64,000 nt of DNA from IMG/VR virus record IMGVR_UViG_3300044716_000940; one strand, 5' to 3'. This document shows, one piece after another, positions 1 to 64,000 of this stretch (the first letter of the stretch is position 1; the number at the start of each line of letters is the position of its first letter). Both the position numbers and the translations under genes were made by a program. The notes below the pieces were generated by a model. It made no database searches. It had not been told where the DNA came from and saw only the letters and a list, made by a program, of their open reading frames with translations. This DNA is from an uncultured virus (IMG/VR IMGVR_UViG_3300044716_000940). Its lineage: Duplodnaviria > Heunggongvirae > Uroviricota > Caudoviricetes.

Positions 1-354
1 CAAAACTAAGAAGTCTAGACGCTTTTCAATAATATCTGGATACGCACTGCTTACTAAGTCAACGGTTAATACAGGCGGCACAGACTGAGATCTGATCGCG
101 TCAATAATCTCGTTCGATATGTTTGCGATAACCAATTGAATGCGAGGTAATCGCTCACCTGTATCTGAAGGTAGATTTAGTTTAAATGGAAATGGTTGAT
201 ATTCTATGCCATTGCTTACAAAGACTTCATTATTGTTTACAAGATGTAAAGGCGGGTTGCCAAGCGTTTCTATAGTCAGTAGATAGAACCAAGCGACCGA
301 TGAGCTGGTGGCTTGGATATCGGCTTGATTTTGTGGGCTCACCATACGACTCAT
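1..354 (-). CDS. Minor tail protein, DUF1833-like (partial, runs off window)
   Basis: Open frame MSRMVSPQ...LHLVNNNEVFVSNGIEYQPFPFKLNLP; ATG overlaps upstream TGA; follows the distal tail gene. Confidence 0.65.
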   Translation of the reverse strand, partial: MSRMVSPQNQADIQATSSSVAWFYLLTIETLGNPPLHLVNNNEVFVSNGIEYQPFPFKLNLPSDTGERLPRIQLVIANISNEIIDAIRSQSVPPVLTVDLVSSAYPDIIEKRLDFLVL

Positions 355-722
355 AGCGTCACCCAAGCAGGCATCTGCTCCCACTTCATCTGGACTTGAA
401 AGATATTCTTATCAATCCATTGAATCTGTGGAGGTGCTGAACAACGCACTACCATTTCTTTACCATCTTGTGGCCGTTTAATCCGAGTAGGAATAGCGCC
501 ACCTTGTTGGGCAACTCTAAACCACTCGATAAACGCGTCGTATTGTGGAGCTTTAAGTGTTAAAGTAGTATCCATAGTCCTTACAAGACCGGTTGTCCTA
601 CGTCTAACTTTTACTTCCATATCATCCATAGAGCTACGAATGGTATTTGCGGAGTAAGTCTCATTCCATTTTTGCATACAACCATCGATCTCTGCTGGAC
701 GTGGTGCAATTACTAATGCCAT
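351..722 (-). CDS. Distal tail / minor tail protein
   Basis: 123 aa directly after tape measure; IRSSMD..KVRRR motif typical of siphovirus minor tail proteins. Confidence 0.6.
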   Translation of the reverse strand: MALVIAPRPAEIDGCMQKWNETYSANTIRSSMDDMEVKVRRRTTGLVRTMDTTLTLKAPQYDAFIEWFRVAQQGGAIPTRIKRPQDGKEMVVRCSAPPQIQWIDKNIFQVQMKWEQMPAWVTL

Positions 723-731
723 ATATTCTCC

Positions 732-3041
732 TTATGCCGCAGAACGGATTAAACCGTAAGAGGCACGCATAGATTTATCCATTGCGCCTGTGCCAAATAA
801 CTCTTTAACTTTTTTCTCAATCATAATATCGATAGTCTTTGAGCCATCTCCGTTGGTTGTTTCAGAAGTCTTCACAGTAGCGTCTGCACTATTATATACA
901 TTCACAATCGTTTCAGGAGGCTCCATGCTACCGCCGGCTTGAACGCCGAGTTGGCCGTTAGCACCGCGCTTAAGAGGTAGAATAGCTTCAGGACCTGCTT
1001 CGCCCATCAAACCATTGCGTGTGCCAAACGTACCACCATTAGCAAATTTAAAGAGAGTCGGCTCGGTGTAAACACCTTGTTTAAGAGACGTACCGCCTTC
1101 AAACGAGCCACCTTTAGCAAAGCCAAGGAAAGAGCCAAATGGTGTATTAGCCATAGACATTTTAATCGCTTTAAGAATCATCATTTGCACGATCATTTTG
1201 GCGATAGAGCGTAGGAAATTCTCAGCGAACTGTTGGAACGTTTGATCTGCTTCAAACAAGACATCAGTTAAATCACTAACGCTATTGCTCAACGTATTAC
1301 CAATTGCAACGCCGATTTCGTCTAGCGCACTTTTAGTTTTTTGAGTTTTATCCATTGCTTCGTTTACTTTGTCAGCCAACTCAAACTGCTTGTCTGCATA
1401 TTGATTAAAGGTAAGATAACCTTTTTCATAAGCCTCTGACAGTTTATTTAGCTCTGCAGTATATTGATTTAGCGGGTTTAACGAATCTTGTACGGTTTTT
1501 GCGTAAGCTTTAAGCGCAGTATCAGCAGGATCAATAGACTCTTTAAGTGCTTTAATATCTGCTGTAAGTTTCTGAGCCCATGTGCTATTAGGTGGAGCCT
1601 TCGCTAATAATGCCTCAAGATATTTAATCTTTGGCGTGATTAAGTCCATCTCTTCGCGAGCTTTTTTTAAGCCTTCAACGAAATTATCCCAAGCCTCGTT
1701 TTTCTTTGCTTTAACTGGAGGAGGAGTATTAAATTTTCCTTGCTGACTTGCACCGTTTTCGATGTCTTGAGCCATTGCTTGGTTAAGCTCTCTTTGACGC
1801 TTGCGCTCTCTATCCGTTGCGGATTCAATAAGACCAAGCGCGCCTAATGCGGTGTTTAATAGCTGATCCCAATAGGTTTTACCATTGCTTAATTCAAAGT
1901 TATAATCCTTTTGAGCACCTAAAAGCTTAGCATACGAGCCAAAAAGCTCTTGGCCAACTTGAATACTAAAGATGCCGATTACTTTATCCGTAATTACTTT
2001 ACTGACATCGACTAATTCTCTTTTCATAAAGCTCAAGAAATCATCCCACGCTGTTTTAGTTTCTGGTGCGGGTGCGCTAGTCTCGATTGCTTTACCAAGC
2101 TGTGTAAACATTGATACAACTGTTTTTGTATCTTGAATCATTAACGTAAACAGCTCGTCCAAGATTCCAGTTAATGCGGTAAAAGATTTTCCAATGCCTT
2201 CGTTAAGACTGGTTGCTTCAGCAAAATCAACTCTAAATTTAAACCAAGAGTTAGACATCCTGTTAATAGCTTTTTCCATAGTAAGAGGCATTTGTGCATA
2301 CTCTTGTGCTACTAGTGGCGCTATACCAAGCAATGCGTCTCGTAATATTTGAGAAGTAACTTTACCTTCTGCAGCAAGCTTTCTAAGCTCACCTGTTGTG
2401 CCTTCGGTCGCTTGACCAATAGACTTCATGTACTGCGCGATTTTCTGAGCAATCAGCGGTTGTCTTTCAAGCAGCGAGATTAACTCATCGCCTCTTAAAA
2501 CACCAGAGCCTAACGCTTGAGAGAACTGAAAGATAGCTCCAGTTGCTTCTTGAATAGAGCCGCCTTGAGCACCCAGTTTTAAGAAGGTTGTAGTGATTGT
2601 CTCAATTTCATCATTACTTGCGCCTAATTGGAGAAGACCAATCGACATACGGCGAAGTGCGTCAGCTGTTTGTGGAATAGAAGTACCGAGCTCATTAGAG
2701 ATCCGCATTACTCTGCCCATTATATCAGCAGCACGCTCTCCACTGCCAAACACGCCTTTAAACGACGACTCAAGATTTCTAAGCTGATCACGAGGAGCAG
2801 CGAGAGTTTTGAACGCATTAAAAGCTGTTGTCACAACTCCCATTGCATTACCAACGCCGGCTATGGCTTGGTTAAACTGGAGCAATGGCCCCATAAAACC
2901 GCCGAGCGTTTTCTCAACCGTCTTTGATGCTGAGCCGAAAGAGTTTAACGACTTTGTGGCTTGCGCCATTCCTTTATCAAAGGCTGCTGTTTGCGCTTCT
3001 AGTGTGACGACTAGTGCGCCGATATCTGCTTGTCCAGCCAT
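732..3041 (-). CDS. Tail tape measure protein
   Basis: 769 aa helical protein; QALGSGVLRGDELISLLE tape-measure motif and C-terminal MGEAGPEAILPL. Confidence 0.9.
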   Translation of the reverse strand: MAGQADIGALVVTLEAQTAAFDKGMAQATKSLNSFGSASKTVEKTLGGFMGPLLQFNQAIAGVGNAMGVVTTAFNAFKTLAAPRDQLRNLESSFKGVFGSGERAADIMGRVMRISNELGTSIPQTADALRRMSIGLLQLGASNDEIETITTTFLKLGAQGGSIQEATGAIFQFSQALGSGVLRGDELISLLERQPLIAQKIAQYMKSIGQATEGTTGELRKLAAEGKVTSQILRDALLGIAPLVAQEYAQMPLTMEKAINRMSNSWFKFRVDFAEATSLNEGIGKSFTALTGILDELFTLMIQDTKTVVSMFTQLGKAIETSAPAPETKTAWDDFLSFMKRELVDVSKVITDKVIGIFSIQVGQELFGSYAKLLGAQKDYNFELSNGKTYWDQLLNTALGALGLIESATDRERKRQRELNQAMAQDIENGASQQGKFNTPPPVKAKKNEAWDNFVEGLKKAREEMDLITPKIKYLEALLAKAPPNSTWAQKLTADIKALKESIDPADTALKAYAKTVQDSLNPLNQYTAELNKLSEAYEKGYLTFNQYADKQFELADKVNEAMDKTQKTKSALDEIGVAIGNTLSNSVSDLTDVLFEADQTFQQFAENFLRSIAKMIVQMMILKAIKMSMANTPFGSFLGFAKGGSFEGGTSLKQGVYTEPTLFKFANGGTFGTRNGLMGEAGPEAILPLKRGANGQLGVQAGGSMEPPETIVNVYNSADATVKTSETTNGDGSKTIDIMIEKKVKELFGTGAMDKSMRASYGLIRSAA

Positions 3042-3043
3042 TG

Positions 3044-3502
3044 TTATCTCCTTCGTTTATACCCACCGTAAACCGCCATTCGGCCTGCAGTTTTAAATAA
3101 TTCTATCTTCATACCTTGGATCATTAGCTCTGCGATCTCGCGCTTATGGCGAGCCCATGTTTGAGCAATGCCTGTGCCTTGAGTATCCCAAGTTCCAGTA
3201 GAAGCTTTTACTTGGGTGCCATCCTTGCGCTGATACGCTTTACGGCCAACATCCAATGTTTTATAATATTGGCGAGTATTCAAACCAACTTTTACTTTAT
3301 TATTTCCCATATACTTCATGGTAATAGATTTACGTAATAAGCCTTTTGTTCCTTTCGGAGCGGCTCTACGCATATACGTGCGAAGGCGAGAACCGGCCAT
3401 ACGAACACCGGCTCTCACGATCTGTTTATTGACCACCTCTGGTAAATTCTTCATAGCTTTTAAAAGCTGCTCCATCCCGTCTAGTTGATAGGTTACACTC
3501 AT
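3044..3502 (-). CDS. HK97 gp10-like tail completion protein
   Basis: Basic 152 aa with GMEQLLKAMKNL...AP..KGLLRKSI pattern. Confidence 0.65.
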   Translation of the reverse strand: MSVTYQLDGMEQLLKAMKNLPEVVNKQIVRAGVRMAGSRLRTYMRRAAPKGTKGLLRKSITMKYMGNNKVKVGLNTRQYYKTLDVGRKAYQRKDGTQVKASTGTWDTQGTGIAQTWARHKREIAELMIQGMKIELFKTAGRMAVYGGYKRRR

Positions 3503-3717
3503 AAAGTTAATCCTTTCACTAGATCTGTTGGGTTGTCGAGCAGATTCTTTTTGCCGCCAAGCTTTTCGTATGTCTCACGCTCTACCGATACACGTCGATA
3601 ATAAGCTAACCAATTATTATATTCAGACATTGGCATTTTTTGCTTTATCTCATATACAGGCATGTGAAGCTGCTCGGCTAAAATATGAAGCCCATACTCA
3701 TGGTCGTTTATTCCTTT
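3499..3717 (-). CDS. Tail assembly chaperone extension (gpGT-like), reached by -1 frameshift
   Basis: Open -1 frame KGINDHEYGLHILAEQLHMPVYEIKQKMPMSEYNNWLAYY...LTL*, beginning at A_AAG just before the upstream stop; its TGA overlaps the next ATG. Confidence 0.65.
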   Translation of the reverse strand, partial: KGINDHEYGLHILAEQLHMPVYEIKQKMPMSEYNNWLAYYRRVSVERETYEKLGGKKNLLDNPTDLVKGLTL

Positions 3718-3965
3718 GACGCAGGTCCTCCAAGACCAGAGATTTCGATAACAGCTGTCATTAACGCCATATAATCGCTTAGTCCTAGGTTTAAGACCTC
3801 ATCGCCTAGTGGTTGGCCATTTTTAAAGATAGAGCCTTTAACTAAACCTAATTGAAAGGCTTTAGGATCTTTTTCCATTAAATCCATAATAGGAAATAAG
3901 ACGCCTACAGTTGGCTCACGTAATTCATATACACCGCTTTCGAGTGTCATTGTTTTTGTTTTCAT
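3708..3965 (-). CDS. Tail assembly chaperone (gpG-like)
   Basis: 85 aa between tail tube and tape measure genes. Confidence 0.65.
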   Translation of the reverse strand: MKTKTMTLESGVYELREPTVGVLFPIMDLMEKDPKAFQLGLVKGSIFKNGQPLGDEVLNLGLSDYMALMTAVIEISGLGGPASKE

Positions 3966-3984
3966 AGTGCTCTCACTTTTAACG

Positions 3985-4052
3985 GCTCACCAAATAAAAG
4001 ACATGACCAGGAATGGGTGAGCAACATTCTTTTCGCTTGCGCTAGGTCAGTC
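3985..4052 (-). ncRNA. Candidate c4-like three-way-junction RNA
   Basis: Minus strand GACUGACC(U)AG/CUGGUCA(U)GUC outer stem, GC-GCAA-GC hairpin, GAAUG-UUGCUCACC-CAUUC hairpin; loop complementary to downstream GGUGAGC. Confidence 0.45.
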
Positions 4053-4098
4053 AAAAGTATACTACTCTAATCCACTCAGAGAATGGACTAGATAGATT
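4053..4098 (-). terminator. Terminator-like hairpin after tail tube gene
   Basis: UCUAGUCCAUUC-UCU-GAGUGGAUUAGA stem then AUACUUUU; near-identical to the hairpin after the capsid gene. Confidence 0.6.
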
Positions 4099-4108
4099 AC
4101 CTAAATAA

Positions 4109-4759
4109 TCAGAAACGGTGAGCTGGCTTAGAGCCGAGCGTCGCTGTACCAGTGAAACTGATAGCACCATCTAAAGGCAATTCCCACGTAATCTGACTTA
4201 CAATGATAGGTGCTACAATGTAGCCGTTGTTTGGCAACTCAATGCGGATTAAGCGGCTTAAACCATCTTCAGTCGCTGTTAACAACGCTGGATAGTCTTC
4301 AGAAGAAATATCCACATAGCCGCCGATAGTTAATGTACCAGCTTGAACTACCACTGAAGGGATAGATGCTGTTGGGTCGCAATATGTACCTACAGAAACA
4401 GTACCAGGAGTCTCAGCATTGATTGCCAAAGCATTCAAGCAGAGGTTGGTGAATTCTGTAAATACCTTAGCTGTACCGGTAAACACTGTTGGAGGCGTGA
4501 CACCAGTAGTATCAGCACCGATCAGTTCGATCTCAGTAGCAGAGGTATTAGGACCGGCAACGAAAGTCTTGCCGTCTAGCTGAACAGCTGTAGTACCGTT
4601 AATGGTGACTAAGTCGCCAACCTTTGCGGTATTAGTTGCAGTAATAATAGTTGGAGCGGTATCACTAATTCCTGTGATAGTCGCTGAAGTGTACGAACCA
4701 GATGTATCCACTGGACCGCTTAGGGCAATGATTACGCCTTTTGACGATTTTGCACTCAT
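4109..4759 (-). CDS. Major tail tube protein
   Basis: Start MSAKSSKG at 4759 behind AAGGAG; beta-rich; located between tail terminator and chaperone genes. Confidence 0.75.
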   Translation of the reverse strand: MSAKSSKGVIIALSGPVDTSGSYTSATITGISDTAPTIITATNTAKVGDLVTINGTTAVQLDGKTFVAGPNTSATEIELIGADTTGVTPPTVFTGTAKVFTEFTNLCLNALAINAETPGTVSVGTYCDPTASIPSVVVQAGTLTIGGYVDISSEDYPALLTATEDGLSRLIRIELPNNGYIVAPIIVSQITWELPLDGAISFTGTATLGSKPAHRF

Positions 4760-4769
4760 GTAATTCTCC

Positions 4770-5165
4770 TTAGTTAAACAAGTAAATGTATTCAATACCT
4801 ACAACTACTTGGTAATATTTATTAGCGTCACCACCAGAAAATTCTTCCGGCGCTTGATCGTTTAATAGTGTAAGTTTCCCAGATGGGTCACGGTTGTTCA
4901 TAAATTTAGCGGCAAGTTCTGTTGCATACTCTAGCACATCAGTATCGCCTGTACCAGGTTGGCCTGAAATAATAATATCAATAACGCCATGCTCTTCTTG
5001 ACTATTGCAATAGCTTGACGTATCTGTGTATTCATGGCTAAATTCAACAGTGCACCAAAACCTATCTTGAGGATCTTCTTCTACGTTGATCGTCTCATAG
5101 TAAGGAACTGGAGCGTCTGCTTGTATCCATTCACGAGCCATATCTCGAACATATTTTCTAGACAT
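4770..5165 (-). CDS. Tail terminator protein (probable)
   Basis: Acidic 131 aa preceding tail tube; GVIDIII..QPGTG pattern. Confidence 0.55.
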   Translation of the reverse strand: MSRKYVRDMAREWIQADAPVPYYETINVEEDPQDRFWCTVEFSHEYTDTSSYCNSQEEHGVIDIIISGQPGTGDTDVLEYATELAAKFMNNRDPSGKLTLLNDQAPEEFSGGDANKYYQVVVGIEYIYLFN

Positions 5166-5503
5166 TATTTACCTCGTGTAGTTATCTTATAGCCAACAAT
5201 TGTATCATTCATTCGAACAGGCGTTACCGTTTCAGCAATAAACCTTTCGCCATTGACGGTAAATGAATCAAACTTTTCAGGCGTTACGCTTGAGAAATCT
5301 CTTGCTTTCGCAGTGATCGTCTTACCGGCAAGTGCGTATGAATTGACATTGTTCTGGTCATCATTACCCATCTTAGAAAAGCCTACTCGCAGCGTTTTAG
5401 TGGTATCTGTTTTCACATTTACCCAAACAGCTTGGGTGCCTAGCAAATCTATCACAGCGTTAAACGCCATATCGATAGTGCCGTATAGTCGATCAGTTAG
5501 CAT
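5165..5503 (-). CDS. Head-tail joining/closure protein (probable)
   Basis: 112 aa beta-rich; synteny after the connector gene. Confidence 0.5.
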   Translation of the reverse strand: MLTDRLYGTIDMAFNAVIDLLGTQAVWVNVKTDTTKTLRVGFSKMGNDDQNNVNSYALAGKTITAKARDFSSVTPEKFDSFTVNGERFIAETVTPVRMNDTIVGYKITTRGK

Positions 5504-6114
5504 GAGTGGTCCTTATAGTTATCTAATAACATAAAGAAAGGACCAAAGCGACCCCATAACGCATTCTGGGCAGCCACAGCACTTGTAGTCGTCGATGAAG
5601 ATGTGCTAGCAAATGACACTGTGCCTACATCAGGAATATTTATGGATGATATGTCTCCATAGCCTGTGCCACTACCTCCGCTAATACCTTCACCAGACAT
5701 TGCTTTATCAATAGAGGCAAATGTAGCGTCGAAGATACCCCAGAGCGCAAGCTCTAAGTCAGCTGGAAATACTCTATAACCAGCGGTATAAGTTATTTCT
5801 AACTCTTCTGCATAGTTATAGTTCTTAAGCTCAATACGACCAATTAAATGGTGAGTGCGATACTCAGGAAAGTTACCATCTGAGTCTATCACTTCTATGA
5901 CTTCTTCAATTGGATATCTTTTTAATGAATATCTCTTTGAGGCTTCATAATAAAATCTAGCCTTTTCAGCTTCAACCCAAACAAAATATCGATCTGTATA
6001 GTTTTCAGCAACGGCTAGTGCGGCATTAATAGAGCCAATAAGCTGTGCGTCTTTAGACGTATCGTCAGCAGGCAGGCCAACTCTAACACGAGCTGATTTT
6101 AAATCAAAACTCAT
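5497..6114 (-). CDS. Head-tail connector (HK97 gp6/SPP1 gp15-like)
   Basis: D.QL...INAALAVAENYTDRYF and ITYTAGY...PADLELA motifs. Confidence 0.75.
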   Translation of the reverse strand: MSFDLKSARVRVGLPADDTSKDAQLIGSINAALAVAENYTDRYFVWVEAEKARFYYEASKRYSLKRYPIEEVIEVIDSDGNFPEYRTHHLIGRIELKNYNYAEELEITYTAGYRVFPADLELALWGIFDATFASIDKAMSGEGISGGSGTGYGDISSINIPDVGTVSFASTSSSTTTSAVAAQNALWGRFGPFFMLLDNYKDHSC

Positions 6115-6123
6115 AGGGCCTCC

Positions 6124-7176
6124 TTATGGCGAATTGGCGGTAATATCACCGTTAGCAATAATAGTATTAAACCGTACGTCGGTATTTATAGTAGCCTTAG
6201 TTGGCATTGCGGCTTCAAGAGCTGCTACACGAGCGGCTAGCGCGTCGAAGACAGCTTGAGTTATTTCGCCAGCAGGACCTTGTGGGCCTGTAGCACCTGT
6301 CTCGCCTTGAATACCTTGTATACCTTGCGGGCCAGCAACAGTTGAGTCGGCGCCAGTAAGACCAATAGGTCCTTGTGGCCCAACCTCTCCTTGAATACCT
6401 TGAATTCCTTGGTCGCCTTTAGCTCCTTGCGGGCCAACGTCACCTTGCGGACCAACATCACCTTTGTCGCCTTTAGCGCCAGTAGGACCTTGCGCGCCAG
6501 TATCTCCTTTAACGCCTTGCGGACCGACAACTCCCTGTTCGCCTTGTGGGCCAACAATCTTGCCTGCATCTTCAAAAGCATTTAGTGCACTATCCCATAC
6601 CCAAGCGTGTTGCGTATCTTCGAGTATGTATAGGTCACCATGAGTTGCTGTCGCAGGAAGGTCGCCTTGCGTCGCCACGCGAGCAATGAATGTGATACCT
6701 AATCCGGGAATACCTTGAATGCCTTGAGGCCCTTGTGGACCTATAGGACCTTGTGGACCTTGCGGACCGGGCACAATAGATGAAGCGCCAGTAGCGCCTT
6801 GCGGACCGGCTGGTCCTGTATTACCTTGCACACCTTGCGGGCCCATAGGACCGGCGTCGCCAGTAGGACCTACAGGACCGGCTGGGCCTTGTGGACCAGC
6901 ATCGCCTTTAGGACCTTGAACTGGGCCTGTGTTTTGCCATTCAACGCCGTTCCAAACCCATAGCTCGCCATTAATAAGCCAGCCATCGCCAAACTCACCA
7001 GTAGGTGGGAGTTCGGATTGAGAGTTTAAATTACCGTTGATTGTTATACCTACACCAGGAGGGCCAGCTGGACCTTGAGGACCAGTGGGACCAGCGGGAC
7101 CTTCCGGACCTGCAGGACCTTCCGGACCTTGCGGCAAATTATTTAAATCATTAAAATTGTCAGGATATCCAGACAT
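6124..7176 (-). CDS. Collagen-like fibre protein
   Basis: Long Gly-X-Y tracts separated by short W-rich modules; C-terminal ANGDITAN. Confidence 0.85.
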
Positions 7177-7244
7177 AGACTTCTCCTATAATATGGGTAG
7201 GACACCGCTAACTTTCGCTAGCGGCGCCATTCTCAATAACTCTA

Positions 7245-10200
7245 TTACACTGGGGCTGTTACAGTCACAGGTGCGGTTACGGGTTTACTCAACTCGTTTG
7301 GAGTGAAAGTAATCGTATACGTTCCAGCTGTGGTATAAGCATAAGTGCCAGTACCGTCAGTTGTTGTTATCGAACCTTCTGGAACAGCAGGAACACCTGG
7401 CGTAATCACCGTAACTCCATCTACGTCTAATACAGGAGGAATCTCAGCTACAGCATTACCAAATGTATACGTTCCGCCACATGGGATATCAAGCGCCAGT
7501 GAGACGCTTAAATTAGTAGGTGTTGGAGTAATTACATATGGAATACTTGCGTGTGAGATAAACTCAACAGTCGCTTCGTAGTTGTGATCGTCAGGAACGT
7601 AACGGATAGTAAACGTGCCATCGCGAGTATAAGCATAAGTGCCTGTACCGTCTGCACTGACTAGCGTGCCTTCTGGAACCGCTGGAATAGCCGGAACTTC
7701 TGGAACTTCAGGAGTAATAATCGTTACACCATCTTCACCTAATACAGGAGGTTGATATGGAGTGCCAGGAACTTCTGGAACGCCATCACTGAAGTAATAC
7801 ACACCAGGAAGAGCTGGCGAAGAAGCCAACGTAGCCGTTCTATCATCACGAGATGCGGTGATAGAGTATGTAGTGCGAGCAGGAGCGGTCACAGCTAAAG
7901 TGACAGGCTTGCTTAACTCATTAGGCTCAAACGTAATAGTGTAATCACCCGGACGAGGATAAGTATACTCAGCAATACCATTCGTAGTCGCGACGACTCC
8001 TTCAGGAATAGCTGGAGCTGGGACAATATACCAATCGTTATCACTAATCTGCTGAACGTTACCAGTGTCTAACACGTTTAACGCTAAGGTCGAAACAGCA
8101 CCAGTAGCATCATCAGTGAAGGTCACTGTATAAGCGCCAGCGGCTGGGTAAGTAAATACACCTGTTGTATCGACAGTTGCGGCTGGATCGCCATACGAAT
8201 ATGAGCCAGCAGAACGGCCAGACTTTTTAGCATTTAATTGCCTAATAGATCGACTGCCGACTTTGACAACGGAGCGAGAGAAAGCTGTTACACCGTCGTT
8301 CGTAAACGCAAACTTATATGGCACAGGCTCAGGCGTAACGCCGTCAGCACCGATAGTGGCATCTGGCGTGGCGATAATGTGAGCCTTATAGACACCAACA
8401 ATCTCAGCAACTGAGTCACCCATTCTATACTGACCGCCGCATGTCGGAGACAGGCTTAGAGTTTTGTATAAGAAATATTCAGGAGATGAAATCACATACG
8501 GAATACTTGTATGCGCAATAAAGCTCGAAGTAGCTTCATAGTTATGGTCGTCTGGTACATAACGAATTGTGTATGTGCCTTCGCGAGGATAAACATATGA
8601 GCCAGTTCCATCTGCTGAGACAAGAGTGCCTTCAGGAATTGCTGGGACGAGCGGAACAACATCAGTTAAGATTTCATCCGGACTTGTTTGAGCAACTGGG
8701 TCTACATCAGGAACTATTAACGATAACGTAGACACAGCGGCTGTAGCAGTCTCTGTGAACGTCACTGTGTAAGTGCCAGCAACAGTGTAAATCATTTGTG
8801 ATGCACCGTTAGGCGTAGCACTTGTAGTTGCTTCAGCATCTCCAAACGCATAGACACCATCTACACCTGTATCAAAGATAAAGGTAAGTGGAACTGGATC
8901 GTAAGTAGGAGTAGCTGTAATATGTTTCTTATAAACCGCAGGAACTTCCGGAACTTCAGGCACTGAGTCGCCAAAGTAATAAACTCCAGGCAAAGCTGGA
9001 GAAGAACTTAGCGTTGCTGTGCATTCATCCCGTGGAGTAGAGATTGTATATGTCGTACGTTCAATAGCACTTACAGCCAATGTGACAGGAAGACTCAACT
9101 CATTCGGGTAGAATGTGATTGTGTAATCACCAACGCGTGGGTAAGTATATGTAGCAATACCATCGGTAGTAGGAACATTACCAGCAGGAATAGCAGGAAC
9201 TACAGGAACATACGGTGTAAGCTCTTCTGCTGCGCCAGTCTGAGCGACAGGAGCATCATCAACAACTAAAGAAAGATTCGAAACGTTACCTGTTGCGCCA
9301 TCGGTAAAGGTGACAGCATAGGTGCCAGGACCAGGATAAGTGAACACAGCGCCAGTATCAACCGTTGGGACAGAGTCGCCATAGTTGTATGAACCAGCAG
9401 GAGCATTCTCTACACTGAACGTCCACTTATATGGAACAGGCGCAGGCGTTACACCATCAGCACCAATGGTGGCGTCAGGCGTTGCAGTGATTTTGTTCTT
9501 ATAAGTTGCAGGAACTTCTGGGACTTCGGCGACAGAGTCACCCATATCATAGTAGCCACCACATGTAGGAGCAAGACTTAGCGCCTTATACATGAAATAC
9601 TCAGGAGAGCTAATCACATATGGAACGCTTGTATGTGCTATGCAGGTGCCAGTTGGATTATCATTGCCATCGTCAGGAGCGTAACGCACTGTGTAAGTGC
9701 CTTCACGTGGATAGAGGTAAGTGCCAGTGCCGTCAGCAGAAACTAAAGTGCCTTCAGGAATTGCTGGGACCGCTGGAATTAAATCCGTAATAATCTCATC
9801 AGCACTTGTCTGAGTGGCAGTATCACCGTCAGCAACAACTAAACTCAAGTTGGACACAACACCATCATCACGCGTAAACGTAACGGCGTAAGTGCCAACA
9901 GCAGGATATGTAAATGTGCCAGCAGTATCAACGGTTGGAGTTGCATCACCGTAATTCCAAGTGCCTGTAATTCCACCTTCAATAGCGAACGCCCACATAT
10001 ATGGAGTGCCAGCTGTGAAAGTGCCATCACCATTATCTGTGCGATTAGGCGTAGCAGTGATGTGCGGCTTTAACACAGCAGGGACTTCAGGAATCTCAGC
10101 AACCGAGTCACCGAAATAGTAGGTGCCTGGCAGAGCTGGAGACATTGTGAACGTGCCTGTCATTTCACTACGAGAAATAGTCATAGTGTAAAGCGTTGGC

Positions 10201-11324
10201 ATAATAATATTTACTGCAGCTGTGACAGCATAGTTGCCGTCATCAGGTGTGAAAGTGATTGTAAAGTCACCGGCACGAGTATAACTATATGTTGCGTTAC
10301 CAGAGGCGTCACTAGTCACATAGTGAGTAGCAACAGGTGGAACGTAAGGACTAATCTCTTCGATTGCACCTGTCTGAGCAACAGTGTCGCCATCAGCAAC
10401 AACTAAACTCAAGTTAGAGACGATACCAGAGGTGCCATCAGTGAATGTCACTGCATACGTACCAGGACCGACGTAAGTAAATACACCAGCCGCGTCTGTA
10501 GTTGCCTCAGCATTTCCATATGTCCATGTGCCAGCAGCACCACCGTCGATAGCGAAAGCATACATATATGGAACAGGCGTAGGATCAGGAGTCGCAGTAA
10601 TACGATTCTTATTTACAGCTGCTTGCTCGGCAATACCATCGCCCATATCGTAAACGCCTGACATTGCAGGAGATACGGATAGATTACATACATCAAAGCG
10701 AACGCTAGGACTTACAGTGTAACCTGTACGAGCAATAGCAGTTATCTCTGTCGTAGCTTCGGTTGACTCAGCATTATCTGGATCGAAACGAATTGTATAA
10801 GTGCCAGGAACAGTGTATTGATATGTCGCTACTAAATTAGAAGTATGAACTATACCACCTGGATAAGCAGGAACTTCAGGAACGCCAGGCGTAACTTCAG
10901 TTACACCGTCTTCGCCTAATACAGGAGGAACGGCTGGAATGGCGTCACGAGGATCGCCAAAATAGAAAGTGCCTTCGTAGTTTGCACGAGCAGATTGGTC
11001 TAACAGAGTAGCCGTTGCCGTACAATCCATAAATACCATAGACGCCGATGCAGTGTAATCACGGCCAATTTCAAAGTAGGCAATGATTTCACCGTCAGCG
11101 GTAACACGCGTCAAAGAGCGAAGCGAGTTTAGAGTGGCATCGCCACCTTGCGTAACTTTAGTTAGGATGTCTGCTTCAAGAGCAACTACGCGATCTTCCA
11201 ATGTCTCAATATTTACAGGACTTTGGGCAACCCAAGCGTAGCCTGACCATACATAAGCGGAGCCATCTGGTTGTTGAAATACATCACCATGCGTAGGATT
11301 AGTAGGAAAACTAAATGCGGTCAT
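7245..11324 (-). CDS. Large repetitive PKD/Ig-like virion surface protein
   Basis: 1359 aa with many YFGD...Y.Y...GTYT(V/I)(T/R)(F/Y) repeats joined by Pro-rich linkers. Confidence 0.7.
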   Translation of the reverse strand: MTAFSFPTNPTHGDVFQQPDGSAYVWSGYAWVAQSPVNIETLEDRVVALEADILTKVTQGGDATLNSLRSLTRVTADGEIIAYFEIGRDYTASASMVFMDCTATATLLDQSARANYEGTFYFGDPRDAIPAVPPVLGEDGVTEVTPGVPEVPAYPGGIVHTSNLVATYQYTVPGTYTIRFDPDNAESTEATTEITAIARTGYTVSPSVRFDVCNLSVSPAMSGVYDMGDGIAEQAAVNKNRITATPDPTPVPYMYAFAIDGGAAGTWTYGNAEATTDAAGVFTYVGPGTYAVTFTDGTSGIVSNLSLVVADGDTVAQTGAIEEISPYVPPVATHYVTSDASGNATYSYTRAGDFTITFTPDDGNYAVTAAVNIIMPTLYTMTISRSEMTGTFTMSPALPGTYYFGDSVAEIPEVPAVLKPHITATPNRTDNGDGTFTAGTPYMWAFAIEGGITGTWNYGDATPTVDTAGTFTYPAVGTYAVTFTRDDGVVSNLSLVVADGDTATQTSADEIITDLIPAVPAIPEGTLVSADGTGTYLYPREGTYTVRYAPDDGNDNPTGTCIAHTSVPYVISSPEYFMYKALSLAPTCGGYYDMGDSVAEVPEVPATYKNKITATPDATIGADGVTPAPVPYKWTFSVENAPAGSYNYGDSVPTVDTGAVFTYPGPGTYAVTFTDGATGNVSNLSLVVDDAPVAQTGAAEELTPYVPVVPAIPAGNVPTTDGIATYTYPRVGDYTITFYPNELSLPVTLAVSAIERTTYTISTPRDECTATLSSSPALPGVYYFGDSVPEVPEVPAVYKKHITATPTYDPVPLTFIFDTGVDGVYAFGDAEATTSATPNGASQMIYTVAGTYTVTFTETATAAVSTLSLIVPDVDPVAQTSPDEILTDVVPLVPAIPEGTLVSADGTGSYVYPREGTYTIRYVPDDHNYEATSSFIAHTSIPYVISSPEYFLYKTLSLSPTCGGQYRMGDSVAEIVGVYKAHIIATPDATIGADGVTPEPVPYKFAFTNDGVTAFSRSVVKVGSRSIRQLNAKKSGRSAGSYSYGDPAATVDTTGVFTYPAAGAYTVTFTDDATGAVSTLALNVLDTGNVQQISDNDWYIVPAPAIPEGVVATTNGIAEYTYPRPGDYTITFEPNELSKPVTLAVTAPARTTYSITASRDDRTATLASSPALPGVYYFSDGVPEVPGTPYQPPVLGEDGVTIITPEVPEVPAIPAVPEGTLVSADGTGTYAYTRDGTFTIRYVPDDHNYEATVEFISHASIPYVITPTPTNLSVSLALDIPCGGTYTFGNAVAEIPPVLDVDGVTVITPGVPAVPEGSITTTDGTGTYAYTTAGTYTITFTPNELSKPVTAPVTVTAPV

Positions 11325-11360
11325 GTGAGACCTCCTCTTTCAATTTATGTTTAGTCATAC

Positions 11361-11861
11361 TTATCCTGAGAATGCGTTGACATCACCAACTGACGTTACA
11401 GAATTAAATCTGACATCAGCACCTAACGTTGCTTTTGTTTCCATCTGCGCAATCAATGCCGCAACCTGAGTCTCAAGCGCGACAAGACGCTCTTCACTGG
11501 CCGCATCGCCAGGGATACCTTGAATGCCTTGCGGACCAACTTCGCCTTGAATACCTTGAATGCCTTGAATACCTTGCGGGCCCATAGGACCAGCTGTAGA
11601 GAGCGAAGAGACCCAAATCAGAGCGCTGTCTGTAGGATTGCGATAAGCAACAAAAGATTGACCGGTGTCGCTTTCATACCACTCTTCACCTTCTTGCAGT
11701 GGTACAGGAGGCTCTTCTGAAACCGTCAGTGTTGAGCCGCCGCCACCACCTGCGGCTGGGAGAATGTCCCAACCATATCCATTAAATTTGTACAAGATTC
11801 CAGCACCAGCGTCAACGATCTGTCCTAGCGTAGGATTTTGTGGAAATACTAAATTTGCCAT
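11361..11861 (-). CDS. Short collagen-containing fibre protein
   Basis: FPQNPTLGQ N-terminus, WYESDTG module, GIQ repeats, C-terminal GDVNAF. Confidence 0.7.
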   Translation of the reverse strand: MANLVFPQNPTLGQIVDAGAGILYKFNGYGWDILPAAGGGGGSTLTVSEEPPVPLQEGEEWYESDTGQSFVAYRNPTDSALIWVSSLSTAGPMGPQGIQGIQGIQGEVGPQGIQGIPGDAASEERLVALETQVAALIAQMETKATLGADVRFNSVTSVGDVNAFSG

Positions 11862-11871
11862 GATTTATCCT

Positions 11872-13602
11872 TTAATCTGCGACCTTGATCGCCATGCCAG
11901 TAATGGAAGCTGTTGTTGATTGTGTGCTTGCGCCGTTTTCCCAAGTCCATCCATAGCTTGGTGAATGCCATGCCCATTGGCCTGTATAGGAGTCAATTGG
12001 GTTTCCTGTAATCCAGCCACCACCATATGTGCCAGTGCGAGCAAATGGGCCTGCGGTGTTTGGTGAGATCTGCATGCTGCCAGTGCCAAGTGCATAGACA
12101 GTGCCAGTTGTGACTGATCCTGCATTTGGGCCGATCACCATCGTGCATGGCACAACTGCTCCAATTGAATTCCAACCAGCTGCGGCACCGTCGCCTTTAG
12201 GACCTTGTGGACCTACTTCACCTTGAATTCCTTGTGGACCTTGCGGACCCACTGCGCCATCTGCGCCAGCAGGACCTTGCGGACCTGGCACTGTAGAATC
12301 GGCGCCAACAGGACCTTGAGGACCAACTTCGCCTTGCGGACCGGCAGGACCTTGTGGACCAGCCACTGTTGAGTCTGCGCCAGCAGGACCAGCGGGACCA
12401 ATTTCGCCAGCAGGACCAGGAGGACCTTGGACACCATCAGTTAAATCACCAGTTACCTTAATAATATAAAGCAACGAATAGTAAGGAGGTAAGTTCCTAC
12501 CTGTAGGATCTTCACCAGATGTTGTTATTCCAGAGACACCACCTTGGACATCAAGAGTGAATGTGTGTGTGTGAGCACCGGCAGTACTAGATGTACCACG
12601 GTCTGCAGGGGTCTGACTACCACCCATATCACTAGCAAAGTCACCGCCCGGAGATACACGTTTACCCAAGACAGTACCGGGAGCACAGCTGGCCTCGCCA
12701 ACTTGGTCACCGTTTAATACGTTATGCGAGTGATCACCAGCCGCATCAGTTGTACCTGTGGCTACAGCACGACTCTGAACGAGCTCATGGGTATGGCTAG
12801 GCAACGCAGCATCTAAGTAGCCACCGATAGAACCGGCAGCATAGAGATTACCAGCGCCAATAACAAATTTGTCGCGTAAGTCTGGACGACCTTCTGCACC
12901 ATCGCATGGCGCCCAACCTTGTGGAACGCTTTCAACTGTGCCAGACCAAATAGCAATAGTGCCAATTGGTGTGCCACCAGGAGCAGGAGCACCTTGAGGA
13001 CCTGTGGCACCTACAATCTTACCAGCATCATCCCACAAACTTGTCGTGCTATTCCATACATACGCGTTGCCTGTATCATCGGCGATGTAGACATCACCAT
13101 GCGTTGCACTAGCAGGCAGAGCAGCGACTGTGGCCACTCGACCTACGTAACGTAAGCCAATACCTTGCGCGCCAGGCTCGCCTTGCGGACCTTGCGGACC
13201 AGGCACTGTTGAAGAGGCACCAGCAGGACCGACTTCACCTTGAATTCCTTGCGGACCTTGCGGACCGACTTCACCTTGAATACCTTGTGGACCACTTACA
13301 GCGTCTACTTGAGACACTGCGATCCAACACCCAACGAGAGTGTCTGGATTTACATACCAAATATATGAGCGACCGGAGTCGGTCTCAAACCACGTCTGAC
13401 CCTCAATAGGAGCGTCAGGAGGAGTAGGACTTGACACAACACCACTACCGCCACCGTTTCCAGTGGCAGCAGTAGCTTGTATGGTACCGTCAGGAAATGC
13501 TAACGGACCGACTAATTGTGCGACATCATCAACCGCAAGTTCTCCTAGAGCCACGACGTTTCCGTCTGCATCATATATTGCTTTTACTAATAGTGCTGTC
13601 AT
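11872..13602 (-). CDS. Collagen fibre protein with tail-collar domain
   Basis: [10 protein letters not shown]...PQGWAPCDG...[10 protein letters not shown] collar motif and [13 protein letters not shown]; Gly-X-Y tracts. Confidence 0.85.
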
Positions 13603-13614
13603 GGCTCAAACTCC

Positions 13615-14634
13615 TTAGATAAACTTAATAGGCTTCAATGTACCGTTAGTGTCATAAAATGGTAATGCTTTGTTTGCAACTTCTTGAACAGCAGCTTGAA
13701 CGTTTGTGGCAGCAATTGCTGTATCAGCAGGAGTACCTACTACTGGTGTAAATGCAACATCAACAGCAGCTACGTCTTTAATAGCACCTTCAGTAGATTC
13801 TTGTAACTGAACGATAGCAGCTTCAAGTTGATTCAATGAGCCTTGAACTTCAGCAGACTTCAGAATTGGACCAACGCCGTATGTACGAACTTGAACAGCA
13901 GCATAGTCGCCGTCTGTTGGAACTACTGCGCCTGAACGACCATTGAAAGCGTTTACATAGTTACGACCTTCGATGTTCTGAACTTGAGACTCAATAATGC
14001 CCAATGCTTGGTCGGCTTGGTCTAAAGCGGCTTGAACGTCTGTGCCTTTTAGAATCTTATTGCCATTTGCGTCGTATGTGGTGCCAGCAGCAGTAGCAAC
14101 ACGAGCAGAGTAAGGTAAGTGAGCCCACTTAGCTGAACTGTCGTTGTAGATTAACCAATCGCCAATCTCAACCGCAACTCCAGCCGCATCTCCAACAGTA
14201 CGTTGACCAGCTGTATTGAAAATGTAGTAAGGAACAACGGCGCCACCGGCAGCAGGCTTTGCAGGATCTGCAGAGTTGAAGCCTAATGTGCCAGCGAACT
14301 TAGTAGCACCTTGGATATTAGAAACTTGGTTAGCGATTGCTTGGAATGCGTCTTGAACGTTAGCTGCTCCAGCAACTACAGGTGATAATACAACTTGGCT
14401 ACCAGTGTAGTCGCCAGTTGCGGGTAGAACATTACCTTTACGGCCAGCGAAGCCAGTGACGTTTTCACCAGGAACGTATGCAGTAGTTTGTTGAGTTTTA
14501 TCTTGGAACTCTAAGGGACCAGGAACGATCGCGATATCGCCTTGGACGAGTTCGCCTAATCCAACGACTTTACCTTCGACGTCGCGGATTGGTTTAATTA
14601 GAATTGCTGAAACAGTTTTTGGGGCGATTGCCAT
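13615..14634 (-). CDS. Fibre/structural protein
   Basis: Repeated F.GR.G.V.P..GDY and NVQ.A motifs seen in phage fibres. Confidence 0.6.
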   Translation of the reverse strand: MAIAPKTVSAILIKPIRDVEGKVVGLGELVQGDIAIVPGPLEFQDKTQQTTAYVPGENVTGFAGRKGNVLPATGDYTGSQVVLSPVVAGAANVQDAFQAIANQVSNIQGATKFAGTLGFNSADPAKPAAGGAVVPYYIFNTAGQRTVGDAAGVAVEIGDWLIYNDSSAKWAHLPYSARVATAAGTTYDANGNKILKGTDVQAALDQADQALGIIESQVQNIEGRNYVNAFNGRSGAVVPTDGDYAAVQVRTYGVGPILKSAEVQGSLNQLEAAIVQLQESTEGAIKDVAAVDVAFTPVVGTPADTAIAATNVQAAVQEVANKALPFYDTNGTLKPIKFI

Positions 14635-14643
14635 ATGGACTCC

Positions 14644-15012
14644 TTAGGGATTTAGTGGGAATGCTGACGGTGATCCGTCTGTATTGTAAAACGGGAATGT
14701 AGCGCTGACTGAGACTTTTACAGATCCTGGCTCAGTGCCAGGTTCGCCAGTCAATCCGCTACCTAATTCTATATTACTATTTGAAGAACCACCCTCACCA
14801 CTACCAGGCTCACCCTGTGGGCCGACTAGACTATCTAGCCATTCTTGTTCTGTACCAACGAAACCGTTGGCTAATGCAACTTCATACGCTGACGCACCGG
14901 CAGGACCTTGTGGGCCCGTAGGACCAGCAGGACCAGCAGGACCTTGCGGTCCCGGCGGGCCTTCTGTGCCAGTGTCGCGCATCATTCTATATGTATCTGG
15001 AAAACCAGCCAT
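14644..15012 (-). CDS. Small collagen-like protein
   Basis: GASAYEVALANGFVGTEQEWLDSLVG motif plus Gly-X-Y repeats. Confidence 0.75.
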   Translation of the reverse strand: MAGFPDTYRMMRDTGTEGPPGPQGPAGPAGPTGPQGPAGASAYEVALANGFVGTEQEWLDSLVGPQGEPGSGEGGSSNSNIELGSGLTGEPGTEPGSVKVSVSATFPFYNTDGSPSAFPLNP

Positions 15013-15023
15013 GATTTTCTCCT

Positions 15024-15428
15024 TTACGCTGTAACTGTGATAGAGTATGTGTTACCACCAAACTCTGGATGCTCGGCAGTGCCTAAATCTTGACAGACGA
15101 CTTCTTTAGTGCCGTAAGATTTATAGGCATGAACCATAACGTTTGAGCCATAGCCACCGCCTTCGTTTGATGCGCTAGGACCATCCCAGTCCCAGTGGTA
15201 AGTACCAGAACCACCTACAGCAGTAAATTCAAACTCACGAGTGTTGCCAGTTTTGCGCCATAAAATGTTAGACAGAGGACCACCAGCAGCAGGAACAAGG
15301 TAGATGTCTTTCCAGACACCTCCAATGTTCACTTTAGCCGATGTTACAGGTTTCCATGCACCGCCAATATTTACTTTCTCAGGAGTGCCTTCTTTCCAGG
15401 CACCACTTACATTGACAGCTATGGTCAT
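15024..15428 (-). CDS. Small fibre-associated protein
   Basis: Three VNI/VxGxWK repeats then a PKD-like C-terminus. Confidence 0.55.
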   Translation of the reverse strand: MTIAVNVSGAWKEGTPEKVNIGGAWKPVTSAKVNIGGVWKDIYLVPAAGGPLSNILWRKTGNTREFEFTAVGGSGTYHWDWDGPSASNEGGGYGSNVMVHAYKSYGTKEVVCQDLGTAEHPEFGGNTYSITVTA

Positions 15429-18400
15429 GGTGTATACCTCACTAATAATGCACCTTCAGGATAATCTGCAGCAGCAGGCTCAGTAGCTCCATCAGCAACA
15501 GATACTATCGTTGCGCCAGCTTTAGAGTCTACATATTGTTTAGTAGCCGCATGCAATGGATCTGCAGGATCTGCAGGCAACTTAATAGGAACGAGTGAAG
15601 TATGTAAAACATCGTTCACACTAAACCGTTGTTGACCGCCAGCATAGAATGCGAAGCCAGTACCGACTTTCGCTAAGTAACCGCCACCACTACCAAACTC
15701 TAACCCAACGCCACTTGCAGGAGTTGTTATCTTTTGGAAGAATGTAGTACCTGTCGCTGTAGCGTTTAAGATGTTTGTAGTGCCATAGCGAATCGCAACA
15801 CCACCGCTTGCACCGAACACGTTATAAGTAGATGTGCCAAATGTTAGTGATTGCACAGTAGTTGGTAGTGTAATACCACCAGTCATCGTGCCACCAGCTA
15901 ATGGAAGGTAAGCACCTGCTCCACCGCCACCGCCTGCTGCGACTTTATCGTCAACATACTTCTTGGTTGCTGCTTGTAAATCCAAAGTCGGTGCACTAGG
16001 CAACGTAATTGGCTTTGCAGCGTCAAGCGACGTCTTAGTCCATGTGAATAGCGGATCGGAATTAAACTGCCACCGCATGCCACCTTCGCTTGCAAGCATA
16101 GTTAGATTATAGTTGCCAGCAGGTTCGCTACCAAACCGTAAAGGTTGAGTGCCAGAGCCTGTCATTCCTAACATACCAGTAAGTGCTCCACCGGTTAACG
16201 GTAGATAAGCACCAGTTGTGGCGCTTGCTGCAACCAAGTCATCGACATACTTCTTAGACGCCGCGTGCTCATCTAATGTAGGAACCGTGAGGATTCTAAG
16301 TGGAACTGTTGCAGCGACATAGTCTTCGTTGAAACCTAAGACAGATTTTGTGCCATAACGGAGAGCAGTGCTAGTCAAAACGGCTTGGAAATTAAATCCA
16401 TTATCCATCATGAAAGCGACAGCACCATCGCCTTTGACATTGATAGGGCCAGTCATGTCTCCACCAGATGTTGGTAGATAGCCAGTTGGCTTTCCAACAT
16501 ACAGGAAACCGTCAGTGCCTAACGTCGCAGTGTTATCTGCATCAGCAGAAACAGCGGTTGGACCGGCAGGACCTTGCGGACCTTCAGGACCTACAGCGCC
16601 TTCAGCACCAGCTTCGCCTTGTGGACCAGTAGGACCAACGATAGGACCAGCATTTTCAAACGCAGCGGCACCATCGTCCCAAACCCACGCATCGCCAGTC
16701 GCGTCGATGATATACATATCACCTTGAGTGGCAGTTGCAGGTAAATCACCAACAGTCGCTACACGACCTTTAAATGTAATACCTAAGCCAGGAATACCTT
16801 GGTCGCCTTGGTCGCCTTTAGGACCGACATCACCTTTAGGACCGGCAGGACCTGTAAGACCTTGCTCGCCTTGTGGACCAGCAGGACCAACTTCGCCTTG
16901 CGGACCAGTATTACCGATATCGCCTTTAGCACCAACGTCGCCTTGTGGACCGAGGTCACCTTTAGGACCTACTTCTCCTTGAATACCTTGTGGACCAGGC
17001 ACAGTTGAGTCAGCGCCGTTTGCGCCAGCAGGACCTTGCGGACCTTCAGCGCCAGCAGGACCAACAGCACCATCAGCGCCGTCTTTGCCATCTGCACCAG
17101 CAGGACCAGGCACCGTTGAATCGGCACCAGCAGGACCTTGAGCACCATCTGCTCCAGCAGGACCGCGAAGACCATCTTTACCGTCTGCGCCGGCTGGGCC
17201 TTGTGGACCAGCAGGACCTTGAGGACCAGTGTCGCCTTTAGGACCCATAGGACCGCGTGGACCTTGCGGACCAACACTGCCTTCGCCGCCGCCACCGCCT
17301 ACGCTACCAGTCAATGGAGGCGCAATAGCCATCATCAACTGCCAGTTATCGCCTGATTGCTTGATAGCTTCACCAGAGATAAACTCCATTGGAGCCACAC
17401 CACTTACGGTATTCTTAGCGATTGAGACGCCGTTAGTAAAGGTCACCACATCACCACGTTGATACGTCGTATTGGAGTTCCATAGACCACGGAAATCGTT
17501 GATTGGTAATTCAAATTGGTCTAAACGCTCTAACCATTGTTTTGTAACTAAATCCTGAACTAATGAAAGCACAGGCAAATCGAATGAGATACGTGAGCCA
17601 TCGCTCTTGATAAAGCTAAGCGACTCAGTATCGTAATCATATGCAGCGTCAATAATATCTACAGCATCAAAGCCTTTTTCGCCTTGAGGACCTTGGGGAC
17701 CTAAGTCACCTTTGATACCACGTTCACCGCGCTTGCATAGTAAATTCCAATCTGGAGTTGAGCCAGGCTCGCCTGCAGGCTGAGATTTATTTGCTATCCA
17801 AGCAGACCCCGACGACGAGATGACGACGTCGAGTCTTTCATAATTTGTATCAGCATTCCAAGCCTTACGAAACTCAAAGCCACGAAGCACGAGACTATAA
17901 GCTGTGCTATTACCAGGAACGCTATCACTATCTCGATTGGCAACATAATATCTTCCATCATGTTCGACCCACTGACCCGCTTTAATAACAGTATCAGGAG
18001 TCCATTGTTGAACTTTAGCACGATTAGCCTCGGTAATGGCCATTTCTAATTGAATAGATTTGGTATTAGCTACAGCAATCGCTTTATCGAATTCAAAGAT
18101 TTGCTCGGCAACAGCAGCCTTTTGCATATCAATGAGTTCACTTGTTGACTCTTTTACTTCATCCTCTAAAGCAGCCTTTGTGATTGTTAGCTCTTCTTCA
18201 GCAGCCTTTGCAATCAACTCTTGGTTAGCCAGGAACTCATCTACAGAGGCAAGTTTATCTTCAACTTGTGCCTGTGTGTCTTGAGCGAGGGATTTAAATT
18301 GCTCTGTATAGTTGCTATTGTATTCAGCAAACAAAGTGTCTAGGTGAGCTTTGGCAACCTCTGGTGATACTTTGAGAGCATCAATGAGGTCGTTATCACA

Positions 18401-19192
18401 TTTAAATAGAGTAAGAAATTCTTCTGGATCGAAATCTTTACCGTCAACACCATTCTGACCATCGGCACCTTTAATAACGCCTAAGTCGATTGCTTGACCG
18501 TCGCTCATTTCGATTGTGAGAGCACCTTCTTCGGTAATCTCAAAAGCCTTAATACTTAGGCCTTCAGGTCCAATCTCGCCTCGTTCTCCCTGCTCTCCTT
18601 TTTCACCAGTAAGGCCGGTAGGACCTTCTTGACCTTGAGGTCCTGTGATGGATTTAACGAACTCTTCGTCAGATAGGAAACTTGATTTGAGTTCCTGAAC
18701 TGTAACTGATTGACCAGATTCACCTTTTTCTCCTTGCGGACCTTGCTCGCCTTTTTCACCGATAAGTGATTTGACGAACTCAGCGTCGTTGATTAAGACT
18801 TCTTTAACCTGCTCAAGAGTGACTGACTCGCCGGCTTCGCCTTGCTCGCCTTTTTCACCTTGTAAACCTTGCTCGCCTTGGGCGCCTTGCGCTCCTTTAG
18901 CGGCAGCTAAAAATTCTTCATCAGCAATAAGCGATGCGATAGCCTCTTCAACAGAAACACTAGTGCCATCTTTACCGTCAAGACCTTTTTCGCCTTGTGG
19001 ACCAACTTCACCTTGCGGACCTTGCTCGCCTTGAATGCCTTGCTCACCGGCTGGAATCGCTTTAACTAAATCATACACTTCATTTAGTTTTTCGTTAGAT
19101 TCTTGGATAATGTCAAGGACGACTTGGTCCTTTTCATCTACGTATTGTTTGAGCTGCGAAGCAGCGGCAACGATTGCCTTTTCTACTGTCAT
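15425..19192 (-). CDS. Large collagen/coiled-coil fibre protein
   Basis: Probable start MTVEKA at 19192 behind AAGGAA; Gly-X-Y tracts, CBM5/12-like W...Y..GDVV modules, YLPL.GG.MTG and A.TKKYVD fibre repeats. Confidence 0.8.
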   Translation of the reverse strand: MTVEKAIVAAASQLKQYVDEKDQVVLDIIQESNEKLNEVYDLVKAIPAGEQGIQGEQGPQGEVGPQGEKGLDGKDGTSVSVEEAIASLIADEEFLAAAKGAQGAQGEQGLQGEKGEQGEAGESVTLEQVKEVLINDAEFVKSLIGEKGEQGPQGEKGESGQSVTVQELKSSFLSDEEFVKSITGPQGQEGPTGLTGEKGEQGERGEIGPEGLSIKAFEITEEGALTIEMSDGQAIDLGVIKGADGQNGVDGKDFDPEEFLTLFKCDNDLIDALKVSPEVAKAHLDTLFAEYNSNYTEQFKSLAQDTQAQVEDKLASVDEFLANQELIAKAAEEELTITKAALEDEVKESTSELIDMQKAAVAEQIFEFDKAIAVANTKSIQLEMAITEANRAKVQQWTPDTVIKAGQWVEHDGRYYVANRDSDSVPGNSTAYSLVLRGFEFRKAWNADTNYERLDVVISSSGSAWIANKSQPAGEPGSTPDWNLLCKRGERGIKGDLGPQGPQGEKGFDAVDIIDAAYDYDTESLSFIKSDGSRISFDLPVLSLVQDLVTKQWLERLDQFELPINDFRGLWNSNTTYQRGDVVTFTNGVSIAKNTVSGVAPMEFISGEAIKQSGDNWQLMMAIAPPLTGSVGGGGGEGSVGPQGPRGPMGPKGDTGPQGPAGPQGPAGADGKDGLRGPAGADGAQGPAGADSTVPGPAGADGKDGADGAVGPAGAEGPQGPAGANGADSTVPGPQGIQGEVGPKGDLGPQGDVGAKGDIGNTGPQGEVGPAGPQGEQGLTGPAGPKGDVGPKGDQGDQGIPGLGITFKGRVATVGDLPATATQGDMYIIDATGDAWVWDDGAAAFENAGPIVGPTGPQGEAGAEGAVGPEGPQGPAGPTAVSADADNTATLGTDGFLYVGKPTGYLPTSGGDMTGPINVKGDGAVAFMMDNGFNFQAVLTSTALRYGTKSVLGFNEDYVAATVPLRILTVPTLDEHAASKKYVDDLVAASATTGAYLPLTGGALTGMLGMTGSGTQPLRFGSEPAGNYNLTMLASEGGMRWQFNSDPLFTWTKTSLDAAKPITLPSAPTLDLQAATKKYVDDKVAAGGGGGAGAYLPLAGGTMTGGITLPTTVQSLTFGTSTYNVFGASGGVAIRYGTTNILNATATGTTFFQKITTPASGVGLEFGSGGGYLAKVGTGFAFYAGGQQRFSVNDVLHTSLVPIKLPADPADPLHAATKQYVDSKAGATIVSVADGATEPAAADYPEGALLVRYTP

Positions 19193-19286
19193 GTTTCTAT
19201 TCCTTATCGTGAAGCCGATTGTGATTATCTGGAGGTTGTATAAACAACTTTCCAAAGACCGTGATTAGCGGCCTTCAGAAAATCGT

Positions 19287-19550
19287 TTAAGATTTATTTA
19301 ATAGAGCTTTTGCAGCTTCAATAGCCGCAGTTAATCGCTCATTAGGAAATAACTTGGTGCCTTGAATACGTGGCACGTTATCGTCTTCCGTAAGTCCTTC
19401 GATAAGTTGTTCAAGCTTATCTATAACATCTTCTTTAGAAGGATTTGGTTCCATATCTAACCATTCGTTGAATATCTCAAACTCGGTTTCGAATTGATCT
19501 GGAAAGCCAAAATACTTGTCGAACATTCCTAATGCTTCATCTTTTGTCAT
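19287..19550 (-). CDS. Small acidic protein (possible immunity partner)
   Basis: 87 aa acidic; start overlaps stop of the upstream HNH protein. Confidence 0.5.
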   Translation of the reverse strand: MTKDEALGMFDKYFGFPDQFETEFEIFNEWLDMEPNPSKEDVIDKLEQLIEGLTEDDNVPRIQGTKLFPNERLTAAIEAAKALLNKS

Positions 19551-20803
19551 AAACGTGGATCTCCAATTTCTATAGGTTTACTATATAAATAATTGTTCAT
19601 CATTTTAGCTGCAACATTCTGTTGAGCCTTATAATACAATGCTTGGCTTTTGTAAGCATTACGTGGTTTAACTTGCGCCATTACGGCTTTAGAATAAACT
19701 ATTTCGCCATCTTTATTAGCTTGAAACCCGCTTTTAGGAAGAATTCCGCCAGCTATTCCCATTTTTACATTGGGACTATTCTTAATACGCTTAGTCTTCC
19801 ACGCAGCTAGCTCCGCGCCTTTAAGCACTTTCTTACCTTTGTAGCCGAACTGAACTTGTGCAGTATCATTGGCAAGAGGACCGAGCTGTTTAGTAACAGC
19901 GTTTGCTGATCTAGACGACTGACCACGTGCAATGCTAGAAACCATTCCAAGCGTGTTTGTTTTAGCTTTTCCGCCTGAACCAAGAGTAGGAGCAAGAACA
20001 GCTTCAAGTCCATGAAGTAAGTTATGCTCACCACCATTAACAAGCGCAAGATTACCGCCAAAATTAGAACCACCTTTGCCAGCAGGAATAATGTGATGCA
20101 TTTCCCACGCTGCAATAGTAGTTAATTTATTATCGCTTAATAGTTTCTTAGCTGATGTCTTATTGTATTCTATTCCGGCATTGTCTCCGCCTGCTCGAGC
20201 GCGTGCATGTGCAACGACCTCATGAGTAAGAACGCGTGCAAGGTGTTGATGAGCAGGATTTTTATAATCAAGCTTATTAACAATATCCATAGTAACGCCT
20301 TTAGGCAAAGCATAGGTTTCTTTAGAACCATACTTACCTGCTCTTGCTTTGACTGCTCCAGGCTGAGTAGGCCAATCCTTTGGATAACCCGCAGGTGGCT
20401 TCATTGATTTATCCCAATGACCACTAAAGGTTGCTCCGCCGTCTGGGCCTTTCTTATAGTAAGCATCAATGCCTGCTGCGTCTTTATGCGAAGCGTTTAA
20501 GACGGCTGTGCGAGGCTTATCGCGCCACTCACCACCTTCAGCATTTAACTTTGCACGCAGTTTGGCTTGCTCTGCGTCGGACAACACAGCTTTAGTAGGC
20601 GCTTGCTTACCACCGCTGCCGCCACCAGATCCACCGCCGCTAGGCTTTTTATCTGAACCAGCGCTTGCTGCACTGCCACCACCGCTACGGCGACTAGTAA
20701 ACTGTCCGCCTTTAGGGCCTTTAGGAACTCGATACGGATTATTCTTTTCTACATCAATTCCAAGAATAGCCTTTAGCTGATTAAGAATGGCAATGTTATC
20801 CAT
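19547..20803 (-). CDS. Basic protein with HNH motif and N-terminal NPY..PKG..GGQF motif
   Basis: WEMHHIIP..KGGSN...NL....GEHNLLH; directly downstream of portal. Confidence 0.65.
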   Translation of the reverse strand: MDNIAILNQLKAILGIDVEKNNPYRVPKGPKGGQFTSRRSGGGSAASAGSDKKPSGGGSGGGSGGKQAPTKAVLSDAEQAKLRAKLNAEGGEWRDKPRTAVLNASHKDAAGIDAYYKKGPDGGATFSGHWDKSMKPPAGYPKDWPTQPGAVKARAGKYGSKETYALPKGVTMDIVNKLDYKNPAHQHLARVLTHEVVAHARARAGGDNAGIEYNKTSAKKLLSDNKLTTIAAWEMHHIIPAGKGGSNFGGNLALVNGGEHNLLHGLEAVLAPTLGSGGKAKTNTLGMVSSIARGQSSRSANAVTKQLGPLANDTAQVQFGYKGKKVLKGAELAAWKTKRIKNSPNVKMGIAGGILPKSGFQANKDGEIVYSKAVMAQVKPRNAYKSQALYYKAQQNVAAKMMNNYLYSKPIEIGDPRL

Positions 20804-22247
20804 TGAACACTCCTTTTAACATAAGATTAAGCGACTCCATATCAATGTCTTTTGTCTTAGGAGGTGGCGCTTCTTCAGGAGCAGGAGCCGGAGCAGCTGC
20901 TTGCGCTTCAGTTGCAATTGCTTGTGCCTCAGTCTGAGCGATTTGCGCGTCTGCTAAAGCATTATCGCGAATATTTTTATCATCAGCTTGGTCGGCAGTT
21001 TGCTGCAATGGCTTGATCTGAGCTTGTGCAACTAATTCATCAGCAATGCCTTCAACAGGAGCTAAGTCTAAGCGAGCACGAGCTTCGTTTGGCTTCATAA
21101 TACCGTTGAGCACTAAGCCCTTCAGCATATCAGCTTTGTTCATTAAGTCAGCACGAGCTAAGTCGCTAATGTCTAACATCATCTCTTCATCTTTAGGCAA
21201 TTTGTAAGAATACTCAAACGCTTGTTCGATAATTTGACAAACAGATAATAGACCAGTTGTGCGCCAACCAGAAATAAGCTGCTCTAAGTTATTATACGTT
21301 ACGCCAGAATTTTCACCTAAAAGGATTGGTGGAATACCAAACGCTTTAGCGATGTCTTTGGTTGTAAAGCCTAATAACTGGACAACTTGACTTTCATTGG
21401 CCGATACTGAAGTTGCTTGCCAACGCAATCCATTAGATAGGATAGGCGTTTGGCCTTGCATAATCTTTTGGGACATTTCATTCCAACGATCACGTAATCG
21501 ATTAGCCTGTTCAGCTGAAAGAGCGGCGTCAGTAGTCAATACACCAGATGGTTGGCCTTTGTTTGTATGGAATACTTCTTGACCAGCACGCAAAACCGAG
21601 CCTAAGCCGATTGAGTTTGCGTAAGCATGTAAAGGAGCCATGGCTTTCAAAGGATTGCGAGGATCGACTTCAAATCGACCGTGCACTACATACCGTTGAG
21701 GAATGTAAAGTCGACCTTCTTCGTCAGTCCAACTTGACCACTCAGGACCTAAATACTTGATCGAGTCGTGAAAGTTTATTTGATAGAAGATAGAGCCGTC
21801 TTGCGCAGCAATCATTTGGTAATCATGAAGTGGGTGTAAAGTCGATTGACGACCTCTACCATCTTCCTCAACGAAGCAAGCAAACTCGCCTTTCGTTAAT
21901 AGACCATCAACAATAACGCCGACTAACTCAGCCCAAGTCATATAAATGTTTGGGCGAAATACGACACCAGCCAGCGCAGATGAATCGAGAATTTCGATAA
22001 TTGCGCCGTCGGTAGTTCGTTTTACGTGTCTAGTTGGCACAGCCATAAGAGCTCGTTTATAAAGCGAGATAGCGGCTGCTACATCAGGATTAAAGGCTTT
22101 ACTGGCACCAGGCGTATAGCCTTGTTGAAACCAGCCAGGTGTAAAGTTCCTAGGAAATAAACCTTCCATAGTATCCCATCCACCGGCGGTCAATGTTTTC
22201 TCTTTGTCGGAAGCGACGAGCGATTTAATACTATTGAGTAGTCCCAT
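20796..22247 (-). CDS. Portal protein (HK97 family)
   Basis: RPN.YMT, PSGVL, IAKAFGIPPILLG..TYNNLEQ, GIMKPNEARARLDL.P motifs. Confidence 0.92.
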   Translation of the reverse strand: MGLLNSIKSLVASDKEKTLTAGGWDTMEGLFPRNFTPGWFQQGYTPGASKAFNPDVAAAISLYKRALMAVPTRHVKRTTDGAIIEILDSSALAGVVFRPNIYMTWAELVGVIVDGLLTKGEFACFVEEDGRGRQSTLHPLHDYQMIAAQDGSIFYQINFHDSIKYLGPEWSSWTDEEGRLYIPQRYVVHGRFEVDPRNPLKAMAPLHAYANSIGLGSVLRAGQEVFHTNKGQPSGVLTTDAALSAEQANRLRDRWNEMSQKIMQGQTPILSNGLRWQATSVSANESQVVQLLGFTTKDIAKAFGIPPILLGENSGVTYNNLEQLISGWRTTGLLSVCQIIEQAFEYSYKLPKDEEMMLDISDLARADLMNKADMLKGLVLNGIMKPNEARARLDLAPVEGIADELVAQAQIKPLQQTADQADDKNIRDNALADAQIAQTEAQAIATEAQAAAPAPAPEEAPPPKTKDIDMESLNLMLKGVFNG

Positions 22248-22271
22248 GGGGATTCCTCCTTCCGATTATAG

Positions 22272-22673
22272 TTATACTGTTGGTGCTGGCTCTTCTGGAG
22301 TTGGCTCAGGTGTTGGCTCTGGAGTTGGCTCAGGTGTTGGCTCTGGAGTTGGCTCTGGGGTTGGCTCTGGAGTTGGCTCAGGCGTTGGCTCTGGCGCTGG
22401 CCTAGGCGTCTTTGGTGGAACTGGTGTATTACCAGACAAAGTCTTGATGCCTACAGTTGCCAACGAGAAATCCGCACCAGCTGGAGCTTTCACCGCAGCG
22501 GCGTTATTGTCAGGTGTAGGTGCGGTGGCAAAGTTTGTGCCAGCCATATCTAAGGCGTCGCCAGATGCTACAAAAGTCTTGGCTACTTTAGGCGGTAGGC
22601 CGATGATTTGACCTGCATGCCATACGTTACCTTTAGCGTCGGTAACTGGTTTGAGTGTTAAAACTGCATTCAT
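22272..22673 (-). CDS. Hypothetical protein with (PEPT)n tail
   Basis: 133 aa with RBS; about 8 PEPT repeats encoded by a 12-bp tandem repeat. Confidence 0.65.
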   Translation of the reverse strand: MNAVLTLKPVTDAKGNVWHAGQIIGLPPKVAKTFVASGDALDMAGTNFATAPTPDNNAAAVKAPAGADFSLATVGIKTLSGNTPVPPKTPRPAPEPTPEPTPEPTPEPTPEPTPEPTPEPTPEPTPEEPAPTV

Positions 22674-22828
22674 TGTTCTTCTCCTTCATTGGAATTGGAT
22701 TCACTGTCTGCGTAAACTCCGCATCCAGATGAGACTATTACGAGGGCAAGAGGAGTCTCTACAAAGTAGAACTCGTCTGCCTCAAATTTTTGGTTTTGTA
22801 AAACGATTGTCTTGCCAACATAGACTTC
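22670..22828 (-). CDS. Small hypothetical protein (start uncertain, near MMREVY)
   Basis: Short ORF filling the gap between nrdB and the PEPT gene. Confidence 0.4.
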   Translation of the reverse strand, partial: EVYVGKTIVLQNQKFEADEFYFVETPLALVIVSSGCGVYADSESNSNEGEEQ

Positions 22829-22833
22829 ACGCA

Positions 22834-23820
22834 TCATGCAGCCTTGCCCCATACGTCATTCCACGTACCAGATAAAGCGCCTTTAGCGTAATCAGTAACG
22901 CGGTTTTCAAAGAAATTGCCATGCACAGGAGCATTAATCATATTCTCTACCCACGGCAATGGATTCTTTTTACGTTTGAAGATGCCTTTCATTCCTAACG
23001 AGATAAGTCTACGATCCGCAATATAACGAATGTATTCTTTAACGTCGTGAGAAGTTAAGTCGCGCATATCAGCGCCAGCAAAAGACAAATCGATAAATTT
23101 ATCCTCTAACTCTACCATCTTTTCAGCGATAGAGTAGATTTTTGATTTGAGCTCATCATTCCAAATCTCAGGATTCTCTTTGATATATTCTTTAAATAAT
23201 CTAATCATCGACTCGGAGTGCATTGTCTCATCAACAATCGACCAAGTAACGATTTGACCCATACCTTTCATTAAACCGTGGCGAGCAAAATTCAATAACA
23301 TAATAAATGAACTGAATAATTGCAGGCCTTCGGTAAAGGCAGAGAATACAGCGATATGTTCGGCAGTAGAGGCAATGGTGCCATTCTTCGAACTAATATC
23401 TAAAACATAATCATGCTTATCGCGCATTTCTTTATACTCTAAGAATTGATTATACGTTGACTCTGGCAAACCAAGAGTTTCAATCAAATGAGAGTAAGCA
23501 GCGATATGTAAGGCTTCACGTGCAGCAAAGCCTAGCAACATCATACGAGTTTCAGGCTGTGGAAAATATGGTAAATAGTTTTTAACATAGGCGCCTGCCA
23601 CGTCAATATCGCCTTGTGTAAAGAAGCGAAAGATATTGGTCAAGAACTGTTTCTCTTCGGGAGTTAATTTCTTTTTCCAATCTTTAGCATCTTCAGCCAT
23701 AGGCACTTCACTATGGAGCCAATGAGCTTGTTCATGTTTTAGCCAAACGTCATATTGCCACGGGTAATTAAATGGTTTAAACGACTGACGCTCATCAGTT
23801 AGTGTAAGCTTTGTTGTCAT
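22834..23820 (-). CDS. nrdB: Ribonucleotide reductase class Ia beta subunit
   Basis: FFTQGD, EALHIAAYS, EGLQLFSSF, DETMH di-iron motifs; NFFE. Confidence 0.95.
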   Translation of the reverse strand: MTTKLTLTDERQSFKPFNYPWQYDVWLKHEQAHWLHSEVPMAEDAKDWKKKLTPEEKQFLTNIFRFFTQGDIDVAGAYVKNYLPYFPQPETRMMLLGFAAREALHIAAYSHLIETLGLPESTYNQFLEYKEMRDKHDYVLDISSKNGTIASTAEHIAVFSAFTEGLQLFSSFIMLLNFARHGLMKGMGQIVTWSIVDETMHSESMIRLFKEYIKENPEIWNDELKSKIYSIAEKMVELEDKFIDLSFAGADMRDLTSHDVKEYIRYIADRRLISLGMKGIFKRKKNPLPWVENMINAPVHGNFFENRVTDYAKGALSGTWNDVWGKAA

Positions 23821-23821
23821 G

Positions 23822-25621
23822 TTATCCTTCGCAGGCTAAGCATTCGCCGCCTTCTGTTAAGTCATGTAGGTTAATTTCTTTTATTACTTCGCGCTCAATC
23901 TTCTTGGAGATTTTATCCGCCTTAGCGATCTTATCGGAGCGACAATAATACATAGTCTTTAGTCCTTGCTTCCATGCTTGGAAGTGGACTGCATGAATAT
24001 ATTTTATGTGGGAGTCTGGCCTGAAGAACACATTGAGAGACTGGGCTTGGTCGATCCATCGTGCTCTATCACTAGCATGCTGGACCACCCAACGTTGGTC
24101 AATCTCCATCGATGTTTTAAACACATCCCGGTCCCACTCTGACATCCAATCAAGATGCTGAACAGACCCGTCATTAGCGATAATCGAAGACCAGACTTCA
24201 TCTATCCAACCCTCTTTATGATGCTTTGCCTCCTCAATAATGATGGCGCTGAGCCAACGATTGCGAGTAAAATGCGAGCCCGAAAGCGTGTCTTGCCGAT
24301 ACGCGTTTGCTCGGTAAGGTTCGATTGAAGGAGACGTATTGCCCATAAGTATCGATGAAGATGCGTTAGGTGCAATGGCCATTAAGTGACTAAAGCGTTG
24401 ACCAGTGCCAAGTGCGTCAGGAGCTTCACCGCGCTCTGAGCCTAATTGCTGATTAGCGGCGTCTAGCTGGGCGCGAATATGCTCAAACATTTTCTTGTTG
24501 CGGCCAATTGCCATAGGAGATTCCCACGGAAGATTGTTTCGCTGGAGATATGCATGGAAGCCAAGCGCACCAATGCCAATGCTACGCTCGCGCAGTGCAG
24601 AATACTTTGCACGCTTGATTGAGCTCGGAGCGTTGTCAATAAAATACTGTAATACATTGTCTAGCATTTCTGCCACATCTTTTAAAAATAGCGAATTATC
24701 TTTCCACGCGTCATAGTGCTCAAGGTTGAGCGAAGACAGGCAGCAAACCGCCGTGCGCTTTTCGTTTGTGGGAAGAATGATTTCACTACATAGATTCGAT
24801 TGATGGACTTTAAGACCTAAGTCTTTTAAATGCTGAGGTAAGGCACGATTAGAAGCGTCGATGAAGTGGAGATAAGGCTCACCAGTCGTCATACGTAGCT
24901 CTAAAATCTTTTGCCATAAATCTTTAGCAGATACTTTTTCACGAACTTCTTTCGAAGCCGGATCAATTAACTCCCATGAATCGTCAAAGTCAGCGTCAAG
25001 CATAGACTTCTCAATAAGCTCCATAAACGCGTCAGGTATATTTATACCGTGATGCAAATTTAAGGTGCGCATATTTTGATCGCCTGTCGGCTTTCGCATT
25101 TCTAAGAACGAGATAATATCGGGATGGGAGACATCAAGATATGCTGCATACGATCCTCTACGGGTTCGTCCTTGACGGAAGGCCAAGGAAGATGCGTCGT
25201 ACATTTTGAGATGTGGCATAACACCAGTAGACTTGTCGTCAGCAGAGCGAATGCCGAAACCGATACCAACGCCGCCCCCAAGCATTGAAAGCCAGTTCGT
25301 CTCAGACAGGTTATCCACCAGACCTTCAGACGAATCTTCAATGTAATTAAGAAAACAAGAAATCGGTAGACCACGTTTGCTCCGTCCAAAAGACAATATC
25401 GGCGTCGAATACGACAACCAATGTTTACTGCTATATTCATATAAACGCTGTGCGTGATCGGGATTACTACCAAAAGTAGATGACACAAATGCAAAGCGCT
25501 CTTGAGGGCTCGATTCAGACTCCATCATATAACTCTCTTTGAGTCGAATTAAACCTAATTCATCAAATAGACTATCTCTTGAATAATCTATTTCGATATC
25601 ATGTACGATACCTTTGCTCAT
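23822..25621 (-). CDS. nrdA: Ribonucleotide reductase class Ia alpha subunit
   Basis: PISCF, QG.TRRGS, SNLCSEI, AIAPNASSS, DQAQS, KTMYY and C-terminal CLACEG. Confidence 0.95.
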   Translation of the reverse strand: MSKGIVHDIEIDYSRDSLFDELGLIRLKESYMMESESSPQERFAFVSSTFGSNPDHAQRLYEYSSKHWLSYSTPILSFGRSKRGLPISCFLNYIEDSSEGLVDNLSETNWLSMLGGGVGIGFGIRSADDKSTGVMPHLKMYDASSLAFRQGRTRRGSYAAYLDVSHPDIISFLEMRKPTGDQNMRTLNLHHGINIPDAFMELIEKSMLDADFDDSWELIDPASKEVREKVSAKDLWQKILELRMTTGEPYLHFIDASNRALPQHLKDLGLKVHQSNLCSEIILPTNEKRTAVCCLSSLNLEHYDAWKDNSLFLKDVAEMLDNVLQYFIDNAPSSIKRAKYSALRERSIGIGALGFHAYLQRNNLPWESPMAIGRNKKMFEHIRAQLDAANQQLGSERGEAPDALGTGQRFSHLMAIAPNASSSILMGNTSPSIEPYRANAYRQDTLSGSHFTRNRWLSAIIIEEAKHHKEGWIDEVWSSIIANDGSVQHLDWMSEWDRDVFKTSMEIDQRWVVQHASDRARWIDQAQSLNVFFRPDSHIKYIHAVHFQAWKQGLKTMYYCRSDKIAKADKISKKIEREVIKEINLHDLTEGGECLACEG

Positions 25622-25640
25622 CTACTACTCCTTGTATGTT

Positions 25641-25690
25641 AAATAAATAAAACTACTCTAACCCACTCCGAAGAATGGGCTAGATAGATT
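25641..25690 (-). terminator. Intrinsic terminator after major capsid gene
   Basis: UCUAGCCCAUUC-UUCG-GAGUGGGUUAGA stem-loop followed by a U-rich tract. Confidence 0.75.
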
Positions 25691-25722
25691 TACTTAATAG
25701 TTAAATTAAGAATCGGTACAGA

Positions 25723-26997
25723 TTAAACGCCTTCTAAGCCGTCGATCAACTGTACAGAGCCACCACGAACATCAGCCCAACCAGCGGTTGTGATCATGCG
25801 GATAGCCAACATGTCTTGCTGGAACATAGAAGCGTTCAGTGCAGGACCGGTTGTAGGAGCGTCGTCCATTTGGAGCGAAGCTGTGTCGCTTACGGCGAAT
25901 GAAGGAGCGCCTAGACCGAAGTAAACTTCAGCAGCGTCAACAATCATGATGCTGTCAGCAGGAGCAGCATTAGATACCAATACGTCCATACCTAACAAGC
26001 GGCCAGAAGCCAACTCGCCTTGGAATACGAACGAACCAGTAGCTGTCATGGTCATGCTCAAGCCGAGGTGAACGGCAGGAGTCATCAAAGCAACAGGCTT
26101 GCTGGTGCGATTCTGAGCTGACATTGCGTTCAGTGCTTGCTTCATAGCAGCGATAACTTCAGCAGTTGTCACGCCAGTAGCAGTGATAGGTGTTACGCCG
26201 TTCAACAGACCAGCTGGGCTCAAAGGAGTTGCAGCGGCTGCAGAGAAAGCAACAGAGTCTAACAGAGCAGCGGTATCACGGATGATAGCGTCGCGCAGGA
26301 TTGGCTCGATAGCTGGAGTAGACTTACGGAGAATCTCAGAAGTCGCTACAGTAATAACGCCCAATTTGCTTGACTGAATGGTCTTGCTACCGAATGAAGT
26401 CTTCTTCACAGGGATAGATTTACCTTCACCGATGAAAGCACCAGCCAATGCGGTTGTAGAACCAGCATAGAATGGGACGATAACTTGGTTGCTGCCGTCA
26501 AATGACAAGCTTACGCCACCTTTAGCTGCCAACTGTGGCAACAAAGCAGCAGGACGGAGTAACTCGAGGAATGAACCATAAGATTCACGAACGAGCTCAG
26601 CAGCCCAGCCGGTAACATCAGTGCGAGCTTCTGGAGTAGCAGCTTTAGTAACAGCGTATGTGCCAGAGTCTTGGCCATACAATGCTTCAGCAGCAGCCAA
26701 TTGGCTCATGTTTTCTACTTTTGCCTTAACAGCAACCAATGCTTGCTTCTCGAAAGAATACTCATTAGCAGACTTGTTACGGATAAATGCAGGAGCAGAC
26801 TTCTGTACTAATACAGCTTCAGCTTTAACTAAAGACTCAACTTTAGCATTGTCTTGCTCGATAGACTTAGTTAAAGTCTCGAGGGTTTCTGCGTCAACGT
26901 CTTGACCGTCAGCAGCAGCTTGAGCCAAAGTAGCGAGTTCAGATTTCTTAGCTTCGATAGCGGACTTAGCGGCTTCGATTTTTTGTGCGATAGACAT
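25723..26997 (-). CDS. Major capsid protein (HK97 fold, with delta domain)
   Basis: N-terminal coiled coil, FIGEGKSIP, G.LLG..V, SMFQQDMLAIR; follows the protease gene. Confidence 0.92.
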   Translation of the reverse strand: MSIAQKIEAAKSAIEAKKSELATLAQAAADGQDVDAETLETLTKSIEQDNAKVESLVKAEAVLVQKSAPAFIRNKSANEYSFEKQALVAVKAKVENMSQLAAAEALYGQDSGTYAVTKAATPEARTDVTGWAAELVRESYGSFLELLRPAALLPQLAAKGGVSLSFDGSNQVIVPFYAGSTTALAGAFIGEGKSIPVKKTSFGSKTIQSSKLGVITVATSEILRKSTPAIEPILRDAIIRDTAALLDSVAFSAAAATPLSPAGLLNGVTPITATGVTTAEVIAAMKQALNAMSAQNRTSKPVALMTPAVHLGLSMTMTATGSFVFQGELASGRLLGMDVLVSNAAPADSIMIVDAAEVYFGLGAPSFAVSDTASLQMDDAPTTGPALNASMFQQDMLAIRMITTAGWADVRGGSVQLIDGLEGV

Positions 26998-27005
26998 ATT
27001 TATTC

Positions 27006-27737
27006 CTATTTGTTTAAAACACTCTTAGCTTTATTATAAGCATCGAGTAATTGTTTGTCTTTAATCTTTACTTGTCCGAAGACAGAGTTAGGATTGTGTG
27101 TGATGCTAGGTTTGTGTCCAGCAGCTAGAAGTGTTTGAGCCTTTTCAAGCGCCACAGAAAGTGGTAATGGTGTATCATCGTCGACATCAATACCGGAATC
27201 GGTTCCGTCAACAGATACAAAGGTTTTAACTACATCATTACTAATGTCCAAGGATTTAGCGATCCTTATTGCGTTTGCGTTCGCTGGCACTGATACGAGA
27301 GAAACCTCGCGTAACACAGCCTTATGAACGATCATACCACGGCTTGGTCGACCATTAGCGTCTTTTCTTTTCTCAAAGTTTTTGACACCAAAGCCAACAG
27401 ACGTGGCGTTTAAGATTCCAGCTTCAACCAAAGCGTTTGCGTATTTCAGCACATCACTTACAGGTGGAGCTAGAGTTAAATCTGCTACAGTCTCATATCC
27501 ACCTTTTTGGCGAGCACGAGTTTGAATATTTGACCAACGGCCTACTGGCTGTTTATGGTCGTGTTGCAAAAGAGCGATTGGGTTTGCGTTAAATTCACCA
27601 AACTCCCAACCATCTTGTTTTACAATATCGCCGTCACGGTCTTCATCATCTGTGGAGATAATAAATCGATACGTGGGCGCAGTCGTGCCTACAACCTGTT
27701 CGACAGGTGAGGTTAGCGCTTTATTAATGATATCCAT
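27006..27737 (-). CDS. Prohead protease (HK97 family)
   Basis: DRDGDIV..DGW, LLQHDH..PVG, SVGF, LREVSLVSVPANANA. Confidence 0.92.
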   Translation of the reverse strand: MDIINKALTSPVEQVVGTTAPTYRFIISTDDEDRDGDIVKQDGWEFGEFNANPIALLQHDHKQPVGRWSNIQTRARQKGGYETVADLTLAPPVSDVLKYANALVEAGILNATSVGFGVKNFEKRKDANGRPSRGMIVHKAVLREVSLVSVPANANAIRIAKSLDISNDVVKTFVSVDGTDSGIDVDDDTPLPLSVALEKAQTLLAAGHKPSITHNPNSVFGQVKIKDKQLLDAYNKAKSVLNK

Positions 27738-27755
27738 TTGATATCTCCTTTATTA

Positions 27756-28379
27756 TTACTTCATCTTGATTAGCATCTCGGAAGCGATCGTTAAGTAGTG
27801 TGTGTCAACTTTATCGATACCAAGCGGAGGTTGTTCTTTCCAACCAACAGTGATTTGTCCAATAAATTCATTGGGCTCTGGTGGCACTGAAACCCTACAA
27901 GTCCAGTTGATACCTTTAGTTTTGTAAAAGTATCCAATTTGCGATCTTGGAATAGCGTACTCAGTGCAAGGTATTTCACCTGCCATTAACCTAATCACGT
28001 CGGTGTTATTGCTACCATTCTTATTAAACAACGTATTAGTAAGGCCGTCAATATCCTTCACTCTACCTTCTTTAGTGTAGACGCGCGCTACAACTCGTTT
28101 ACCGAGAATAGGGTCTATTTCAAGAAAAGCAACTAAGTCTACCTTTAACGTGGTAAATAGCAACTTTGCAGCATCGTCGTATTTAGACGAATCCATCCTT
28201 GGTAGCTCTTGGCTTTTCTGATAGGCACCTATTAATAGAGCCTGATTTGCGTAAATAAAATAGCCAGAAAAAGCCAATACAGCAAGCAGTATAACAACGC
28301 CAAGCTTAAATGGACTATCAATATAAGATAGCACTCCCAACAATGTGTCTTTTGCATTTGATTGGTCTACTTCTGCCAT
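27756..28379 (-). CDS. Membrane-anchored protein in the lysis cassette (possible T4 T-like holin topology)
   Basis: Single N-terminal TM segment plus soluble domain; adjacent to spanins. Confidence 0.4.
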   Translation of the reverse strand: MAEVDQSNAKDTLLGVLSYIDSPFKLGVVILLAVLAFSGYFIYANQALLIGAYQKSQELPRMDSSKYDDAAKLLFTTLKVDLVAFLEIDPILGKRVVARVYTKEGRVKDIDGLTNTLFNKNGSNNTDVIRLMAGEIPCTEYAIPRSQIGYFYKTKGINWTCRVSVPPEPNEFIGQITVGWKEQPPLGIDKVDTHYLTIASEMLIKMK

Positions 28380-28603
28380 TTTGATAAGCCCTCGTGTCTA
28401 CTGCGACAATCACCGTATTGGTTGATTACGTCTACAGTAAATTCGACCAGCTCACCTAGCGTTTTTACTTCCGATATCATTACAATTGGAGGGCACGGCT
28501 GAGCCAAATCATTTGGCGCCGTTTGCTGTATCAATTGCACTCTTGATGAGGCGCAGCCCATCAGGAGGAAGGGCACAATTATAATCAGACTTTTTAATTT
28601 CAT
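28367..28603 (-). CDS. o-spanin (Rz1-like lipoprotein)
   Basis: Lipobox LLMGC, Pro/Cys pattern, overlaps the i-spanin gene. Confidence 0.8.
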   Translation of the reverse strand: MKLKSLIIIVPFLLMGCASSRVQLIQQTAPNDLAQPCPPIVMISEVKTLGELVEFTVDVINQYGDCRSRHEGLSKWQK

Positions 28604-28841
28604 TTCTCACCTCAACGGATAGCTTCTTCTGTGAAGCTGTGGCAATTGCCGCTTGTTGTTGATAAGCATCAGATAGAAGTTTTCCCTTCTTTTCTAAAGC
28701 CTCTTTTTCTTCTAACACACTTTGCACTAACTGTGCTTCGCGCTCTAGCCAATAGTTTTCTTCAAGTTTCTTGCCGATATAAAAGGCGACAAGTAGAGCA
28801 ACTACTGCAGCGGCGATTTTAGCGCCTAGGATAGGGTTCAT
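28509..28841 (-). CDS. i-spanin (Rz-like)
   Basis: N-terminal TM, coiled coil, C-terminal Cys; follows the endolysin. Confidence 0.75.
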   Translation of the reverse strand: MNPILGAKIAAAVVALLVAFYIGKKLEENYWLEREAQLVQSVLEEKEALEKKGKLLSDAYQQQAAIATASQKKLSVEVRNEIKKSDYNCALPPDGLRLIKSAIDTANGAK

Positions 28842-29452
28842 GCGAACACCTCTAACGCTTTAGTATAATGAGAAGAGCGATCAGCAAGACCGATTGTGCC
28901 ACCGTTAATACGTTTAGTGACAGCCGTTACGTCGCTTGCGATTGCGTTTAGTTTATTCTTGTCCCAAAACCATGCGGCAGATAGTGCAGCATATTCTGGT
29001 TGAGCAACTAAATCTGGATTATCCATAATATCTGGATTGCCAATATCATTTGAAAAGGATTGGTAGTTGGATTTGCCGGTCAATTGAATAAAGCCACGTC
29101 CCCGGTATTTGAAGCCCTCACCTGAAGCCTCGTCACCATTGCCCATGCGGTCAGCATAGACTTTGTTAGCGATCTTTTCAGGTTGGCGGTGATAAGGCTC
29201 TGCAGATGCGACGGTGGGGAATCGTTTTGGCCAAGTGCCATGCAGTCCTTCTTTGGAATAGTTCAAGTTCTCTGAAGTGGCCTTGAATTTACCAGATTCG
29301 TGGGCCGCTTGGGCCAAGAACATAGCAATTTGTTGTGGTTCAGAGATATTAAAGCGCTCACAAGCAGCGGCAAGTGAGTCACTAACTTTAGCAGCAGTGG
29401 CTGCGTCAGTCAAATCGGCAGCTACTAAGCTGTCGGCAGTAATTTGGGTCAT
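28838..29452 (-). CDS. Endolysin, glycoside hydrolase family 19
   Basis: FLAQAAHES, ENLNYS, YRGRGFIQLTG, SAAWFW, TKRINGG; probable start MTQITA at 29452. Confidence 0.93.
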   Translation of the reverse strand: MTQITADSLVAADLTDAATAAKVSDSLAAACERFNISEPQQIAMFLAQAAHESGKFKATSENLNYSKEGLHGTWPKRFPTVASAEPYHRQPEKIANKVYADRMGNGDEASGEGFKYRGRGFIQLTGKSNYQSFSNDIGNPDIMDNPDLVAQPEYAALSAAWFWDKNKLNAIASDVTAVTKRINGGTIGLADRSSHYTKALEVFA

Positions 29453-29479
29453 ATTGATCCTTATGGGGTTAGGATAGGT

Positions 29480-29512
29480 AAAACAGGAGGACAGCTTTTG
29501 ACTATCCTCCTG
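29480..29512 (-). terminator. Probable intrinsic terminator upstream of the endolysin gene
   Basis: CAGGAGGAUAG-loop-CUGUCCUCCUG then UUUU. Confidence 0.55.
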
Positions 29513-29571
29513 AACCTTATAGGGAATTCGCTCCCCCAAGCTTCAACCCAACAGGTTTTTCATAGCACTAA

Positions 29572-30378
29572 TTAGCGAATAGCTGTGTTAGCGTTAGAAG
29601 CACTGTTACCAGACATGGTACCAGAACCAATGTTAATTTGGTCATTGGTAGCACGCTGATAAATCAAAGGTACTACACCGGCCAATAAGCTGGAGATACC
29701 TTGGAGTTGAGCTTGCTGTTGAGCTTGTTGTTGCATTTGATTTACGTTCTGTGTAACATTTACTTCAGTACCTAGAGCACGGTTAGATGCGTCTAATGCG
29801 AAGAGCTTGTCACGCAGAGCTTGTGCTTCGTTCTGAGCAATTGCTTGCAGAATTACTGCGTTACCTTGCGCTACTTGTGTGGATAAATCCTTAGTAGCTA
29901 AGAGGTTTTGTGTGTTACCATTCATAACGGTATTACCTAACTGTGTCAAACCTTGAGCGATTTGATTGCTTTGAGATAGGATAGCGTTTTGAGTTTGGGC
30001 TGCAGTCAAAGGAATAGCTCCTTGAATGTCGCCTAGTTTGCTGATTACTTCAGTAGTAGCGATTTGGTTTACAACGCCGCTAGCAGCGCCTTCACCGCCT
30101 GCGCCGCCCAACCAGCCACCATTTCGGTTGCCGATGAGAGCACCGAAGAGAAGACCGGCCAAGAGACCACCGCCATTGCCACCAAAGCCAAGACCGTCCA
30201 TGCCATAGCCGCCGGCACCTCCAGTATGAGGTTTAAAGACGTTAGTAATTTCAGGTATTTCATACATAGTTTTACTCCCTTTATTGAAATGCTCCCAGAT
30301 TGAGTCAATTGACTTTTCGTGGGAGGCTAGTTTGTCCATGACGTGCGCGTACATTTGTTGTACTGTTGCATCATCCAT
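29572..30378 (-). CDS. Gly-rich / Gln-rich hypothetical protein with hydrophobic segment
   Basis: 268 aa, strong RBS; GFGG..GLLAGLLFGALIG segment then coiled coil. Confidence 0.6.
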   Translation of the reverse strand: MDDATVQQMYAHVMDKLASHEKSIDSIWEHFNKGSKTMYEIPEITNVFKPHTGGAGGYGMDGLGFGGNGGGLLAGLLFGALIGNRNGGWLGGAGGEGAASGVVNQIATTEVISKLGDIQGAIPLTAAQTQNAILSQSNQIAQGLTQLGNTVMNGNTQNLLATKDLSTQVAQGNAVILQAIAQNEAQALRDKLFALDASNRALGTEVNVTQNVNQMQQQAQQQAQLQGISSLLAGVVPLIYQRATNDQINIGSGTMSGNSASNANTAIR

Positions 30379-30509
30379 ACTAAACTCCTTTCTGTTAATT
30401 AAGAATATGAAACGTATTGAGGGTACGCTTCACTTTCTCAACGAAAGGGGGAATGAACGGTTTAGGGACTTACTATATCAAACTAAGGGCTGAAGCTTAG
30501 GGGAAAACG

Positions 30510-31304
30510 TTATGCGATTATTGGAATCTCTCCCTTAGTCACAAATGATTGTCTAACTGTTTCGAACTTTTCATAGAGTTCGGGTGAAATAACTGCTTTA
30601 TCAATATTCACGCGCATGCGAGTTGCAAGGTCATCAAGTTGCTGTATATCGCCGTCATAGTGAAATGTTTTAGTTACTTTCTTGGTATCGTAAAAGTCCA
30701 TAATAATATGGTAACGATCTTCATCAGAATCATTGCGAATCTGATGCCATTGGTTTACCCATACTGCGTAGGCTTTACCGGCCTCCATGTGGAGATTAAC
30801 TCCATTACAGATAAAAACACATTTATTGTTTGTGAATAAAGGAATATGTAGACGAGCCATATAGTCGTCTGAGTCCGAATCACGATGCACAAGAGACTTT
30901 GCTCTTGCTTTTAAACAGGTTACACGTACGCGTCTAGGAGTTAGGCCTAGTAGCGTGATTTCGTCGATAACTCTTGCAATCTCACCAACATATCCTTGTG
31001 TAGGATTTTTATGCTCCATCGAGTGAGCAATGTCAAAGAACTTCAATGCTTCGTAGTTATCACGATCTTTTGGAAAATAAACTTCCATTGCCTCGCCTTC
31101 ATCGTTTTGGAAAAAATCCCAGCCATCTTTCCAATCGCCAGTGCGAGAGGTTAATGACCATCCACCAAAACCATGATATGCAGGAGTCTCATACTCTTCG
31201 CCTTGAATAATTTGGCGGCCTAGCGTAAAGACGTGCTGCTTGACATCTGCTTGCAGTTTTGCAAGATCGAATGGAATTAAACTTGTAACATCTTCGTAGA
31301 ACAT
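30510..31304 (-). CDS. 2OG-Fe(II) oxygenase, Asp/Asn beta-hydroxylase-like
   Basis: HRD...RLHIPL.TN...H...N..DEDRYHI. Confidence 0.75.
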   Translation of the reverse strand: MFYEDVTSLIPFDLAKLQADVKQHVFTLGRQIIQGEEYETPAYHGFGGWSLTSRTGDWKDGWDFFQNDEGEAMEVYFPKDRDNYEALKFFDIAHSMEHKNPTQGYVGEIARVIDEITLLGLTPRRVRVTCLKARAKSLVHRDSDSDDYMARLHIPLFTNNKCVFICNGVNLHMEAGKAYAVWVNQWHQIRNDSDEDRYHIIMDFYDTKKVTKTFHYDGDIQQLDDLATRMRVNIDKAVISPELYEKFETVRQSFVTKGEIPIIA

Positions 31305-31315
31305 TTATTATCCTG

Positions 31316-31999
31316 TTATAGTATGCGACATAGGCCTAGTTTAGAACTGACCCAAATATAAAAATAACCTAAATCATATTTACCAAAGCGAGCATTCGCA
31401 GCGCGAGTGTGGTGGTTAATATGATACTCTTCACCAATTAAAAACATACTTGCGCCAGGCCAATTACGGCGACGCTTATGATGTAGAAGCCCGGTCACAA
31501 CAGTTGTAGTGAGCAAAGGAGTCCAACACATCTGTATAACCCAAATAGCAACGCCAACCCATTGAAAGAGTAAGACATCGATAAGAAGCAATACTAGTGG
31601 ACCACCGCGCAGAAAGCGAGTGTAAACGTTTTTCTCTAACCAATCGTCAGGCGTTCCGCGACCGTGCACTTTCAACTCTTCGGCAGTATTCCAAGGAGTT
31701 GAGCCGTAGCGAGCCCAAATGTTAATAAAGAAACCTTTAACAGCGATATTCCAAATGCCAAGGATGTTAGGCGAATGTGGATCGCCGGGCACGTCTGTGT
31801 ACATGTGATGTCTGCGATGCTGAGCGACCCACTCTTTAGTATGAATGCCATCAAACCACGCGATGACTCTCCAAAAGTGGACCATAAATGGGTTCCATTG
31901 GATTGCTCTATGTGTATGATGTCTGTGAATATATAAAGTATTCATTGCCATTAAAAGGTGGCAAGTCACGAGCGTATAAATGATGGCTATCATAAGCAA
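31316..31999 (-). CDS. Membrane fatty acid desaturase-like protein
   Basis: His boxes HRHHTH, HRRHH, GEEYHINHH; DPHSP; TM segments. Confidence 0.85.
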   Translation of the reverse strand: MLMIAIIYTLVTCHLLMAMNTLYIHRHHTHRAIQWNPFMVHFWRVIAWFDGIHTKEWVAQHRRHHMYTDVPGDPHSPNILGIWNIAVKGFFINIWARYGSTPWNTAEELKVHGRGTPDDWLEKNVYTRFLRGGPLVLLLIDVLLFQWVGVAIWVIQMCWTPLLTTTVVTGLLHHKRRRNWPGASMFLIGEEYHINHHTRAANARFGKYDLGYFYIWVSSKLGLCRIL

Positions 32000-32514
32000 C
32001 CTGTCTCCTTTAGAAGTGATAACACCTCTGAGTAGGAGAAAGTGCCAGTAGATAATGAAAACGCTAGGCGCTCTTTAAAGTGTGGATTAGCTTTTACACT
32101 GTGAGGCAGCGTGACGTCTAATAACCAAGCCTCGCCTGGCTGTGCCACAAAGCTATCAACAAAGGTAAGCTCTGACTCATCAAAGATAACGCCGTTAGTT
32201 TGATTTTCTATTTGCTGTGTAGATGCTTTTTTATTTACTCGAAAGTATTTAGTCTCGCAGTCTTCGGTTAGAATATAGAAATTAATCGATGTTCTAATCT
32301 TATCATCTATATGCGGAGGAATATCTCGATCGATATGCATTAAGTGAAGGCAGAACTCTTTTCTAAAGCGCTCAGGTATAACCGCAAAGAATTGTGCTTT
32401 GTCAGTAGCAATATCGTAGTATTGAATACCTTTACCATCTATAAGAAATCCTACGCCTGTGCTTGTAATATCGTAAGGCACAGGATCAAACGCTTTGTTA
32501 AGTTTAGCGAACAT
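31990..32514 (-). CDS. Cupin / 2OG-Fe(II) oxygenase-like protein
   Basis: IPPHID...INF...DVTLPHSV...R.AFS. Confidence 0.6.
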   Translation of the reverse strand: MFAKLNKAFDPVPYDITSTGVGFLIDGKGIQYYDIATDKAQFFAVIPERFRKEFCLHLMHIDRDIPPHIDDKIRTSINFYILTEDCETKYFRVNKKASTQQIENQTNGVIFDESELTFVDSFVAQPGEAWLLDVTLPHSVKANPHFKERLAFSLSTGTFSYSEVLSLLKETGCL

Positions 32515-33148
32515 TTTGTCCTCTGATTTTCATCATATCATCGCACCAACTCTTCAAGACAAGAGCATTATCAGCGTGCTCGTCTACGATTTGGAAATAG
32601 TCTGCAGAGATTGAGATTCGAAGTTCGTCAGAAGTATTCATCTCAACTTCGTGTAACATATAAAACGGCAACACAACTAGCAAGCCAGGACGAGGTGTAA
32701 CTCGTTTAATAGAACCGTCTTGCATATAGCACAACAAGTCACCGCCATCTTTAGGCGTCTTCACATAGTAAGTAGCCGCAAATGAGGTGTCTGGGTGTGC
32801 GTGATTATCTATAGTCAAACCTGGCGAGCGGACGTTAGGCCAACCCATGTGAGATTTGAATGTAAGTTTAAGGTCTTTTAATTCTGGAATGCTATACGCA
32901 CACGCTGTAACAGTCGTGTCGAGCATCTTCCGAAGAATTGTAAGATTAGGCCTTGGGTAATCCCAAAGACTGTGATGTGGGGTCGGTGAGCGAGAAATCT
33001 CCTGTGCTACTGAGTAGAGCTCATCCATAAGTACTTCATTAAATGTATCGTCAAAGTCGGTTTCAACGGCCCAAATAGGATAATTCCATAATGGGTTTTC
33101 GTTTAGAAACTTACCAGTAATGGTAGGACTAATCGGTGTAACGTTCAT
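32504..33148 (-). CDS. Putative 2OG-Fe(II) oxygenase
   Basis: HAHP...ATYYV...GGDL...P.PG.LVV.P...LHEV..N...LRISIS. Confidence 0.75.
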   Translation of the reverse strand: MNVTPISPTITGKFLNENPLWNYPIWAVETDFDDTFNEVLMDELYSVAQEISRSPTPHHSLWDYPRPNLTILRKMLDTTVTACAYSIPELKDLKLTFKSHMGWPNVRSPGLTIDNHAHPDTSFAATYYVKTPKDGGDLLCYMQDGSIKRVTPRPGLLVVLPFYMLHEVEMNTSDELRISISADYFQIVDEHADNALVLKSWCDDMMKIRGQNVR

Positions 33149-33208
33149 GATGCTCCTAATAAATCCCTATCAAGAAAGCGGTTAGGCCTTCAAGATAGGG
33201 TTATTTGT

Positions 33209-33520
33209 TTAAACTTGTTTTGCTTTCCAAATATCGTATTCTTTAATGATTGGATCATCGTAAGAAAAATCAATACCAGGATGTGGACTTGCGTTTGCAG
33301 CAGCAAAGCGTTTACCTTGAATATGCTCAAGAATGTCTACACCAGGAGGAAGTAATTGCTCAATAATGGCTGGATAGGTATCCATCATCTTGAAGAATTT
33401 ATCCTTCTGTGCTTGTGGCAACGCTAAGATTTTGCCAGACAAATCGATATCAGTGTAATGCACAATATCTGCGCGGTAGTTATCAAGATCAGCAGGAGAG
33501 TCTATTTTTAATTCTAACAT
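33209..33520 (-). CDS. Hypothetical protein
   Basis: 103 aa ORF with AAGGAG RBS. Confidence 0.6.
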   Translation of the reverse strand: MLELKIDSPADLDNYRADIVHYTDIDLSGKILALPQAQKDKFFKMMDTYPAIIEQLLPPGVDILEHIQGKRFAAANASPHPGIDFSYDDPIIKEYDIWKAKQV

Positions 33521-33529
33521 AAATTCTCC

Positions 33530-33778
33530 TTATTTCTTTTTAGCAGGCACGGCAGGAATTGGAATACCAGCAAGCACTGTAGCATTATAATCATGCGGAA
33601 GAAAAACAGCTGATAATGTATCGGCGTAATTCTTTGTCATCTCTAATGCTTTAGTGCGATCGGCTGCTGACATTGCTACGATTTTGCCAGGCACTTCTAC
33701 TTTGAAGTAATACTCAATATTACGAGCATAGCGATCTTTATCGGCTTGTGTTGGAAACGTTCTAGTCGATCTTGGCAT
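33530..33778 (-). CDS. Hypothetical protein (start probably MPRSTR)
   Basis: ORF track 33530..33808; AAGGA precedes the internal ATG. Confidence 0.5.
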   Translation of the reverse strand: MPRSTRTFPTQADKDRYARNIEYYFKVEVPGKIVAMSAADRTKALEMTKNYADTLSAVFLPHDYNATVLAGIPIPAVPAKKK

Positions 33779-34667
33779 GAGAGACATCCTTTGCAGAAAA
33801 CTTTTCAACTACTGAATGGATATGAGCAGCTGTGCCAGCAATAAAATCACTAACATAGAAAGCAGCCCACATTGCATACAATACTGGCAAGCGGTGGCGT
33901 TTATTCTTTTCACGAATACGAGGAACTTTATCTAACAAACGGCAGATAGGAACGCCAATGTTCATCAATACACGACCACGGAAATTATCTTGCTTCAATG
34001 CGCCCATGCGGTAAGCCATATGCTCAGACCAAGGTGTACCAATCTTAATGGCCATCTTAGTAATTGCAAGCTTCTGTGCTTCAGAGCGAGCTACAGGATC
34101 TTTAATCCAAGGCATATATGCAGGGCCTTTACCATCCATCCAAGCCGTTACAATACGAGCCCAACGGATATAACCACGATAAACTGCCTTATCATTCTTG
34201 TAGAGCCAACGGCCGTAAGCCTGGTCTGCAGAGAAAATTACCGGAGCCATAAGGCCTTTTTCATGTAATTTAGAGCAAATGATTTTAGAACAGTTGCAAG
34301 CACAGTTACATGCATATGAAACTTCGCTAGTGGTGCAGTTATACGTACAAGCGCAGTTAGCACCTGTTTGCAAGAACGGCTGTGGGTCGCAGTTTACACA
34401 GTCAACACCGCCTGCAATTAAGCAGTTGGTGCACTGAATATTGCCGCAGTTACAGTTCTCTGTACAGTTACCATTAGCGCAGTTGCCTTCAGTGGTGTTT
34501 TGAAAGAAACTTAAGCCATAAAACGCAGACATCTTAGGAGTTGCTGGGCGAATCGCTGGTTTGATTTGCCCGTTCAAGAAACTCAAAGAAGTCGTGTAGG
34601 TCGGTGCCTGTCCTATTTCTGTGCTAATATTACTTACGGCTATCGGGCCGCTACCTTGGATTGTCAT
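33762..34667 (-). CDS. Cys-rich protein, probable virion adhesin and radical-SAM substrate
   Basis: MTIQGSGPI..S.I..E.G N-terminus; dense Cys tract NCANGNCTENCNCGNIQCTNC...CNCACNC; KIICSKL...GYIRWA domain. Confidence 0.6.
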   Translation of the reverse strand: MTIQGSGPIAVSNISTEIGQAPTYTTSLSFLNGQIKPAIRPATPKMSAFYGLSFFQNTTEGNCANGNCTENCNCGNIQCTNCLIAGGVDCVNCDPQPFLQTGANCACTYNCTTSEVSYACNCACNCSKIICSKLHEKGLMAPVIFSADQAYGRWLYKNDKAVYRGYIRWARIVTAWMDGKGPAYMPWIKDPVARSEAQKLAITKMAIKIGTPWSEHMAYRMGALKQDNFRGRVLMNIGVPICRLLDKVPRIREKNKRHRLPVLYAMWAAFYVSDFIAGTAAHIHSVVEKFSAKDVSHAKID

Positions 34668-36105
34668 AAGCGACCTCCGATTTAGAGTAGATAGGAACGT
34701 TATCCACTATCTCTGCGATATGATTCACAATTTTGATAGGAATAACCTTACGAACAGACTCTTCTTTGTGCTCAAACAACGTACCAAAGACATCTTGGCG
34801 TTCCAAAGGTAAGTCATCATTTTTAATGTGGATTGGGATATACCCAGTCATCTTTTCAAAGGCTAAGGCAAAGTGTGCAACGTTATCTGAGTAAGCGTTA
34901 GCGCAAGAAATTTTCCAGAACTTATTGTCTAGAAACATACATGCACCTTTACAAAGATGAAGCACTGGACACTTAGGACATTCTTCGCGTTTTGCCCAAT
35001 GAGTAGAAGTAGTGATAGAAACATTATCATAGTCGTCGAGTGAACCACCTAAGTGGGACTCGCCGTTTTTAGAAGTTTCTACAGCACTAACGTTTTGACA
35101 TGTGATTACATTTCCATGCAAATCAACAGCTAACACGTCTTCTAAATCCATACCACATTTTTGAGGTAATGTCGACGCGTGTTTATGCGAAAGCACATCT
35201 CTAGTAAAGTTGTTAATCTTATCTAGTTGCATTTTAAACGCGATATCGCCGCCTGATGTAAAGATATCAGAAAACGCTAGACGTCTAAACTCAAAGTGGT
35301 CTTGCTTAGTAATTAACGAGTTAGTAATACCATCTTCGTCATACGCATCAACAATGCCGCCTTCGCCGATCGAAATATTCGGATCGCCTGTTAATTCTCT
35401 AAACCAATCTGAAATGGCCTTACGGCTCTTATTCTTTGACGATAGCATAGAGTTAAAGCTAATGCCTTTGTTAAGGCGTGTCATCATGCGATAGAAGCCT
35501 AATAAACGCTTCTTTGTCTCAGGATCGTCGAATGGGTCTGGGCCTCGCACGTGCTGGCCAGGACCGTCGTGTGAAATCGATACTGAGAAGTCTTGCATCA
35601 TCAACCAGTCGATAATATCATCAGTGAGAATCGATCCGTTTGTAATCATTGCGAACTTAGGCTGTCTCTTCCAATCCTTGAACTTCTCGCGGATAGCTTC
35701 TGCCAAAGGCTTCAATGTTTTCCAATAAACCAAAGGCTCGCCGCCCCAAAACTCAACTTTAAGACCTTTTTCTTCGGTGATATCTAGTTTATCTAGTTTA
35801 GCCATAAAATCGGCGATATCTTTAGGAGACGTCGAATCGGCGCGCTCAACGAACTTCTGAGAGCAGTAATCACAAGAGTAATTACAACCTAATCCTAACT
35901 GAATCTTTAGAAAGCCAATTTGCTTAGACTTCTTAAGCGGTTCATCCTTGCTAAATATTTTAGCAGGAACTGAGTTGTCCGCTCTTTTATCAGGAAAAGC
36001 GTATAACAATCCTGTTTCGTCGGTTAAGACGTTTGTCATGTTATCGTAAAAGAATGTGCGTTGATCGTTTGCTGACTTTTCAGCCAAAATTTCAAATACA
36101 GCCAA
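34651..36105 (-). CDS. Radical SAM / SPASM-domain enzyme
   Basis: CNYSCDYC, FWGGEPL, ITNG, SISHDG; SPASM Cys motif ECPKCPVLHLCKGAC; TTG start. Confidence 0.9.
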   Translation of the reverse strand: MAVFEILAEKSANDQRTFFYDNMTNVLTDETGLLYAFPDKRADNSVPAKIFSKDEPLKKSKQIGFLKIQLGLGCNYSCDYCSQKFVERADSTSPKDIADFMAKLDKLDITEEKGLKVEFWGGEPLVYWKTLKPLAEAIREKFKDWKRQPKFAMITNGSILTDDIIDWLMMQDFSVSISHDGPGQHVRGPDPFDDPETKKRLLGFYRMMTRLNKGISFNSMLSSKNKSRKAISDWFRELTGDPNISIGEGGIVDAYDEDGITNSLITKQDHFEFRRLAFSDIFTSGGDIAFKMQLDKINNFTRDVLSHKHASTLPQKCGMDLEDVLAVDLHGNVITCQNVSAVETSKNGESHLGGSLDDYDNVSITTSTHWAKREECPKCPVLHLCKGACMFLDNKFWKISCANAYSDNVAHFALAFEKMTGYIPIHIKNDDLPLERQDVFGTLFEHKEESVRKVIPIKIVNHIAEIVDNVPIYSKSEVAYDNPR

Positions 36106-36119
36106 TTTATATCTCCTAA

Positions 36120-36446
36120 TTATTCTATAAGGTCAATTATTTTATTTAAACGGTATTCAATGACATCCTCAATCGAGTCATAGTCATAGTCACCGGTAGT
36201 ATCTTCGTCGATAATGATGGTCTTCTCTTCTTCATCTAACATAAAGTCGTAGAACACCCACTCTTCAAGAGCAGTATAAGCTGTATCCATTTGATCAGAG
36301 GTTTGGGCAAGTTGCATCCCAGCCCGGAGATTATTTCCTAAATCAATTTGAACAGTGCCGTCTTCTTCAGACAATAACAGCTGCAAGATTGCTGTAGCGT
36401 TCGCGGCATTGCTAGAGACTAGGTCTTGTTTAGTGAGTAATTTCAT
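36120..36446 (-). CDS. Small very acidic protein (possible immunity partner)
   Basis: 108 aa D/E-rich, directly after the 634-aa basic protein. Confidence 0.5.
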   Translation of the reverse strand: MKLLTKQDLVSSNAANATAILQLLLSEEDGTVQIDLGNNLRAGMQLAQTSDQMDTAYTALEEWVFYDFMLDEEEKTIIIDEDTTGDYDYDSIEDVIEYRLNKIIDLIE

Positions 36447-36455
36447 GACTACCTC

Positions 36456-38360
36456 TTATTCTAATTCTAAATGACCAGTATCCGAAGGGATAGAGATCGA
36501 GGGTGGTTTACCATTTGGAAAGAAATTCTTAACAGCTGTGTCGATATTTTTAACTGTCTTCTCGTAGTCATCTGCGGTATAAAGCTTTCGCTTAGGATTC
36601 TTAGCAGTGCCACCAATTACAACGGTCTTGCCTATTTGGCTTTTCCATTGAGATTTCATCTGCTCGCCTAAATCTTTAATAGGATTAGCACGATTGATTC
36701 GCTCATAGGCTTTGGCCACAGTTTCTTTTAGCGTTTTAACTTCCGCTGCTTTTCCTTCGCGAGAAGTTCTAGAATCCACCCTGTTTACGGCAAAAGCATC
36801 ATGCTTGGTATAAGGGTTTTTGAGATTAACAGTTACAATATCTTTTACTGCTGCATCAAATGATTGCACAAATAAGGGCATTGTTGAGTTACGAGACTTT
36901 AGTGGGCTCGGCTCGCCAGGAGTTCTAATAGACATCTTAAACTCTTTGCCATTATCGTCTTTCATCATTGGGCGGTAAGGCTCTATTGCGTGCTTTTGAA
37001 AAGACATTCTAAAGCCACTTACAGGATTAGTGTAAACAAAGTTATTTGGCATTTCTTTTGCCATACCTTTAAATTTCTCTTCAAACTGGGCAATAGGCGT
37101 TTCTTTAAAGTTAGTAACCAGTGTTGTTGCTAATGCCTTGGCCTTTGCTTTGTCTGCCGCTGTAGCTGGTTTTAAGTTTGGTTTCTCTTTAGTAGGAGTC
37201 CCAAACCCAGCCGCGCTTAAAATTGTTTTCGTAGTGCCTTTAATCGTGCCGTTGGCTCGAGCGCCATATAAGCGAGGAGTATCGACAGCCTTAACCACTT
37301 CTTTCATTCCACTGGGGTTAGAAAGCAAGTTGCCAATATTCATCATATCTCTTGTAATCTCTTTACCTTTTCCGTTAGACGGGTTTAGTAGAGAATAATA
37401 CGGCTTATCAGGTTCTTTTAGACCAAGATTAGCAGCAGTTGCCATAGCAGGAGTTTTTGGGTTGTTTTTAGAAAGCTTTACAGCGTCAAGTAACTCTTGA
37501 TTACCGGTCATTGCTCCTACGTTTGCTCGAGCAGAGGACGTGGCGTCATACCAGGAAAGTTTTGAATATTTCTTTTCTAAGACTTCTTTTGTCATTAGCT
37601 CAGGCGCATCTTTATCGTTAGAATGAACGCGACCTTGAGGAGCTAATTGAGAATTAGGAAAAGTCTTTTGACGGAGAGCTAACCCTTTTTCAGCTAAACT
37701 ACCTTTAACCGGGTCAAACTTAACTGGTCGAGTTATAGATAAAGATTGGTTTAATCTAAAACCTTCTTGATCAGCGGCGGTTAGCTTTGCCTTGCCAGCA
37801 GCAGTCACAGAGATGCTATGCACATCACGCGTAGCAACTTCCTTAGCGCCACTAATGGTATTACCACGGGCAGCCTTACCGGTCATGGGATTGATGATCG
37901 TTTTACCGGTGTTTACGTCTTTGTAAGTCCAGTGACCGCCTTCCATAGCAATTCGCTGAGTCTTAGTCTTGATCGAAATTTCACCATTCTTTTGGAGTTG
38001 ACGTATAGCCCCTGTAACATCGTTAGAGAGAGTCTTCCCCTGCAAGGTTCCGGTGATTTGCGAAATAGCTGCGGTAATATCGGATGCTGTAACAGATCCA
38101 CCTTTAGAGCCGCCTCTTGCCGCCAAAGTAATGATGGCTTGCTTGACAAGCGTCCCTTTTTGAACGCCAGAAAGTGTGTTAAACTCTTTCCTCCCGCCTG
38201 CGGCGGTGATTTTGGAATCAAATTGACCAAAACCGGTAACACTCCAACCTTGTTTAGTATCGAACTGGCCACCGTCAGCACCACGCGGTTTATGTCTAAC
38301 GTTAATCTTTTCAACTAACATTTCCACGGGTGAAACGGTGAAATAAGCTCTCCAATCCAT
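36456..38360 (-). CDS. Large Lys-rich protein with N-terminal H.PRG..GGQF motif
   Basis: 634 aa following the terminase; no recognised catalytic domain. Confidence 0.6.
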   Translation of the reverse strand: MDWRAYFTVSPVEMLVEKINVRHKPRGADGGQFDTKQGWSVTGFGQFDSKITAAGGRKEFNTLSGVQKGTLVKQAIITLAARGGSKGGSVTASDITAAISQITGTLQGKTLSNDVTGAIRQLQKNGEISIKTKTQRIAMEGGHWTYKDVNTGKTIINPMTGKAARGNTISGAKEVATRDVHSISVTAAGKAKLTAADQEGFRLNQSLSITRPVKFDPVKGSLAEKGLALRQKTFPNSQLAPQGRVHSNDKDAPELMTKEVLEKKYSKLSWYDATSSARANVGAMTGNQELLDAVKLSKNNPKTPAMATAANLGLKEPDKPYYSLLNPSNGKGKEITRDMMNIGNLLSNPSGMKEVVKAVDTPRLYGARANGTIKGTTKTILSAAGFGTPTKEKPNLKPATAADKAKAKALATTLVTNFKETPIAQFEEKFKGMAKEMPNNFVYTNPVSGFRMSFQKHAIEPYRPMMKDDNGKEFKMSIRTPGEPSPLKSRNSTMPLFVQSFDAAVKDIVTVNLKNPYTKHDAFAVNRVDSRTSREGKAAEVKTLKETVAKAYERINRANPIKDLGEQMKSQWKSQIGKTVVIGGTAKNPKRKLYTADDYEKTVKNIDTAVKNFFPNGKPPSISIPSDTGHLELE

Positions 38361-38369
38361 AGTATCTCC

Positions 38370-40004
38370 TTAGATAATCATTGAATCAATATCTGTTTGC
38401 GCTAAATTTGCATCACTCAATAAGTAGACACTCATTGCTAAAGCAACCAGCGGGTCGATACGTTGAGAACTTTTACTTTTATCAAGTTTTCTATTACCAG
38501 CAGGATCTGTAATCACAATCGCATTGGCTGCGGCCATATTCAATAATGGATGATTAGCATGTCTTAACAGTTTTTGTAATAACAACGACTCTAAGCCGTC
38601 TAACCGTAAAGAGAAATCCTTAAATGTCTGGCCTACGGGAATCCATTCCGCCTCTTGAGCAAATCCTGCTTTCTCAGAAGCGATCTTAAAGTCCTCAATG
38701 CGCCAACGGTCGAAGCTCAACGATGCAATGTCCCACCCGTCCGTGCGTGAAATCAGCTCATCGACGATCATCTCATAATTCAGATGGGCGCCAGGCAACG
38801 CATAGAGAAAGCCATCCCGCACCCACTGATCGTAAGGCACTCGGTCAGTTTGACTGCGATCGCTTAGTGTATCTAGTGGAGTAAACACAAATGGGATGCT
38901 ATGCACCTCACCTGTTTCAGGATCTCGCACCGAGGCTATCGCTGCGGTCAAGTCGTTTCTTGCAGATAAGTCTAAGCCCAAATGGACTGGGTTATTCTTG
39001 AAGAGTTCTATGTCTGTCGATTTACCACAATCTTTCCAGGTGGAAGGAGCGATAAACAGTGTTAACAATGATACTCTTTGGTTGAGCAGTAGATTTCGTG
39101 CAGCAGCTTCAGCGGCCGGAATCCTGGAGGCTTTTTCTAACTGCTGTTTCAAATCGTCTTTTGATCTGAACAAACCTAGCGCAGGATTGGCATATGCCCA
39201 CTGTTGCTCGTCAAGTAGATTACAATCTTTCTCGGCTTCGTAAACGTGGCACACAATTGAAGGATCTGTTGAACGCTCAGCGTCGTCAATCCAAATCGAT
39301 AACATATCACCATCGGACGCGGCTTGTGTAGAGATCACAAATAACATTGGATCTTTATGCGCACCTTGTGAGGTTGTGATAGCTTCAATGAAGGCATCAC
39401 GTGGTCCGACAACCTGTCCGGTTTCGTCAAGCACGGCGATATAGGGCGAAAGGCCTTGTGCGGTAGGTCCGTCTTTGGCTAATGCTCTATACTCTGTGTT
39501 TGTTGCAATACCTTTTAGGCGTTTGCCGGAAGGAATGATTTGCGTCCGCTTTGACATGTTTGGGTTAAGGTTAACCATCTTCTGCATTGCGGTAAATAGA
39601 ATACCTGCTTGATCTCGTGATTGAGCTCCAGAGATAATCTGCGCATTCTTTGGGGCCAATGGGCCGATAATGGCAGCTAAGACGAGAGGTGCGACAATCG
39701 TTGTTTTGCCGTTTTTACGTGCAATTGATAGGATCGCGGTTCTTGTTAAACGCTCGCCTTCGTCGTCTTTGTTGTCATAGATAGCACGAATATACGCGCG
39801 TTGGAATGGGAGTAATTTGATCGGTTGACCGACTAAAGCACCTTCAGGCACTTTACACTCTTTTTCGATAAATAGGATTACTTTCTCACCGTCTGTGAGG
39901 TCGTCCCACTTCATTTTTGAGAAATCTCTCTCCCGGGGGATCGGGCCAGACTTAATGGCCTTTAGCACTTCGGGAGGATAGTCAAACCATTCTGATGTCA
40001 CCAC
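38370..40004 (-). CDS. terL: Terminase large subunit
   Basis: ARKNGKT Walker A, VLDE Walker B, ISTQ, GLDLS..DL, FDRW, RIDPLVA. Confidence 0.95.
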   Translation of the reverse strand: MVTSEWFDYPPEVLKAIKSGPIPRERDFSKMKWDDLTDGEKVILFIEKECKVPEGALVGQPIKLLPFQRAYIRAIYDNKDDEGERLTRTAILSIARKNGKTTIVAPLVLAAIIGPLAPKNAQIISGAQSRDQAGILFTAMQKMVNLNPNMSKRTQIIPSGKRLKGIATNTEYRALAKDGPTAQGLSPYIAVLDETGQVVGPRDAFIEAITTSQGAHKDPMLFVISTQAASDGDMLSIWIDDAERSTDPSIVCHVYEAEKDCNLLDEQQWAYANPALGLFRSKDDLKQQLEKASRIPAAEAAARNLLLNQRVSLLTLFIAPSTWKDCGKSTDIELFKNNPVHLGLDLSARNDLTAAIASVRDPETGEVHSIPFVFTPLDTLSDRSQTDRVPYDQWVRDGFLYALPGAHLNYEMIVDELISRTDGWDIASLSFDRWRIEDFKIASEKAGFAQEAEWIPVGQTFKDFSLRLDGLESLLLQKLLRHANHPLLNMAAANAIVITDPAGNRKLDKSKSSQRIDPLVALAMSVYLLSDANLAQTDIDSMII

Positions 40005-40309
40005 TCAGTTCCTTCTGGATAACCGTTGTAATTTATGATAGGACGCTCTTTGTAATCGGCTTTACGTCCGAATGAGGTCGCTTGGTGCGCGTGGCACGTG
40101 GGGCATAGGGTTCTCAAGTTCGACACTTTTAGTGCGAGTTGAGGATAGTCCTTGCGGCTGTAAATATGGTCAACTTGCATCCTATCGGCTTTTACGCCAC
40201 ATTGAACACAAGTATGTTGATCGCGGTGCAGGACTTGCCTGCGCACGCGGCGCCACTCTTCCGAGTTGTAGAACGGATGTGGAGCTTTGTTGGGCTTTTT
40301 AGGCAGCAT
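39998..40309 (-). CDS. Terminase-associated HNH endonuclease (HK97 gp74-like)
   Basis: FYNS.EW...R..VL.RD...C..C...VDHI...NLRTLC..CH; start uncertain (40309 or 40342). Confidence 0.88.
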   Translation of the reverse strand: MLPKKPNKAPHPFYNSEEWRRVRRQVLHRDQHTCVQCGVKADRMQVDHIYSRKDYPQLALKVSNLRTLCPTCHAHQATSFGRKADYKERPIINYNGYPEGTEW

Positions 40310-40748
40310 ATAGATCCGTGACGTCGTGGAGAATATCGGCAATCTCTTGCGCGGCGACAGAACCTGCAGCGTGCTGCGAAGCTTGCCCGTGCAAAGATGA
40401 TGGTGTTAGTTGGAGAGTGACTTGCAGAGCGCGAATCACTGGAATCTTGGAATTGGCAAGTTTGTTGAATTTCATAGCATCGTTGACGTTCTGTGCATGA
40501 GCGGCGTCAATCTCTTTACGATGATAGAATGAACATAGGTACATCGCTTCACATAAATTGCGCAATTGCTGTATGAATATTGGGTTCCACCAAGTGGCCG
40601 GGCGCAACGGAATTGCAATTTCCATCAATCCTCGTGCAGCGGGAGGTAATCCTAGCACCGCTTTGTCGACGTGAGGTTGTAGCGCGAGAGCGGCTTGGTA
40701 AGCGTCTGTCATGCCGTCTTGTGTGTTGCGCTTGGCATCACCTTTCAT
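40299..40748 (-). CDS. Terminase small subunit (probable)
   Basis: Start MKGDAK at 40748 behind AAGGAG; L..TLQLTPSS motif; upstream of HNH and terL. Confidence 0.6.
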   Translation of the reverse strand: MKGDAKRNTQDGMTDAYQAALALQPHVDKAVLGLPPAARGLMEIAIPLRPATWWNPIFIQQLRNLCEAMYLCSFYHRKEIDAAHAQNVNDAMKFNKLANSKIPVIRALQVTLQLTPSSLHGQASQHAAGSVAAQEIADILHDVTDLYAA

Positions 40749-41020
40749 TAGAACTCCTTTAGCGCCCGCGTAGGGATACAGGCATGTATATAATTGTTGC
40801 TGTCCTCGAGATATGTCCGGGATTGACCCTGGGGACACAGCACATATGAAAAACACCCACACACGGGTAACAAGCCAGTGCACCTATTTTAACAATAGCC
40901 CGCATATGTTTGCCGGCTGCACGGTTAGTGCATTGACATTAATATGTGGATATATGTTTAAATAGATAACACTGGTCGTGTAGTGCGTGCGAGCGCGCGC
41001 GTATGAGTGCGTATGTGAGG

Positions 41021-41695
41021 CTATGAGTGAGCAGCTCTGTATTCGTGTACGAGTTGAGCGTGCCTGCTGTAGACGTGTAGTGATGCAGCATTCCACACAA
41101 TAGGACCTATTTGCAGATCAGGATAATTAAACAATAAATCCCTGTAGGCCTTATCATATACATGCTTATGCCACGCGTAATCGCCTTTATAACCGTATAC
41201 AGCGTCGTTAGACCTCATATAAACAAGGTAGTATAAAGTATTATTACGTATAAGCAGCTGCACCGTGTTAGTGCACATAAAGTCTTTCATACCGTTAAGC
41301 TTACTGTCAACGTGCATGCTAGGCCTGTTGTATATCATTACAGCCTGTCTACTACTCTTATCTGATAATACAGCGCTTATAGCCTTATCGTATTGATAGC
41401 CGTTATCAGCTGAGTATATACACCAACCGTAGTTGCTATTGATATAACCGTCTGTAGAGGCTACACTCTGCCAAATAGCAGGTATAGGAGCAGGTATATC
41501 ATTAACAGATAGGCTCTTACTCAGATACCACTGCAGCTCACGCTTATTCCAATCATGATTGACAGTTCCAAATATGGAATCTTCATCTGCTATAAAGGTA
41601 GCGTTAGCTATCTCTAATAGGCCGTTCTCGTCAGGTTCAATCTTGGTAAAAGCTTTTCTAATATCACTTACTCTAAGCTTAGTTCCTAATATCAT
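41021..41695 (-). CDS. dCMP hydroxymethylase (T4 gp42-like, thymidylate synthase fold)
   Basis: INSNYGW, DFMCTNTVQ, MRSND..G...DYAW, SLHVYSRH closely follow T4 gp42 as I recall it; start uncertain. Confidence 0.85.
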   Translation of the reverse strand: MILGTKLRVSDIRKAFTKIEPDENGLLEIANATFIADEDSIFGTVNHDWNKRELQWYLSKSLSVNDIPAPIPAIWQSVASTDGYINSNYGWCIYSADNGYQYDKAISAVLSDKSSRQAVMIYNRPSMHVDSKLNGMKDFMCTNTVQLLIRNNTLYYLVYMRSNDAVYGYKGDYAWHKHVYDKAYRDLLFNYPDLQIGPIVWNAASLHVYSRHAQLVHEYRAAHS

Positions 41696-41717
41696 GTTAT
41701 AGTCTTTATGTTTATTA

Positions 41718-42344
41718 TTACTTATTAAATTCAGCACCATCCTTAAAGCGGTCATCGCCTGCAGGATTAACATATGTGTGTTCTAATAACATCAATACAC
41801 AACATGCTGCATGGGCTAAATGGCTCTTGCCGGTCTCTGGGTCGTTATCCTCACCTGAGTGAAATGCCATTAGGTGTCTGAGAATCGCCGAGTAACTTCT
41901 TGACCAGGCAATCATTTCACCTTCACGCCAACTTTGTGCACCATACTTATCAGCGCCAAATGCTAATACCTCAGCGACGTCTTTAAGTGGCTTTACAGGG
42001 ATTAAGTGCATCGGTGCTTTGCCGCCATCGAACTTTGGAGCTTTTCCTGGCTCAAAGACAACTTTATCGTTTGTGGCTACTTTGCATTCTCTATCTACTG
42101 CATCTATTTCTTTCATGATATCTTCCGTTTCATAATTTATGCAAGGGCGATCTTCAGCGAGCAAGGCCGCTAGGCGTCTCTCTCGGGCTGTTTGCATCTC
42201 CCAGCGTTTTCCAGCTTCTTCCATTCTGGCTCTGTCTGCGTCCATCTGAGCACGCTCAATATATTCACCTAGCGTAAGCTCTGTGGTATAATATTTTCTA
42301 TCGTCCTCGTCATGGAACTTTGCGTTAGGATCGCTAGCCAACAT
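41718..42344 (-). CDS. dATP/dGTP diphosphohydrolase-like (DUF5664) protein
   Basis: KFDGGK....LIP, GADKYG..SW, RHL..F..GED.DPETG.SHLAHA. Confidence 0.75.
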   Translation of the reverse strand: MLASDPNAKFHDEDDRKYYTTELTLGEYIERAQMDADRARMEEAGKRWEMQTARERRLAALLAEDRPCINYETEDIMKEIDAVDRECKVATNDKVVFEPGKAPKFDGGKAPMHLIPVKPLKDVAEVLAFGADKYGAQSWREGEMIAWSRSYSAILRHLMAFHSGEDNDPETGKSHLAHAACCVLMLLEHTYVNPAGDDRFKDGAEFNK

Positions 42345-42756
42345 TAGATTTCTCCAGGTTGTGTTTTACGAGTATTTGTGTTAGTTTGTCCTCAGGACCA
42401 GTCCAGCCAGCAGGTTTAACTAGGTCGACACCTTTATATTCGGCACGATCTTTATCTGCTTTGTGAGGATTGTTTCCGGGCACCTTCTGTAGATTACATT
42501 CCATAACCGCATTAAATCCTTCCTGTAAGGGAAAGCCATGGCGGTAGAGCGAGCCTACAGTAAATACTAACAAATCGATTAATGCGTCATACTGGTCGGT
42601 AAGAGTGTCGGCTTCGTTATATTCCTCAATCTCTTCTCTCAAGCAGGATATACGATACATTTTCTCGTCTTGCTTTAAATGCCTTGGTGGGCCATTATAT
42701 GCTAAGCCATATTTAGTGTAGGCTTCGTTAATCTTTGTGATTAGTGGGTCGTTCAT
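42334..42756 (-). CDS. MazG-like nucleotide pyrophosphohydrolase
   Basis: EEIEEY..A...DALIDLL...V...N..K...KP.GW..P. Confidence 0.8.
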   Translation of the reverse strand: MNDPLITKINEAYTKYGLAYNGPPRHLKQDEKMYRISCLREEIEEYNEADTLTDQYDALIDLLVFTVGSLYRHGFPLQEGFNAVMECNLQKVPGNNPHKADKDRAEYKGVDLVKPAGWTGPEDKLTQILVKHNLEKSNVG

Positions 42757-43008
42757 ATATTATATTCTTTAAGTTTATACAGCGTTAAGGATATGTTAAA
42801 CATCGTAGGACAGACTTTACTAAGGTGTAGTTAAGTCCTATAGGATTTGTTATAAGATATAACCTAACATATATCGCTAAGTATTTATGCTAAGCGACTC
42901 TTAAGGTATCTATAGCTACTCTATAAGAGAACCTATGTTTAGCATATCTTAAGGTATCTATAACATATGCTATAGTATAGGGTATATATATTATCACCAG
43001 CACCCCTC

Positions 43009-43035
43009 TGTCTTAGTATACCTAAGGCGGATATG
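43009..43035 (-). promoter_or_regulatory. Candidate phage-RNAP promoter, copy 1 (leftward)
   Basis: Minus strand ATATCCGCCTTAGGTATACTAAGACA; same motif at 43182, 43224 (core only) and on + at 55673. Confidence 0.6.
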
Positions 43036-43181
43036 TCCCTGGTGCAGCCTATGGTTAGTGGGTGGGTAAAAGATGTAGTGGTCATTGTATCAACTTGCTT
43101 ACTCATAATCTTCGTCAAGTCCTTGCCTCCAAGCCATGGTTTCAGCTGGAGAATGCTCTATGATCTCTACCCATCGTAGAA

Positions 43182-43211
43182 CCATGTCTTAGTATACCTA
43201 AGGCGGATATG
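43182..43211 (-). promoter_or_regulatory. Candidate phage-RNAP promoter, copy 2 (leftward)
   Basis: 29-nt exact reverse complement of 55673-55701. Confidence 0.6.
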
Positions 43212-43223
43212 CCTTGGATGGTC

Positions 43224-43240
43224 TCTTAGTATACCTAAGG
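43224..43240 (-). promoter_or_regulatory. Candidate phage-RNAP promoter core, copy 3 (leftward)
   Basis: CCTTAGGTATACTAAGA core on the minus strand. Confidence 0.5.
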
Positions 43241-43250
43241 GAGGGTGCTC

Positions 43251-43482
43251 TAAGTTATTGATTCTAAAGGCTATTTTAGTGCCCTAAGTTATTGATTTTG
43301 CACAACTTTCCATGGAGCTACTAACGCCTAAGTTATTGATTCTATTGACTATTTTACCCACGGGCAGCCTCTCTAAGTTATTGATTCTAAACGACTTTTA
43401 CCGAAAAGCTAAGTTATTGATTCTAAAGGCTTTTTTGACAGATTTTGGTCATTTTGGGCAGCCTCACCCTAAGTTATTGATT
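43251..43482. repeat. Array of six TAAGTTATTGATT repeats (IHF consensus)
   Basis: Copies start at 43251, 43285, 43329, 43374, 43410, 43470; reverse complement AATCAATAACTTA fits WATCAANNNNTTR. Confidence 0.8.
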
Positions 43483-43567
43483 TTAAACGACTTTTTTGTG
43501 CCTGAGGTCCATAACCAAGGAAAGAGTGAGAGTATTGACTGAATGATCCTTATTTATTATTAGATTA

Positions 43568-43670
43568 ACTGAATATCCTACGGATAACTGGAATAATATT
43601 ATAAAGATTTACTGGTTGTATTATTAGCATTATAAATGACTGAATATCCCAACGGATAACTGGAATAATA
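43568..43670 (+). repeat. Two direct repeats ACTGAATATCC-N2/3-CGGATAACTGGAATAATA
   Basis: Copies at 43568 and 43639, each with a TATCC/GGATA inverted repeat, upstream of the first early gene. Confidence 0.7.
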
Positions 43671-43737
43671 TATTAACAATACTCTTAATCATTATCTTTG
43701 TATTAACTTCATATTAACTTAAAGGAAATTATATATT

Positions 43738-44079
43738 ATGAAAAATCAATTAAATGTAACATTATCTAATGGTAAATTGGTATTAACTGAAACTAAAGTT
43801 GTTATTACAGAAAATGTATTAACTGAGACTATGGATCCAGTTGAATTATCGAATATTATTCAAGCAAATGGATATAAATCTGCAAAATTCACAGATGAAG
43901 CGAAAGCCGAATTCCGTAGAATTGAGAAAGAAATCAAAGCTGCGAATAAAGCGAAAAAAGACGTAAAGCGTCAAGAACGTGAAGCTAAGAAAGCAGAACG
44001 TACTAAATTGCAAGAAAGCAAAATTGCCGAAAGAATGGCAAAATTGCAAGCGCAATTAGATAAATTAAAAACTAACTAA
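43738..44079 (+). CDS. First early protein, K/E-rich coiled coil
   Basis: 113 aa ORF with AAGGA RBS. Confidence 0.7.
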   Translation: MKNQLNVTLSNGKLVLTETKVVITENVLTETMDPVELSNIIQANGYKSAKFTDEAKAEFRRIEKEIKAANKAKKDVKRQEREAKKAERTKLQESKIAERMAKLQAQLDKLKTN

Positions 44080-44092
44080 AAAAGGAAATAAC

Positions 44093-44281
44093 ATGTTTTA
44101 TTATTTAATCTCAAATGGTGTAGAAACGAAAGTTTCGAAATCTAAAAAGATACACGATAAATCTTACTTTACAAGCAACAACCATCCAAGCAAATTATCG
44201 CTTTGGGTTGATGCAAACTATAGTAAAATTACGACAATGGTTGTAAGTAAACAAACTTATGATACATTTAAATCAGCATAA
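44093..44281 (+). CDS. Hypothetical early protein
   Basis: 62 aa with RBS; stop codon lies in HHR1 stem I. Confidence 0.65.
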   Translation: MFYYLISNGVETKVSKSKKIHDKSYFTSNNHPSKLSLWVDANYSKITTMVVSKQTYDTFKSA

Positions 44282-44327
44282 CTGATGAGGCTTTATTAGC
44301 CGAAACTACCGAAAGGTAGTATTATGC
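44276..44327 (+). ncRNA. Hammerhead ribozyme HHR1 (type I)
   Basis: GCAUAA-CUGAUGA-GGCU(UUAUU)AGCC-GAAA-CUACC(GAAA)GGUAG-UA^-UUAUGC; predicted cut after 44321. Confidence 0.93.
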
Positions 44328-44463
44328 ATAATATGGTGAAAGCCATAGAAGCACCGTCGAGCCAGAGTTGAACAGAACGACGTAAAAGTAATCGAACTCA
44401 ACCGTTTCGAGGATAACGTAAAAATCCTCACTAAATTATTTTATTATTGAAAGGAAAATTATT

Positions 44464-44634
44464 ATGAATAAAATTATATATAACGGTTTTAACCGTGGAG
44501 GTATGGTTAGCGCCATACATATGGAGTGTGATACTTCAAGCTTTACTTATAAGCTCAACGATGATGAACTCATCAAAGCGTTTAAAGAAATCTTCGCTGG
44601 AAATGCAAATTTCCTAGCTGTGGAGGACTTATAA
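44464..44634 (+). CDS. Hypothetical early protein (56 aa)
   Basis: ORF MNKIIYNGFNRGG with AAGGA RBS; below the ORF-track cutoff. Confidence 0.55.
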   Translation: MNKIIYNGFNRGGMVSAIHMECDTSSFTYKLNDDELIKAFKEIFAGNANFLAVEDL

Positions 44635-44783
44635 TGTTTGAAATGAAATACTTAATCATTGTGATTGGATTAGTTTACTTTGGTATTGGATTAGACCAAT
44701 ATTTCAAAGGATCTTTACCAAACCTTATTGTTTACACTGGCTACGCCTTTAGTAACATTGGTTTATATTTATTAGCTAAATAA
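44634..44783 (+). CDS. Small membrane protein (49 aa)
   Basis: Hydrophobic ORF, GGAGG RBS, start overlaps upstream stop. Confidence 0.55.
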   Translation: MFEMKYLIIVIGLVYFGIGLDQYFKGSLPNLIVYTGYAFSNIGLYLLAK

Positions 44784-44794
44784 AGGAATTAAAA

Positions 44795-44965
44795 ATGGAA
44801 TTAGCATTTTCTATCGTGTTTATCGTTGTTGTGATTGCCGCTGTATTGGGTTATATCGCAAACATCGTTAAACTTTTTTCACAGCTACAAGTGGACGGTA
44901 AAACAATTGCAAGAGCTTGTGGAGTATTTATATTCCCACTAGGAGCAATCTTAGGATGGTTCTAA
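44795..44965 (+). CDS. Small membrane protein (56 aa)
   Basis: MELAFSIVFIVVVIAAVLGYIANIVK...PLGAILGWF; AAGGA RBS. Confidence 0.6.
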   Translation: MELAFSIVFIVVVIAAVLGYIANIVKLFSQLQVDGKTIARACGVFIFPLGAILGWF

Positions 44966-44966
44966 C

Positions 44967-45017
44967 AATCTAACTGACGAGTCGGTAACGACGAAACCAC
45001 GAAAGTGGTCTTAGATT
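44967..45017 (+). ncRNA. Hammerhead ribozyme HHR2 (type I)
   Basis: AAUCUAA-CUGACGA-GUCG(GUAA)CGAC-GAAA-CCAC(GAAA)GUGG-UC^-UUAGAUU; cut after 45010. Confidence 0.95.
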
Positions 45018-45036
45018 ATTCACAAAAGGAGATCTT

Positions 45037-45831
45037 ATGAAAAATGACGTAATTGACGTCGAAGTAAAAGATGTAAAAATTGAGCAATTTCTAACTGAAA
45101 AGAAGGAATTGGTTCTTAATGCAGCTCAACGCACCGTTGAAGCGTATCTTGAAGTTGGTAAGCATCTCAAAGAAGTAAATGAGAAATTAGCAACTCGCAA
45201 TGGCGTAAATAGTCGTTGGGGTAGTTGGTTAGAAGAAGTAGGATTTGAGAAACAAAACGCAATTAACTGCATTCTAGTCTATGAGCGCTTTGGGAGGAAA
45301 ATTGATTTTCTTCCAAGCCAATCGATTACTATTCTTCAACAGTTATCAAAACCATCTAACGATCCTGAAAAGGTTGCTTTAGTTGAGCAAAAACTAGCTA
45401 AAGGTGAAAAGATGACCGTTGCTCAAGTTAAGGAAGTTCTTAAAAAGCTACCTGAAACTGAGCGAGAAATTGTCGCTAAAGCGGGTTATGAGCTCGCTGA
45501 AGAAGAACGAACTGGTATGACTAGCCAAGAATTAGATGCTTTCTACGAAAAGCAAGCAATTGAATATCAAGAAATTGAAAATGATATTTCAGATTTAAAG
45601 CCTATCGTTAAAAAGCAATATTCTGAAATGGTAATTGAAAGCCATCGCGAAGCATTTCTAGACGATATTGAATTATATTCATGGATCTTAGAAATGAAAA
45701 CATTTGCTGAAAACAATGGATATGTGTGTAAAGCTCTTGAAAGAGAAAATAACACTGTATTTAATAACACAAAAGAGATTAAAGAGCATATTAAGCACGC
45801 TAAATCTCAATTAAAAGAAGTATTTAAATAA
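45037..45831 (+). CDS. DUF3102-like domain protein
   Basis: LEVGKHLKEV...WGSWLEE.GF N-terminal pattern. Confidence 0.55.
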   Translation: MKNDVIDVEVKDVKIEQFLTEKKELVLNAAQRTVEAYLEVGKHLKEVNEKLATRNGVNSRWGSWLEEVGFEKQNAINCILVYERFGRKIDFLPSQSITILQQLSKPSNDPEKVALVEQKLAKGEKMTVAQVKEVLKKLPETEREIVAKAGYELAEEERTGMTSQELDAFYEKQAIEYQEIENDISDLKPIVKKQYSEMVIESHREAFLDDIELYSWILEMKTFAENNGYVCKALERENNTVFNNTKEIKEHIKHAKSQLKEVFK

Positions 45832-45852
45832 TATAAAGAAGGAATAAATCTT

Positions 45853-46278
45853 ATGAAAAGCTTTAAAGTAACAGCAGCACAGATAAATAAAATTGCAAAA
45901 ACAATGACCAAAGGTTTAAAAGCCAGTGGTCCAGTTTTATCTACAGCTATTAAAGATGTAGCAACAACGCTGAGCGCTGAGCGCGCCCAAGAAATTGCTT
46001 CATGGAAAGTATTAAAAGAAGCGATTAATGAAGTTAATGCTGCTAATAAAAAGGCATTTATTAGTGGTGATGCCCGGGCATTAGCTAAAATGTGGGATAT
46101 ATTTCCAGTAGGTATGGAAGGACATTCACGTATTAGAGAATTAATGACACACAAAGACGCTAGAGCTAAAAACTCAGGAGTGATATGGTCTCAATATGTT
46201 GGCGACCATAAAGCAAACTTAAAGCGTGCAAAAGCATCTATTAACTATTCAACAGCATTGATCAATGCTTACATATAA
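45853..46278 (+). CDS. Hypothetical early protein
   Basis: 141 aa with RBS. Confidence 0.7.
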   Translation: MKSFKVTAAQINKIAKTMTKGLKASGPVLSTAIKDVATTLSAERAQEIASWKVLKEAINEVNAANKKAFISGDARALAKMWDIFPVGMEGHSRIRELMTHKDARAKNSGVIWSQYVGDHKANLKRAKASINYSTALINAYI

Positions 46279-46323
46279 CTGATGAGTCGGGAACGACGAA
46301 ACTGGAGAAATCCAGTCTTATAT
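46273..46323 (+). ncRNA. Hammerhead ribozyme HHR3 (type I)
   Basis: AUAUAA-CUGAUGA-GUCG(GGAA)CGAC-GAAA-CUGGA(GAAA)UCCAG-UC^-UUAUAU; cut after 46317. Confidence 0.95.
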
Positions 46324-46337
46324 TAAAAGGAAATATT

Positions 46338-46661
46338 ATGAAAAAAGAATTTAAACCATACGATTTTATCGTAGAAATAGACGGAAAGTGGTATACGTCT
46401 GTCGAGTTTCGCGTTATTGTGGATTATGAAAATATCCTAAGTGGTCGCGAGCTTGAAGAGTCTGTTATGCTTGACACATTGGTGTATGACCGTTGGAATA
46501 TGGTTATGCCTATTACTAAGCGTGCTCGTCTCCTAATGGATGATGGCACTGGTGTAATCAAAGAGTGTGGTCGCTTTAAGTATAAAGTAAACTTTAACTC
46601 ACGTCAAGAGTTGGACGACGATTATGTCGTTGATCCACGCAATAGTAAAGGAAAATACTAA
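46338..46661 (+). CDS. Hypothetical early protein
   Basis: 107 aa with RBS. Confidence 0.7.
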   Translation: MKKEFKPYDFIVEIDGKWYTSVEFRVIVDYENILSGRELEESVMLDTLVYDRWNMVMPITKRARLLMDDGTGVIKECGRFKYKVNFNSRQELDDDYVVDPRNSKGKY

Positions 46662-46770
46662 TGGATTATAAAGAACCGACTGTTGGAGAGATCATTGGAT
46701 GGGTAATCATCTTAATGGTCTTTTTTGCTTTTTTGTTTTTTGGTTTACACTTAGAAAGTAGAGGAATATA

Positions 46771-47007
46771 ATGACTGTAAAAGACACTATGATTTCGTTG
46801 GCGCTCACTCAGCTCCATACCGATCTTTACCGTATTTATGAGATATGGCTAGAAGTTGGCAATGGCGATATGAGCGTATTAGAGCAACGTATGGATAAAA
46901 CTCGTGATGAGTTTATGGCTCGCACAAGTGGCCATTTAACGGAGCAAGAGCAAACCCGCTTTTTCGTTAAAGCGTATGAAGATACGTTGATTGCTGTATT
47001 AAGTTAA
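46771..47007 (+). CDS. Hypothetical early protein
   Basis: 78 aa with GAGGA RBS. Confidence 0.65.
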   Translation: MTVKDTMISLALTQLHTDLYRIYEIWLEVGNGDMSVLEQRMDKTRDEFMARTSGHLTEQEQTRFFVKAYEDTLIAVLS

Positions 47008-47052
47008 ACTGATGAGTCCTCAATGGACGAAACCTCGTGAGAGGTCTTTAAC
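47003..47052 (+). ncRNA. Hammerhead ribozyme HHR4 (type I)
   Basis: GUUAAA-CUGAUGA-GUCC(UCAAU)GGAC-GAAA-CCUC(GUGA)GAGG-UC^-UUUAAC; cut after 47046. Confidence 0.95.
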
Positions 47053-47073
47053 ACTTATTATAAAAGGAATATT

Positions 47074-47292
47074 ATGCCAAATAGTAACATACCGAACATG
47101 TCTTATTGCATGTTTGAAAATACTGAAAGCGCACTTGAACAGTGTGTGGACGCTATGAGCGAAGCGTATGATGTAGAATCGCTTGATATGAATGAGCATG
47201 AGCGCAGCGCATTTTTGCGTATGAGAAATCTATGTAAAGACTTCTTAGCATTTCATGACGAAATTTTAAATAACACAAAGGAATCATTATGA
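47074..47292 (+). CDS. Hypothetical early protein
   Basis: 72 aa with MSYCMFENT motif and RBS. Confidence 0.7.
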   Translation: MPNSNIPNMSYCMFENTESALEQCVDAMSEAYDVESLDMNEHERSAFLRMRNLCKDFLAFHDEILNNTKESL

Positions 47293-47546
47293 AAATGAAA
47301 TATAAAGCAGCCTTTACGGCTTTGAAGAAAATCGGTTGTCCAGTGTATGAGCACTGCGACGATAACGGCAACTTTAGCATTTCTGCTGAAGAGGCTACGT
47401 CTTACTTATGGTGTGATTATTATGATGGATACCGAATTCCCGATTGGGAGTTTGGCGTAAGTCCTAAAATCACAGAGCTATTGCGCTCTAAAGGATTATT
47501 TGCTGAATGGCAAAATCCTGGTCGCTTAGTCGTATTTGAGATTTAA
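47289..47546 (+). CDS. Hypothetical early protein
   Basis: 85 aa, coupled start. Confidence 0.7.
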   Translation: MKMKYKAAFTALKKIGCPVYEHCDDNGNFSISAEEATSYLWCDYYDGYRIPDWEFGVSPKITELLRSKGLFAEWQNPGRLVVFEI

Positions 47547-47554
47547 GGAATACT

Positions 47555-48025
47555 ATGACAGACGAATTTTCTAATAAAGCTGAAAACAGTATAGCGAAAG
47601 AGCTTGGCATTGCCCAACGCTTTATCGTCTTAAACCAAATACGAACTCCTGATGGCACGATCTTACGATCGCTAAGCCGTCACCATTACCAAACCTATAT
47701 CGATAAGAACGGTAAAGAGTATATGGTTGATGGAGGTAATGATTACCTTCGTCGTAATCGCCATGACGATGCGCCATACGATGAGTTGTCGATTTATTCT
47801 GATGACTCTTTCGACGTAATCAGGAGAAGTTTGCATTGGGGCACTTACGGTCCCAAAGGTGATCAGCCAAAGCGCTATGTCCCACTAGCTGAACTGTCAG
47901 ACAACCATATAATGGCGATACTCGACACTCAAGCTCAAGTGCAAGGACAATTGCGCGAATGGTTTAAAGAAGAATTAAGATGCCGTGAATACGGTAAATA
48001 TGAATATATAAAGGATACATTATGA
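47555..48025 (+). CDS. Hypothetical phage protein
   Basis: 156 aa with MVDGGNDYLRR and WGTYG motifs. Confidence 0.7.
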   Translation: MTDEFSNKAENSIAKELGIAQRFIVLNQIRTPDGTILRSLSRHHYQTYIDKNGKEYMVDGGNDYLRRNRHDDAPYDELSIYSDDSFDVIRRSLHWGTYGPKGDQPKRYVPLAELSDNHIMAILDTQAQVQGQLREWFKEELRCREYGKYEYIKDTL

Positions 48026-48249
48026 ATGTAAATGATTTTGAAGTATTAAATCGCCGCTACGCTATCGACATTAATCGATTCCGTGATGGACAAGGTTTAA
48101 CCGTTAATTTATTTAACGCACTGTTTGACTATTATTGTCAATCAAACGAAATGCCTTATGGAGTCGCCAAGGCGAGAACCGGGGATCCGTATGAATGGAT
48201 CGATTCTCAATTTAGCGATTTCTTAAAAGATTTCGATAATTCACCGTAA
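48022..48249 (+). CDS. Hypothetical early protein
   Basis: 75 aa with EMPYGVAKARTGDP motif. Confidence 0.7.
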   Translation: MNVNDFEVLNRRYAIDINRFRDGQGLTVNLFNALFDYYCQSNEMPYGVAKARTGDPYEWIDSQFSDFLKDFDNSP

Positions 48250-48320
48250 CTGATGAGCCGTGCATTCGGCGAAACTATTGTTGTGCAAAATTAAACACTT
48301 GCGCTGCAGTAGTCTTACGG
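48244..48320 (+). ncRNA. Hammerhead ribozyme HHR5 (type I, extended stem III)
   Basis: CCGUAA-CUGAUGA-GCCG(UGCAUU)CGGC-GAAA-CUAUUGU.GUGCAA(loop)UUGCGC.GCAGUAG-UC^-UUACGG; cut after 48314. Confidence 0.92.
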
Positions 48321-48427
48321 CCACCGTTGGAGCCATCGCTATGGCGGTAAACAACGTCCTTGTATTAGTTGACTCCCTTTGTTGACGAAATGCGAGCGCT
48401 TTCGCAGGTTGAGCGTTATCAATTTGC

Positions 48428-48476
48428 CTGTCCATGGATGTGTGTCCATGCTGATGAGCCACAAATGGCGAAACAG
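48428..48476 (+). ncRNA. Hammerhead ribozyme HHR6 (type III)
   Basis: CUG-UC^-CAUGGA(UGUGUG)UCCAUG-CUGAUGA-GCCA(CAAA)UGGC-GAAA-CAG; short stem III; cut after 48432. Confidence 0.88.
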
Positions 48477-48497
48477 ACTTATTATAAAGGAAATAAA

Positions 48498-48746
48498 ATG
48501 GAATATACGAAACTAGAGGAATTGCAATGCACTTTCTCCGATTTTCACAAAGACTATTATGGTTATAGACCGCGCTTTGCTACCACTGAAGAGTGGAATA
48601 GCGAAGAATGGCTACAAGCTGCGATTGACAGTATTCACGATGCGATCGCTTATAGAGCAAGAACACCTGAAGGTCGAGCATCGCTGCTTGCTGAAGGGTG
48701 GAGTTATGAAGTAATTGATACTAATTTAAAAGGAAATATATCATGA
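48498..48746 (+). CDS. Hypothetical early protein
   Basis: Start MEYTKL at 48498 behind AAGGA; SDFHKDYYGYRPR motif. Confidence 0.7.
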   Translation: MEYTKLEELQCTFSDFHKDYYGYRPRFATTEEWNSEEWLQAAIDSIHDAIAYRARTPEGRASLLAEGWSYEVIDTNLKGNIS

Positions 48747-49177
48747 AAGTAGTAAATAATCCACAGGTGTATATGGAACCTGGAACCTATTATATTGGCG
48801 ATTTGTGCTATGTATTAGACGCTTCTTGGAGCGCATTCTGCAAACTCACTATACGTGATAACGAATGTCTTAACGGCGGATTTAGATTCGCTGATGGACG
48901 TGAGTTCGTGTCGTTTACAACCATCTATGGTGATGGCACATATACCGACGCAGAAGGTTTTAAATATCCAGTTGATGCAGGCTTAATTGGCTGTATTCGT
49001 GTTGAAGATATGGACTGCAGAATCGATACAATCACTGACTGCGGCCAAATCCGCGTTTTTACTAAACCGTTTGTATGCGAAAAGGTTGATGGTATCCTTT
49101 ACTTCGGTAAAGTGGCAATCGATCTTGACCCGTCTGACTGTAATCAAGAAGAAGAGGAGTATGACGATGAGTATTAA
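48743..49177 (+). CDS. Hypothetical phage protein
   Basis: 144 aa; YYIGDLCYV, T.YGDG.Y, VDAGLIG. Confidence 0.7.
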   Translation: MKVVNNPQVYMEPGTYYIGDLCYVLDASWSAFCKLTIRDNECLNGGFRFADGREFVSFTTIYGDGTYTDAEGFKYPVDAGLIGCIRVEDMDCRIDTITDCGQIRVFTKPFVCEKVDGILYFGKVAIDLDPSDCNQEEEEYDDEY

Positions 49178-49595
49178 CTTAGAACTGCTTGAAAAAGATA
49201 TGGATATACCTGCATGGAAGATTGCAGAAATGCAACGAGCAGAATTAGCTGATCCAGCCGGTATGCGTATGAATTTCTTAAACGGAACTTTATTTGCTAC
49301 ACATTATGCATATACTGATATTAATCCGTATGAAGTGATTCGTATTGTATCGGACAATTGCTTGGAAGTTCGTGAAATGACTCATGAGAATGATCCAAAC
49401 GATATGCCAAAGTTTGTGCCCGGTGGTTTTAGTGTCATTTGCACTCACTTTGGTAAACGTGTAATTACGTCTAATCCGAATGGTAAAACGTTTAAAATTA
49501 CTCGTAAAAAGAAAGATCCAACTCGTTGGGGATATAAAGGTTTGCGGTTCGGTTTAGATAAAGAGCCACACGCTTATTACGATCATAACTTTTAA
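49167..49595 (+). CDS. Hypothetical phage protein
   Basis: Probable start MSINLEL behind GAGGAG; ends YYDHNF. Confidence 0.65.
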   Translation: MSINLELLEKDMDIPAWKIAEMQRAELADPAGMRMNFLNGTLFATHYAYTDINPYEVIRIVSDNCLEVREMTHENDPNDMPKFVPGGFSVICTHFGKRVITSNPNGKTFKITRKKKDPTRWGYKGLRFGLDKEPHAYYDHNF

Positions 49596-49603
49596 GGATC
49601 ATT

Positions 49604-49807
49604 ATGAACATTGAGCATGAAAAGCATGCAGCTGTAATGGCGGATGAGATGTATAGTCAATTTAAAGAAAATACATTAGACTATGTCAGAGAATTTACCG
49701 TCACTAAAGATGGTTTCGATGATTTAGAAGACGCCATAGCAGTGGAAAACTATGCTATAACATTATTTGCAATTAAATTATTAAAGGAAATACACAACTA
49801 TGAATAA
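49604..49807 (+). CDS. Hypothetical protein
   Basis: 67 aa with RBS. Confidence 0.6.
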   Translation: MNIEHEKHAAVMADEMYSQFKENTLDYVREFTVTKDGFDDLEDAIAVENYAITLFAIKLLKEIHNYE

Positions 49808-50117
49808 CGCATTAAGAACCTCAACATGGGTAGCTACGCTCCCTACGCTCACGTCTGACGAAGATGTGCTTGCTTTACGCGCCATTAAATCGGCTGTAAA
49901 GTCAATTAACGAAAGCAACGCAATGGCCGATGGCTATGCAAAGAAAGGCTATCGCGCTCGCTTTAATAAGAGCTGCGAACAAGTCGGTTTGCCGCGCTAT
50001 CGCGTAACCATTCGTGCTCGCGGTCCTATCAATGGATACAAGTATGGATGGGGAGGCTACTTAAAGTTAGCTGGTGGTAGTCGCTTTGATATCTATATTC
50101 ACGAACGGAGAGCGTAA
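49800..50117 (+). CDS. Hypothetical protein
   Basis: 105 aa with RBS. Confidence 0.6.
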   Translation: MNNALRTSTWVATLPTLTSDEDVLALRAIKSAVKSINESNAMADGYAKKGYRARFNKSCEQVGLPRYRVTIRARGPINGYKYGWGGYLKLAGGSRFDIYIHERRA

Positions 50118-50383
50118 TGCCTAAGTTTAAGATACCAAAGAAATACCAAAAGTATATTGACGAAAGCTCTATCGATGTTTATCACGATCTGGATGCGTCA
50201 ACATATTTCGTATGGTTACGTTATGGATATTGTTATGACTATGAAAATAGCCGTAGCCATACTCAAGGATACGACTCACTTAAAGAGGCGTTAGCCGGTC
50301 TTGATAGCGTTTATCTTTGCAATTGCGATGATTGCGCTAAAGAGCCGCTTGGAACTCCAGTAAAGGACCTAATGAATGCCTAA
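50117..50383 (+). CDS. Hypothetical protein
   Basis: 88 aa, coupled start. Confidence 0.6.
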   Translation: MPKFKIPKKYQKYIDESSIDVYHDLDASTYFVWLRYGYCYDYENSRSHTQGYDSLKEALAGLDSVYLCNCDDCAKEPLGTPVKDLMNA

Positions 50384-50582
50384 ATTTGTGGTGTATGAAA
50401 CCAAAGACAACGGTAAGGATTATGTCCTTGCCACTGTCGAAGGTATGTCAGCTGCTATGAAAGAGCTGAAGCGCCGTAAGAAGTTGGTGAAAGAAACCTC
50501 TGTCGTCGGTATGCAAGACAAAGAGATTTATTTATTTATTAAAAAACATCAAGAAAAGGAATTAAAGAAAAATGGCAACTAA
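50376..50582 (+). CDS. Hypothetical protein
   Basis: 68 aa with RBS. Confidence 0.55.
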   Translation: MPKFVVYETKDNGKDYVLATVEGMSAAMKELKRRKKLVKETSVVGMQDKEIYLFIKKHQEKELKKNGN

Positions 50583-50805
50583 ACCTAACACAGTAAAGAA
50601 GCAAAAGAATGGTAACCTTACTCGTAACGGTAAGCCAAAGCTTAAGTCGTTAAGTGTTGCACAAATTCAAAAGCTAATCGATCAAGGTGCGCAGAAGAAT
50701 GCTACATCGAAGATTGGCAAGAAGATGGCGAAGCTTAAGAATGCACTATGTGCTCGCTTTACACCATTAGTCGATAGCGATCCTATCGGTTTTCAACAAA
50801 GTTAA
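50572..50805 (+). CDS. Hypothetical basic protein
   Basis: 77 aa; stop codon lies in HHR7 stem I. Confidence 0.6.
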   Translation: MATKPNTVKKQKNGNLTRNGKPKLKSLSVAQIQKLIDQGAQKNATSKIGKKMAKLKNALCARFTPLVDSDPIGFQQS

Positions 50806-50850
50806 ACTGATGAGTCCTTAATGGACGAAACCGCTTCGGCGGTCTTTAAC
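50801..50850 (+). ncRNA. Hammerhead ribozyme HHR7 (type I)
   Basis: GUUAAA-CUGAUGA-GUCC(UUAAU)GGAC-GAAA-CCGC(UUCG)GCGG-UC^-UUUAAC; cut after 50844. Confidence 0.95.
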
Positions 50851-50868
50851 ATATTATAAGGAGAATGT

Positions 50869-51699
50869 ATGGATGATTTTAAGCCAATGTTGGCTAGTGT
50901 ATTTAAACCAGAGAAATTAAAATTTCCAAAGTTAGCATCAAGAAAATTGGATGGTATTCGCTGTGTAATTCGTGATGGCGTTGCGCTATCTCGTAATGGC
51001 AAGCCCATTCGCAATACGCATATTCAATCCATTATTGGCCGTAAAGCGTTTAACGACTTAGATGGCGAATTAATGGTTGGTAAGCCGAACGATAAGCACG
51101 CATTTCGCACAGCGACAAGCGGTGTAATGTCAGAAGATGGCGAACCAGATTTTACGTTCTTTGTATTCGATATTATGGCTGATGGCGTTGGCTTTCAAGA
51201 GCGCTTAGCTGTAGCTAAAAGTATCGTAAAGAAAGCTGCAATGAAGCAAGTAAAGATTGTTGAGCATAAGATGGTCCGTAATATGGAACAGCTTGACGAG
51301 CTTGAAGCTGCCTTCCTTGAAGATGGATTCGAAGGCGTTATGTTGCGCTCACTTGATGGTCCATACAAGCTTGGACGGTCTAGCGTCACTGAAGGCCATT
51401 TGCTTAAAGTGAAGCGCTTTAGTGATGGCGAAGCTGTCATTGTCGATTACGTTGAAGAAGTTACAAGTAAAGATAGAACTCCTAAGAATTCATTAGGTAA
51501 ATTTATCTGTCGCTTGGAGAATGGCGTAGAGTTCGGCGTTGGCGGTGGGTATACTAAGATAGAGCGCGAAGAATTTTGGAAGAAGAAGGATAAGATGATT
51601 GGTCTAATATTAAAGTATAAACACTTTCCTATTGGCCAGCATGAGCGTCCACGTTTCCCAACGTTCCTTGGTATTCGCGACGAAAGCGATATGTCGTAA
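50869..51699 (+). CDS. ATP-dependent DNA ligase
   Basis: KLDGIR, LDGEL, FFVFD, EGVMLR, LLKVKRF, PRFP.F. Confidence 0.93.
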   Translation: MDDFKPMLASVFKPEKLKFPKLASRKLDGIRCVIRDGVALSRNGKPIRNTHIQSIIGRKAFNDLDGELMVGKPNDKHAFRTATSGVMSEDGEPDFTFFVFDIMADGVGFQERLAVAKSIVKKAAMKQVKIVEHKMVRNMEQLDELEAAFLEDGFEGVMLRSLDGPYKLGRSSVTEGHLLKVKRFSDGEAVIVDYVEEVTSKDRTPKNSLGKFICRLENGVEFGVGGGYTKIEREEFWKKKDKMIGLILKYKHFPIGQHERPRFPTFLGIRDESDMS

Positions 51700-51740
51700 A
51701 AACGGTTCACTCGGTTAATCCCGGGTGAGCTACTATCCCC

Positions 51741-51753
51741 TAAGTTATTGATT
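51741..51753. promoter_or_regulatory. Isolated seventh TAAGTTATTGATT (IHF consensus) site
   Basis: Same 13-mer as the 43.25-43.48 kb array, between a hairpin and the next RBS. Confidence 0.55.
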
Positions 51754-51767
51754 ATAAAGGACTTATT

Positions 51768-52157
51768 ATGAATAAACAGTATACAAAAGACAAACAAAGA
51801 GCTAACAACTCTCCGCTAGCTTACGCAAAATATCGATATAATGCTCAAAAGCAAGCTGCCAAAACGCGAGGAATTGCTTGGGAGCTTGAGCCTTATAAAG
51901 ATGAAGTAATTTTTAAAATTGCTACTGCGGTAGTCTGTGCTGAAAGCGGGCGTAAACTTGTTCACCAAATCGGCAAGTCTAATTCTTATAAACCTAGCAT
52001 CGATCGCATAACAAGTAAAATAGGATACACCATATCAAACATTCAAATAACAACTTCTAGCATTAATGTAGCTAAGATGTCTCTAGAATCTAAAGAGTTT
52101 TACGAGATGTGTAGAGACGTTGTTGCACATTCAGCTTCTAAATATGAAAGGCAATAA
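51768..52157 (+). CDS. Putative HNH-like endonuclease
   Basis: AK.RGI.W, C..SG, PSIDRI.S..GY...NIQ...N..K. Confidence 0.65.
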   Translation: MNKQYTKDKQRANNSPLAYAKYRYNAQKQAAKTRGIAWELEPYKDEVIFKIATAVVCAESGRKLVHQIGKSNSYKPSIDRITSKIGYTISNIQITTSSINVAKMSLESKEFYEMCRDVVAHSASKYERQ

Positions 52158-52525
52158 TGGCTGGACCTCAAGGTAAGGCAATGGCGGTTGGCTCTCACTG
52201 CGCACGCAAAAACGTGTCAGTTGACGGCTATACTCGCTATGCAGTAAGACCACACAATGTCGAGCCATCAGGCGTTTATTTGAATAAAGTAAAAGCATGG
52301 ATGCATGAACACATGGAGTGGGAGACAAAGCAATGGGAGAAGAAGTTTGGTGTCAAAGAGTGGTGGCAGATGGTTAAGATTGAAATGACCAATTACTGCT
52401 TCGGCTTTGAAGGCAATCAAGCGACTTATCTTTATTTAAAATATAAAGGAGAACTTGATGAATCGCAAGCGAAACCTAGTGGCGAAATACGCGGCAAGAT
52501 TCGCTATAAGCAAGCCGATTCTTAG
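52157..52525 (+). CDS. Hypothetical protein
   Basis: 122 aa, coupled start. Confidence 0.55.
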   Translation: MAGPQGKAMAVGSHCARKNVSVDGYTRYAVRPHNVEPSGVYLNKVKAWMHEHMEWETKQWEKKFGVKEWWQMVKIEMTNYCFGFEGNQATYLYLKYKGELDESQAKPSGEIRGKIRYKQADS

Positions 52526-52576
52526 CAAAAAGCAACGAGCTAAGAGTCGTAAAGTAAAACATAAGCGTAAGGATGG

Positions 52577-53056
52577 ATGATGAATATCTTTTATTTGCAC
52601 GAAGATCCTGTAATGGCGGCAGAAATGCATTGCGACAAGCATGTATGCAAGATGATTATCGAAACGGCTCAGATGATGAGCTCTGTTTATTCGCGATATG
52701 GTTGTGAAAATCCGCCATACAAACCAACGCATCAAAAGCACCCATCAACTGTGTGGACTGGCGACAGCCAACTACACTATAACTGGGTGCGCACGCTTGG
52801 TTTGCAGCTTTGCCGTGAATACACCAAGCGCTATAATAAAACCCATAAGACTGAAGCTGTTATAAAGGCTTTATGGTTAGCGCCAAAAGATATGCCGATA
52901 TTGGCATGGCAAGATCCGCCACAGTGTATGGATGCGGAGTATAAGCGTGATAATACGATCGAAGCTTATCGTAATTATTATATAATGGCGAAAGCTAAGT
53001 TTGCCAAATGGGCACACGCAACAAAGGCACCGCAATGGTGGCCTAACACAGTATAA
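52577..53056 (+). CDS. Pyrimidine-dimer glycosylase (DenV)-related family protein
   Basis: MNIFYL..DP..AA..HCDKHV.KMI.E.AQ, YK.TH..HP..W, EY..RY.K.H. Confidence 0.6.
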   Translation: MMNIFYLHEDPVMAAEMHCDKHVCKMIIETAQMMSSVYSRYGCENPPYKPTHQKHPSTVWTGDSQLHYNWVRTLGLQLCREYTKRYNKTHKTEAVIKALWLAPKDMPILAWQDPPQCMDAEYKRDNTIEAYRNYYIMAKAKFAKWAHATKAPQWWPNTV

Positions 53057-53100
53057 CTGATGAGTCCTAATGGACGAAACGCCGTGATGGCGTCTTATAC
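53051..53100 (+). ncRNA. Hammerhead ribozyme HHR8 (type I)
   Basis: GUAUAA-CUGAUGA-GUCC(UAAU)GGAC-GAAA-CGCC(GUGAU)GGCG-UC^-UUAUAC; cut after 53094. Confidence 0.95.
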
Positions 53101-53116
53101 ATTATAAAGGAGAACT

Positions 53117-54670
53117 ATGATAGATGAAATCAAGCAAAAGTTATCCATCGCCAAAGTAGAACTAAAGACAGAGCAAGCAGCTTTGCGCTCTTTAGTGGCG
53201 GTAAGAGATAGCGCAAAACGCGCAGCGAAAACAGCTGTTATGTTTCGTGGCACTCCGTTTTACTTCCGTATCGGAATGGACTTCCGCGGTCGTATGTATT
53301 ACAAAGGCGCTCACTTGAATCCTCAAATGGGCGATGACATTAAGTCAACATTAGTCTTAGCAAATAAAAAACCTTTAGGTGCTGATGGCTATAAATGGTT
53401 ATTGTGGGGAGTAGCATCCTCAGCTGGTTTCGATAAAGCTGATTTCCAAACACGTGTTAATTACACATTGGATAATTTATTCGAAATCAAAGAAGCAGTG
53501 GCTAATCCGAATGAATCTGAGTTCTTTAAGAAAGTTCACTCTGATGGAGAGCCTGCTTTATTCTTGCAGCGAGCCGGTGAGTTGGTGAAAGCGCTTGAGT
53601 CGGGTTCGATTCAGACGTATGAGACCGATATCACTATTGCTATGGACGCTACTTGCTCTGGCTTACAGCTATTATCCGCTGTGGCACGCGACGCTGAAGG
53701 CGGTTCGTTAGTGAATATCACAGCGACTGCTGAAGGTCAAACAGAAAAGCGAGATGTGTATAGCAAGGTTTGCCAGCTTATCTTAGAGAAGTATGCTGAT
53801 TTGCCGGATAATTTCTTTGCACAGTGGATTACCAAATATGGTCTTCCGCGTCGCTTTACAAAGAAAGTGGTAATGACATTGCCATACTCTGCTACGGTTC
53901 GTGGCGCGATCTCTTATGTTCAAGAGGAATTGTATGGTAATCCTGAGAAAGGTGCTTTGCCATACGATCTTCCAACTGAGCCAGCAGATCGCTTATCGCT
54001 ATTAATGGCGGCTAGAGCGTTAGCACATATTGATCGAGTGGATGAGGATATCTCAACTGACTCGTTATACTATGTGATGGCTACTGTGCTTGCTAAAGAT
54101 ATGCATGAGACTTGCCATAAAATCCTGCCAGCAGCTATGAAGCTATTGGACTTCTTTAAATCGACACCAAGTCATTTATTTGACCATGCGATTTGGAATA
54201 CTCCTGATGGCTTGCATGTTAAGCAGCTTTATGGTGTGAAAGAAGACTTTACTTTCCACTACAAGTTTATGCACACTGATCCAGCGACTGGTGAGATTGC
54301 TCCAACAACTATATTCCGTAAATATAACTATTTGGATCCGAGTGAGAAAAATAGAAGCAAAGCCGCTAATGGTATGCCACCAAATTGGGTGCACTCATTG
54401 GACGCTACGCTAGTTCGACGTGTGGTGTTAAAGTCTCCATTCGACATTGTGTGTATTCACGATTCGTTTGCAGCACACCCAGCTGATTGTAATAAATTAG
54501 CGTCGATTTTACGTGAAGAGTTTGTATGGTTAATTGAGCAAGATCCACTAGGAACTTTGATTAAACAGCTGAACGATCAAGTTGGCGCTCAAGTATTCTC
54601 CACTGAAGGATTGATGGTGAATACGCTAAAGACCGATGATCCACTAAGATCGGAGTTCTTATTCTGTTAA
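53117..54670 (+). CDS. T7-like RNA polymerase, C-terminal catalytic subunit
   Basis: DFRGRMY, DATCSGLQ (motif A), R..TKKVVMTLPY (motif B), PNWVHSLDA, IHDSF (motif C); lacks the N-terminal domain. Confidence 0.93.
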   Translation: MIDEIKQKLSIAKVELKTEQAALRSLVAVRDSAKRAAKTAVMFRGTPFYFRIGMDFRGRMYYKGAHLNPQMGDDIKSTLVLANKKPLGADGYKWLLWGVASSAGFDKADFQTRVNYTLDNLFEIKEAVANPNESEFFKKVHSDGEPALFLQRAGELVKALESGSIQTYETDITIAMDATCSGLQLLSAVARDAEGGSLVNITATAEGQTEKRDVYSKVCQLILEKYADLPDNFFAQWITKYGLPRRFTKKVVMTLPYSATVRGAISYVQEELYGNPEKGALPYDLPTEPADRLSLLMAARALAHIDRVDEDISTDSLYYVMATVLAKDMHETCHKILPAAMKLLDFFKSTPSHLFDHAIWNTPDGLHVKQLYGVKEDFTFHYKFMHTDPATGEIAPTTIFRKYNYLDPSEKNRSKAANGMPPNWVHSLDATLVRRVVLKSPFDIVCIHDSFAAHPADCNKLASILREEFVWLIEQDPLGTLIKQLNDQVGAQVFSTEGLMVNTLKTDDPLRSEFLFC

Positions 54671-54688
54671 AAATTTTATGAAAGAGAG

Positions 54689-55597
54689 ATGCTTATGGTA
54701 GAAACGACTAGAGAGTATCAAATGGAGCGAGAGTTCGAAATGATTAAGCTTGGGCTGCAAGTCCAGCAAAATCTAACGGTTAATCTTCGCATTGCATCCA
54801 TCGAATTTAAACGTGAAATCGAGCAATTGACACAAGCTATATTAACATGGAGAAAAGCCGATCGCTTTCGAGGTAGTGAGCGAAAGGCTTATTCTACGTT
54901 GTTGGATACTTTGCCAGCTCAAGTGGTTGCAGAGAATATTATTTATGCAATCCTTGAAACTCACTTAAAAACTGACGATGGCGCACCAATAACTTTCCAG
55001 TTTATTGTGACAAATGCTTTAATATTAAGCCGATTTAAGGCATTATTGCCAAAAGAAGCTACGGCTATTCCTCACCAATTTAAGTTTAAAATTGTGGATA
55101 TGCTTGTAACTAGAGGAGTGTATTTATTATCCTCAATCTTTGTGGTGAAAAAGCAATACCAAGAGATGGCGTCTATTGAGCTTACAACTCGTGCTAAAAA
55201 TCGTTTAGCTGAGGTAGACAGCCGATCGCTTATGTTTGATGGCCCAATGCACTGCAAGCCAGAAGATTGGGTTTCTGTATTTAATGGCGGTTATTTAACT
55301 TCTGAAATGCAGAAAACTGCACCATTGGTTCGGAGCTTGCAACATGACTTTAAAGAGCTAGTGGCCATTGATCGTTCTTTACAAGCTCACCCGGAAATCT
55401 TGCAATCCGTTAATAAACTGCAAGGCGTCTGTTTTAAAATCGATGAGAATTATGAGCAATATCATAATACTGTGGATAATTTTAGAATACACGCAATCAA
55501 AAAGGTTGAGACTAACTTAACCAAGCTAAAAGCCGAAATTCTTAAACTCGAGCAAGAGTTAAAAGAAGCTGAGGCCAGCACAGCTGATGAGACTTGA
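54689..55597 (+). CDS. T7-like RNA polymerase, N-terminal subunit
   Basis: PMHCKPEDW....GGY....PLVR...QSVNKLQ...FKID resembles T7 RNAP PCVVPPKPW..GGGY...LVR...AINIAQ...WKIN. Confidence 0.8.
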   Translation: MLMVETTREYQMEREFEMIKLGLQVQQNLTVNLRIASIEFKREIEQLTQAILTWRKADRFRGSERKAYSTLLDTLPAQVVAENIIYAILETHLKTDDGAPITFQFIVTNALILSRFKALLPKEATAIPHQFKFKIVDMLVTRGVYLLSSIFVVKKQYQEMASIELTTRAKNRLAEVDSRSLMFDGPMHCKPEDWVSVFNGGYLTSEMQKTAPLVRSLQHDFKELVAIDRSLQAHPEILQSVNKLQGVCFKIDENYEQYHNTVDNFRIHAIKKVETNLTKLKAEILKLEQELKEAEASTADET

Positions 55598-55627
55598 TTA
55601 GTCGAAACGCCGTGAGGCGTACTGTGC
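55578..55627 (+). ncRNA. Hammerhead ribozyme HHR9 (type I)
   Basis: GCACAG-CUGAUGA-GACU(UGAUU)AGUC-GAAA-CGCC(GUGA)GGCG-UA^-CUGUGC; overlaps the last codons of the RNAP N-subunit gene; cut after 55621. Confidence 0.93.
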
Positions 55628-55672
55628 AATACCCGGTATACCGCTAGGAAGTGTATTTCACCATGTGGAATA

Positions 55673-55701
55673 ATATCCGCCTTAGGTATACTAAGACATG
55701 G
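55673..55701 (+). promoter_or_regulatory. Candidate phage-RNAP promoter upstream of replication genes
   Basis: ATATCCGCCTTAGGTATACTAAGACATGG, exact inverted copy of 43182-43210. Confidence 0.65.
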
Positions 55702-55739
55702 AACCAAACCATGTTTTTTTTAACCTTATAGGAAATAAG

Positions 55740-56279
55740 ATGGCAAAACTTAAAAATGCAATCACGCCAAAAGGTGTATTGTCCTGGCCTTACATCGCTA
55801 AGCCAGATACACGATATAACCCTGAAGGTGTGTATAAAACCAGCATTGTCGTACCTGCAGCAGAAGCTGCTTCGCTGATGGAAATGTGCAAAACTCAATT
55901 TGTTGAAGAGCATGGACAGGCTAAGCTTGCAAAAGCTAATATGCCTTTTGAAGTAAATGAAGAGAGCGGTGAAGTTACGTTTAAATTCAAATCAAAGCGT
56001 CAACCAACTGTTTACGATGCCAAAGGCAAAGTAATTAAGAAAGTTCCGCAGATTTCTTCTGGCACTATTGCCAAAATCTCAACTGCAATTAACCCATACG
56101 CAACCGGCATTAATATTGGCGTATCGCTATATTTAAATGATGTTCAAGTAATTGAGCTCGTTGAATACGGCAAAGGCGCGGTATTTGGCGCTGAAGATGG
56201 TTATGAGTATGAAGATGATGGCTCTGTAGATGAAGAAAAGGAGCCAGCACTTGGCGAAAAGACCGACTCGGACTTCTAA
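55740..56279 (+). CDS. Single-stranded DNA-binding protein (T7 gp2.5-like)
   Basis: TPKG...PYI.KPD, GVSL.L..VQVIELVE, acidic tail ending in DF. Confidence 0.9.
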   Translation: MAKLKNAITPKGVLSWPYIAKPDTRYNPEGVYKTSIVVPAAEAASLMEMCKTQFVEEHGQAKLAKANMPFEVNEESGEVTFKFKSKRQPTVYDAKGKVIKKVPQISSGTIAKISTAINPYATGINIGVSLYLNDVQVIELVEYGKGAVFGAEDGYEYEDDGSVDEEKEPALGEKTDSDF

Positions 56280-56658
56280 GCAAGTTGGAAATTACTTAGG
56301 ATTTCGTTCTGGACTTGAAGAGCGTGTTGCCGAACAGTTAGTTGAAGCTAAAGTTCCGTTCACTTTCGAAGAGATGAAGATTAGTTATTTAAAGCCTGAG
56401 CGTAAAGCAATTTATACTCCTGACTTTGTATTATCTAATGGGATTATCGTCGAAACTAAAGGAAGGTTTTTAACTGCTGATCGGCAAAAACATCTGCTTG
56501 TCAAAGAGCAACATCCAGAGTTAGATTTACGTTTTGTGTTTAGCAGCTCAAAAACTAAAATTTCAAAATCATCAAAAACCTCTTACGGCGATTGGTGTGA
56601 GAAGAATGGTTTTCAATATGCTGACAAAACTATCCCCAACGAATGGCTAAAGGAATAA
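56230..56658 (+). CDS. Endonuclease I (T7 gp3-like)
   Basis: FRSGLEE, YTPDF.L.NGI.VETKGRF, DRQKHL, YGDWCEK.GF; start uncertain. Confidence 0.92.
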   Translation: MKKRSQHLAKRPTRTSKQVGNYLGFRSGLEERVAEQLVEAKVPFTFEEMKISYLKPERKAIYTPDFVLSNGIIVETKGRFLTADRQKHLLVKEQHPELDLRFVFSSSKTKISKSSKTSYGDWCEKNGFQYADKTIPNEWLKE

Positions 56659-56659
56659 G

Positions 56660-58270
56660 ATGGTTGAAGAAGAATCAAGGTTTCTTAGACATGAAGCATG
56701 CGATAATTGTGGGTCGTCAGACGCTAAAGGCGTTTACTCAAACGGCTCAACATTCTGCTTTAGCTGCCAAGCTTCTACACGAAGTGATGGCAGTGGCAAA
56801 GTAAAAGTGATGAATGCTACGGCACCATCGTTAGACCCATTTCATGCTGCCCAAGTTGAAGCATTGGCGGCTAGAGGTATTAGCGAAGCTACATGCCAAA
56901 AGTATAATGTTCGCAAAGGTGAGCACAGCGGTAAAATGGTGCATTTCTATCCATACGTTAAAGATGGCGTTATTATCGCCGCTAAGACTAGGGATAAAAA
57001 TAAAAACTTTAGCGTTATCGGTGATGGTAAGGACCTTCCATTCTTTGGACAACACTTATTCCCAAAGCCGAACGATAAGTTATCAATCACCATTACTGAA
57101 GGTGAAATTGACGCGCTATCTATGAGCCAAATAATGGGTAATAAATATCCTGTTGTTTCGGTGCCAATTGGTGCTCAAGGCGCTATGAAGACATTCCGCA
57201 ATAATATCGAATGGCTTGATGGCTGGAAAGACGTTGTTATTATGTTTGACAGCGATGGGGCTGGTAGAGAAGCTGCCTTAAAATGTGCAGAGATTCTCCG
57301 ACCAGGTAAAGCTCGTATTGCTGAGTTACCATTAAAAGACGCTAATGAAATGCTGATGGCGAATCGTGCCGAAGAGCTAATGAAATGCTTTTGGGATGCG
57401 AAATCGTTTAGGCCTGATGGCATTATTGCTGGCGCTGATTTATGGGACGCTGTAAACAAAGAAGATGCTATCGAAACAGTGGAGTATCCGTTTCAAAAGC
57501 TCAATGAACTTACTAATGGCATACGCCGTGGTGAGCTCGTAACCGTTACTGCTGGTAGTGGTATCGGTAAATCTGCATTTATGCGAGAGATAACTTATCA
57601 TCTCTTAAATAAAGGCGAACGCGTTGGTATGGTAATGTTGGAAGAAAGCGCACGTCGAACCGCTCTAGGTTTGATGGGCTTAGCTCTCAATAAGCCATTG
57701 CATATCAGCCGTGAAGGTATTTCACAAGAAGAATTACGCCAAGCATTTGATGAAACGCTTGGAAGTAATCGTGTATTCCTCTATGACCACTTCGGTTCAA
57801 CTGAAGTAGACCACTTAATGAATAAACTTCGTTATATGGTTAAAGGCTTAGAGTGTGATTGGTTAATATTAGACCATTTATCCATTCTCGTCTCAGGACT
57901 TGAAGGTATTGATGAGCGACGATTGATCGATCAAGCAATGACAATGTTGCGAACGTTTGTTGAAGAAACGGGTTGTGGATTATTATTGGTAAGCCATTTA
58001 CGACGGCCAGATGGAAAAGGCCATGAAGAAGGAGCTGCCACATCATTATCCCAACTACGCGGTTCACATGCAATTGCACAGTTGTCTGATATTGTGATTG
58101 GCCTTGAGAGAAATCAACAAGGCGAGAATCCTAACGAAACACTTATTAGAGTTCTCAAAAATCGCTTTAGTGGTAATACAGGATTCGGAGGCACTATGGT
58201 CTTTAGCAAAGAGACCGGTCGGCTTACCGAAGCATTTTCACAAGAAACATCACCATTTGGAGAATTTTAA
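56660..58270 (+). CDS. Primase-helicase (T7 gp4-like)
   Basis: Zn finger C..CGSSD...CFSC, TOPRIM ITEGEIDA, GSGIGKS, LDHLSI, LRGS.AIAQLSD, KNRF.G. Confidence 0.95.
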   Translation: MVEEESRFLRHEACDNCGSSDAKGVYSNGSTFCFSCQASTRSDGSGKVKVMNATAPSLDPFHAAQVEALAARGISEATCQKYNVRKGEHSGKMVHFYPYVKDGVIIAAKTRDKNKNFSVIGDGKDLPFFGQHLFPKPNDKLSITITEGEIDALSMSQIMGNKYPVVSVPIGAQGAMKTFRNNIEWLDGWKDVVIMFDSDGAGREAALKCAEILRPGKARIAELPLKDANEMLMANRAEELMKCFWDAKSFRPDGIIAGADLWDAVNKEDAIETVEYPFQKLNELTNGIRRGELVTVTAGSGIGKSAFMREITYHLLNKGERVGMVMLEESARRTALGLMGLALNKPLHISREGISQEELRQAFDETLGSNRVFLYDHFGSTEVDHLMNKLRYMVKGLECDWLILDHLSILVSGLEGIDERRLIDQAMTMLRTFVEETGCGLLLVSHLRRPDGKGHEEGAATSLSQLRGSHAIAQLSDIVIGLERNQQGENPNETLIRVLKNRFSGNTGFGGTMVFSKETGRLTEAFSQETSPFGEF

Positions 58271-58271
58271 G

Positions 58272-58517
58272 ATGAGCACAAACAACTACTTCGTAATCCG
58301 CGCAATCAAAGAAAAAGGCGTAGCAGCCTCTTCGTATATTGCAAAGAAATATAAAGTCAAAAACGTATCAGCCACTGTATCTGCCTTGCGCAAACGTGGT
58401 CATGAGATTGTAACACTCGCCGAAGGCTATGCATTACCGTTCGGCACGCGCGATGAAGCAGCTAAATTAAGTAAGACTGCGCGCAACAAAATTGCCAAGG
58501 AATTTGGCTTAGCATAA
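58272..58517 (+). CDS. Small HTH-like protein
   Basis: Start MSTNNY; IA..Y...NVSATVS.LR..G..I. Confidence 0.55.
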   Translation: MSTNNYFVIRAIKEKGVAASSYIAKKYKVKNVSATVSALRKRGHEIVTLAEGYALPFGTRDEAAKLSKTARNKIAKEFGLA

Positions 58518-58520
58518 TCA

Positions 58521-58580
58521 GTCTGACTGAAGAGTCCTTAATGGACGAAACCGCCACTCGGGAGAGTCGCGGTCTCAGAC
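58521..58580 (+). ncRNA. Hammerhead ribozyme HHR10 (type I)
   Basis: GUCUGA-CUGAAGA-GUCC(UUAAU)GGAC-GAAA-CCGC.ACUC(GGGA)GAGU.GCGG-UC^-UCAGAC; cut after 58574. Confidence 0.93.
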
Positions 58581-58649
58581 AACCCAAAACTATATCGATA
58601 ACCTGAATCGAATCCTCCTGTAGTTTAACATCCATTAGGAGTTAAAACT

Positions 58650-59048
58650 ATGAGCCTTAGAAATAAACTAATTTTAGCAAGTCGTGCACATTATGATGCA
58701 CATATTAGAAAACACATTATGAATGTGGAAGTTATCTTAGCAAATCCATTGGCGCTGCCTGAGCATGCTGATTTAATGGACGCTATTGAAAAAGAGCTTC
58801 TCATTGTTGATGAGTATCAAGGAAAACTCGACGCTCTAAATAAATATTTTAAAGTCGATGTGCCATTCACAACTAGCGATAGCGGTAGCGAAAACGGCAA
58901 TAACGGCAACAATGGTAATAAAGACGATAATAGCGATAACAGCGATAATAGCACGTCAAGCACCACTAGCACAACCACTCAAGCGGATGCTACAGTGACA
59001 GCAGGCGCTGGCTCACATATTGTTATTGAGCGACCATTCACAGTCTAA
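58650..59048 (+). CDS. Hypothetical protein with N/D/S/T low-complexity linker
   Basis: 132 aa with AGGAG RBS. Confidence 0.7.
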   Translation: MSLRNKLILASRAHYDAHIRKHIMNVEVILANPLALPEHADLMDAIEKELLIVDEYQGKLDALNKYFKVDVPFTTSDSGSENGNNGNNGNKDDNSDNSDNSTSSTTSTTTQADATVTAGAGSHIVIERPFTV

Positions 59049-59094
59049 CTGATGAGTCCTTTATGGACGAAACCGTAGCGATACGGTCTTAGAC
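59043..59094 (+). ncRNA. Hammerhead ribozyme HHR11 (type I)
   Basis: GUCUAA-CUGAUGA-GUCC(UUUAU)GGAC-GAAA-CCGUA(GCGA)UACGG-UC^-UUAGAC; cut after 59088. Confidence 0.95.
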
Positions 59095-59133
59095 AAATCT
59101 CCACCCATTGTAGGTGGAATAAATAGGAGCACT

Positions 59134-60933
59134 ATGAAATTCGTGTTTGACATAGAGGCAGATGGACTCTTAAATACCATCACCAAGGTGCATTGCCTTG
59201 TTATGCAGAACGTAGAAACCGGTGAGGTTCATAAATTCATCGGACATAAAGAGATTACTGATAAAGGCTTGCCATTACTTGATGGCGCCGAAGAAGTAGC
59301 CGGACATAATATCATCTCATACGATTTACCAGCGCTTAAGAAGATTTTTGCCTGGAAATTAAATGGGAATGTGAAAGTGTTCGACACATTACTTGCCGGA
59401 AAGCTCAGTAATCCAGATATTTATAATACTGATGTGACCGGTAGATACCGCAATCTTGAGAAGAAAAACTATGGCTCCTATAGTTTGGAATCGTTTGGCC
59501 AACGCCTTGGTAATTTCAAAGGCAGCAAGCCAGTAGATTTTGCGGTGTTTACTGAAGAAATGTTGACATACTGCGTTCAAGACGTAGACACCAACACAAC
59601 TGTATATAAATACCTTAAATCATTAAACTTGTCAGAACAAGCTCTTGCAATTGAGCATAACTTTTGGCATAATACAATGGCGATGGAAGAATCAGGCTTT
59701 CCATTTGATAGTAAAGCTGCATCTTCATTGTATGCTAAGCTTACAGCAGAGCGTGAGAATATTCGTAAAGAATTGACTACACTCTTCCCAGTTCGAGTGA
59801 TCGAGCGGGTATCTGAAAAGACTGGCAAACCATTAAAGCCTAAGACCATTGAATTTAATCCATCTTCACGCGATCATATTGCGTATTGGTTTAAAGAGAA
59901 ATATCAATGGACACCTAAAGCATTTACGCCATCAGGCAAAGCTGAGATTAACGCGGATATTTTAGAAGATTTAGATTATCCCGAAGCAGCTGAGCTTAAG
60001 CGTTACTTTATTTTAGATAAGGTAATTGGTATGATTGCTGAAGGCAAAGGCGCTTGGCTTACTCTTGTTGGTAACGATGGTCGTATGCATGGTCGTATCA
60101 ATACGATTGGTGCTGCAACTACTCGCTGCACGCATAGTGGCCCAAATATGGCGCAAGTTCCGTCAGTTCGTAAACCGTTTGGTGAAGACTGCCGTAGCTT
60201 CTTTCACGCTCCAAAAGGTTATAAACAAATCGGCACCGACTTGAATGCTATTGAGTTGCGCTGCTTTGCTCATTACCTTGGTGCTTATGATGATGGCGAA
60301 TATACCAACATTATCTTAGGTGGTGATATTCACTGGGCTAACGCGGTAGCGGCAGGATTCCATCCTCCATTACCAGAAGGCCAAGCATATGATTCATCTA
60401 ATAAAGAGCAAAAGCTTGCTCGTGATAGAGCAAAGACTTTGATTTATGCTATGATTTATGGCGCTGGCGATCCAAAGCTTGGACAGATTACTGGTGGTGG
60501 CTCAAAAGAAGGCAAAGCGATTCGTAAGAAACTTTATGAAAACTTTCCAGCGATTGAGAAACTTACCAATGATGTGAAGAAAGCTGCTGAAAGCCGTGGC
60601 TCCATTAAACTTATGCATGGTGCACAGATACCTATTCGTAAAGCGTTTGCTGCTCTTAATACCTTATTACAAGGTGCTGGAGCTGTGATTGCTAAAGAAT
60701 GGTTGAACGTTGCTCGTGAGATGGCGGACGCTAAAGGTTGGGTTTATGATAAAGACTTTTGGTTCGCTGCACATATTCATGACGAAGTGCAGGCATTTGC
60801 TAAAGATGAAATCGCAAAAGACTTTGCATATTTGATGGAAGCGGCTGCTCAAGAAGCAGGTGCAAGATTAGGTATGCGTTGTCGTGTTGATGCTGAAGCC
60901 AAAATTGGCACTAATTGGGCAGATTGCCACTAA
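59134..60933 (+). CDS. DNA polymerase family A (T7 gp5-like)
   Basis: FDIEADG exonuclease, HNII.YD, YC.QDV, DLNAIELR, R..AKT.IY..IYGAG, NTLLQG, HDEVQ. Confidence 0.95.
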   Translation: MKFVFDIEADGLLNTITKVHCLVMQNVETGEVHKFIGHKEITDKGLPLLDGAEEVAGHNIISYDLPALKKIFAWKLNGNVKVFDTLLAGKLSNPDIYNTDVTGRYRNLEKKNYGSYSLESFGQRLGNFKGSKPVDFAVFTEEMLTYCVQDVDTNTTVYKYLKSLNLSEQALAIEHNFWHNTMAMEESGFPFDSKAASSLYAKLTAERENIRKELTTLFPVRVIERVSEKTGKPLKPKTIEFNPSSRDHIAYWFKEKYQWTPKAFTPSGKAEINADILEDLDYPEAAELKRYFILDKVIGMIAEGKGAWLTLVGNDGRMHGRINTIGAATTRCTHSGPNMAQVPSVRKPFGEDCRSFFHAPKGYKQIGTDLNAIELRCFAHYLGAYDDGEYTNIILGGDIHWANAVAAGFHPPLPEGQAYDSSNKEQKLARDRAKTLIYAMIYGAGDPKLGQITGGGSKEGKAIRKKLYENFPAIEKLTNDVKKAAESRGSIKLMHGAQIPIRKAFAALNTLLQGAGAVIAKEWLNVAREMADAKGWVYDKDFWFAAHIHDEVQAFAKDEIAKDFAYLMEAAAQEAGARLGMRCRVDAEAKIGTNWADCH

Positions 60934-60946
60934 TAGGAGAAACGCT

Positions 60947-61213
60947 GTGGAAATTAAACATATTCACATTATGCCGTTTATTGAGAATGGTGAATTGGTC
61001 GTAGATTTAAATATTGATGGCCAAGAAGTTGCTCCTGTAGCTCAAAAGCTTGAGATGATATTCGAAGAGTATTTAGATTATCGCCGTAATCCTCACGATA
61101 GTAATTTGGATTCACAATATCGAGAAGAAACTGTAAATCTAATCGCAACTTTACGCTACATTGCTAAACAGCTTGAAGTTGAGACTGATGGCATGAGAAG
61201 GGAACTGCATTGA
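60947..61213 (+). CDS. Hypothetical protein
   Basis: GTG start behind AGGAG. Confidence 0.6.
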   Translation: MEIKHIHIMPFIENGELVVDLNIDGQEVAPVAQKLEMIFEEYLDYRRNPHDSNLDSQYREETVNLIATLRYIAKQLEVETDGMRRELH

Positions 61214-61941
61214 AACTCGCCATCGATACTGATATTATCTTATTTCAAGCCTCCTTTGGAGCGCAAAATGTGCTTGATTGGGGAGACGTAAAATCGGTTG
61301 ACGCTGATATTACGAAAGCAAAGAACACTGTTCGCTCTACGATAAAAGAATACCAATCTTTTACTGGAGTTAAAGAGTTTGTCCTATGCTTATCTTCGCC
61401 ATCAAACTTTCGTAAAACAGTCTGGAAAGATTATAAAGCTAACCGTGTTAATGGCGATCGACCTGTTCTATTAGAAGAATTAAAAGAATGGGTTAAAGAG
61501 TCTTATCCCACAACCACGATTGAGCATTTAGAGGCTGACGATGTGCTTGGCATTTTAGCTACGAAATATCCTGGAGAATATATCCACTGTAGTATGGATA
61601 AAGACCTTCAGTGTATTCCTGGTAAAATGATGCACGTTAAGAAAAATCACAAACACTTACTTCTGGATATTACTCCTGAAATGGCTAAACGCTTTCATTA
61701 TCTACAAACAATGACAGGCGATGGCTGTGATGGCGTTCCGGGTATTTATGGTGTAGGTCCTGCAAAGGCAAATAAATATATGGATAAGTATGGCGTTAAG
61801 TGGTCAACCGTCTTAAAATGCTATGAAGATAATAATGTTCCAGCCGAAGAAGCCGTACGTAATGCTATAATGGTTAAGATTTTAGACCATGCGCATTATA
61901 ACGATGGCGATATTAGGATTTGGGAGCCGCCGAATGATTGA
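61210..61941 (+). CDS. 5'-3' exonuclease (T7 gp6-like)
   Basis: IDTD, NFRK...YKANR, LEADDVLGI, DKDL..IPG, GD..DG.PG..GVG. Confidence 0.92.
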   Translation: MKLAIDTDIILFQASFGAQNVLDWGDVKSVDADITKAKNTVRSTIKEYQSFTGVKEFVLCLSSPSNFRKTVWKDYKANRVNGDRPVLLEELKEWVKESYPTTTIEHLEADDVLGILATKYPGEYIHCSMDKDLQCIPGKMMHVKKNHKHLLLDITPEMAKRFHYLQTMTGDGCDGVPGIYGVGPAKANKYMDKYGVKWSTVLKCYEDNNVPAEEAVRNAIMVKILDHAHYNDGDIRIWEPPND

Positions 61942-62191
61942 GCAAAGTATTACTGAATTGCTTTCATCATATAATAAAACGTTTCTGGAGGTGCATGGAT
62001 ACAGAGCACCGTATTTTCCACCGACAGTTACGCATGAATGGCTATTAGACCAGCTACACGCTCTTCAATGGTATGCTCGCTATGAGCATGCTTTGATGGG
62101 CACAAGAGCAGAAGAAGCTGAAAAGCGAAAGCCAAAAGAAGTTGTGCAAAAGAAACGTAAAGTAGAAAAGAAAGTAAACCCATTTATATAA
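61934..62191 (+). CDS. Hypothetical protein
   Basis: Probable start MIEQSI overlapping the exonuclease end. Confidence 0.55.
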   Translation: MIEQSITELLSSYNKTFLEVHGYRAPYFPPTVTHEWLLDQLHALQWYARYEHALMGTRAEEAEKRKPKEVVQKKRKVEKKVNPFI

Positions 62192-62198
62192 GGATTTT

Positions 62199-63266
62199 AT
62201 GACTAAACCAAAGTTGTTGATAACCGGTATGAATAAATCGCAGTGCACTCCAAACTTTTGGAAGCGCCAGCAGATTAAACTTGCTACACATTACTCTATT
62301 TTAGCAGCATTGCCCGATATGGGTTATGATGTTGAACAGAGGCCTGTAGAATTAGGCGAAGATTTATCGAAATATGACAAAGTTATTGTGTATATCCACT
62401 CGCCATCAGGCTTTGCTGGGTTTGTATATAACTCGTTGTATGCGATTGCTAAACGACCTGATTGCATTGTCGCCATTGATGATTGGCAAACAGATAGCAT
62501 CTTTAAAGGTGTGGCTGATTTAACCGAGGATGTGCGATTATTTAGGCAATATGTAGTAGATAGCCATGAATCGCTTCCACCAAATTGGGAGCAATACAAG
62601 CAAGTTATTCGTGATGGCGTAGCCGCTGTCGTCGGTAAAACGCATAAGATGCTCTTCCCAGTATTTGCTGGTGGAGAAGTGTCTAAGCTCTTACCTGTAG
62701 AATATAATAAAGACTTGCTCTTTGGTTATAATCCAAATCCATATCATTTAAACCGCAAGCCGGGTGCTTATGGTGATAGTATGGAACCTGATGGGACCTC
62801 ACACGTTCCGTTCGAGGCTAAAGAAAAGGTATTCAACTTCGCTTCTCTCGTGCAAGGCAAGACCGCTAAGTGGTTGAAAAAGCAAGAGATTAAGAATTGG
62901 GATACGAAGTATTATGGCTCTCGTAAAGATGGCCAAGATCGCTTAACAGATGAAGAGATGTGTAAAGTATTTGCTCAACATTGGGCTAGCTTATTGCCGG
63001 GTTATTGGCATGCTGGATCCGGTTGGTGGAGATTCCGCCATTTGCAAGTAGCTGACGCTAACTCTATCTTAATTGGCGATCCAACTGAGCTTAAGATTTT
63101 ATACCGCGATGAGTCGTTGTGTAATCTTAAAGCCTCTGATCTTGAAAGTATGGACTTAGCGCAGCTTACCGCCATCGCATTAGGCCAAAAAGAAGCGTTA
63201 TATGCAAACCATCCATTAAGTAAAGAGACCGAGCGCTTAGAGCTCCGAGCAGCTCTTGAATCATAA
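62199..63266 (+). CDS. Putative DNA glycosyltransferase (GT-B-like)
   Basis: 355 aa; Rossmann-like start KLLITG, L.DMGYDV, DDWQ, GSGWWRFR; context of the dCMP hydroxymethylase; family call from memory only. Confidence 0.45.
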   Translation: MTKPKLLITGMNKSQCTPNFWKRQQIKLATHYSILAALPDMGYDVEQRPVELGEDLSKYDKVIVYIHSPSGFAGFVYNSLYAIAKRPDCIVAIDDWQTDSIFKGVADLTEDVRLFRQYVVDSHESLPPNWEQYKQVIRDGVAAVVGKTHKMLFPVFAGGEVSKLLPVEYNKDLLFGYNPNPYHLNRKPGAYGDSMEPDGTSHVPFEAKEKVFNFASLVQGKTAKWLKKQEIKNWDTKYYGSRKDGQDRLTDEEMCKVFAQHWASLLPGYWHAGSGWWRFRHLQVADANSILIGDPTELKILYRDESLCNLKASDLESMDLAQLTAIALGQKEALYANHPLSKETERLELRAALES

Positions 63267-63445
63267 CCAGGTTGACTAGATGGGCACCTATCACTCTCAA
63301 CGGCATTCCTTATAGTAACATATAAGCTATGCTATTGATGGCGACCAGGACCCATTTAAGAGAAATTCTCCTGGAAATTCAAGTGCACCTGTAATGGGCT
63401 TTGCCCGTAGACCTCATAAATCAATATTTACAAGGAATAAATAAT

Positions 63446-63718
63446 ATGAATCAACCAACAGAACGCGAAGCGCTGCCACCAGAAGTAGTGGAAGCTGCTC
63501 GCAAATCGCTAGTGATTAGTCTGCCTGACGCATTAGCTGCTTTGTCAGCTTATGACTCAGCGTTTGTCCCTATCCTTACTGGTGCGGTTGCCGAAGCCGA
63601 GACGAACTTAAAACTTCGTGCTGCTTTAAATCGCTTGCTATTCTCAAGCCGTAATCAGACATTTGCTTATAGCTGCAAAGAAGAATTAGCGAAGTATAAG
63701 GAGAAACAGAATGGCTAA
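63446..63718 (+). CDS. Hypothetical protein
   Basis: Start MNQPTE behind AAGGA. Confidence 0.6.
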   Translation: MNQPTEREALPPEVVEAARKSLVISLPDALAALSAYDSAFVPILTGAVAEAETNLKLRAALNRLLFSSRNQTFAYSCKEELAKYKEKQNG

Positions 63719-64000
63719 GAAAAAGCCAATCACTAAAACCTATAAGACCATCACCGAAAATCCCGAAGTCTTTGATCCAGGCTATACGCTTGTCTCAGAG
63801 ATTGTGGACAATCCTGACGGTTCTTCAACTATCCAACTCGAGTTTACTCAAGACCAAAAAGATATTCTATTTGACGTATGCCTTCGCAACGGCTTAGTCA
63901 ATGGTCTTAAAGCACTTGACGCGGACTCCGCTCATTATGCGAATTTGCTTGGCGCTGTTGCAGCAGCCAATCAGTTTGCAAAGCTAGCGACCAAATGGGA
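63711..64000 (+). CDS. Hypothetical protein (partial)
   Basis: ATG behind AAGGAG; frame stays open to the window end. Confidence 0.55.
   Translation, partial: MAKKKPITKTYKTITENPEVFDPGYTLVSEIVDNPDGSSTIQLEFTQDQKDILFDVCLRNGLVNGLKALDADSAHYANLLGAVAAANQFAKLATKW

Follow-up and report, generated by a model that had tools for sequence, protein, structure and literature searches.

In phage T7, host RNase III cuts the polycistronic early mRNA at intergenic sites to give discrete mRNAs with structured 3' ends, cleaving hairpins so as to leave 5'-phosphate and 3'-OH. Processing by self-cleaving RNA is proposed in the available text of Perreault et al. 2011 (PMC3088659), in which several one-strand hammerheads of types I, II and III are clustered in prophages, flanking genes or short gene blocks, and are proposed to convert long transcripts to operon- or gene-length mRNAs. 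Three triple arrangements, tested there on fragments of about 2 kb, cleaved in vitro, and one in E. coli; larger clusters may be listed in the same report. The accessible text also describes a hammerhead variant in the haloarchaeal viruses HF1 and HF2 that lies 13 nt before the start codon of an early helicase and heads a polycistronic early transcript, with a mapped 5' end no more than 3 nt from the cleavage site (PMC3088659). As far as the available part of a report from the de la Pena group describes (NAR 2026, PMC13725137), type I hammerheads fill short intergenic regions of eukaryotic RNA viruses, cutting a few nucleotides short of the following start codon (in one case 7 nt); an in vivo 5' end coincided with the cut, the role proposed is cap-independent translation initiation, and matches in DNA phages were put aside as already known.

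In the whole 64,000-nt stretch of phage DNA analysed here (the window), we find a clustered arrangement of the kind described by Perreault et al. 2011, with 11 gene-strand hammerheads at 10 of the 35 gene boundaries of the replication arm. It differs from the single core-variant ribozyme of HF1/HF2 in being an array, and from the prophage arrangements, to the extent that the available text details them, in that 11 elements (7-9 in relatives) lie in 15 kb, are confined to the replication arm, accompany a split RNA polymerase and are conserved in a clade. The original prediction of a dedicated mRNA-processing system was apt as to density, but the kind was already published (PMC3088659, as far as its available text goes), and the arrangement is a large, well-conserved example of a kind in print since 2011 rather than a new type of system.

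Hammerhead motifs in the replication arm

Terminase, portal, head, tail and replication genes matched in PHROG identify an uncultured tailed phage, which is siphovirus-like and encodes its own split single-subunit RNA polymerase. The T7-like character claimed for the replication arm was borne out by genes for ligase, gp2.5-like SSB, endonuclease I, primase/helicase, DNA polymerase, exonuclease and T7-type RNA polymerase. In the polymerase, the gene for the catalytic part (53117-54670) precedes that for the N-terminal part (54689-55597), the latter matching PF14700 at 29.7 bits, just under the gathering score of 30.1, and hammerheads 8 and 9 exactly bound this two-gene block.

Motifs and their placement were obtained directly, using a descriptor that demanded CUGANGA, stem II, GAAA, stem III with the A15.1-U16.1 closing pair, H17 other than G, and stem I. 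Scanned over the whole window, it returned exactly 11 hammerheads, all on the + strand, none on the - strand and none outside 44276-59094, reproducing to the base the cut sites originally predicted (Table 1); ten are type I and one is type III. No full match arose on either strand of 200 dinucleotide-preserving shuffles of the window. The core C3 U4 G5 A6 N7 G8 A9 and G12 A13 A14 is present in all 11 copies, with N7 being U in nine, C in one and A in one, as are the A15.1-U16.1 pair and a non-G H17 (C in nine, A in two).

Table 1. Hammerheads and associated features of the window, with predicted cut sites
Feature	Coordinates	Strand	Predicted cut after	Support	Gene context
Hammerhead 1, type I	44276..44327	+	44321 (GUA)	R1 67.7 bits; Rfam RAGATH-1 hammerhead weak (44249-44326, E 7.6, E-value reporting)	stop of ORF 44093-44281 within 5' strand of stem I
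Hammerhead 2, type I	44967..45017	+	45010	descriptor, R1; Rfam Hammerhead_1 32.5 bits	cut 26 nt upstream of ATG at 45037
Hammerhead 3, type I	46273..46323	+	46317	descriptor, R1; Rfam Hammerhead_1 30.2 bits	stop of ORF 45853-46278 inside stem I; cut 20 nt upstream of ATG at 46338
Hammerhead 4, type I	47003..47052	+	47046	descriptor, R1; Rfam 29.3 bits	stop of ORF 46771-47007 inside stem I; cut 27 nt upstream of ATG at 47074
Hammerhead 5, type I, long stem III (40 nt)	48244..48320	+	48314	descriptor, held-out R1	stop of ORF 48022-48249 inside stem I
Hammerhead 6, type III	48428..48476	+	48432	descriptor; Hammerhead_3 41.7 bits (gathering 48.5)	next ATG 48498
Hammerhead 7, type I	50801..50850	+	50844	descriptor, R1; Rfam 28.3 bits	stop of ORF 50572-50805 inside stem I; cut 24 nt upstream of ligase ATG at 50869
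Hammerhead 8, type I	53051..53100	+	53094	Rfam Hammerhead_1 36.6 bits (gathering 34)	cut 22 nt upstream of ATG of RNA polymerase catalytic-part gene; position kept across clade
Hammerhead 9, type I	55578..55627	+	55621 (GUA)	descriptor; R1 63.3 bits; no Rfam match	stop of RNA polymerase N-part gene (54689-55597) inside stem II
Hammerhead 10, type I (N7 = A)	58521..58580	+	58574	R1; RAGATH-1 hammerhead 34.3 bits (gathering 56.3)	
Hammerhead 11, type I	59043..59094	+	59088	descriptor, R1; Rfam Hammerhead_1 32.7 bits	stop of ORF 58650-59048 inside stem I; cut 45 nt upstream of DNA polymerase ATG at 59134
Split T7-type RNA polymerase	53117..55597	+		PHROG 414 positions 337-816, then 201-322; Pfam PF00940, then PF14700	
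Motif A tandem copies, CTAAGTTATTGATT...	43250..43490	+			head of rightward arm; further copy 51740-51761
Predicted 118-nt RNA from cuts 5 and 6	48315..48432	+		three predicted hairpins	

Core and helices agree with the Rfam models Hammerhead_1 (RF00163), Hammerhead_3 (RF00008) and RAGATH-1 hammerhead (RF03152), with which the elements were compared. Under E-value reporting eight of the 11 match a hammerhead model at E <= 0.016, but only one of these, hammerhead 8, reaches its gathering score; the other ten copies of the window fall below (28-33 against 34 bits, 41.7 against 48.5 bits, and at most 34.3 against 56.3 bits), probably because of long stem III and unusual loops. Wide Rfam scans gave no hammerhead model match for hammerheads 5 and 9, and a 321-nt scan around hammerhead 5 a chance-level RAGATH-1 match (15.7 bits, E 4.1). 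Membership of the RAGATH-1 hammerhead family was considered and rejected, its best score lying that far under threshold and the upstream hairpins being no stronger than background. A covariance model (R1) built from nine type I copies recovered the held-out tenth, hammerhead 5, at 37 bits (E 1.7e-8), and with filters off gave nothing else above 12.7 bits on either strand of the window. The leftward arm proved free of hammerheads by descriptor, Rfam and covariance model, as had been noticed originally, and the 43-kb structural arm by descriptor and covariance model. On this sequence evidence, the 11 elements are confirmed as genuine hammerheads on the sense strand at gene boundaries.

Covariation and the ribozyme fold

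The claim that stem sequences differ between copies while pairing persists was upheld by direct comparison. An alignment of nine type I copies from the window has 99.3% of its cells paired against 76.1% in shuffles, and both sides have changed in 12 of 16 pairs. When copies at five related loci were added to those of the window, making 34 distinct ones in all, the comparison gave 98.4% paired cells against 73.8% in shuffles, in an alignment fitted to the model, and 120 double-change cells against 26.6 expected, a number reached in none of 500 shuffles. Compensatory changes are also seen among orthologues of hammerhead 8 upstream of the polymerase gene: at seven loci (six distinct sequences), none of the 15 counted pairs departs from canonical pairing in any of the seven, at least two pair types occur at 11 positions, and the aligned core varies at the free position N7 only.

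These data bear on whether the motifs might be relics, or mere hairpins acting as 3' stabilisers or pause sites, that do not cleave in vivo. Natural fast-cleaving hammerheads have a tertiary contact between stems I and II, either loop-loop or pseudoknot, and we detected none: complementarity between loop II and the stem I flanks shows no excess, with a mean run of 2.5-2.7 nt against 2.6-2.8 in permutations, so that fast cleavage at cellular Mg2+ is only putative. The position of 10 of the 11 copies under Rfam gathering thresholds also fits loss of function. However, the 13 core positions are unbroken in all 11 window copies and in all 52 distinct type I copies found in the clade, although the descriptor itself requires the core; the confinement of core variation in the seven orthologues to N7 points the same way, and bare hairpins would not preserve CUGANGA, GAAA and UH. 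We therefore regard loss of cleavage as very improbable.

Conservation in relatives and hammerhead-bordered gene cassettes

A survey of related phages placed the hammerheads in a clade. Gene-strand hammerheads, 2-8 per locus, occur in all eight viral loci with a polymerase catalytic part 51-61% identical to that of the window, but in none of the five at 26-29% identity. Relatives sharing the split polymerase have 7-9 in the same arm and distant relatives with an unsplit polymerase none, while among metagenome loci hammerheads were found in 11 of 13 from the clade and in none of four distant ones. Counted over whole related records, type I copies number 8, 8 and 7, confined in each record to a single strand, and in the two longest they span about 16 of 66.8 kb and about 14 of 52.4 kb.

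Comparison of these genomes also revealed apparent gene cassettes with hammerhead borders, which are new here. A single hammerhead in one related locus (L007) has an upstream flank 95% identical to that before hammerhead 2 of the window and a downstream flank 88% identical to that after hammerhead 3, implying that window genes 45037-46278 and one ribozyme form an insert bounded by hammerheads. Likewise, a single hammerhead in L014 (15583) and the second of two in L008 (6404) share a 34-nt downstream flank, and the gene between the two L008 hammerheads is absent from L014. Copies within the window are similar (47001-47053 and 50799-50851 share 89% identity over ribozyme and flanks), and hammerhead 9 is restricted to the phage of the window, no counterpart being found at the same position in relatives. 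The hammerheads might accordingly be mainly joints of mobile or exchangeable cassettes, each a leader, one or more genes and a hammerhead, gained and lost by recombination between near-identical ribozymes, with RNA cleavage secondary or serving the cassette rather than the phage. We consider this unlikely as the main explanation. Positions such as the pre-polymerase site have persisted, with compensatory changes, while the proteins diverged by 50-60%, which argues that the fold itself, and not just sequence homology for recombination, is under selection; every copy has the sense orientation, which DNA-level joints would not require; and other differences between the genomes have no hammerhead borders. 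Exchange of cassettes is nevertheless compatible with a principal role in cutting transcripts.

Predicted processing of the replication transcript

That role, in which the 11 hammerheads are functional and co-transcriptionally cut the early/replication message into gene blocks, appears probable to us from motifs, placement, covariation and clade conservation; what we infer is that the RNA cleaves, how transcription units are laid out and how stability or translation is affected. The ribozymes would lie in long rightward transcripts, with which tandem copies of a conserved motif at the head of the arm are consistent. This motif A has six matches to its 22-mer against 0.00 expected and seven copies of its 14-mer core in the window, is conserved at the same places in L007, L010 and L021, and may represent the promoters of the ribozyme-cut transcripts. 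Once transcribed, each ribozyme would fold and cut after its GUC or GUA, so that the message would fall into about eleven blocks, each holding one to seven genes. An upstream block would end 40-45 nt past its last stop codon in compact ribozyme stems II and III bearing a 2',3'-cyclic phosphate, and the downstream block would begin with a 5'-OH and, at tight boundaries, an A/U-rich leader of 20-27 nt bearing a Shine-Dalgarno sequence. The benefit would probably be that every block is turned into a separate mRNA whose ends are defined and resist exonucleases, and whose stability and translation are uncoupled from those of its neighbours. The logic resembles that of RNase III processing of T7 early RNA or of synthetic ribozyme insulators, but would be exerted in cis by the RNA and leave ends of the other chemistry; it thus works like the T7 system without being a member of it, and use of RNase III alongside remains compatible, as do further processing sites of other kinds; the original proposal that the ribozymes act in place of RNase III is unsupported.

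Placement relative to genes agrees with such cutting. As originally noted, five cuts fall 20-27 nt before the next ATG (hammerheads 2, 3, 4, 7 and 8; Table 1), and the next start codon is within 30 nt of the cut in 31 of 52 distinct type I copies of the clade. In 50 of these 52 the upstream ORF ends inside the ribozyme or at most 15 nt before it: 22 stops fall within stem I, 13 within the core or stem II, and the remaining 15 ahead of the ribozyme. With the stop inside the ribozyme in 35 of 52 copies (in the window, in stem I in seven of ten and in stem II in hammerhead 9), terminating ribosomes could unfold it. Two parts of the original proposal need rewording. Division of a polycistron into units remains the most economical reading, but with so few boundaries occupied the units would be gene blocks, not single genes; and the 3' hairpins proposed would be the ribozyme's own stems II and III, since any separate hairpin upstream of the ribozymes is no stronger than background.

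The direction of the effect deserves consideration. Predicted ribosome-binding-site accessibility is the same before (0.51-0.62) and after cleavage (0.49-0.64), so cleavage does not unmask translation via simple secondary structure. This would also suit a decay or shut-off signal that limits and times early gene expression instead of stabilising the message, the 5'-OH serving as entry for a host 5'-exonuclease, or the 2',3'-cyclic phosphate marking early messages for turnover. In Bacillus, the glmS ribozyme and RNase J1 exemplify a 5'-OH end as exonuclease entry. Confinement of the ribozymes to the early/replication arm, with none in the structural arm, is in keeping with such a signal, and a 2019 review (PMC6765202), in its available text, leaves both differing stabilities and differing translation efficiencies open. 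Yet cuts are immediately followed by essential replication genes (polymerase, primase/helicase and DNA polymerase) that have short, optimised leaders, an odd site for a destabilising signal, and we think a decay function quite unlikely.

Under the favoured reading, cutting into blocks, hammerhead 6, a member of a viral subclass that is widespread and has UGUGUG as loop I, is predicted to remain attached to the downstream message at its 5' end. Its pairing with hammerhead 5, a type I/type III pair predicted to release a 118-nt RNA in four lineages, is also new here. The pair recurs in L007, L014 and L030, where 118, 118 and 119 nt separate the two cuts. The released RNA, which would carry a 5'-OH and a 2',3'-cyclic phosphate once both cuts were made, corresponds to no Rfam family and no tRNA in an Rfam scan and a tRNA search, and its 3' hairpin is kept through compensatory changes.

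Hammerhead ribozymes in the rightward arm

A descriptor specifying CUGANGA, a closed stem II, GAAA, a stem III closed by A15.1-U16.1, a non-G cleavage site and stem I was applied to both strands of the 64-kb window and returned eleven full hammerheads, every one on the + strand (see the table), in base-for-base agreement with the sense-strand elements and cuts of the original prediction. Ten of the eleven are type I, with an open stem I. No full match was obtained on either strand in any of 200 dinucleotide-preserving shuffles of the window. The search with Rfam hammerhead models that had been proposed as a check was favourable in part. With E-value reporting, hammerhead models match eight of the eleven sites at E <= 0.016, but only hammerhead 8 reaches the gathering score (Hammerhead_1, 36.6 against 34 bits); hammerhead 1 has a weak match to the RAGATH-1 hammerhead (44249-44326, E 7.6), and hammerheads 5 and 9 have no Rfam hammerhead match. 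A covariance model, R1, was built from nine of the ten type I copies (alignment A2), hammerhead 5 being left out because MAFFT misaligned its long stem III. R1 gives the excluded copy 37 bits (E 1.7e-8), and with filters off scores the rest of both window strands at 12.7 bits or less. The leftward arm, where the original prediction had noticed no hammerheads, contains none by descriptor or by R1, and the Rfam scan of the window found no other ribozyme class at E <= 10.

Features of the window, with hammerheads numbered in + strand order
Feature	Position	Strand	Remarks
Leftward arm	0.35-43.1 kb		Nucleotide-metabolism genes, T7-lysozyme-like amidase, thymidylate synthase; terminase, radical SAM, 2OG oxygenase, endolysin; head protease, major head protein, ribonucleotide reductase, portal; collagen-like fibre proteins, major tail protein, tape measure
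Fibre region	6124-19255	-	Large tail-fibre-like proteins of collagen-like Gly-X-Y repeats; repeat families of up to 85 copies at 9-nt spacing
ORF in fibre region	7245-11324		1359 aa; no PHROG family match
Tandem 12-nt units	22270-22413	+	Nine units, TCTGGAGTTGGC-like, inside ORF 22204-22611 (+); adjoin start of portal gene (opposite strand)
Radical SAM protein (484 aa) and 2OG-Fe(II) oxygenase	32504-36105	-	Amid leftward-arm genes
Motif B, three copies	43011-43240	-	Head of leftward arm
Start of the two arms	near 43200
Motif A, six or seven tandem copies	43250-43490	+	Head of rightward arm; overlap doubtful ORF 43312-43542
Rightward arm	43.7-63.7 kb		Small unknown genes and T7-like replication set, in order: ATP-dependent DNA ligase, endonuclease VII-like gene, DNA-binding protein, T7-type RNA polymerase, gp2.5-like SSB, endonuclease I, primase/helicase, DNA polymerase, exonuclease
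Hammerhead 1, type I	predicted cut after 44321	+
Hammerhead 2, type I	predicted cut after 45010	+
Hammerhead 3, type I	predicted cut after 46317	+
Hammerhead 4, type I	predicted cut after 47046	+
Hammerhead 5, type I	48244-48320, predicted cut after 48314	+
118-nt stretch	48315-48432	+	Between cuts of hammerheads 5 and 6
Hammerhead 6, type III	48428-48476, predicted cut after 48432	+
Hammerhead 7, type I	predicted cut after 50844	+
Motif A, single copy	51740-51761	+	Before gene 51768
Hammerhead 8, type I	53051-53100, predicted cut after 53094	+
Split RNA polymerase	53117-55597	+	Catalytic part 53117-54670; N-terminal part 54689-55597
Hammerhead 9, type I	55578-55627, predicted cut after 55621	+
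Motif B, single copy	55680-55696	+	Directly before ATG of gp2.5-like SSB gene
Hammerhead 10, type I	predicted cut after 58574	+
Hammerhead 11, type I	predicted cut after 59088	+

PHROG and Pfam scans divide the genome into two divergent arms, and because of the gene content of the leftward arm the virion is predicted to be siphovirus-like, not T7-like. The radical SAM protein and 2OG-Fe(II) oxygenase of that arm may have a role in nucleic acid or nucleotide modification. The T7-type RNA polymerase of the rightward arm is split and its gene order swapped, with the catalytic part (PF00940; PHROG 414 positions 337-816) first and the N-terminal part (PF14700 at 29.7 bits, just below the cut-off of 30.1; PHROG 414 positions 201-322) second. 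The catalytic part belongs to a family of some 18 members (466-532 aa, 49-97% identity) that carry PF00940 alone and define the clade discussed here; more distant polymerase matches are unsplit and of about 800 aa. A DNA search of GenBank phages found no close relative, at the protein level the polymerase part comes nearest to Klebsiella T7-like phages, at 32% identity, and no relative of this part was found in bacterial genomes.

Stem pairing, placement and conservation in the clade

In the nine aligned window copies, standard pairs fill 99.3% of cells against 76.1% in shuffles, both sides have changed in 12 of 16 pairs, and sliding the partner columns by 1-3 positions lowers pairing to 27-43%. 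When the window is combined with five related loci (38 matches, 34 distinct), pairing is 98.4% against 73.8% in shuffles, in an alignment that is model-fitted and so leans towards structure; the 34 distinct copies hold 120 doubly changed cells against 26.6, a count reached by none of 500 shuffles. A stricter test compared only orthologues of one ribozyme, that immediately preceding the polymerase gene, taken from seven loci and comprising six distinct sequences; because MAFFT had put a stem III gap in the wrong place, pairs were counted by script from the core outward. The 15 pairs so counted are canonical without exception in all seven orthologues, 11 positions have more than one pair type, and N7 is the sole variable core position. 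That the stems vary while their pairing is kept is thus borne out both among the nine copies and among orthologues.

A greedy ORF call gives about 36 ORFs in the rightward arm, and ribozymes lie at 10 of its 35 gene boundaries, partitioning it into blocks of one to seven genes, of which the two polymerase genes, between the cuts of hammerheads 8 and 9, make up exactly one. Seven of the ten type I hammerheads incorporate the stop codon of the preceding gene in the 5' strand of stem I; in hammerhead 9, which overlaps the last 20 nt of the gene for the N-terminal polymerase part, this codon lies in stem II. Five cuts fall 20-27 nt upstream of the next ATG, as had been predicted, directly before an A/U-rich leader and Shine-Dalgarno sequence. 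The same habits are seen across the clade, whose 52 distinct type I copies have a 4-bp stem II throughout and a stem I of 6 bp (7 bp in one). By the stop of the upstream ORF (at least 40 codons), the copies fall into 22 with it in stem I, 13 with it in the core or stem II, 15 with it at most 15 nt upstream and two with no such stop; in 31 of the 52 the next start is at most 30 nt from the cut.

Relatives were sought with an alignment (A3) of 17 catalytic-part proteins. Records G001 and L004-L006 match the window at 99.7-100% identity, and so represent the same phage and are not independent. In the proposed survey of related phages, viral contigs gave 14 loci, one being the window's own phage: all eight loci at 51-61% identity bear hammerheads on the gene strand (8, 3, 3, 8, 3, 2, 3 and 8 by descriptor), and the five loci at 26-29% identity have none. 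Metagenome contigs gave 17 loci, some near-identical to one another and counted once where stated, with hammerheads in 11 of 13 clade loci, the two without being short, and in none of four distant loci. The three whole records carry 8, 8 and 7 type I copies, each on a single strand; in the two longest, of 66.8 and 52.4 kb, these lie in stretches of about 16 and 14 kb respectively, and two of the three also carry one type III copy apiece.

Probable segmentation of long early transcripts

Placement, covariation and clade conservation make it likely that hammerheads segment the message. On the most economical view, self-cleavage during transcription would split long early transcripts into blocks. 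Hammerhead cleavage leaves 5'-OH and 2',3'-cyclic phosphate ends, and upstream pieces would therefore end in stems II and III of the ribozyme with a 2',3'-cyclic phosphate, while downstream pieces would begin with a 5'-OH and a short leader; effects on decay and translation, which we infer, would depend on the host. A 14-22-nt motif, CTAAGTTATTGATT(C/T)TAAA(G/C)G (motif A), tandemly repeated at the head of the rightward arm and recurring at corresponding places in three related loci (L007, L010 and L021), fits a candidate phage promoter feeding such transcripts. The near-palindrome CCTTAGGTATACTAAGA (motif B), with five matches at up to three mismatches (four exact) against 0.21 expected, adjoins an ATG at two places with no obvious Shine-Dalgarno sequence, and could be an operator, promoter or translational site. 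Sigma-70-like sites (51 against 53.4 expected) were uninformative.

Fast natural hammerheads need a tertiary contact, and a main weakness of the predicted cleavage is that tests of loop II complementarity and of upstream hairpins gave no sign of one. For a pseudoknot between loop II and the flanks there was no signal, loop II having no excess complementarity to them; a RAGATH-1-type upstream hairpin was rejected (model scores of at most 34.3 against 56.3 bits), the upstream 40-nt folds lying within background. The idea that cleavage unmasks the ribosome-binding site was also rejected, predicted accessibility being unchanged.

The original prediction saw in the array a dedicated mRNA-processing system taking the place of RNase III, and is partly supported. 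Segmentation is likely on the evidence above and the replacement of RNase III conjectural, but the kind of system is not new: Perreault et al. (2011, PMC3088659) describe multiple hammerheads flanking genes or short gene blocks in prophages, propose that long phage transcripts are processed into operon- or gene-length mRNAs, and report that three triple arrangements cleaved in vitro and that one did so in E. coli. They also note a hammerhead in a haloarchaeal virus, placed 13 nt ahead of an early helicase gene, where a mapped 5' end coincides with the cut. Of later work, a 2019 review (PMC6765202) repeats the transcript-processing idea and calls the purpose open, and a 2026 paper (PMC13725137) treats DNA phage hammerheads as known and the role of bacterial and phage hammerheads as open. 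The array is a large, clean and clade-conserved member of this already known arrangement; a search of part of the literature turned up no phage described as having eight or more of them.

The clade offers a dense natural data set, with 7 to 11 ribozymes per genome, fixed placement rules (an upstream stop inside or just before the ribozyme and a cut 20-30 nt before the next start), one position kept before the phage's own RNA polymerase gene, ribozyme-bounded cassettes, and a pair that would free a small RNA. Were a member to be cultured or end-specific metatranscriptomes to be found, it would become testable whether the ribozymes stabilise, insulate or time the messages. The arrangement may be compared with T7 RNase III processing and with glmS/RNase J1, and is a natural counterpart of the synthetic ribozyme insulators placed between cistrons.

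The type I/type III pair and ribozyme-bounded cassettes

Hammerheads 5 and 6 face each other across 118 nt, and cleavage at both would free a stretch with almost no ribozyme sequence in it. L007 and L014 have the same pair, their cuts likewise 118 nt apart, and so has the more distant L030 (119 nt), where the sequence between has largely diverged, so that four lineages in all retain it. We consider it rather unlikely that the array is more than punctuation, in the sense that the pair is a release device for a linear or circular 118-119-nt trans-acting translation regulator and that hammerheads double as joints for cassette exchange. Consistent with such a regulator, all four versions have a predicted fold of three hairpins, the 3' hairpin shows compensatory changes, and the predicted 5'-OH and 2',3'-cyclic phosphate ends would make the RNA ready for RtcB-type ligation. 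A conserved pyrimidine loop, UCCCUUU (CUUCCUUU in L030), is complementary to the phage Shine-Dalgarno consensus AAAGGA(A/G), from which a role in trans on translation could, speculatively, be read. Against it, the stretch is 80-92% identical to those of L007 and L014, not clearly above the flanking genes (77-90%), and the fold z-scores are modest (-1.0 to -3.4). No Rfam family matched at a meaningful score (best ALIL, 11.5 bits), no tRNA was found in it, and no additional copies were recovered by nhmmer. Scanning viral contigs by pattern for the arrangement returned only the two contigs already known, and a search of part of the literature yielded no account of an RNA freed by such a pair of types I and III.

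Hammerhead 6 belongs to a widespread type III subclass (L039-L118) in which UGUGUG caps a stem I of 7 bp and an A-rich loop caps a stem II of 4 bp. Viral contigs gave 113 stretches of this subclass, and of the 80 examined 79 contain a full ribozyme. A G+C-rich hairpin ends a few bases before the cut in most of these loci, and RNA upstream would thus end in a stable hairpin. To judge from these loci, such a hairpin is a general habit of the subclass, which counts against a special role of the 118-nt RNA. A type I ribozyme lies 118 nt upstream in two of the 80, on the contigs of L007 and L014.

As to cassettes, L007 has a single hammerhead where the window has hammerheads 2 and 3, its upstream flank 95% identical to that before hammerhead 2 and its downstream flank 88% identical to that after hammerhead 3, which indicates that the genes at 45037-46278 and one ribozyme form a hammerhead-bounded insert. 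Likewise, a gene lying between two ribozymes ahead of the DNA polymerase gene in L008 is missing from L014, whose single ribozyme at this place carries the downstream flank of L008. The remaining differences among these genomes are not ribozyme-bounded, so that such cassettes are a lead and no rule; if confirmed, they and a released 118-nt RNA would raise the value of the array. Hammerheads with the same flanks can also differ in the length of stem III, which is 92 nt in L026 (617-744) and 14 nt in L027 (3471-3520) with both flanks identical, so that stem III appears to tolerate or host insertions of up to about 80 nt; further length variants occur at L010:2784-2900, L021:510-619 and L007:7558-7654.

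Follow-up and report, generated by a model that had tools for sequence, protein, structure and literature searches.

Clusters of hammerheads in phages have been on record since 2011. Multiple hammerheads flank genes of phages and prophages and cleave polycistronic RNA in vitro (Perreault 2011, PMC3088659). The arrays of that report show full cleavage in vitro, and one of them cleaves in E. coli as well. A 2019 review (PMC6765202), where it turns to bacterial and phage hammerheads, still describes their biological role as open. The term 'stop codon' occurs nowhere in the main text of PMC3088659, and a literature search covering main texts yielded no statement on stop codons inside phage hammerhead helices.

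The array described here looks like the same kind of RNA-processing signal. The coding strand of a lake-metagenome phage carries ten type I hammerhead motifs and one type III motif in the region 44.3-59.1 kb; the window, that is, the whole stretch of DNA analysed, is 64,000 nt long. In common with the clusters described in PMC3088659, several gene-oriented hammerheads occupy the gaps of a polycistronic phage unit. The present array differs in that 11 copies fall within about 15 kb of an early/replication arm with T7-like replication genes. The + strand genes of this arm extend from 44.1 to 59.1 kb and are phage genes by Pfam; they include those for ligase, RNA polymerase, SSB, endonuclease I, primase-helicase and DNA polymerase. 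At a GC of 0.34-0.43 the arm is A/T-rich, and a megablast search of 43-64 kb against named phages returned no match.

The same gene setting has a second processing paradigm. T7 mRNAs are reportedly cut between genes by RNase III, work associated with Dunn and Studier, and a hairpin is left at the 3' end of the upstream mRNA. Intergenic cuts in a long transcript and a 3' hairpin would be common to both systems. Unlike the T7 reaction, cutting here would be autocatalytic and host-independent, leaving a 2',3'-cyclic phosphate and a 5'-OH. Site-specific self-cleavage is predicted from sequence for all eleven motifs, which are listed below with the upstream stop codons of the type I copies.

44276..44327, + strand: H1, type I hammerhead (parser), predicted cleavage after 44321 (A17); upstream stop TAA at 44279-44281, + strand, forming the inner 3 bp of stem I.
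44967..45017, + strand: H2, type I hammerhead with a 7-bp stem I (parser, fold), predicted cleavage after 45010; real stop TAA at 44963-44965, + strand, 1 nt ahead of stem I.
46273..46323, + strand: H3, type I hammerhead (parser), predicted cleavage after 46317; stop TAA at 46276-46278, + strand, within stem I.
47003..47052, + strand: H4, type I hammerhead (parser, Rfam 29.3 bits), predicted cleavage after 47046; stop TAA at 47005-47007, + strand, 1 nt ahead of CUGA.
48244..48320, + strand: H5, type I hammerhead with a long stem III (parser, fold), predicted cleavage after 48314; stop TAA at 48247-48249, + strand, within stem I.
48425..48479, + strand: H6, type III hammerhead (Rfam RF00008), putative cleavage after 48432.
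50801..50850, + strand: H7, type I hammerhead (parser, Rfam 28.3 bits), predicted cleavage after 50844; stop TAA at 50803-50805, + strand, 1 nt ahead of CUGA.
53051..53100, + strand: H8, type I hammerhead (Rfam RF00163, 36.6 bits, gathering 34), predicted cleavage after 53094; stop TAA at 53054-53056, + strand, within stem I.
55578..55627, + strand: H9, type I hammerhead (parser, fold), predicted cleavage after 55621 (A17); upstream stop TGA at 55595-55597, + strand, the first three bases of loop II, ending the protein tail TADET*.
58521..58580, + strand: H10, type I hammerhead with core CUGAAGA (parser, fold), predicted cleavage after 58574; stop TAA at 58515-58517, + strand, 3 nt ahead of stem I.
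59043..59094, + strand: H11, type I hammerhead (parser, fold), predicted cleavage after 59088; stop TAA at 59046-59048, + strand, within stem I.

A search for the core pattern returned 21 matches where 4.7 were expected, a number reached in 0 of 100 shuffles, and 11 of the 21 lie on the + strand at 44282-59072. A structural parser completes a type I hammerhead at 10 of these 11 sites; on the minus strand, both the parser and a model search found zero hammerheads. Each type I copy consists of a CUGANGA core, the stem II hairpin, GAAA, the stem III hairpin and a U followed by H17. All ten carry the core bases C3 U4 G5 A6 N7 G8 A9 and G12 A13 A14 and the A15.1-U16.1 pair. Position 17 (H, not G) is C in eight copies and A in two (H1 and H9). 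According to the parser, stem I has 6-7 bp (6 bp in every copy except H2), stem II 4 bp and stem III 5-8 bp, with stems II and III loop-closed and stem I open throughout. The minimum free energy (MFE) fold is a three-way junction in seven of the ten, including H1 (z -4.0); in H3, H4 and H7 stem I is too weak and is missing from the MFE fold.

Family models recover the array in part. At the gathering threshold H8 is the only type I copy of the ten to pass, whereas at E<=10 Rfam lists 7 of the 11 sites. H2 (32.5 bits), H4 and H7 score 28.3-32.5 bits on RF00163, under its gathering value of 34; H10 and H11 come up under related hammerhead models; and H1, H3, H5 and H9 do not appear at E<=10. The type III copy H6 scores 41.7 bits on Hammerhead_3 (RF00008), under the gathering value of 48.5, and has 2 non-canonical pairs in stem III. 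Model R1 gives 55.5 bits for H1, itself a member of the R1 training set, and 54.8 bits for H10, which is outside that set; H5 reaches just 14.1 bits because of its long stem III. With RF00163 (clan CL00010) the copies share the core, the three-helix junction, the open stem I and predicted cleavage after H17. Copies of this phage family differ from its consensus in having stem I fixed at 6 bp, A at -7 and, in most cases, an A after the 3' strand. Compensatory changes occur on both sides of 12 of 15 pairs among 36 sequences, a set picked by a parser that demands pairing, so that its 100% pairing holds by construction.

Three further candidates were rejected. A RAGATH-1 hammerhead scored 30-34 bits against a gathering value of 56.3, mainly from the shared core. 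A structured 118-nt RNA between H5 and H6 had z -1.78, not clearly above shuffles, with 0 covariation in 3 sequences. A T7-type promoter in stem III of H10 (TCGGGAGA), considered because the loop contains GGGAGA, is not repeated, and there are 19 one-mismatch matches against 28 expected.

When the offset of an upstream stop is taken as the position of its first base minus that of C3, it is -3 in H1, H3, H5, H8 and H11, -4 in H4 and H7, -11 in H2, -12 in H10 and +11 in H9. An earlier note on this DNA had placed the upstream TAA in the 5' strand of stem I, at most 1 nt from CUGA, in seven of ten type I copies; the -3 and -4 offsets bear this out, and in these seven TAA occupies the last 3-4 nt of the stem. 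Its pairings of the 3' strand with each gene's last codons (GCAUAA/UUAUGC, CCGUAA/UUACGG, GUCUAA/UUAGAC) all check out, as do the three exceptions that it described. In H9 the upstream ORF runs on through stem I, the core and the 5' strand of stem II, so that the ribozyme encodes the tail ending in loop II; the stops of H2 and H10 fall 1 and 3 nt before the stem. H2 also contains an out-of-frame TAA (44971-44973), and H10 has a second in-frame stop, TGA at 58524-58526, in stem I. Nine stop triplets fall within the final 4 nt of stem I, and seven are the first in-frame stop, against an expected one-third (binomial p = 0.008).

Comparison with close relatives, in which the primase-helicase is about 77% identical, supports the view that the stop is anchored in the ribozyme. 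The stop stays in place while the length of the protein tail varies and stem I covaries. The H8 gene ends ..PNTV* here and ..PKLQTM* in four relatives, with the stop at -3 in both. Stem I changes from GUAUAA/UUAUAC to AUGUAA/UUACAU along with the last codon, which provides covariation support independent of parser choice. The H4 offset is -4 with both tails, ..AVLS* and ..AVTNAS*, the latter being the two-residue longer tail of relative L140. The -3 offset of H5 is kept in the orthologues of L140 and L145, and that of H11 in seven distinct orthologue sequences, including L137 and L039. At H7 the -4 offset is kept in L145, and the L140 ORF ends on the core UGA (+1). At H10 a different small ORF of L145 terminates on the same TAATCAGTCTGA. 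The type III copy H6 is kept in L140 and L145. H9 has no hammerhead counterpart at the same junction in either of these two, and a terminator scan of the L140 junction in its place found none. The nearest virus record, G001, was used as well; it is near-identical over H1-H5 and is therefore not independent. Among 68 more distant T7-like relatives searched, hammerheads were found in none. The earlier note had named random stop positions in relatives among the observations that would count against its proposal; at orthologous junctions the positions are instead kept, a result that leaves coupling to translation and simple compaction unseparated.

The wider family of phage type I hammerheads places this arm in context. 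The outside sample comprises 162 copies (98 + 64), of which 86 have a confident frame; frames come from a longest-ORF rule rather than gene calling, which dropped 42 of 98 and 34 of 64 copies. The stop lies within -16 to +12 nt of the core in 71 of the 86, and more than 16 nt away or past +12 in the other 15. Four registers account for 52 of the 86 stops: +1, the core UGA (20), -9 (12), -8 (12) and -3 (8). Each preferred register reuses a conserved ribozyme base; of 157 copies, 120 have A at -7 and 118 a stem I of exactly 6 bp. TAA precedes CUGA in 52 of 162 outside copies. Of the 33 outside copies with such a triplet at -3, 8, or about a quarter, have their gene end on it, a share that a random frame would also produce. 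Stops at -3 or -4 are far commoner in this phage, with 7 of 10 here against 8 of 86 elsewhere (Fisher p = 5e-5). TAA ends 31 of the 38 genes of the arm, and a preference for TAA is a plausible cause of the frequent stem I stops in this phage compared with the wider family. An apparent asymmetry between upstream and downstream spacers in the outside sample was set aside, as the longest-ORF rule skips small phage genes.

Junction lengths fit compaction. Junctions without a hammerhead mostly overlap or are a few nt apart, with gaps mostly of -53 to +21 nt. At five hammerhead junctions the gap is 59-71 nt, near the minimum for a ribozyme plus leader; beyond the ribozyme and a leader of 20-27 nt that carries a ribosome-binding site, these shortest junctions hold almost nothing. 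The next ATG follows the predicted cut by 20 nt at H3, and the RNA polymerase gene starts 22 nt past that of H8. We consider it probable, with moderate confidence, that these are self-cleaving hammerheads which process a polycistronic mRNA and are tightly packed against the upstream genes. The compaction reading that the earlier note had offered as its second possibility fits the data better than its first, as judged by the junction gaps and by the outside frame use of 8 in 33.

The corresponding mechanism would run as follows. (i) A long rightward early/replication transcript would be cut by the eleven hammerheads into single- or few-gene mRNAs. (ii) At type I sites the whole ribozyme would be retained at the 3' end of the upstream mRNA, after the stop codon, as two hairpins ending in a probable 2',3'-cyclic phosphate. 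(iii) The downstream mRNA would begin with a 5'-OH and, at the shortest junctions, the 20-27 nt leader with its UAAAGGAG-like ribosome-binding site. H6 differs in that its ribozyme would remain on the downstream mRNA (ATG at 48498). (iv) The outer half of the stem I 5' strand is probably constrained by pairing and not by sequence, and the 5' edge of the ribozyme in this family offers ready-made stop triplets through A at -7, a frequent G at -6, a frequent UAA at -3 and the invariable core UGA. Given this freedom and these stops, genes could be packed up to or into the ribozyme and end on the first in-frame stop. Since 31 of 38 genes of the arm end in TAA, that stop is usually the UAA of stem I, whose 3' strand has co-adapted to the last codon of the upstream gene, and the stop would be anchored in the ribozyme because of packing. 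Some observations lie beyond this account. The excess of TAA before CUGA in the outside copies has no explanation in packing. H1, H9, H10 and H11 lie on or against the upstream stop yet 45-142 nt before the next start codon (at H11, the DNA polymerase ATG is 45 nt past the predicted cut), and packing alone does not explain these spacers; repeated motifs within them may be signals.

UAA before CUGA, frequent in unrelated phages whether used as a stop or not, is consistent with a portable punctuation module in which stop triplet(s), hammerhead and ribosome-binding site would move together. Such modules would spread inside a phage genome and from one phage to another when ribozyme copies recombine, supply a ready-made stop for whichever gene lands upstream and mark off exchangeable gene cassettes. 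Likeness beyond the core points the same way: over 53 nt the identity of H4 to H7 is 89%, and TTATAAAGGA recurs in leaders. In L145 the gene that separates H10 from H11 is missing; a single hybrid ribozyme, H10-like on its 5' side and flanked 3' by H11-type sequence, stands there, and the small ORF that ends on TAATCAGTCTGA at this site is unrelated. DNA contigs of related strains contain strain variants and hammerhead-to-hammerhead joints, such as 45018 to 46325 in three of four runs. These joints are a weak hint of recombination; their flanks span 26-33 nt at 80% likeness, and repeats or other organisms are a frequent source of such joints. The three outer base pairs of stem I are moreover gene-specific and would need re-matching after any transfer, and several gene-content differences, for example around 49.2 and 51.8 kb, are not beside a hammerhead. 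Modular spread is unlikely as the main explanation, although it is compatible with packing and not exclusive of it.

The placement of the stops has been proposed to couple cleavage to translation. Terminating ribosomes would open stem I and sit over the 5' half of the core, and an uncut transcript would cleave only in ribosome gaps or once upstream translation drops; splitting and stability of neighbouring mRNAs would then be tied to the translation level of the upstream gene. The stop falls between -12 and +11 of C3 in all ten type I copies, and, given the size of a ribosome footprint, stem I would in each of them lie within a ribosome terminating there. With its A site on a -3 stop, it would probably hold the 5' strand of stem I and most of CUGAUGA. 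The earlier note's premise that the ribosome covers the core is therefore probably sound as geometry; it is not special to the seven in-stem copies, because even a -12 stop puts stem I inside the ribosome. Stem I has 6 bp and is A/U-rich (all A/U in H3); being absent from the MFE folds of H3, H4 and H7, it should be readily displaced. Relatives keep the stop positions, and the stop touches the ribozyme even where a 45-142 nt spacer follows. Packing, however, yields the same geometry, on which this proposal is built. The wider family also argues against it: the stem I triplet is in frame no more often than the random one-third, and 15 of 86 stops lie outside the range given above. Transcription by the phage's own T7-like polymerase should outrun ribosomes, and if that enzyme transcribes the arm, a ribozyme could fold and cut before the first ribosome arrives. 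Translation-gated cleavage is thus quite unlikely, and it is more doubtful still that the layout is a sensor in which ribosomes terminating at or beside stem I would hold its weak 6-bp helix open and a hammerhead would cut only when upstream translation thins out.

Chance, by which stops happen to fall near motifs and an A/U-rich stem I holds TAA through composition, gains something from the A/T-rich arm and its usual TAA stop but is hardly credible given the excess of in-frame first stops (p = 0.008), the contrast with the wider family (p = 5e-5) and positions held at orthologous junctions though protein tails changed.

This phage contributes the evidence from orthologous junctions, the four preferred registers and the contrast between its clade and the wider family. 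The arm constitutes a natural test system, with eleven ribozymes in 15 kb beside well-understood T7-like genes, close relatives that keep the hammerheads and 68 more distant ones that are without them. The stop registers at -9, -8, -3 and +1 help to annotate gene ends in phage metagenomes and show how far coding sequence may extend into a type I hammerhead. If the layout did act as a sensor, the timing, segmentation and relative stability of early mRNAs would be set from translational load without any protein, and translation-dependent cleavage would be a new kind of gene control.

The upstream genes of the arm end on or beside its type I hammerheads at recurrent positions. Matches to the hammerhead core pattern number 21 in the window against 4.7 expected, a count reached in none of 100 shuffles, and 11 of the 21 lie on the + strand at 44282–59072. 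A purpose-written structural parser was applied, which demands CUGANGA, a stem II hairpin, GAAA and a stem III hairpin closed by A15.1–U16.1, together with any base but G at position 17 and a minimum of four pairs between the pre-core bases and those after position 17. It recovers ten complete type I hammerheads within 44282–59072 on the + strand, and no type I hammerhead on the minus strand of the window. The positions of the upstream stop codons are given as the first base of the stop relative to C3 of the core.

Hammerheads of the window (all + strand) and their upstream stops
H1, H3, H5, H8 and H11: type I, stop at −3
H4 and H7: type I, stop at −4
H2: type I, stop at −11
H10: type I, stop at −12
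H9: type I, stop at +11; the ORF crosses the core (..TADET*) and loop II opens with its stop triplet
48425–48479: H6, type III; Rfam 41.7 bits (gathering score 48.5)

Stem I is one pair longer in H2 (7 bp) than in the other nine type I copies (6 bp). Seven of the ten have a three-way junction as their minimum-energy fold; that fold leaves out the all-A/U stem I of H3, H4 and H7, a helix too weak to show up in it. Rfam lists 7 of the 11 sites at E ≤ 10, and H8 alone among the type I copies lies above the curated threshold (36.6 vs 34). By sequence and by structure, the window's type I motifs qualify as hammerheads of that type. The leftward minus-strand arm (window 1–43000) contains no hammerhead by the parser or by R1, a covariance model of the type I copies, and the ribozymes are restricted to the early/replication arm. 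A 544-aa ORF in the leftward arm (38370–40004) was judged by eye to be a putative large terminase.

An earlier note had placed the upstream TAA inside stem I in seven of ten type I copies, and the offsets of −3 (five copies) and −4 (two) bear this out. Its reading of H9 as a coding core with the stop in loop II holds, as does its placement of the H2 and H10 stops just before stem I; the stem I strand pairs that it quoted are all correct, like every other statement of observation. Stem I stop triplets in the window are in frame in seven of nine cases (p = 0.008).

Relatives were assembled as 80 viral loci retrieved by primase-helicase. R1, for which 36 type I copies were used, 8 being the window's own, matches only the window and its ten closest loci, L136–L145 (primase-helicase identity at least 76%); at E ≤ 1 it finds nothing in L146 and L147, nor in the 68 T7-like loci with at most 58% primase-helicase identity (L148–L215). 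These ribozymes thus belong to a single narrow clade. Conservation of the stop position in homologues, which had been proposed as a check, is seen here: offsets are kept at orthologous junctions of close relatives. At H8 the protein tail reads ..PNTV* in the window and ..PKLQTM* in four relatives, and stem I passes from GUAUAA/UUAUAC to AUGUAA/UUACAU, with the offset at −3 in both. The H4 tails ..AVLS* and ..AVTNAS* each give −4. The H5 orthologues in L140 and L145 have −3, seven distinct H11 sequences (one from the more divergent contig L039) have −3, and H10 has −12 or −13 across the clade. At H7, L145 shows −4, and L140, which has a different tail, stops on the core UGA (+1). L145 is without the gene between H10 and H11 and is left with a single hybrid ribozyme, at which an unrelated small ORF terminates on the TAATCAGTCTGA that is also used in the window. 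Because the stop is kept while protein tails vary, its anchor is the ribozyme rather than the protein. L146 (3535–3807) and L147 (2870–3035) are without H10, H11 and the intervening gene; they have instead a non-coding stretch of 170–280 nt before the DNA polymerase gene, carrying a GUCGGGAGAC hairpin like the tip of H10's stem III and giving no Rfam match at E ≤ 1.

For the wider phage family, two pattern scans of IMG/VR yielded distinct type I copies for parsing, 98 in one and 64 in the other. An upstream frame counted as confident when its longest ORF reached 70 codons and exceeded that of every other frame by 30 codons or more; this held for 56 and 30 copies (n = 86), and 42 and 34 were dropped. 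The stop falls within −16 to +12 in 71 of these 86 copies, and four registers recur.

Recurrent stop registers in the outside sample
+1: 20 copies, reusing the UGA of CUGA itself
−9: 12 copies, the conserved A at −7 being the last base of UAA
−8: 12 copies, the A at −7 and G at −6 being the end of UAG
−3: 8 copies, reusing the stem I UAA

All four registers thus draw on conserved bases of the ribozyme. Across family copies (IMG/VR, loci L006–L135 and L216 onwards), A stands at −7 in 120 of 157; A follows the stem I 3′ strand in 99 of 157, and 118 of 157 have a stem I of exactly 6 bp, a fixed length that characterizes this phage hammerhead family. UAA lies immediately 5′ of CUGA, used as a stop or not, in 33/98 and 19/64 copies (52/162); where a stop triplet occupies that position, it is the real stop in 8 of 33 confident cases, not above the random-frame third. 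Offsets of −3 or −4 distinguish the window (7/10) from the outside sample (8/86; Fisher p = 5e-5); the latter takes in a few members of the window's clade (e.g. L039 and L081), and because it includes them the contrast is if anything understated.

On the + strand at 50.9–61.9 kb, Pfam identifies an ATP-dependent DNA ligase, T7-type RNA polymerase, T7-type SSB, endonuclease I, primase-helicase, family A DNA polymerase and 5′–3′ exonuclease. The window's DNA is present in lake-water metagenome runs. The RNA polymerase is divided between two genes whose order is swapped: 53117–54670 encodes the 517-aa catalytic part (RNA_pol, 203 bits) and 54689–55597 a 302-aa protein that matches RPOL_N weakly (29.7 bits vs a cutoff of 30.1). 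The pair is flanked by H8 before and H9 after, and the order recurs in L140 and L145. A motif of about 30 nt with CTAAGTTATTGATT occurs in five tandem copies (43250–43502) directly 5′ of the first + strand gene and again at 51738–51773, before the gene at 51768 (repeat families D3 and D5); these repeats may serve the arm as a promoter array. The 27-nt repeat D9 has three copies at the divergent region (43009–43035, 43185–43211, 43222–43248) and one reverse-complement copy (about 55673–55699) in the spacer after H9. The 18-nt motif D14 lies at 58584–58601, 47689–47706 and 42863–42880, with one copy 10 nt past the predicted H10 cut and kept in the relatives' H10 flanks.

Genes in the arm are tightly packed, ribozyme-free junctions being mostly overlaps or gaps of a few nucleotides. 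Five ribozyme junctions span just 59–71 nt, that is, a hammerhead of about 50 nt, less the ORF overlap, plus a 20–27 nt leader. No convincing intrinsic terminator was found between the + strand genes of the arm, which makes long transcripts plausible. On the simplest account, the window's hammerheads are predicted processing sites of polycistronic phage mRNA. The predicted cuts fall after 44321 (H1), 45010 (H2), 46317 (H3), 47046 (H4), 48314 (H5), 48432 (H6), 50844 (H7), 53094 (H8), 55621 (H9), 58574 (H10) and 59088 (H11). Their arrangement is like that of other clustered phage hammerheads, for which an mRNA-processing role has been proposed since 2011 (PMC3088659; review PMC6765202). Overlap of hammerheads with stop codons finds no mention in the literature searched, including the main texts of these two papers. 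Predicted cleavage at H5 (type I) and H6 (type III) would release a 118-nt non-coding RNA (48315–48432) with 5′-OH and cyclic-phosphate ends. Sequence conservation of the stretch is high in L140, L145 and G001, a virus record near-identical to the window over H1–H5; its fold is not clearly above shuffles (z −1.78), and the three sequences show no covariation.

Translation of the upstream gene might instead be tied to ribozyme cutting, as the earlier note suggested. Given ribosome footprint sizes, the geometry of this reading is sound. However, that geometry is the same in all ten type I copies, and packing yields it equally well. What keeps the reading alive is that H1, H9, H10 and H11 lie at the upstream stop despite a downstream spacer of 45–142 nt. 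A third reading, compatible with the others, treats stop, ribozyme and ribosome-binding site as a portable unit. The L145 hybrid ribozyme points that way, as do, weakly, joints from one hammerhead copy to another in strain contigs from four metagenome runs (X3, X5, X8, X10; window 44000–59500). Examples are 45018 to 46325 in three of the four runs and 47045 to 48315 in two; such joints would delete the intervening genes and, given their short flanks, may be repeat artefacts.

Under mRNA processing with packing, the upstream gene would be pressed against the ribozyme until the first in-frame stop offered by its 5′ edge. The window phage strongly prefers TAA (31 of 38 genes in the arm), and the stop used would thus be the stem I UAA; in other phages, the stop met there is often the core UGA. 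With the predicted cut 3′ of the entire ribozyme, such packing would be safe for a type I hammerhead: the upstream mRNA would keep both its stop codon and a structured tail. T7 carries RNase III sites, and, by analogy only, the ribozymes of this phage may hold the role of those sites.

Follow-up and report, generated by a model that had tools for sequence, protein, structure and literature searches.

A conserved three-hairpin RNA between a type I and a type III hammerhead ribozyme in the early operon of a lake-water phage

The window, i.e., the whole stretch of 64,000 nucleotides that was analyzed, represents most of a tailed phage originating from lake water. A 118-nt non-coding RNA is located in its early arm between a type I hammerhead ribozyme, HHR5, and a type III hammerhead ribozyme, HHR6. 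The comparison with related phages indicates that this piece belongs to a conserved, uncatalogued phage RNA family with three hairpins, that it is probably a small RNA with a function of its own, and that the two hammerheads are probably the device for its release. A natural cassette of ribozyme, RNA and ribozyme had been claimed in the original prediction, and the claim was supported by the sequence as well as by the comparison; the topology leaves the middle piece nearly free of ribozyme sequence. The cassette and its two neighboring genes, both taken from the list of open reading frames, consist of the following elements:

48022..48249, + strand: upstream early gene encoding a protein of 75 aa, with homologues in 40 viral loci
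48244..48320, + strand: HHR5, type I hammerhead with a long two-part stem III (stem I 6/6 paired, core CUGAUGA...GAAA, triplet GUC)
48315..48432, + strand: excised non-coding RNA of 118 nt, bounded by the cut sites of HHR5 and HHR6
48428..48476, + strand: HHR6, type III hammerhead, downstream of its own cut (RF00008, 41.7 bits, E 1.1e-5)
48477..48746, + strand: leader ACUUAUUAUAAAGGAAAUAAA and downstream gene encoding a protein of 82 aa (ATG at 48498)

The same cassette was found in L033, in L032 and in the metagenome contig L080, which are the three close relatives of the window. A second lineage is represented by G004, which has 57% identity to the window on the 75-aa protein, and a third by L129, a more distant phage with the same promoter-like repeats and type I hammerheads.

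The upstream ribozyme, HHR5, was parsed as a complete type I hammerhead. In stem I, CCGUAA (48244-48249) pairs with UUACGG (48315-48320), the core CUGAUGA (48250-48256) is followed by stem II (48257-48270) and GAAA (48271-48274), and stem III is a 40-nt two-part hairpin that reaches U48313. The triplet is GUC, and thus the cut is placed after C48314, in agreement with the predicted position. The TAA stop codon (48247-48249) of the 75-aa gene, for which no Pfam family was found, falls inside stem I. The Rfam model RF00163 did not match HHR5 in the window at E values up to 10, probably owing to the length of stem III. With this model 30 bits were obtained for the G004 copy, the cut-off being 34. 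HHR5 was complete in all five lineages that were parsed, with alterations in stems I, II and III and with GUC or GUA as cleavage site. The G004 copy has three compensatory pairs in stem I, and in L080 stems II and III have been swapped for different, compact ones and stem I has been retained. A pattern scan for type I hammerheads with a long stem III did not yield a new member.

In the downstream ribozyme, HHR6, stem III is formed by CUGU (48428-48431) and ACAG (48473-48476), and C17 is nucleotide 48432. The stem I hairpin CAUGGA-UGUGUG-UCCAUG (48433-48450) is followed by the core CUGAUGA (48451-48457), stem II with GCCA-CAAA-UGGC (48458-48469) and GAAA (48470-48473). The core, the A15.1-U16.1 pair and the NUH triplet (GUC, 48430-48432) of a type III hammerhead are all present. 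The E value with RF00008 refers to the whole window, and the score is below the curated cut-off of 48.5 bits; the G004 copy has 47.4 bits with the same model. As had been predicted, HHR6 is the only type III copy, one among 11 hammerheads in the window, and its cut is after 48432. A scan for its stem I motif (GGAUGUGUNUCC) revealed the same type III subfamily in G004 and in four other phage groups. Stem II occurs in four forms, GCCA/UGGC, GUUC/GAAC, GUCC/GGAC and GUCG/CGAC, and the window and its close relatives L033, L032 and L080 have one of the first three. In an alignment of 11 sequences made with MAFFT, without fitting to a structure, 154 of 154 cells were paired and 6 of 14 pairs were compensatory; the search pattern had set four stem I pairs and the core beforehand, and, therefore, these are uninformative with respect to selection on HHR6. 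Neither the covariation score nor the number of cells changed on both sides was matched by any of 500 shuffles, six compensatory pairs were reached by 9 of 500, and slid controls gave 0-1 pairs. Taken together, the compensatory changes show, at the level of sequence comparison, that the folds of both HHR5 and HHR6 are maintained by selection.

The type III subfamily also occurs without a cargo. In other phages with a lone type III hammerhead a hairpin ends 0-2 nt before stem III. It was clear in 8 of the 11 aligned sequences and weak in L102; for L090 and L104 the 45-nt window was too short to contain it, and a longer hairpin is visible in the fuller sequence. In L090, L093, L100 and L102 the type III hammerhead lies alone between genes, and the hairpin is always 0-2 nt before a stem III of 4-6 bp. 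Two whole IMG/VR records, L095 (366 nt) and L098 (377 nt), contain a type III stem I and loop, GUGGAUGUGUAUCCAC, that is identical to that of the G004 ribozyme. In size and sequence these two records presumably resemble plant sobemovirus satellite (virusoid) RNAs. The identity of the stem-loop with G004 could be due to shared ancestry or to convergence.

The two cut sites define the excised RNA, and the coordinates given for a 118-nt fragment between a type I and a type III cut were right. Only little ribozyme sequence had been expected on it, and, indeed, it retains six letters of HHR5 and five of HHR6 and neither of the catalytic cores. From the chemistry of hammerhead cleavage its ends should be a 5'-OH and a 2',3'-cyclic phosphate. 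The view that it contains no credible open reading frame also held, because its sole ATG is deleted in three of the four close relatives, and indels of -3, +1, +1 and +1 were found. The cargo has a length of exactly 118 nt in all four close sequences, i.e., the window, L033, L032 and L080. Its identity to the three close relatives is 105/120, 103/121 and 104/121 (85-87.5%) versus 46/76, 45/76 and 50/76 (59-66%) for the third codon positions of the upstream 75-aa gene in the same relatives, and thus a lack of conservation, which would have spoken against a functional RNA, was not observed. The cargo is single-copy and not a repeated motif of the window.

The RNA consists of three hairpins and a single-stranded linker:

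48325..48356, + strand: hairpin A, with outer stem CGUUG/CAACG, internal loop GA / (U)AAA and a variable tip
48359..48396, + strand: hairpin B, with basal stem CUUGUAU/AUGCGAG, apical stem GUUGAC/GUUGAC and loop UCCCUUU (48374-48380)
48397..48403, + strand: single-stranded linker CGCUUUC, in which GCUUU is invariant
48404..48427, + strand: hairpin C (GCAGGUUGA / UCAAUUUGC), immediately next to stem III of HHR6

Folded as a single sequence, the 118 nt from the window were unremarkable, with a z value of -1.78 that was equalled by 7 of 200 shuffles. Independent minimum-energy folds of the G004 and L129 cargos gave the same three hairpins, with z values of -2.46 and -2.96, respectively. Among the six distinct sequences, which represent only three independent lineages, 19 of 32 pairs have changed on both sides, and pairing was found in 96.3% of 187 cells. 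Fitting of these alignments to the model favors the structure, and the independent folds serve as a check. The observed covariation was not reached by any of 500 shuffles, and slid controls gave 1-5 pairs. In the first two lineages alone 12 of the 32 pairs have changed on both sides. The comparison shows that the three hairpins have been kept by compensatory change in three lineages. The stem substitutions among the close relatives also preserve pairing, e.g., by exchange of G-U for G-C or A-U.

In hairpin A all five outer pairs have changed on both sides across the lineages, and GA and AA in the internal loop are invariant. Its outer stem is the first of the two stems that had been predicted for the fragment (CGUUG/CAACG), and this stem covaries. 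The second one (GUUGA..UGCGA/UCGCA..UCAAU) had to be abandoned, because it has 0 compensatory changes and four of its five outer pairs break in G004. In hairpin B 8 of 13 pairs have changed on both sides, and CCCUUU in the loop is invariant in all six distinct sequences. In hairpin C 4 of 10 pairs have changed on both sides, and in the close relatives two of three single-base insertions generate one extra A-U pair. As a hairpin occupies this place also in phages with the type III ribozyme alone, hairpin C may assist the short stem III, of 4 bp, or shield the 3' end of the RNA upstream, and it might be part of the type III ribozyme module rather than of the cargo. It is also present in L129, where no hammerhead is found beside it, and is, therefore, a part of the RNA family too. 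The + strand gave the better fold in all of five sequences, with a difference of 6-10.5 kcal/mol to the - strand, as is expected for an RNA with G-U pairs.

The search for homologues with a covariance model, which the original prediction had suggested, revealed the same RNA in two further phage lineages. The model R1, which was built from four close sequences only, matched the cargo of the G004 type with 41.6 bits (E 1.8e-9) and the L129 cargo with 30.7 bits (E 1.7e-6). In the G004 cassette the type I hammerhead shares the unusually long stem III, the cargo has 125 nt, and stem I of the type III hammerhead is UGUGGA-UGUGUA-UCCACA. Its position is different: it sits behind a 180-aa gene, a homologue of the first early gene of the window (43738-44079), and the slot behind the 75-aa gene is occupied by a plain type I hammerhead only. 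In L106 and L109 the G004 cargo is unchanged (125/125) and the next gene is unrelated; over the 200 nt that follow the cargo, G004 and L106 are identical at 131/223 positions. A replacement of the downstream gene by another one, with the cassette kept, was also found in L032. In L034 the same slot contains a type I hammerhead, then a gene, then another hammerhead.

The third lineage, L129, differs in that its RNA has no hammerhead beside it; the distance to the nearest core is 690 nt on the upstream side and 1650 nt on the downstream side. A gene for a small membrane protein ends with its stop codon in front of the RNA, and behind the RNA are a 10-bp hairpin and then a promoter-like repeat:

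6719-6863, 10388 and 14180 of L129: promoter-like repeat CTAAGTTATTGATT, one copy of which is directly behind the RNA

As the RNA is thus in the apparent 3' untranslated end of a message, it may have a role in cis in this phage. In total, the family was found in eight contigs besides the window's own, with one copy per phage record. A second model, R2, which included the three lineages, was applied to related loci of about 500 kb in total and did not detect another member, and exact-word scans with two 21-mers of the cargo found the same phages only; the scans of the collection used exact patterns, which miss diverged members. The comparison showed that the RNA is independent of both neighboring genes and that it occurs with and without ribozymes. 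The retention of the cassette RNA while both flanking genes change was read as that of a self-contained functional RNA matured by ribozymes.

The RNA was not assigned to any catalogued family. Rfam 15 gave no family match at the cargo in any of the three lineage types; the sole match at the cargo of the window was to ALIL, with 11.5 bits and an E value of 0.4 in a search with 136 nt. No tRNA or tmRNA was found in the cargo and no sigma-70-like promoter in the spacer; the promoter scan as a whole gave 30 sites compared with 29.7 in shuffles. A decayed hammerhead within the cargo, based on 'CUUGUAUUA...GUUGACGAAA', was considered and rejected, because the 136-nt search gave no match with a hammerhead model. 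Likeness to a CRISPR repeat, as in RNA anti-CRISPRs (PMC10651486), was addressed by a scan of one genome each of 185,579 species with an exact 20-mer of hairpin B, an exact-word scan that is blind to diverged repeats; the result was one isolated match in an unrelated GC-rich contig, without an array.

The cassette is part of a hammerhead-rich operon. A loose core pattern occurred 12 times in the window, always on the + strand, compared with 0.86 expected occurrences, and none of 100 shuffles reached 12. By inspection 11 of the 12 are hammerheads, ten of type I and HHR6 as the only one of type III; the twelfth match (61535) was rejected, because it lies within an ORF and does not look like a hammerhead. 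The 11 co-oriented copies lie between genes from 44274 to 59100, as is characteristic of a hammerhead-punctuated phage operon. In most type I copies the TAA of the gene forms the last three letters of the stem I 5' strand, right before CUGAUGA, and in type I copies at gene ends the next ribosome site is about 20 nt past the cut. The leader ACUUAUUAUAAAGGAAAUAAA behind HHR6 is similar to leaders behind other hammerheads of the window (families D13 and D16). With the curated Rfam thresholds one hammerhead was detected in the window, and with relaxed thresholds four type I copies and one type III copy (48425-48479); a second, weak RF00008 match at 59038 is a type I copy by inspection. Weak matches to RAGATH-1, a model of a type I hammerhead plus a small upstream hairpin, were seen at 58488-58579, 53024-53099 and 44943-45015, with 30-34 bits and a cut-off of 56.3. 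The leader after the first hammerhead (44322-44463, 142 nt, untranslated) was rejected as a second cassette, since it has a z value of -0.85 and is without a second ribozyme, and candidate double-hammerhead sites of L017 and L060, which came from a loose motif scan, turned out to be coding sequence.

The genes of the window are organized in two arms, which diverge from a region with five copies of the promoter-like repeat:

351-42756, - strand: late and metabolic genes, including tape measure, portal, capsid, terminase and ribonucleotide reductase
43250-43502: five copies of the promoter-like repeat CTAAGTTATTGATT at the head of the early arm
43738-63718, + strand: early and replication genes, including DNA ligase, T7-like RNA polymerase, SSB, primase-helicase and family A polymerase
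51738-51773: one copy of the promoter-like repeat inside the early arm

Several further features of the phage were observed. The T7-like RNA polymerase is split over two ORFs. The first (53117-54670) carries the catalytic domain (PF00940), and the second (54689-55597), which matches the N-terminal domain PF14700 weakly and below the threshold, overlaps at its end with the hammerhead core at 55584. On the - strand a thymidylate-synthase-like gene, a MazG-like pyrophosphohydrolase and a domain of a dATP/dGTP diphosphohydrolase (PF18909) are neighbors at 41021-42756, which may hint at modified DNA bases. A related viral contig, L128 (59% identity on a 56-aa early protein), encodes a tmRNA of the betaproteobacterial type at 2251-2625 (RF01850, 158 bits), and this may give a clue to the group of the host or mark a site of integration. 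No match to the region of the window, to the second-lineage (G004) type or to the third-lineage type was found among GenBank phages, and G001, the nearest record, is identical in sequence but breaks off within the cassette. Two IMG/VR contigs of the same phage terminate within the cassette and overlap by exactly 127 nt (48297-48423), and unitigs from lake runs begin at 48315 and end at 48444. On both sides of the conserved cargo the variable stems of the ribozymes are branch points of the assembly graph. Contigs from four DNA runs contained already known haplotypes only, and no RNA run was found that covers 47500-49500.

For the preferred reading, i.e., the release of a functional small RNA, the following course of events is proposed. 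The early operon would be transcribed rightward as one long RNA. HHR5, which lies entirely on the 5' side of its cut site, and HHR6, which lies entirely on the 3' side, would each fold and cut co-transcriptionally. The upstream message would retain a compact ribozyme as its 3' end, and the downstream message would begin with a ribozyme and a 5'-OH. The middle RNA would be freed as a linear molecule with a 5'-OH, a terminal hairpin and the 2',3'-cyclic phosphate, ends that should slow down end-dependent nucleases. It would then fold into the hairpins A, B and C and act on its own. On this reading cleavage would take place in vivo, and the RNA would accumulate.

Alternatively, the piece could be a processing by-product or an insulator: the double cut would only cap the messages, the hairpins would prevent misfolding of the ribozymes, and the piece would be degraded. 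Every other junction of the window uses hammerheads for cuts between genes, hairpins similar to hairpin C precede this type III in phages without cargo, and processing of transcripts has been proposed for such clusters by Perreault et al. (2011, PMC3088659). However, an insulator needs neither invariant letters in a loop and a linker nor the 19 of 32 covarying pairs, L129 has the same RNA without an adjoining ribozyme to insulate, and ten other junctions of the window do with one type I ribozyme and no spacer. It is thus unlikely that the piece is nothing but a by-product.

The original prediction had also considered a possibly circular RNA. RtcB joins 5'-OH and cyclic-phosphate ends, i.e., the products of hammerhead cleavage, and synthetic, twister-based systems for circular RNAs share the layout of ribozyme, RNA and ribozyme. 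A host ligase of the RtcB kind could thus close the excised RNA to a nuclease-proof circle: the expected ends are RtcB substrates, the synthetic systems provide a precedent for the layout, and 5' ACGG pairs with 3' CUGU in the minimum-energy folds of three of the four close relatives. This end-joining stem does not covary, however, and the window, the G004 type and L129 all fold without it. As each end derives from another hammerhead and neither has a core, self-ligation is excluded; no RNA ligase is encoded in the window, and L129 has the RNA without ribozymes beside it. Circular products of clustered hammerheads have been sought by Perreault et al. (PMC3088659), and none were detected. With unlike, coreless ends, an end-joining stem in few folds and no RNA ligase in the window, the claim of circularity was not upheld, and a circle appears improbable.

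A further alternative is a cis-acting element that would modify the polymerase while the RNA is nascent and thereby enable it to read through hairpins in the 20-kb early operon. The put antiterminator RNAs of phage HK022 are nascent-RNA elements that modify the polymerase. The several hairpins with conserved internal loops, the constant location on the transcribed strand of the early arm, and the 10-bp hairpin directly after the RNA in L129 would fit such a role. On the other hand, neither sequence nor model searches gave a match to any catalogued element, and the location with respect to promoters varies: in the window the RNA comes about 5 kb after the promoter, and in L129 it immediately precedes an internal promoter-like motif. 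Little probability was, therefore, assigned to this role.

It could also be imagined that hairpins A and B form a sensor that turns HHR6 on or off, with a small alternative hairpin, GCGAG...GCA, that would undo hairpins B and C. The elements GCGAG, GCUUU and GCA are conserved as sequence, and the alternative hairpin, which is the inner part of the abandoned second stem, is possible in four of the five sequences (87.5% of cells). The alternative stem shows no compensatory change, however, L129 has no adjoining ribozyme that could be controlled, and no match to a riboswitch family was found, which makes a sensor very improbable. Lastly, L034, with a gene between two hammerheads in the same slot, could suggest that a gene cassette has been lost here and has left the piece behind as a neutral relic, but the cargo is conserved far above synonymous sites, it covaries and it has homologues at other positions, and thus this explanation is extremely improbable.

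The excised small RNA, the explanation favored here, could tentatively be viewed as a new class of phage small RNAs, matured by hammerheads in some lineages, that might act early and in trans, either as a mimic of the anti-Shine-Dalgarno sequence of the ribosome, by which translation would be tuned, or as a decoy for a host factor or a defence system. The invariant C/U-rich loop would be the working surface, which could pair with Shine-Dalgarno-like AAAGG(G) sequences, in analogy to UCCC-loop RNAs, or hold a protein; in this specific form the proposal is rather doubtful. The loop sequence CCCUUU has AAAGG(G) as its complement, and the ribosome sites of the early genes have AAAGG as their core. 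At early genes AAAGGA is favored, with AAAGG in 19 of 38 sites and GGAG in 8 of 38, and at late genes AAGGAG is favored, with AAAGG in 9 of 44 sites and GGAG in 24 of 44. AAAGGGA sites were not kept in the relatives. A candidate trans target on the - strand transcript (30275-30287, 13 bp) was rejected, because it lies inside the frame of ORF 29572-30378 and is not conserved in relatives; its BLAST E value was 5.2. The same applies to pairing in cis with the downstream ribosome site, which comprises 7 bp in G004 and is absent in L106, which has an identical cargo. Splicing of the flanks via a hybrid hammerhead was also dismissed, because the end of the upstream product (UAGUC) pairs with ACAG of HHR6 at two of four positions only.

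The purpose of most hammerheads in bacteria and phages is open, and they are usually read as devices that chop operons. In the present case the item that would be cut out is a conserved structured RNA instead of a gene, and thus it offers a testable case of ribozymes that mature a non-coding RNA. The results provide the catalogues with a new family of RNAs, and they also add a natural design, with type I before and type III behind, for the release of RNAs with minimal extra sequence, and a compact type III subfamily in which a 4-bp stem III is abutted by a hairpin. The latter shares with RF00008 the full core, the closed stems I and II, the open stem III and the GUC site; unlike typical members, HHR6 scores 41.7 bits (below 48.5), its stem III has just 4 bp, and a hairpin abuts it.

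Clustered hammerheads in phages and prophages have been known since 2011 and were proposed to process transcripts; spliced or circular products were considered as well (Perreault et al. 2011, PMC3088659). As described there, co-oriented hammerheads of mixed type would cut a long phage transcript into gene-length pieces in the window. Unlike the flanked genes in that report (PMC3088659), the flanked piece is here a conserved structured non-coding RNA, and, because type I precedes type III, the cores would depart with the flanks. A conserved cargo without a gene between phage hammerheads was not found in open-access articles.

Three further systems resemble the cassette in part. The UCCC-loop RNAs of Firmicutes, i.e., RsaE and its relatives, have a loop that is complementary to ribosome-binding sites. 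Like these, the excised RNA has a C-rich, unpaired loop of conserved sequence (Geissmann et al. 2009, PMC2790875); the likeness is one of form alone, with no homology, and no target was found here. Retrozymes and viroid-like circular RNAs also comprise a small non-coding RNA between hammerhead cuts, but, as described by de la Pena et al. (2020, PMC7761336), they have the ribozyme inside the unit, it is rebuilt by the ends, and the units form tandem repeats. The 118-nt RNA, by contrast, has no core, is single-copy and has ends from a type I and a type III hammerhead. Lastly, synthetic guide RNAs flanked by ribozymes (reference 51 in PMC10651486) have the ribozymes outside the cuts and are released with clean ends, as is proposed here, and they are engineered, unlike the cassette of the window, which is natural and conserved. 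If the preferred reading is true, this 'scarless' hammerhead pair would be the natural counterpart of engineered ribozyme-RNA-ribozyme cassettes.
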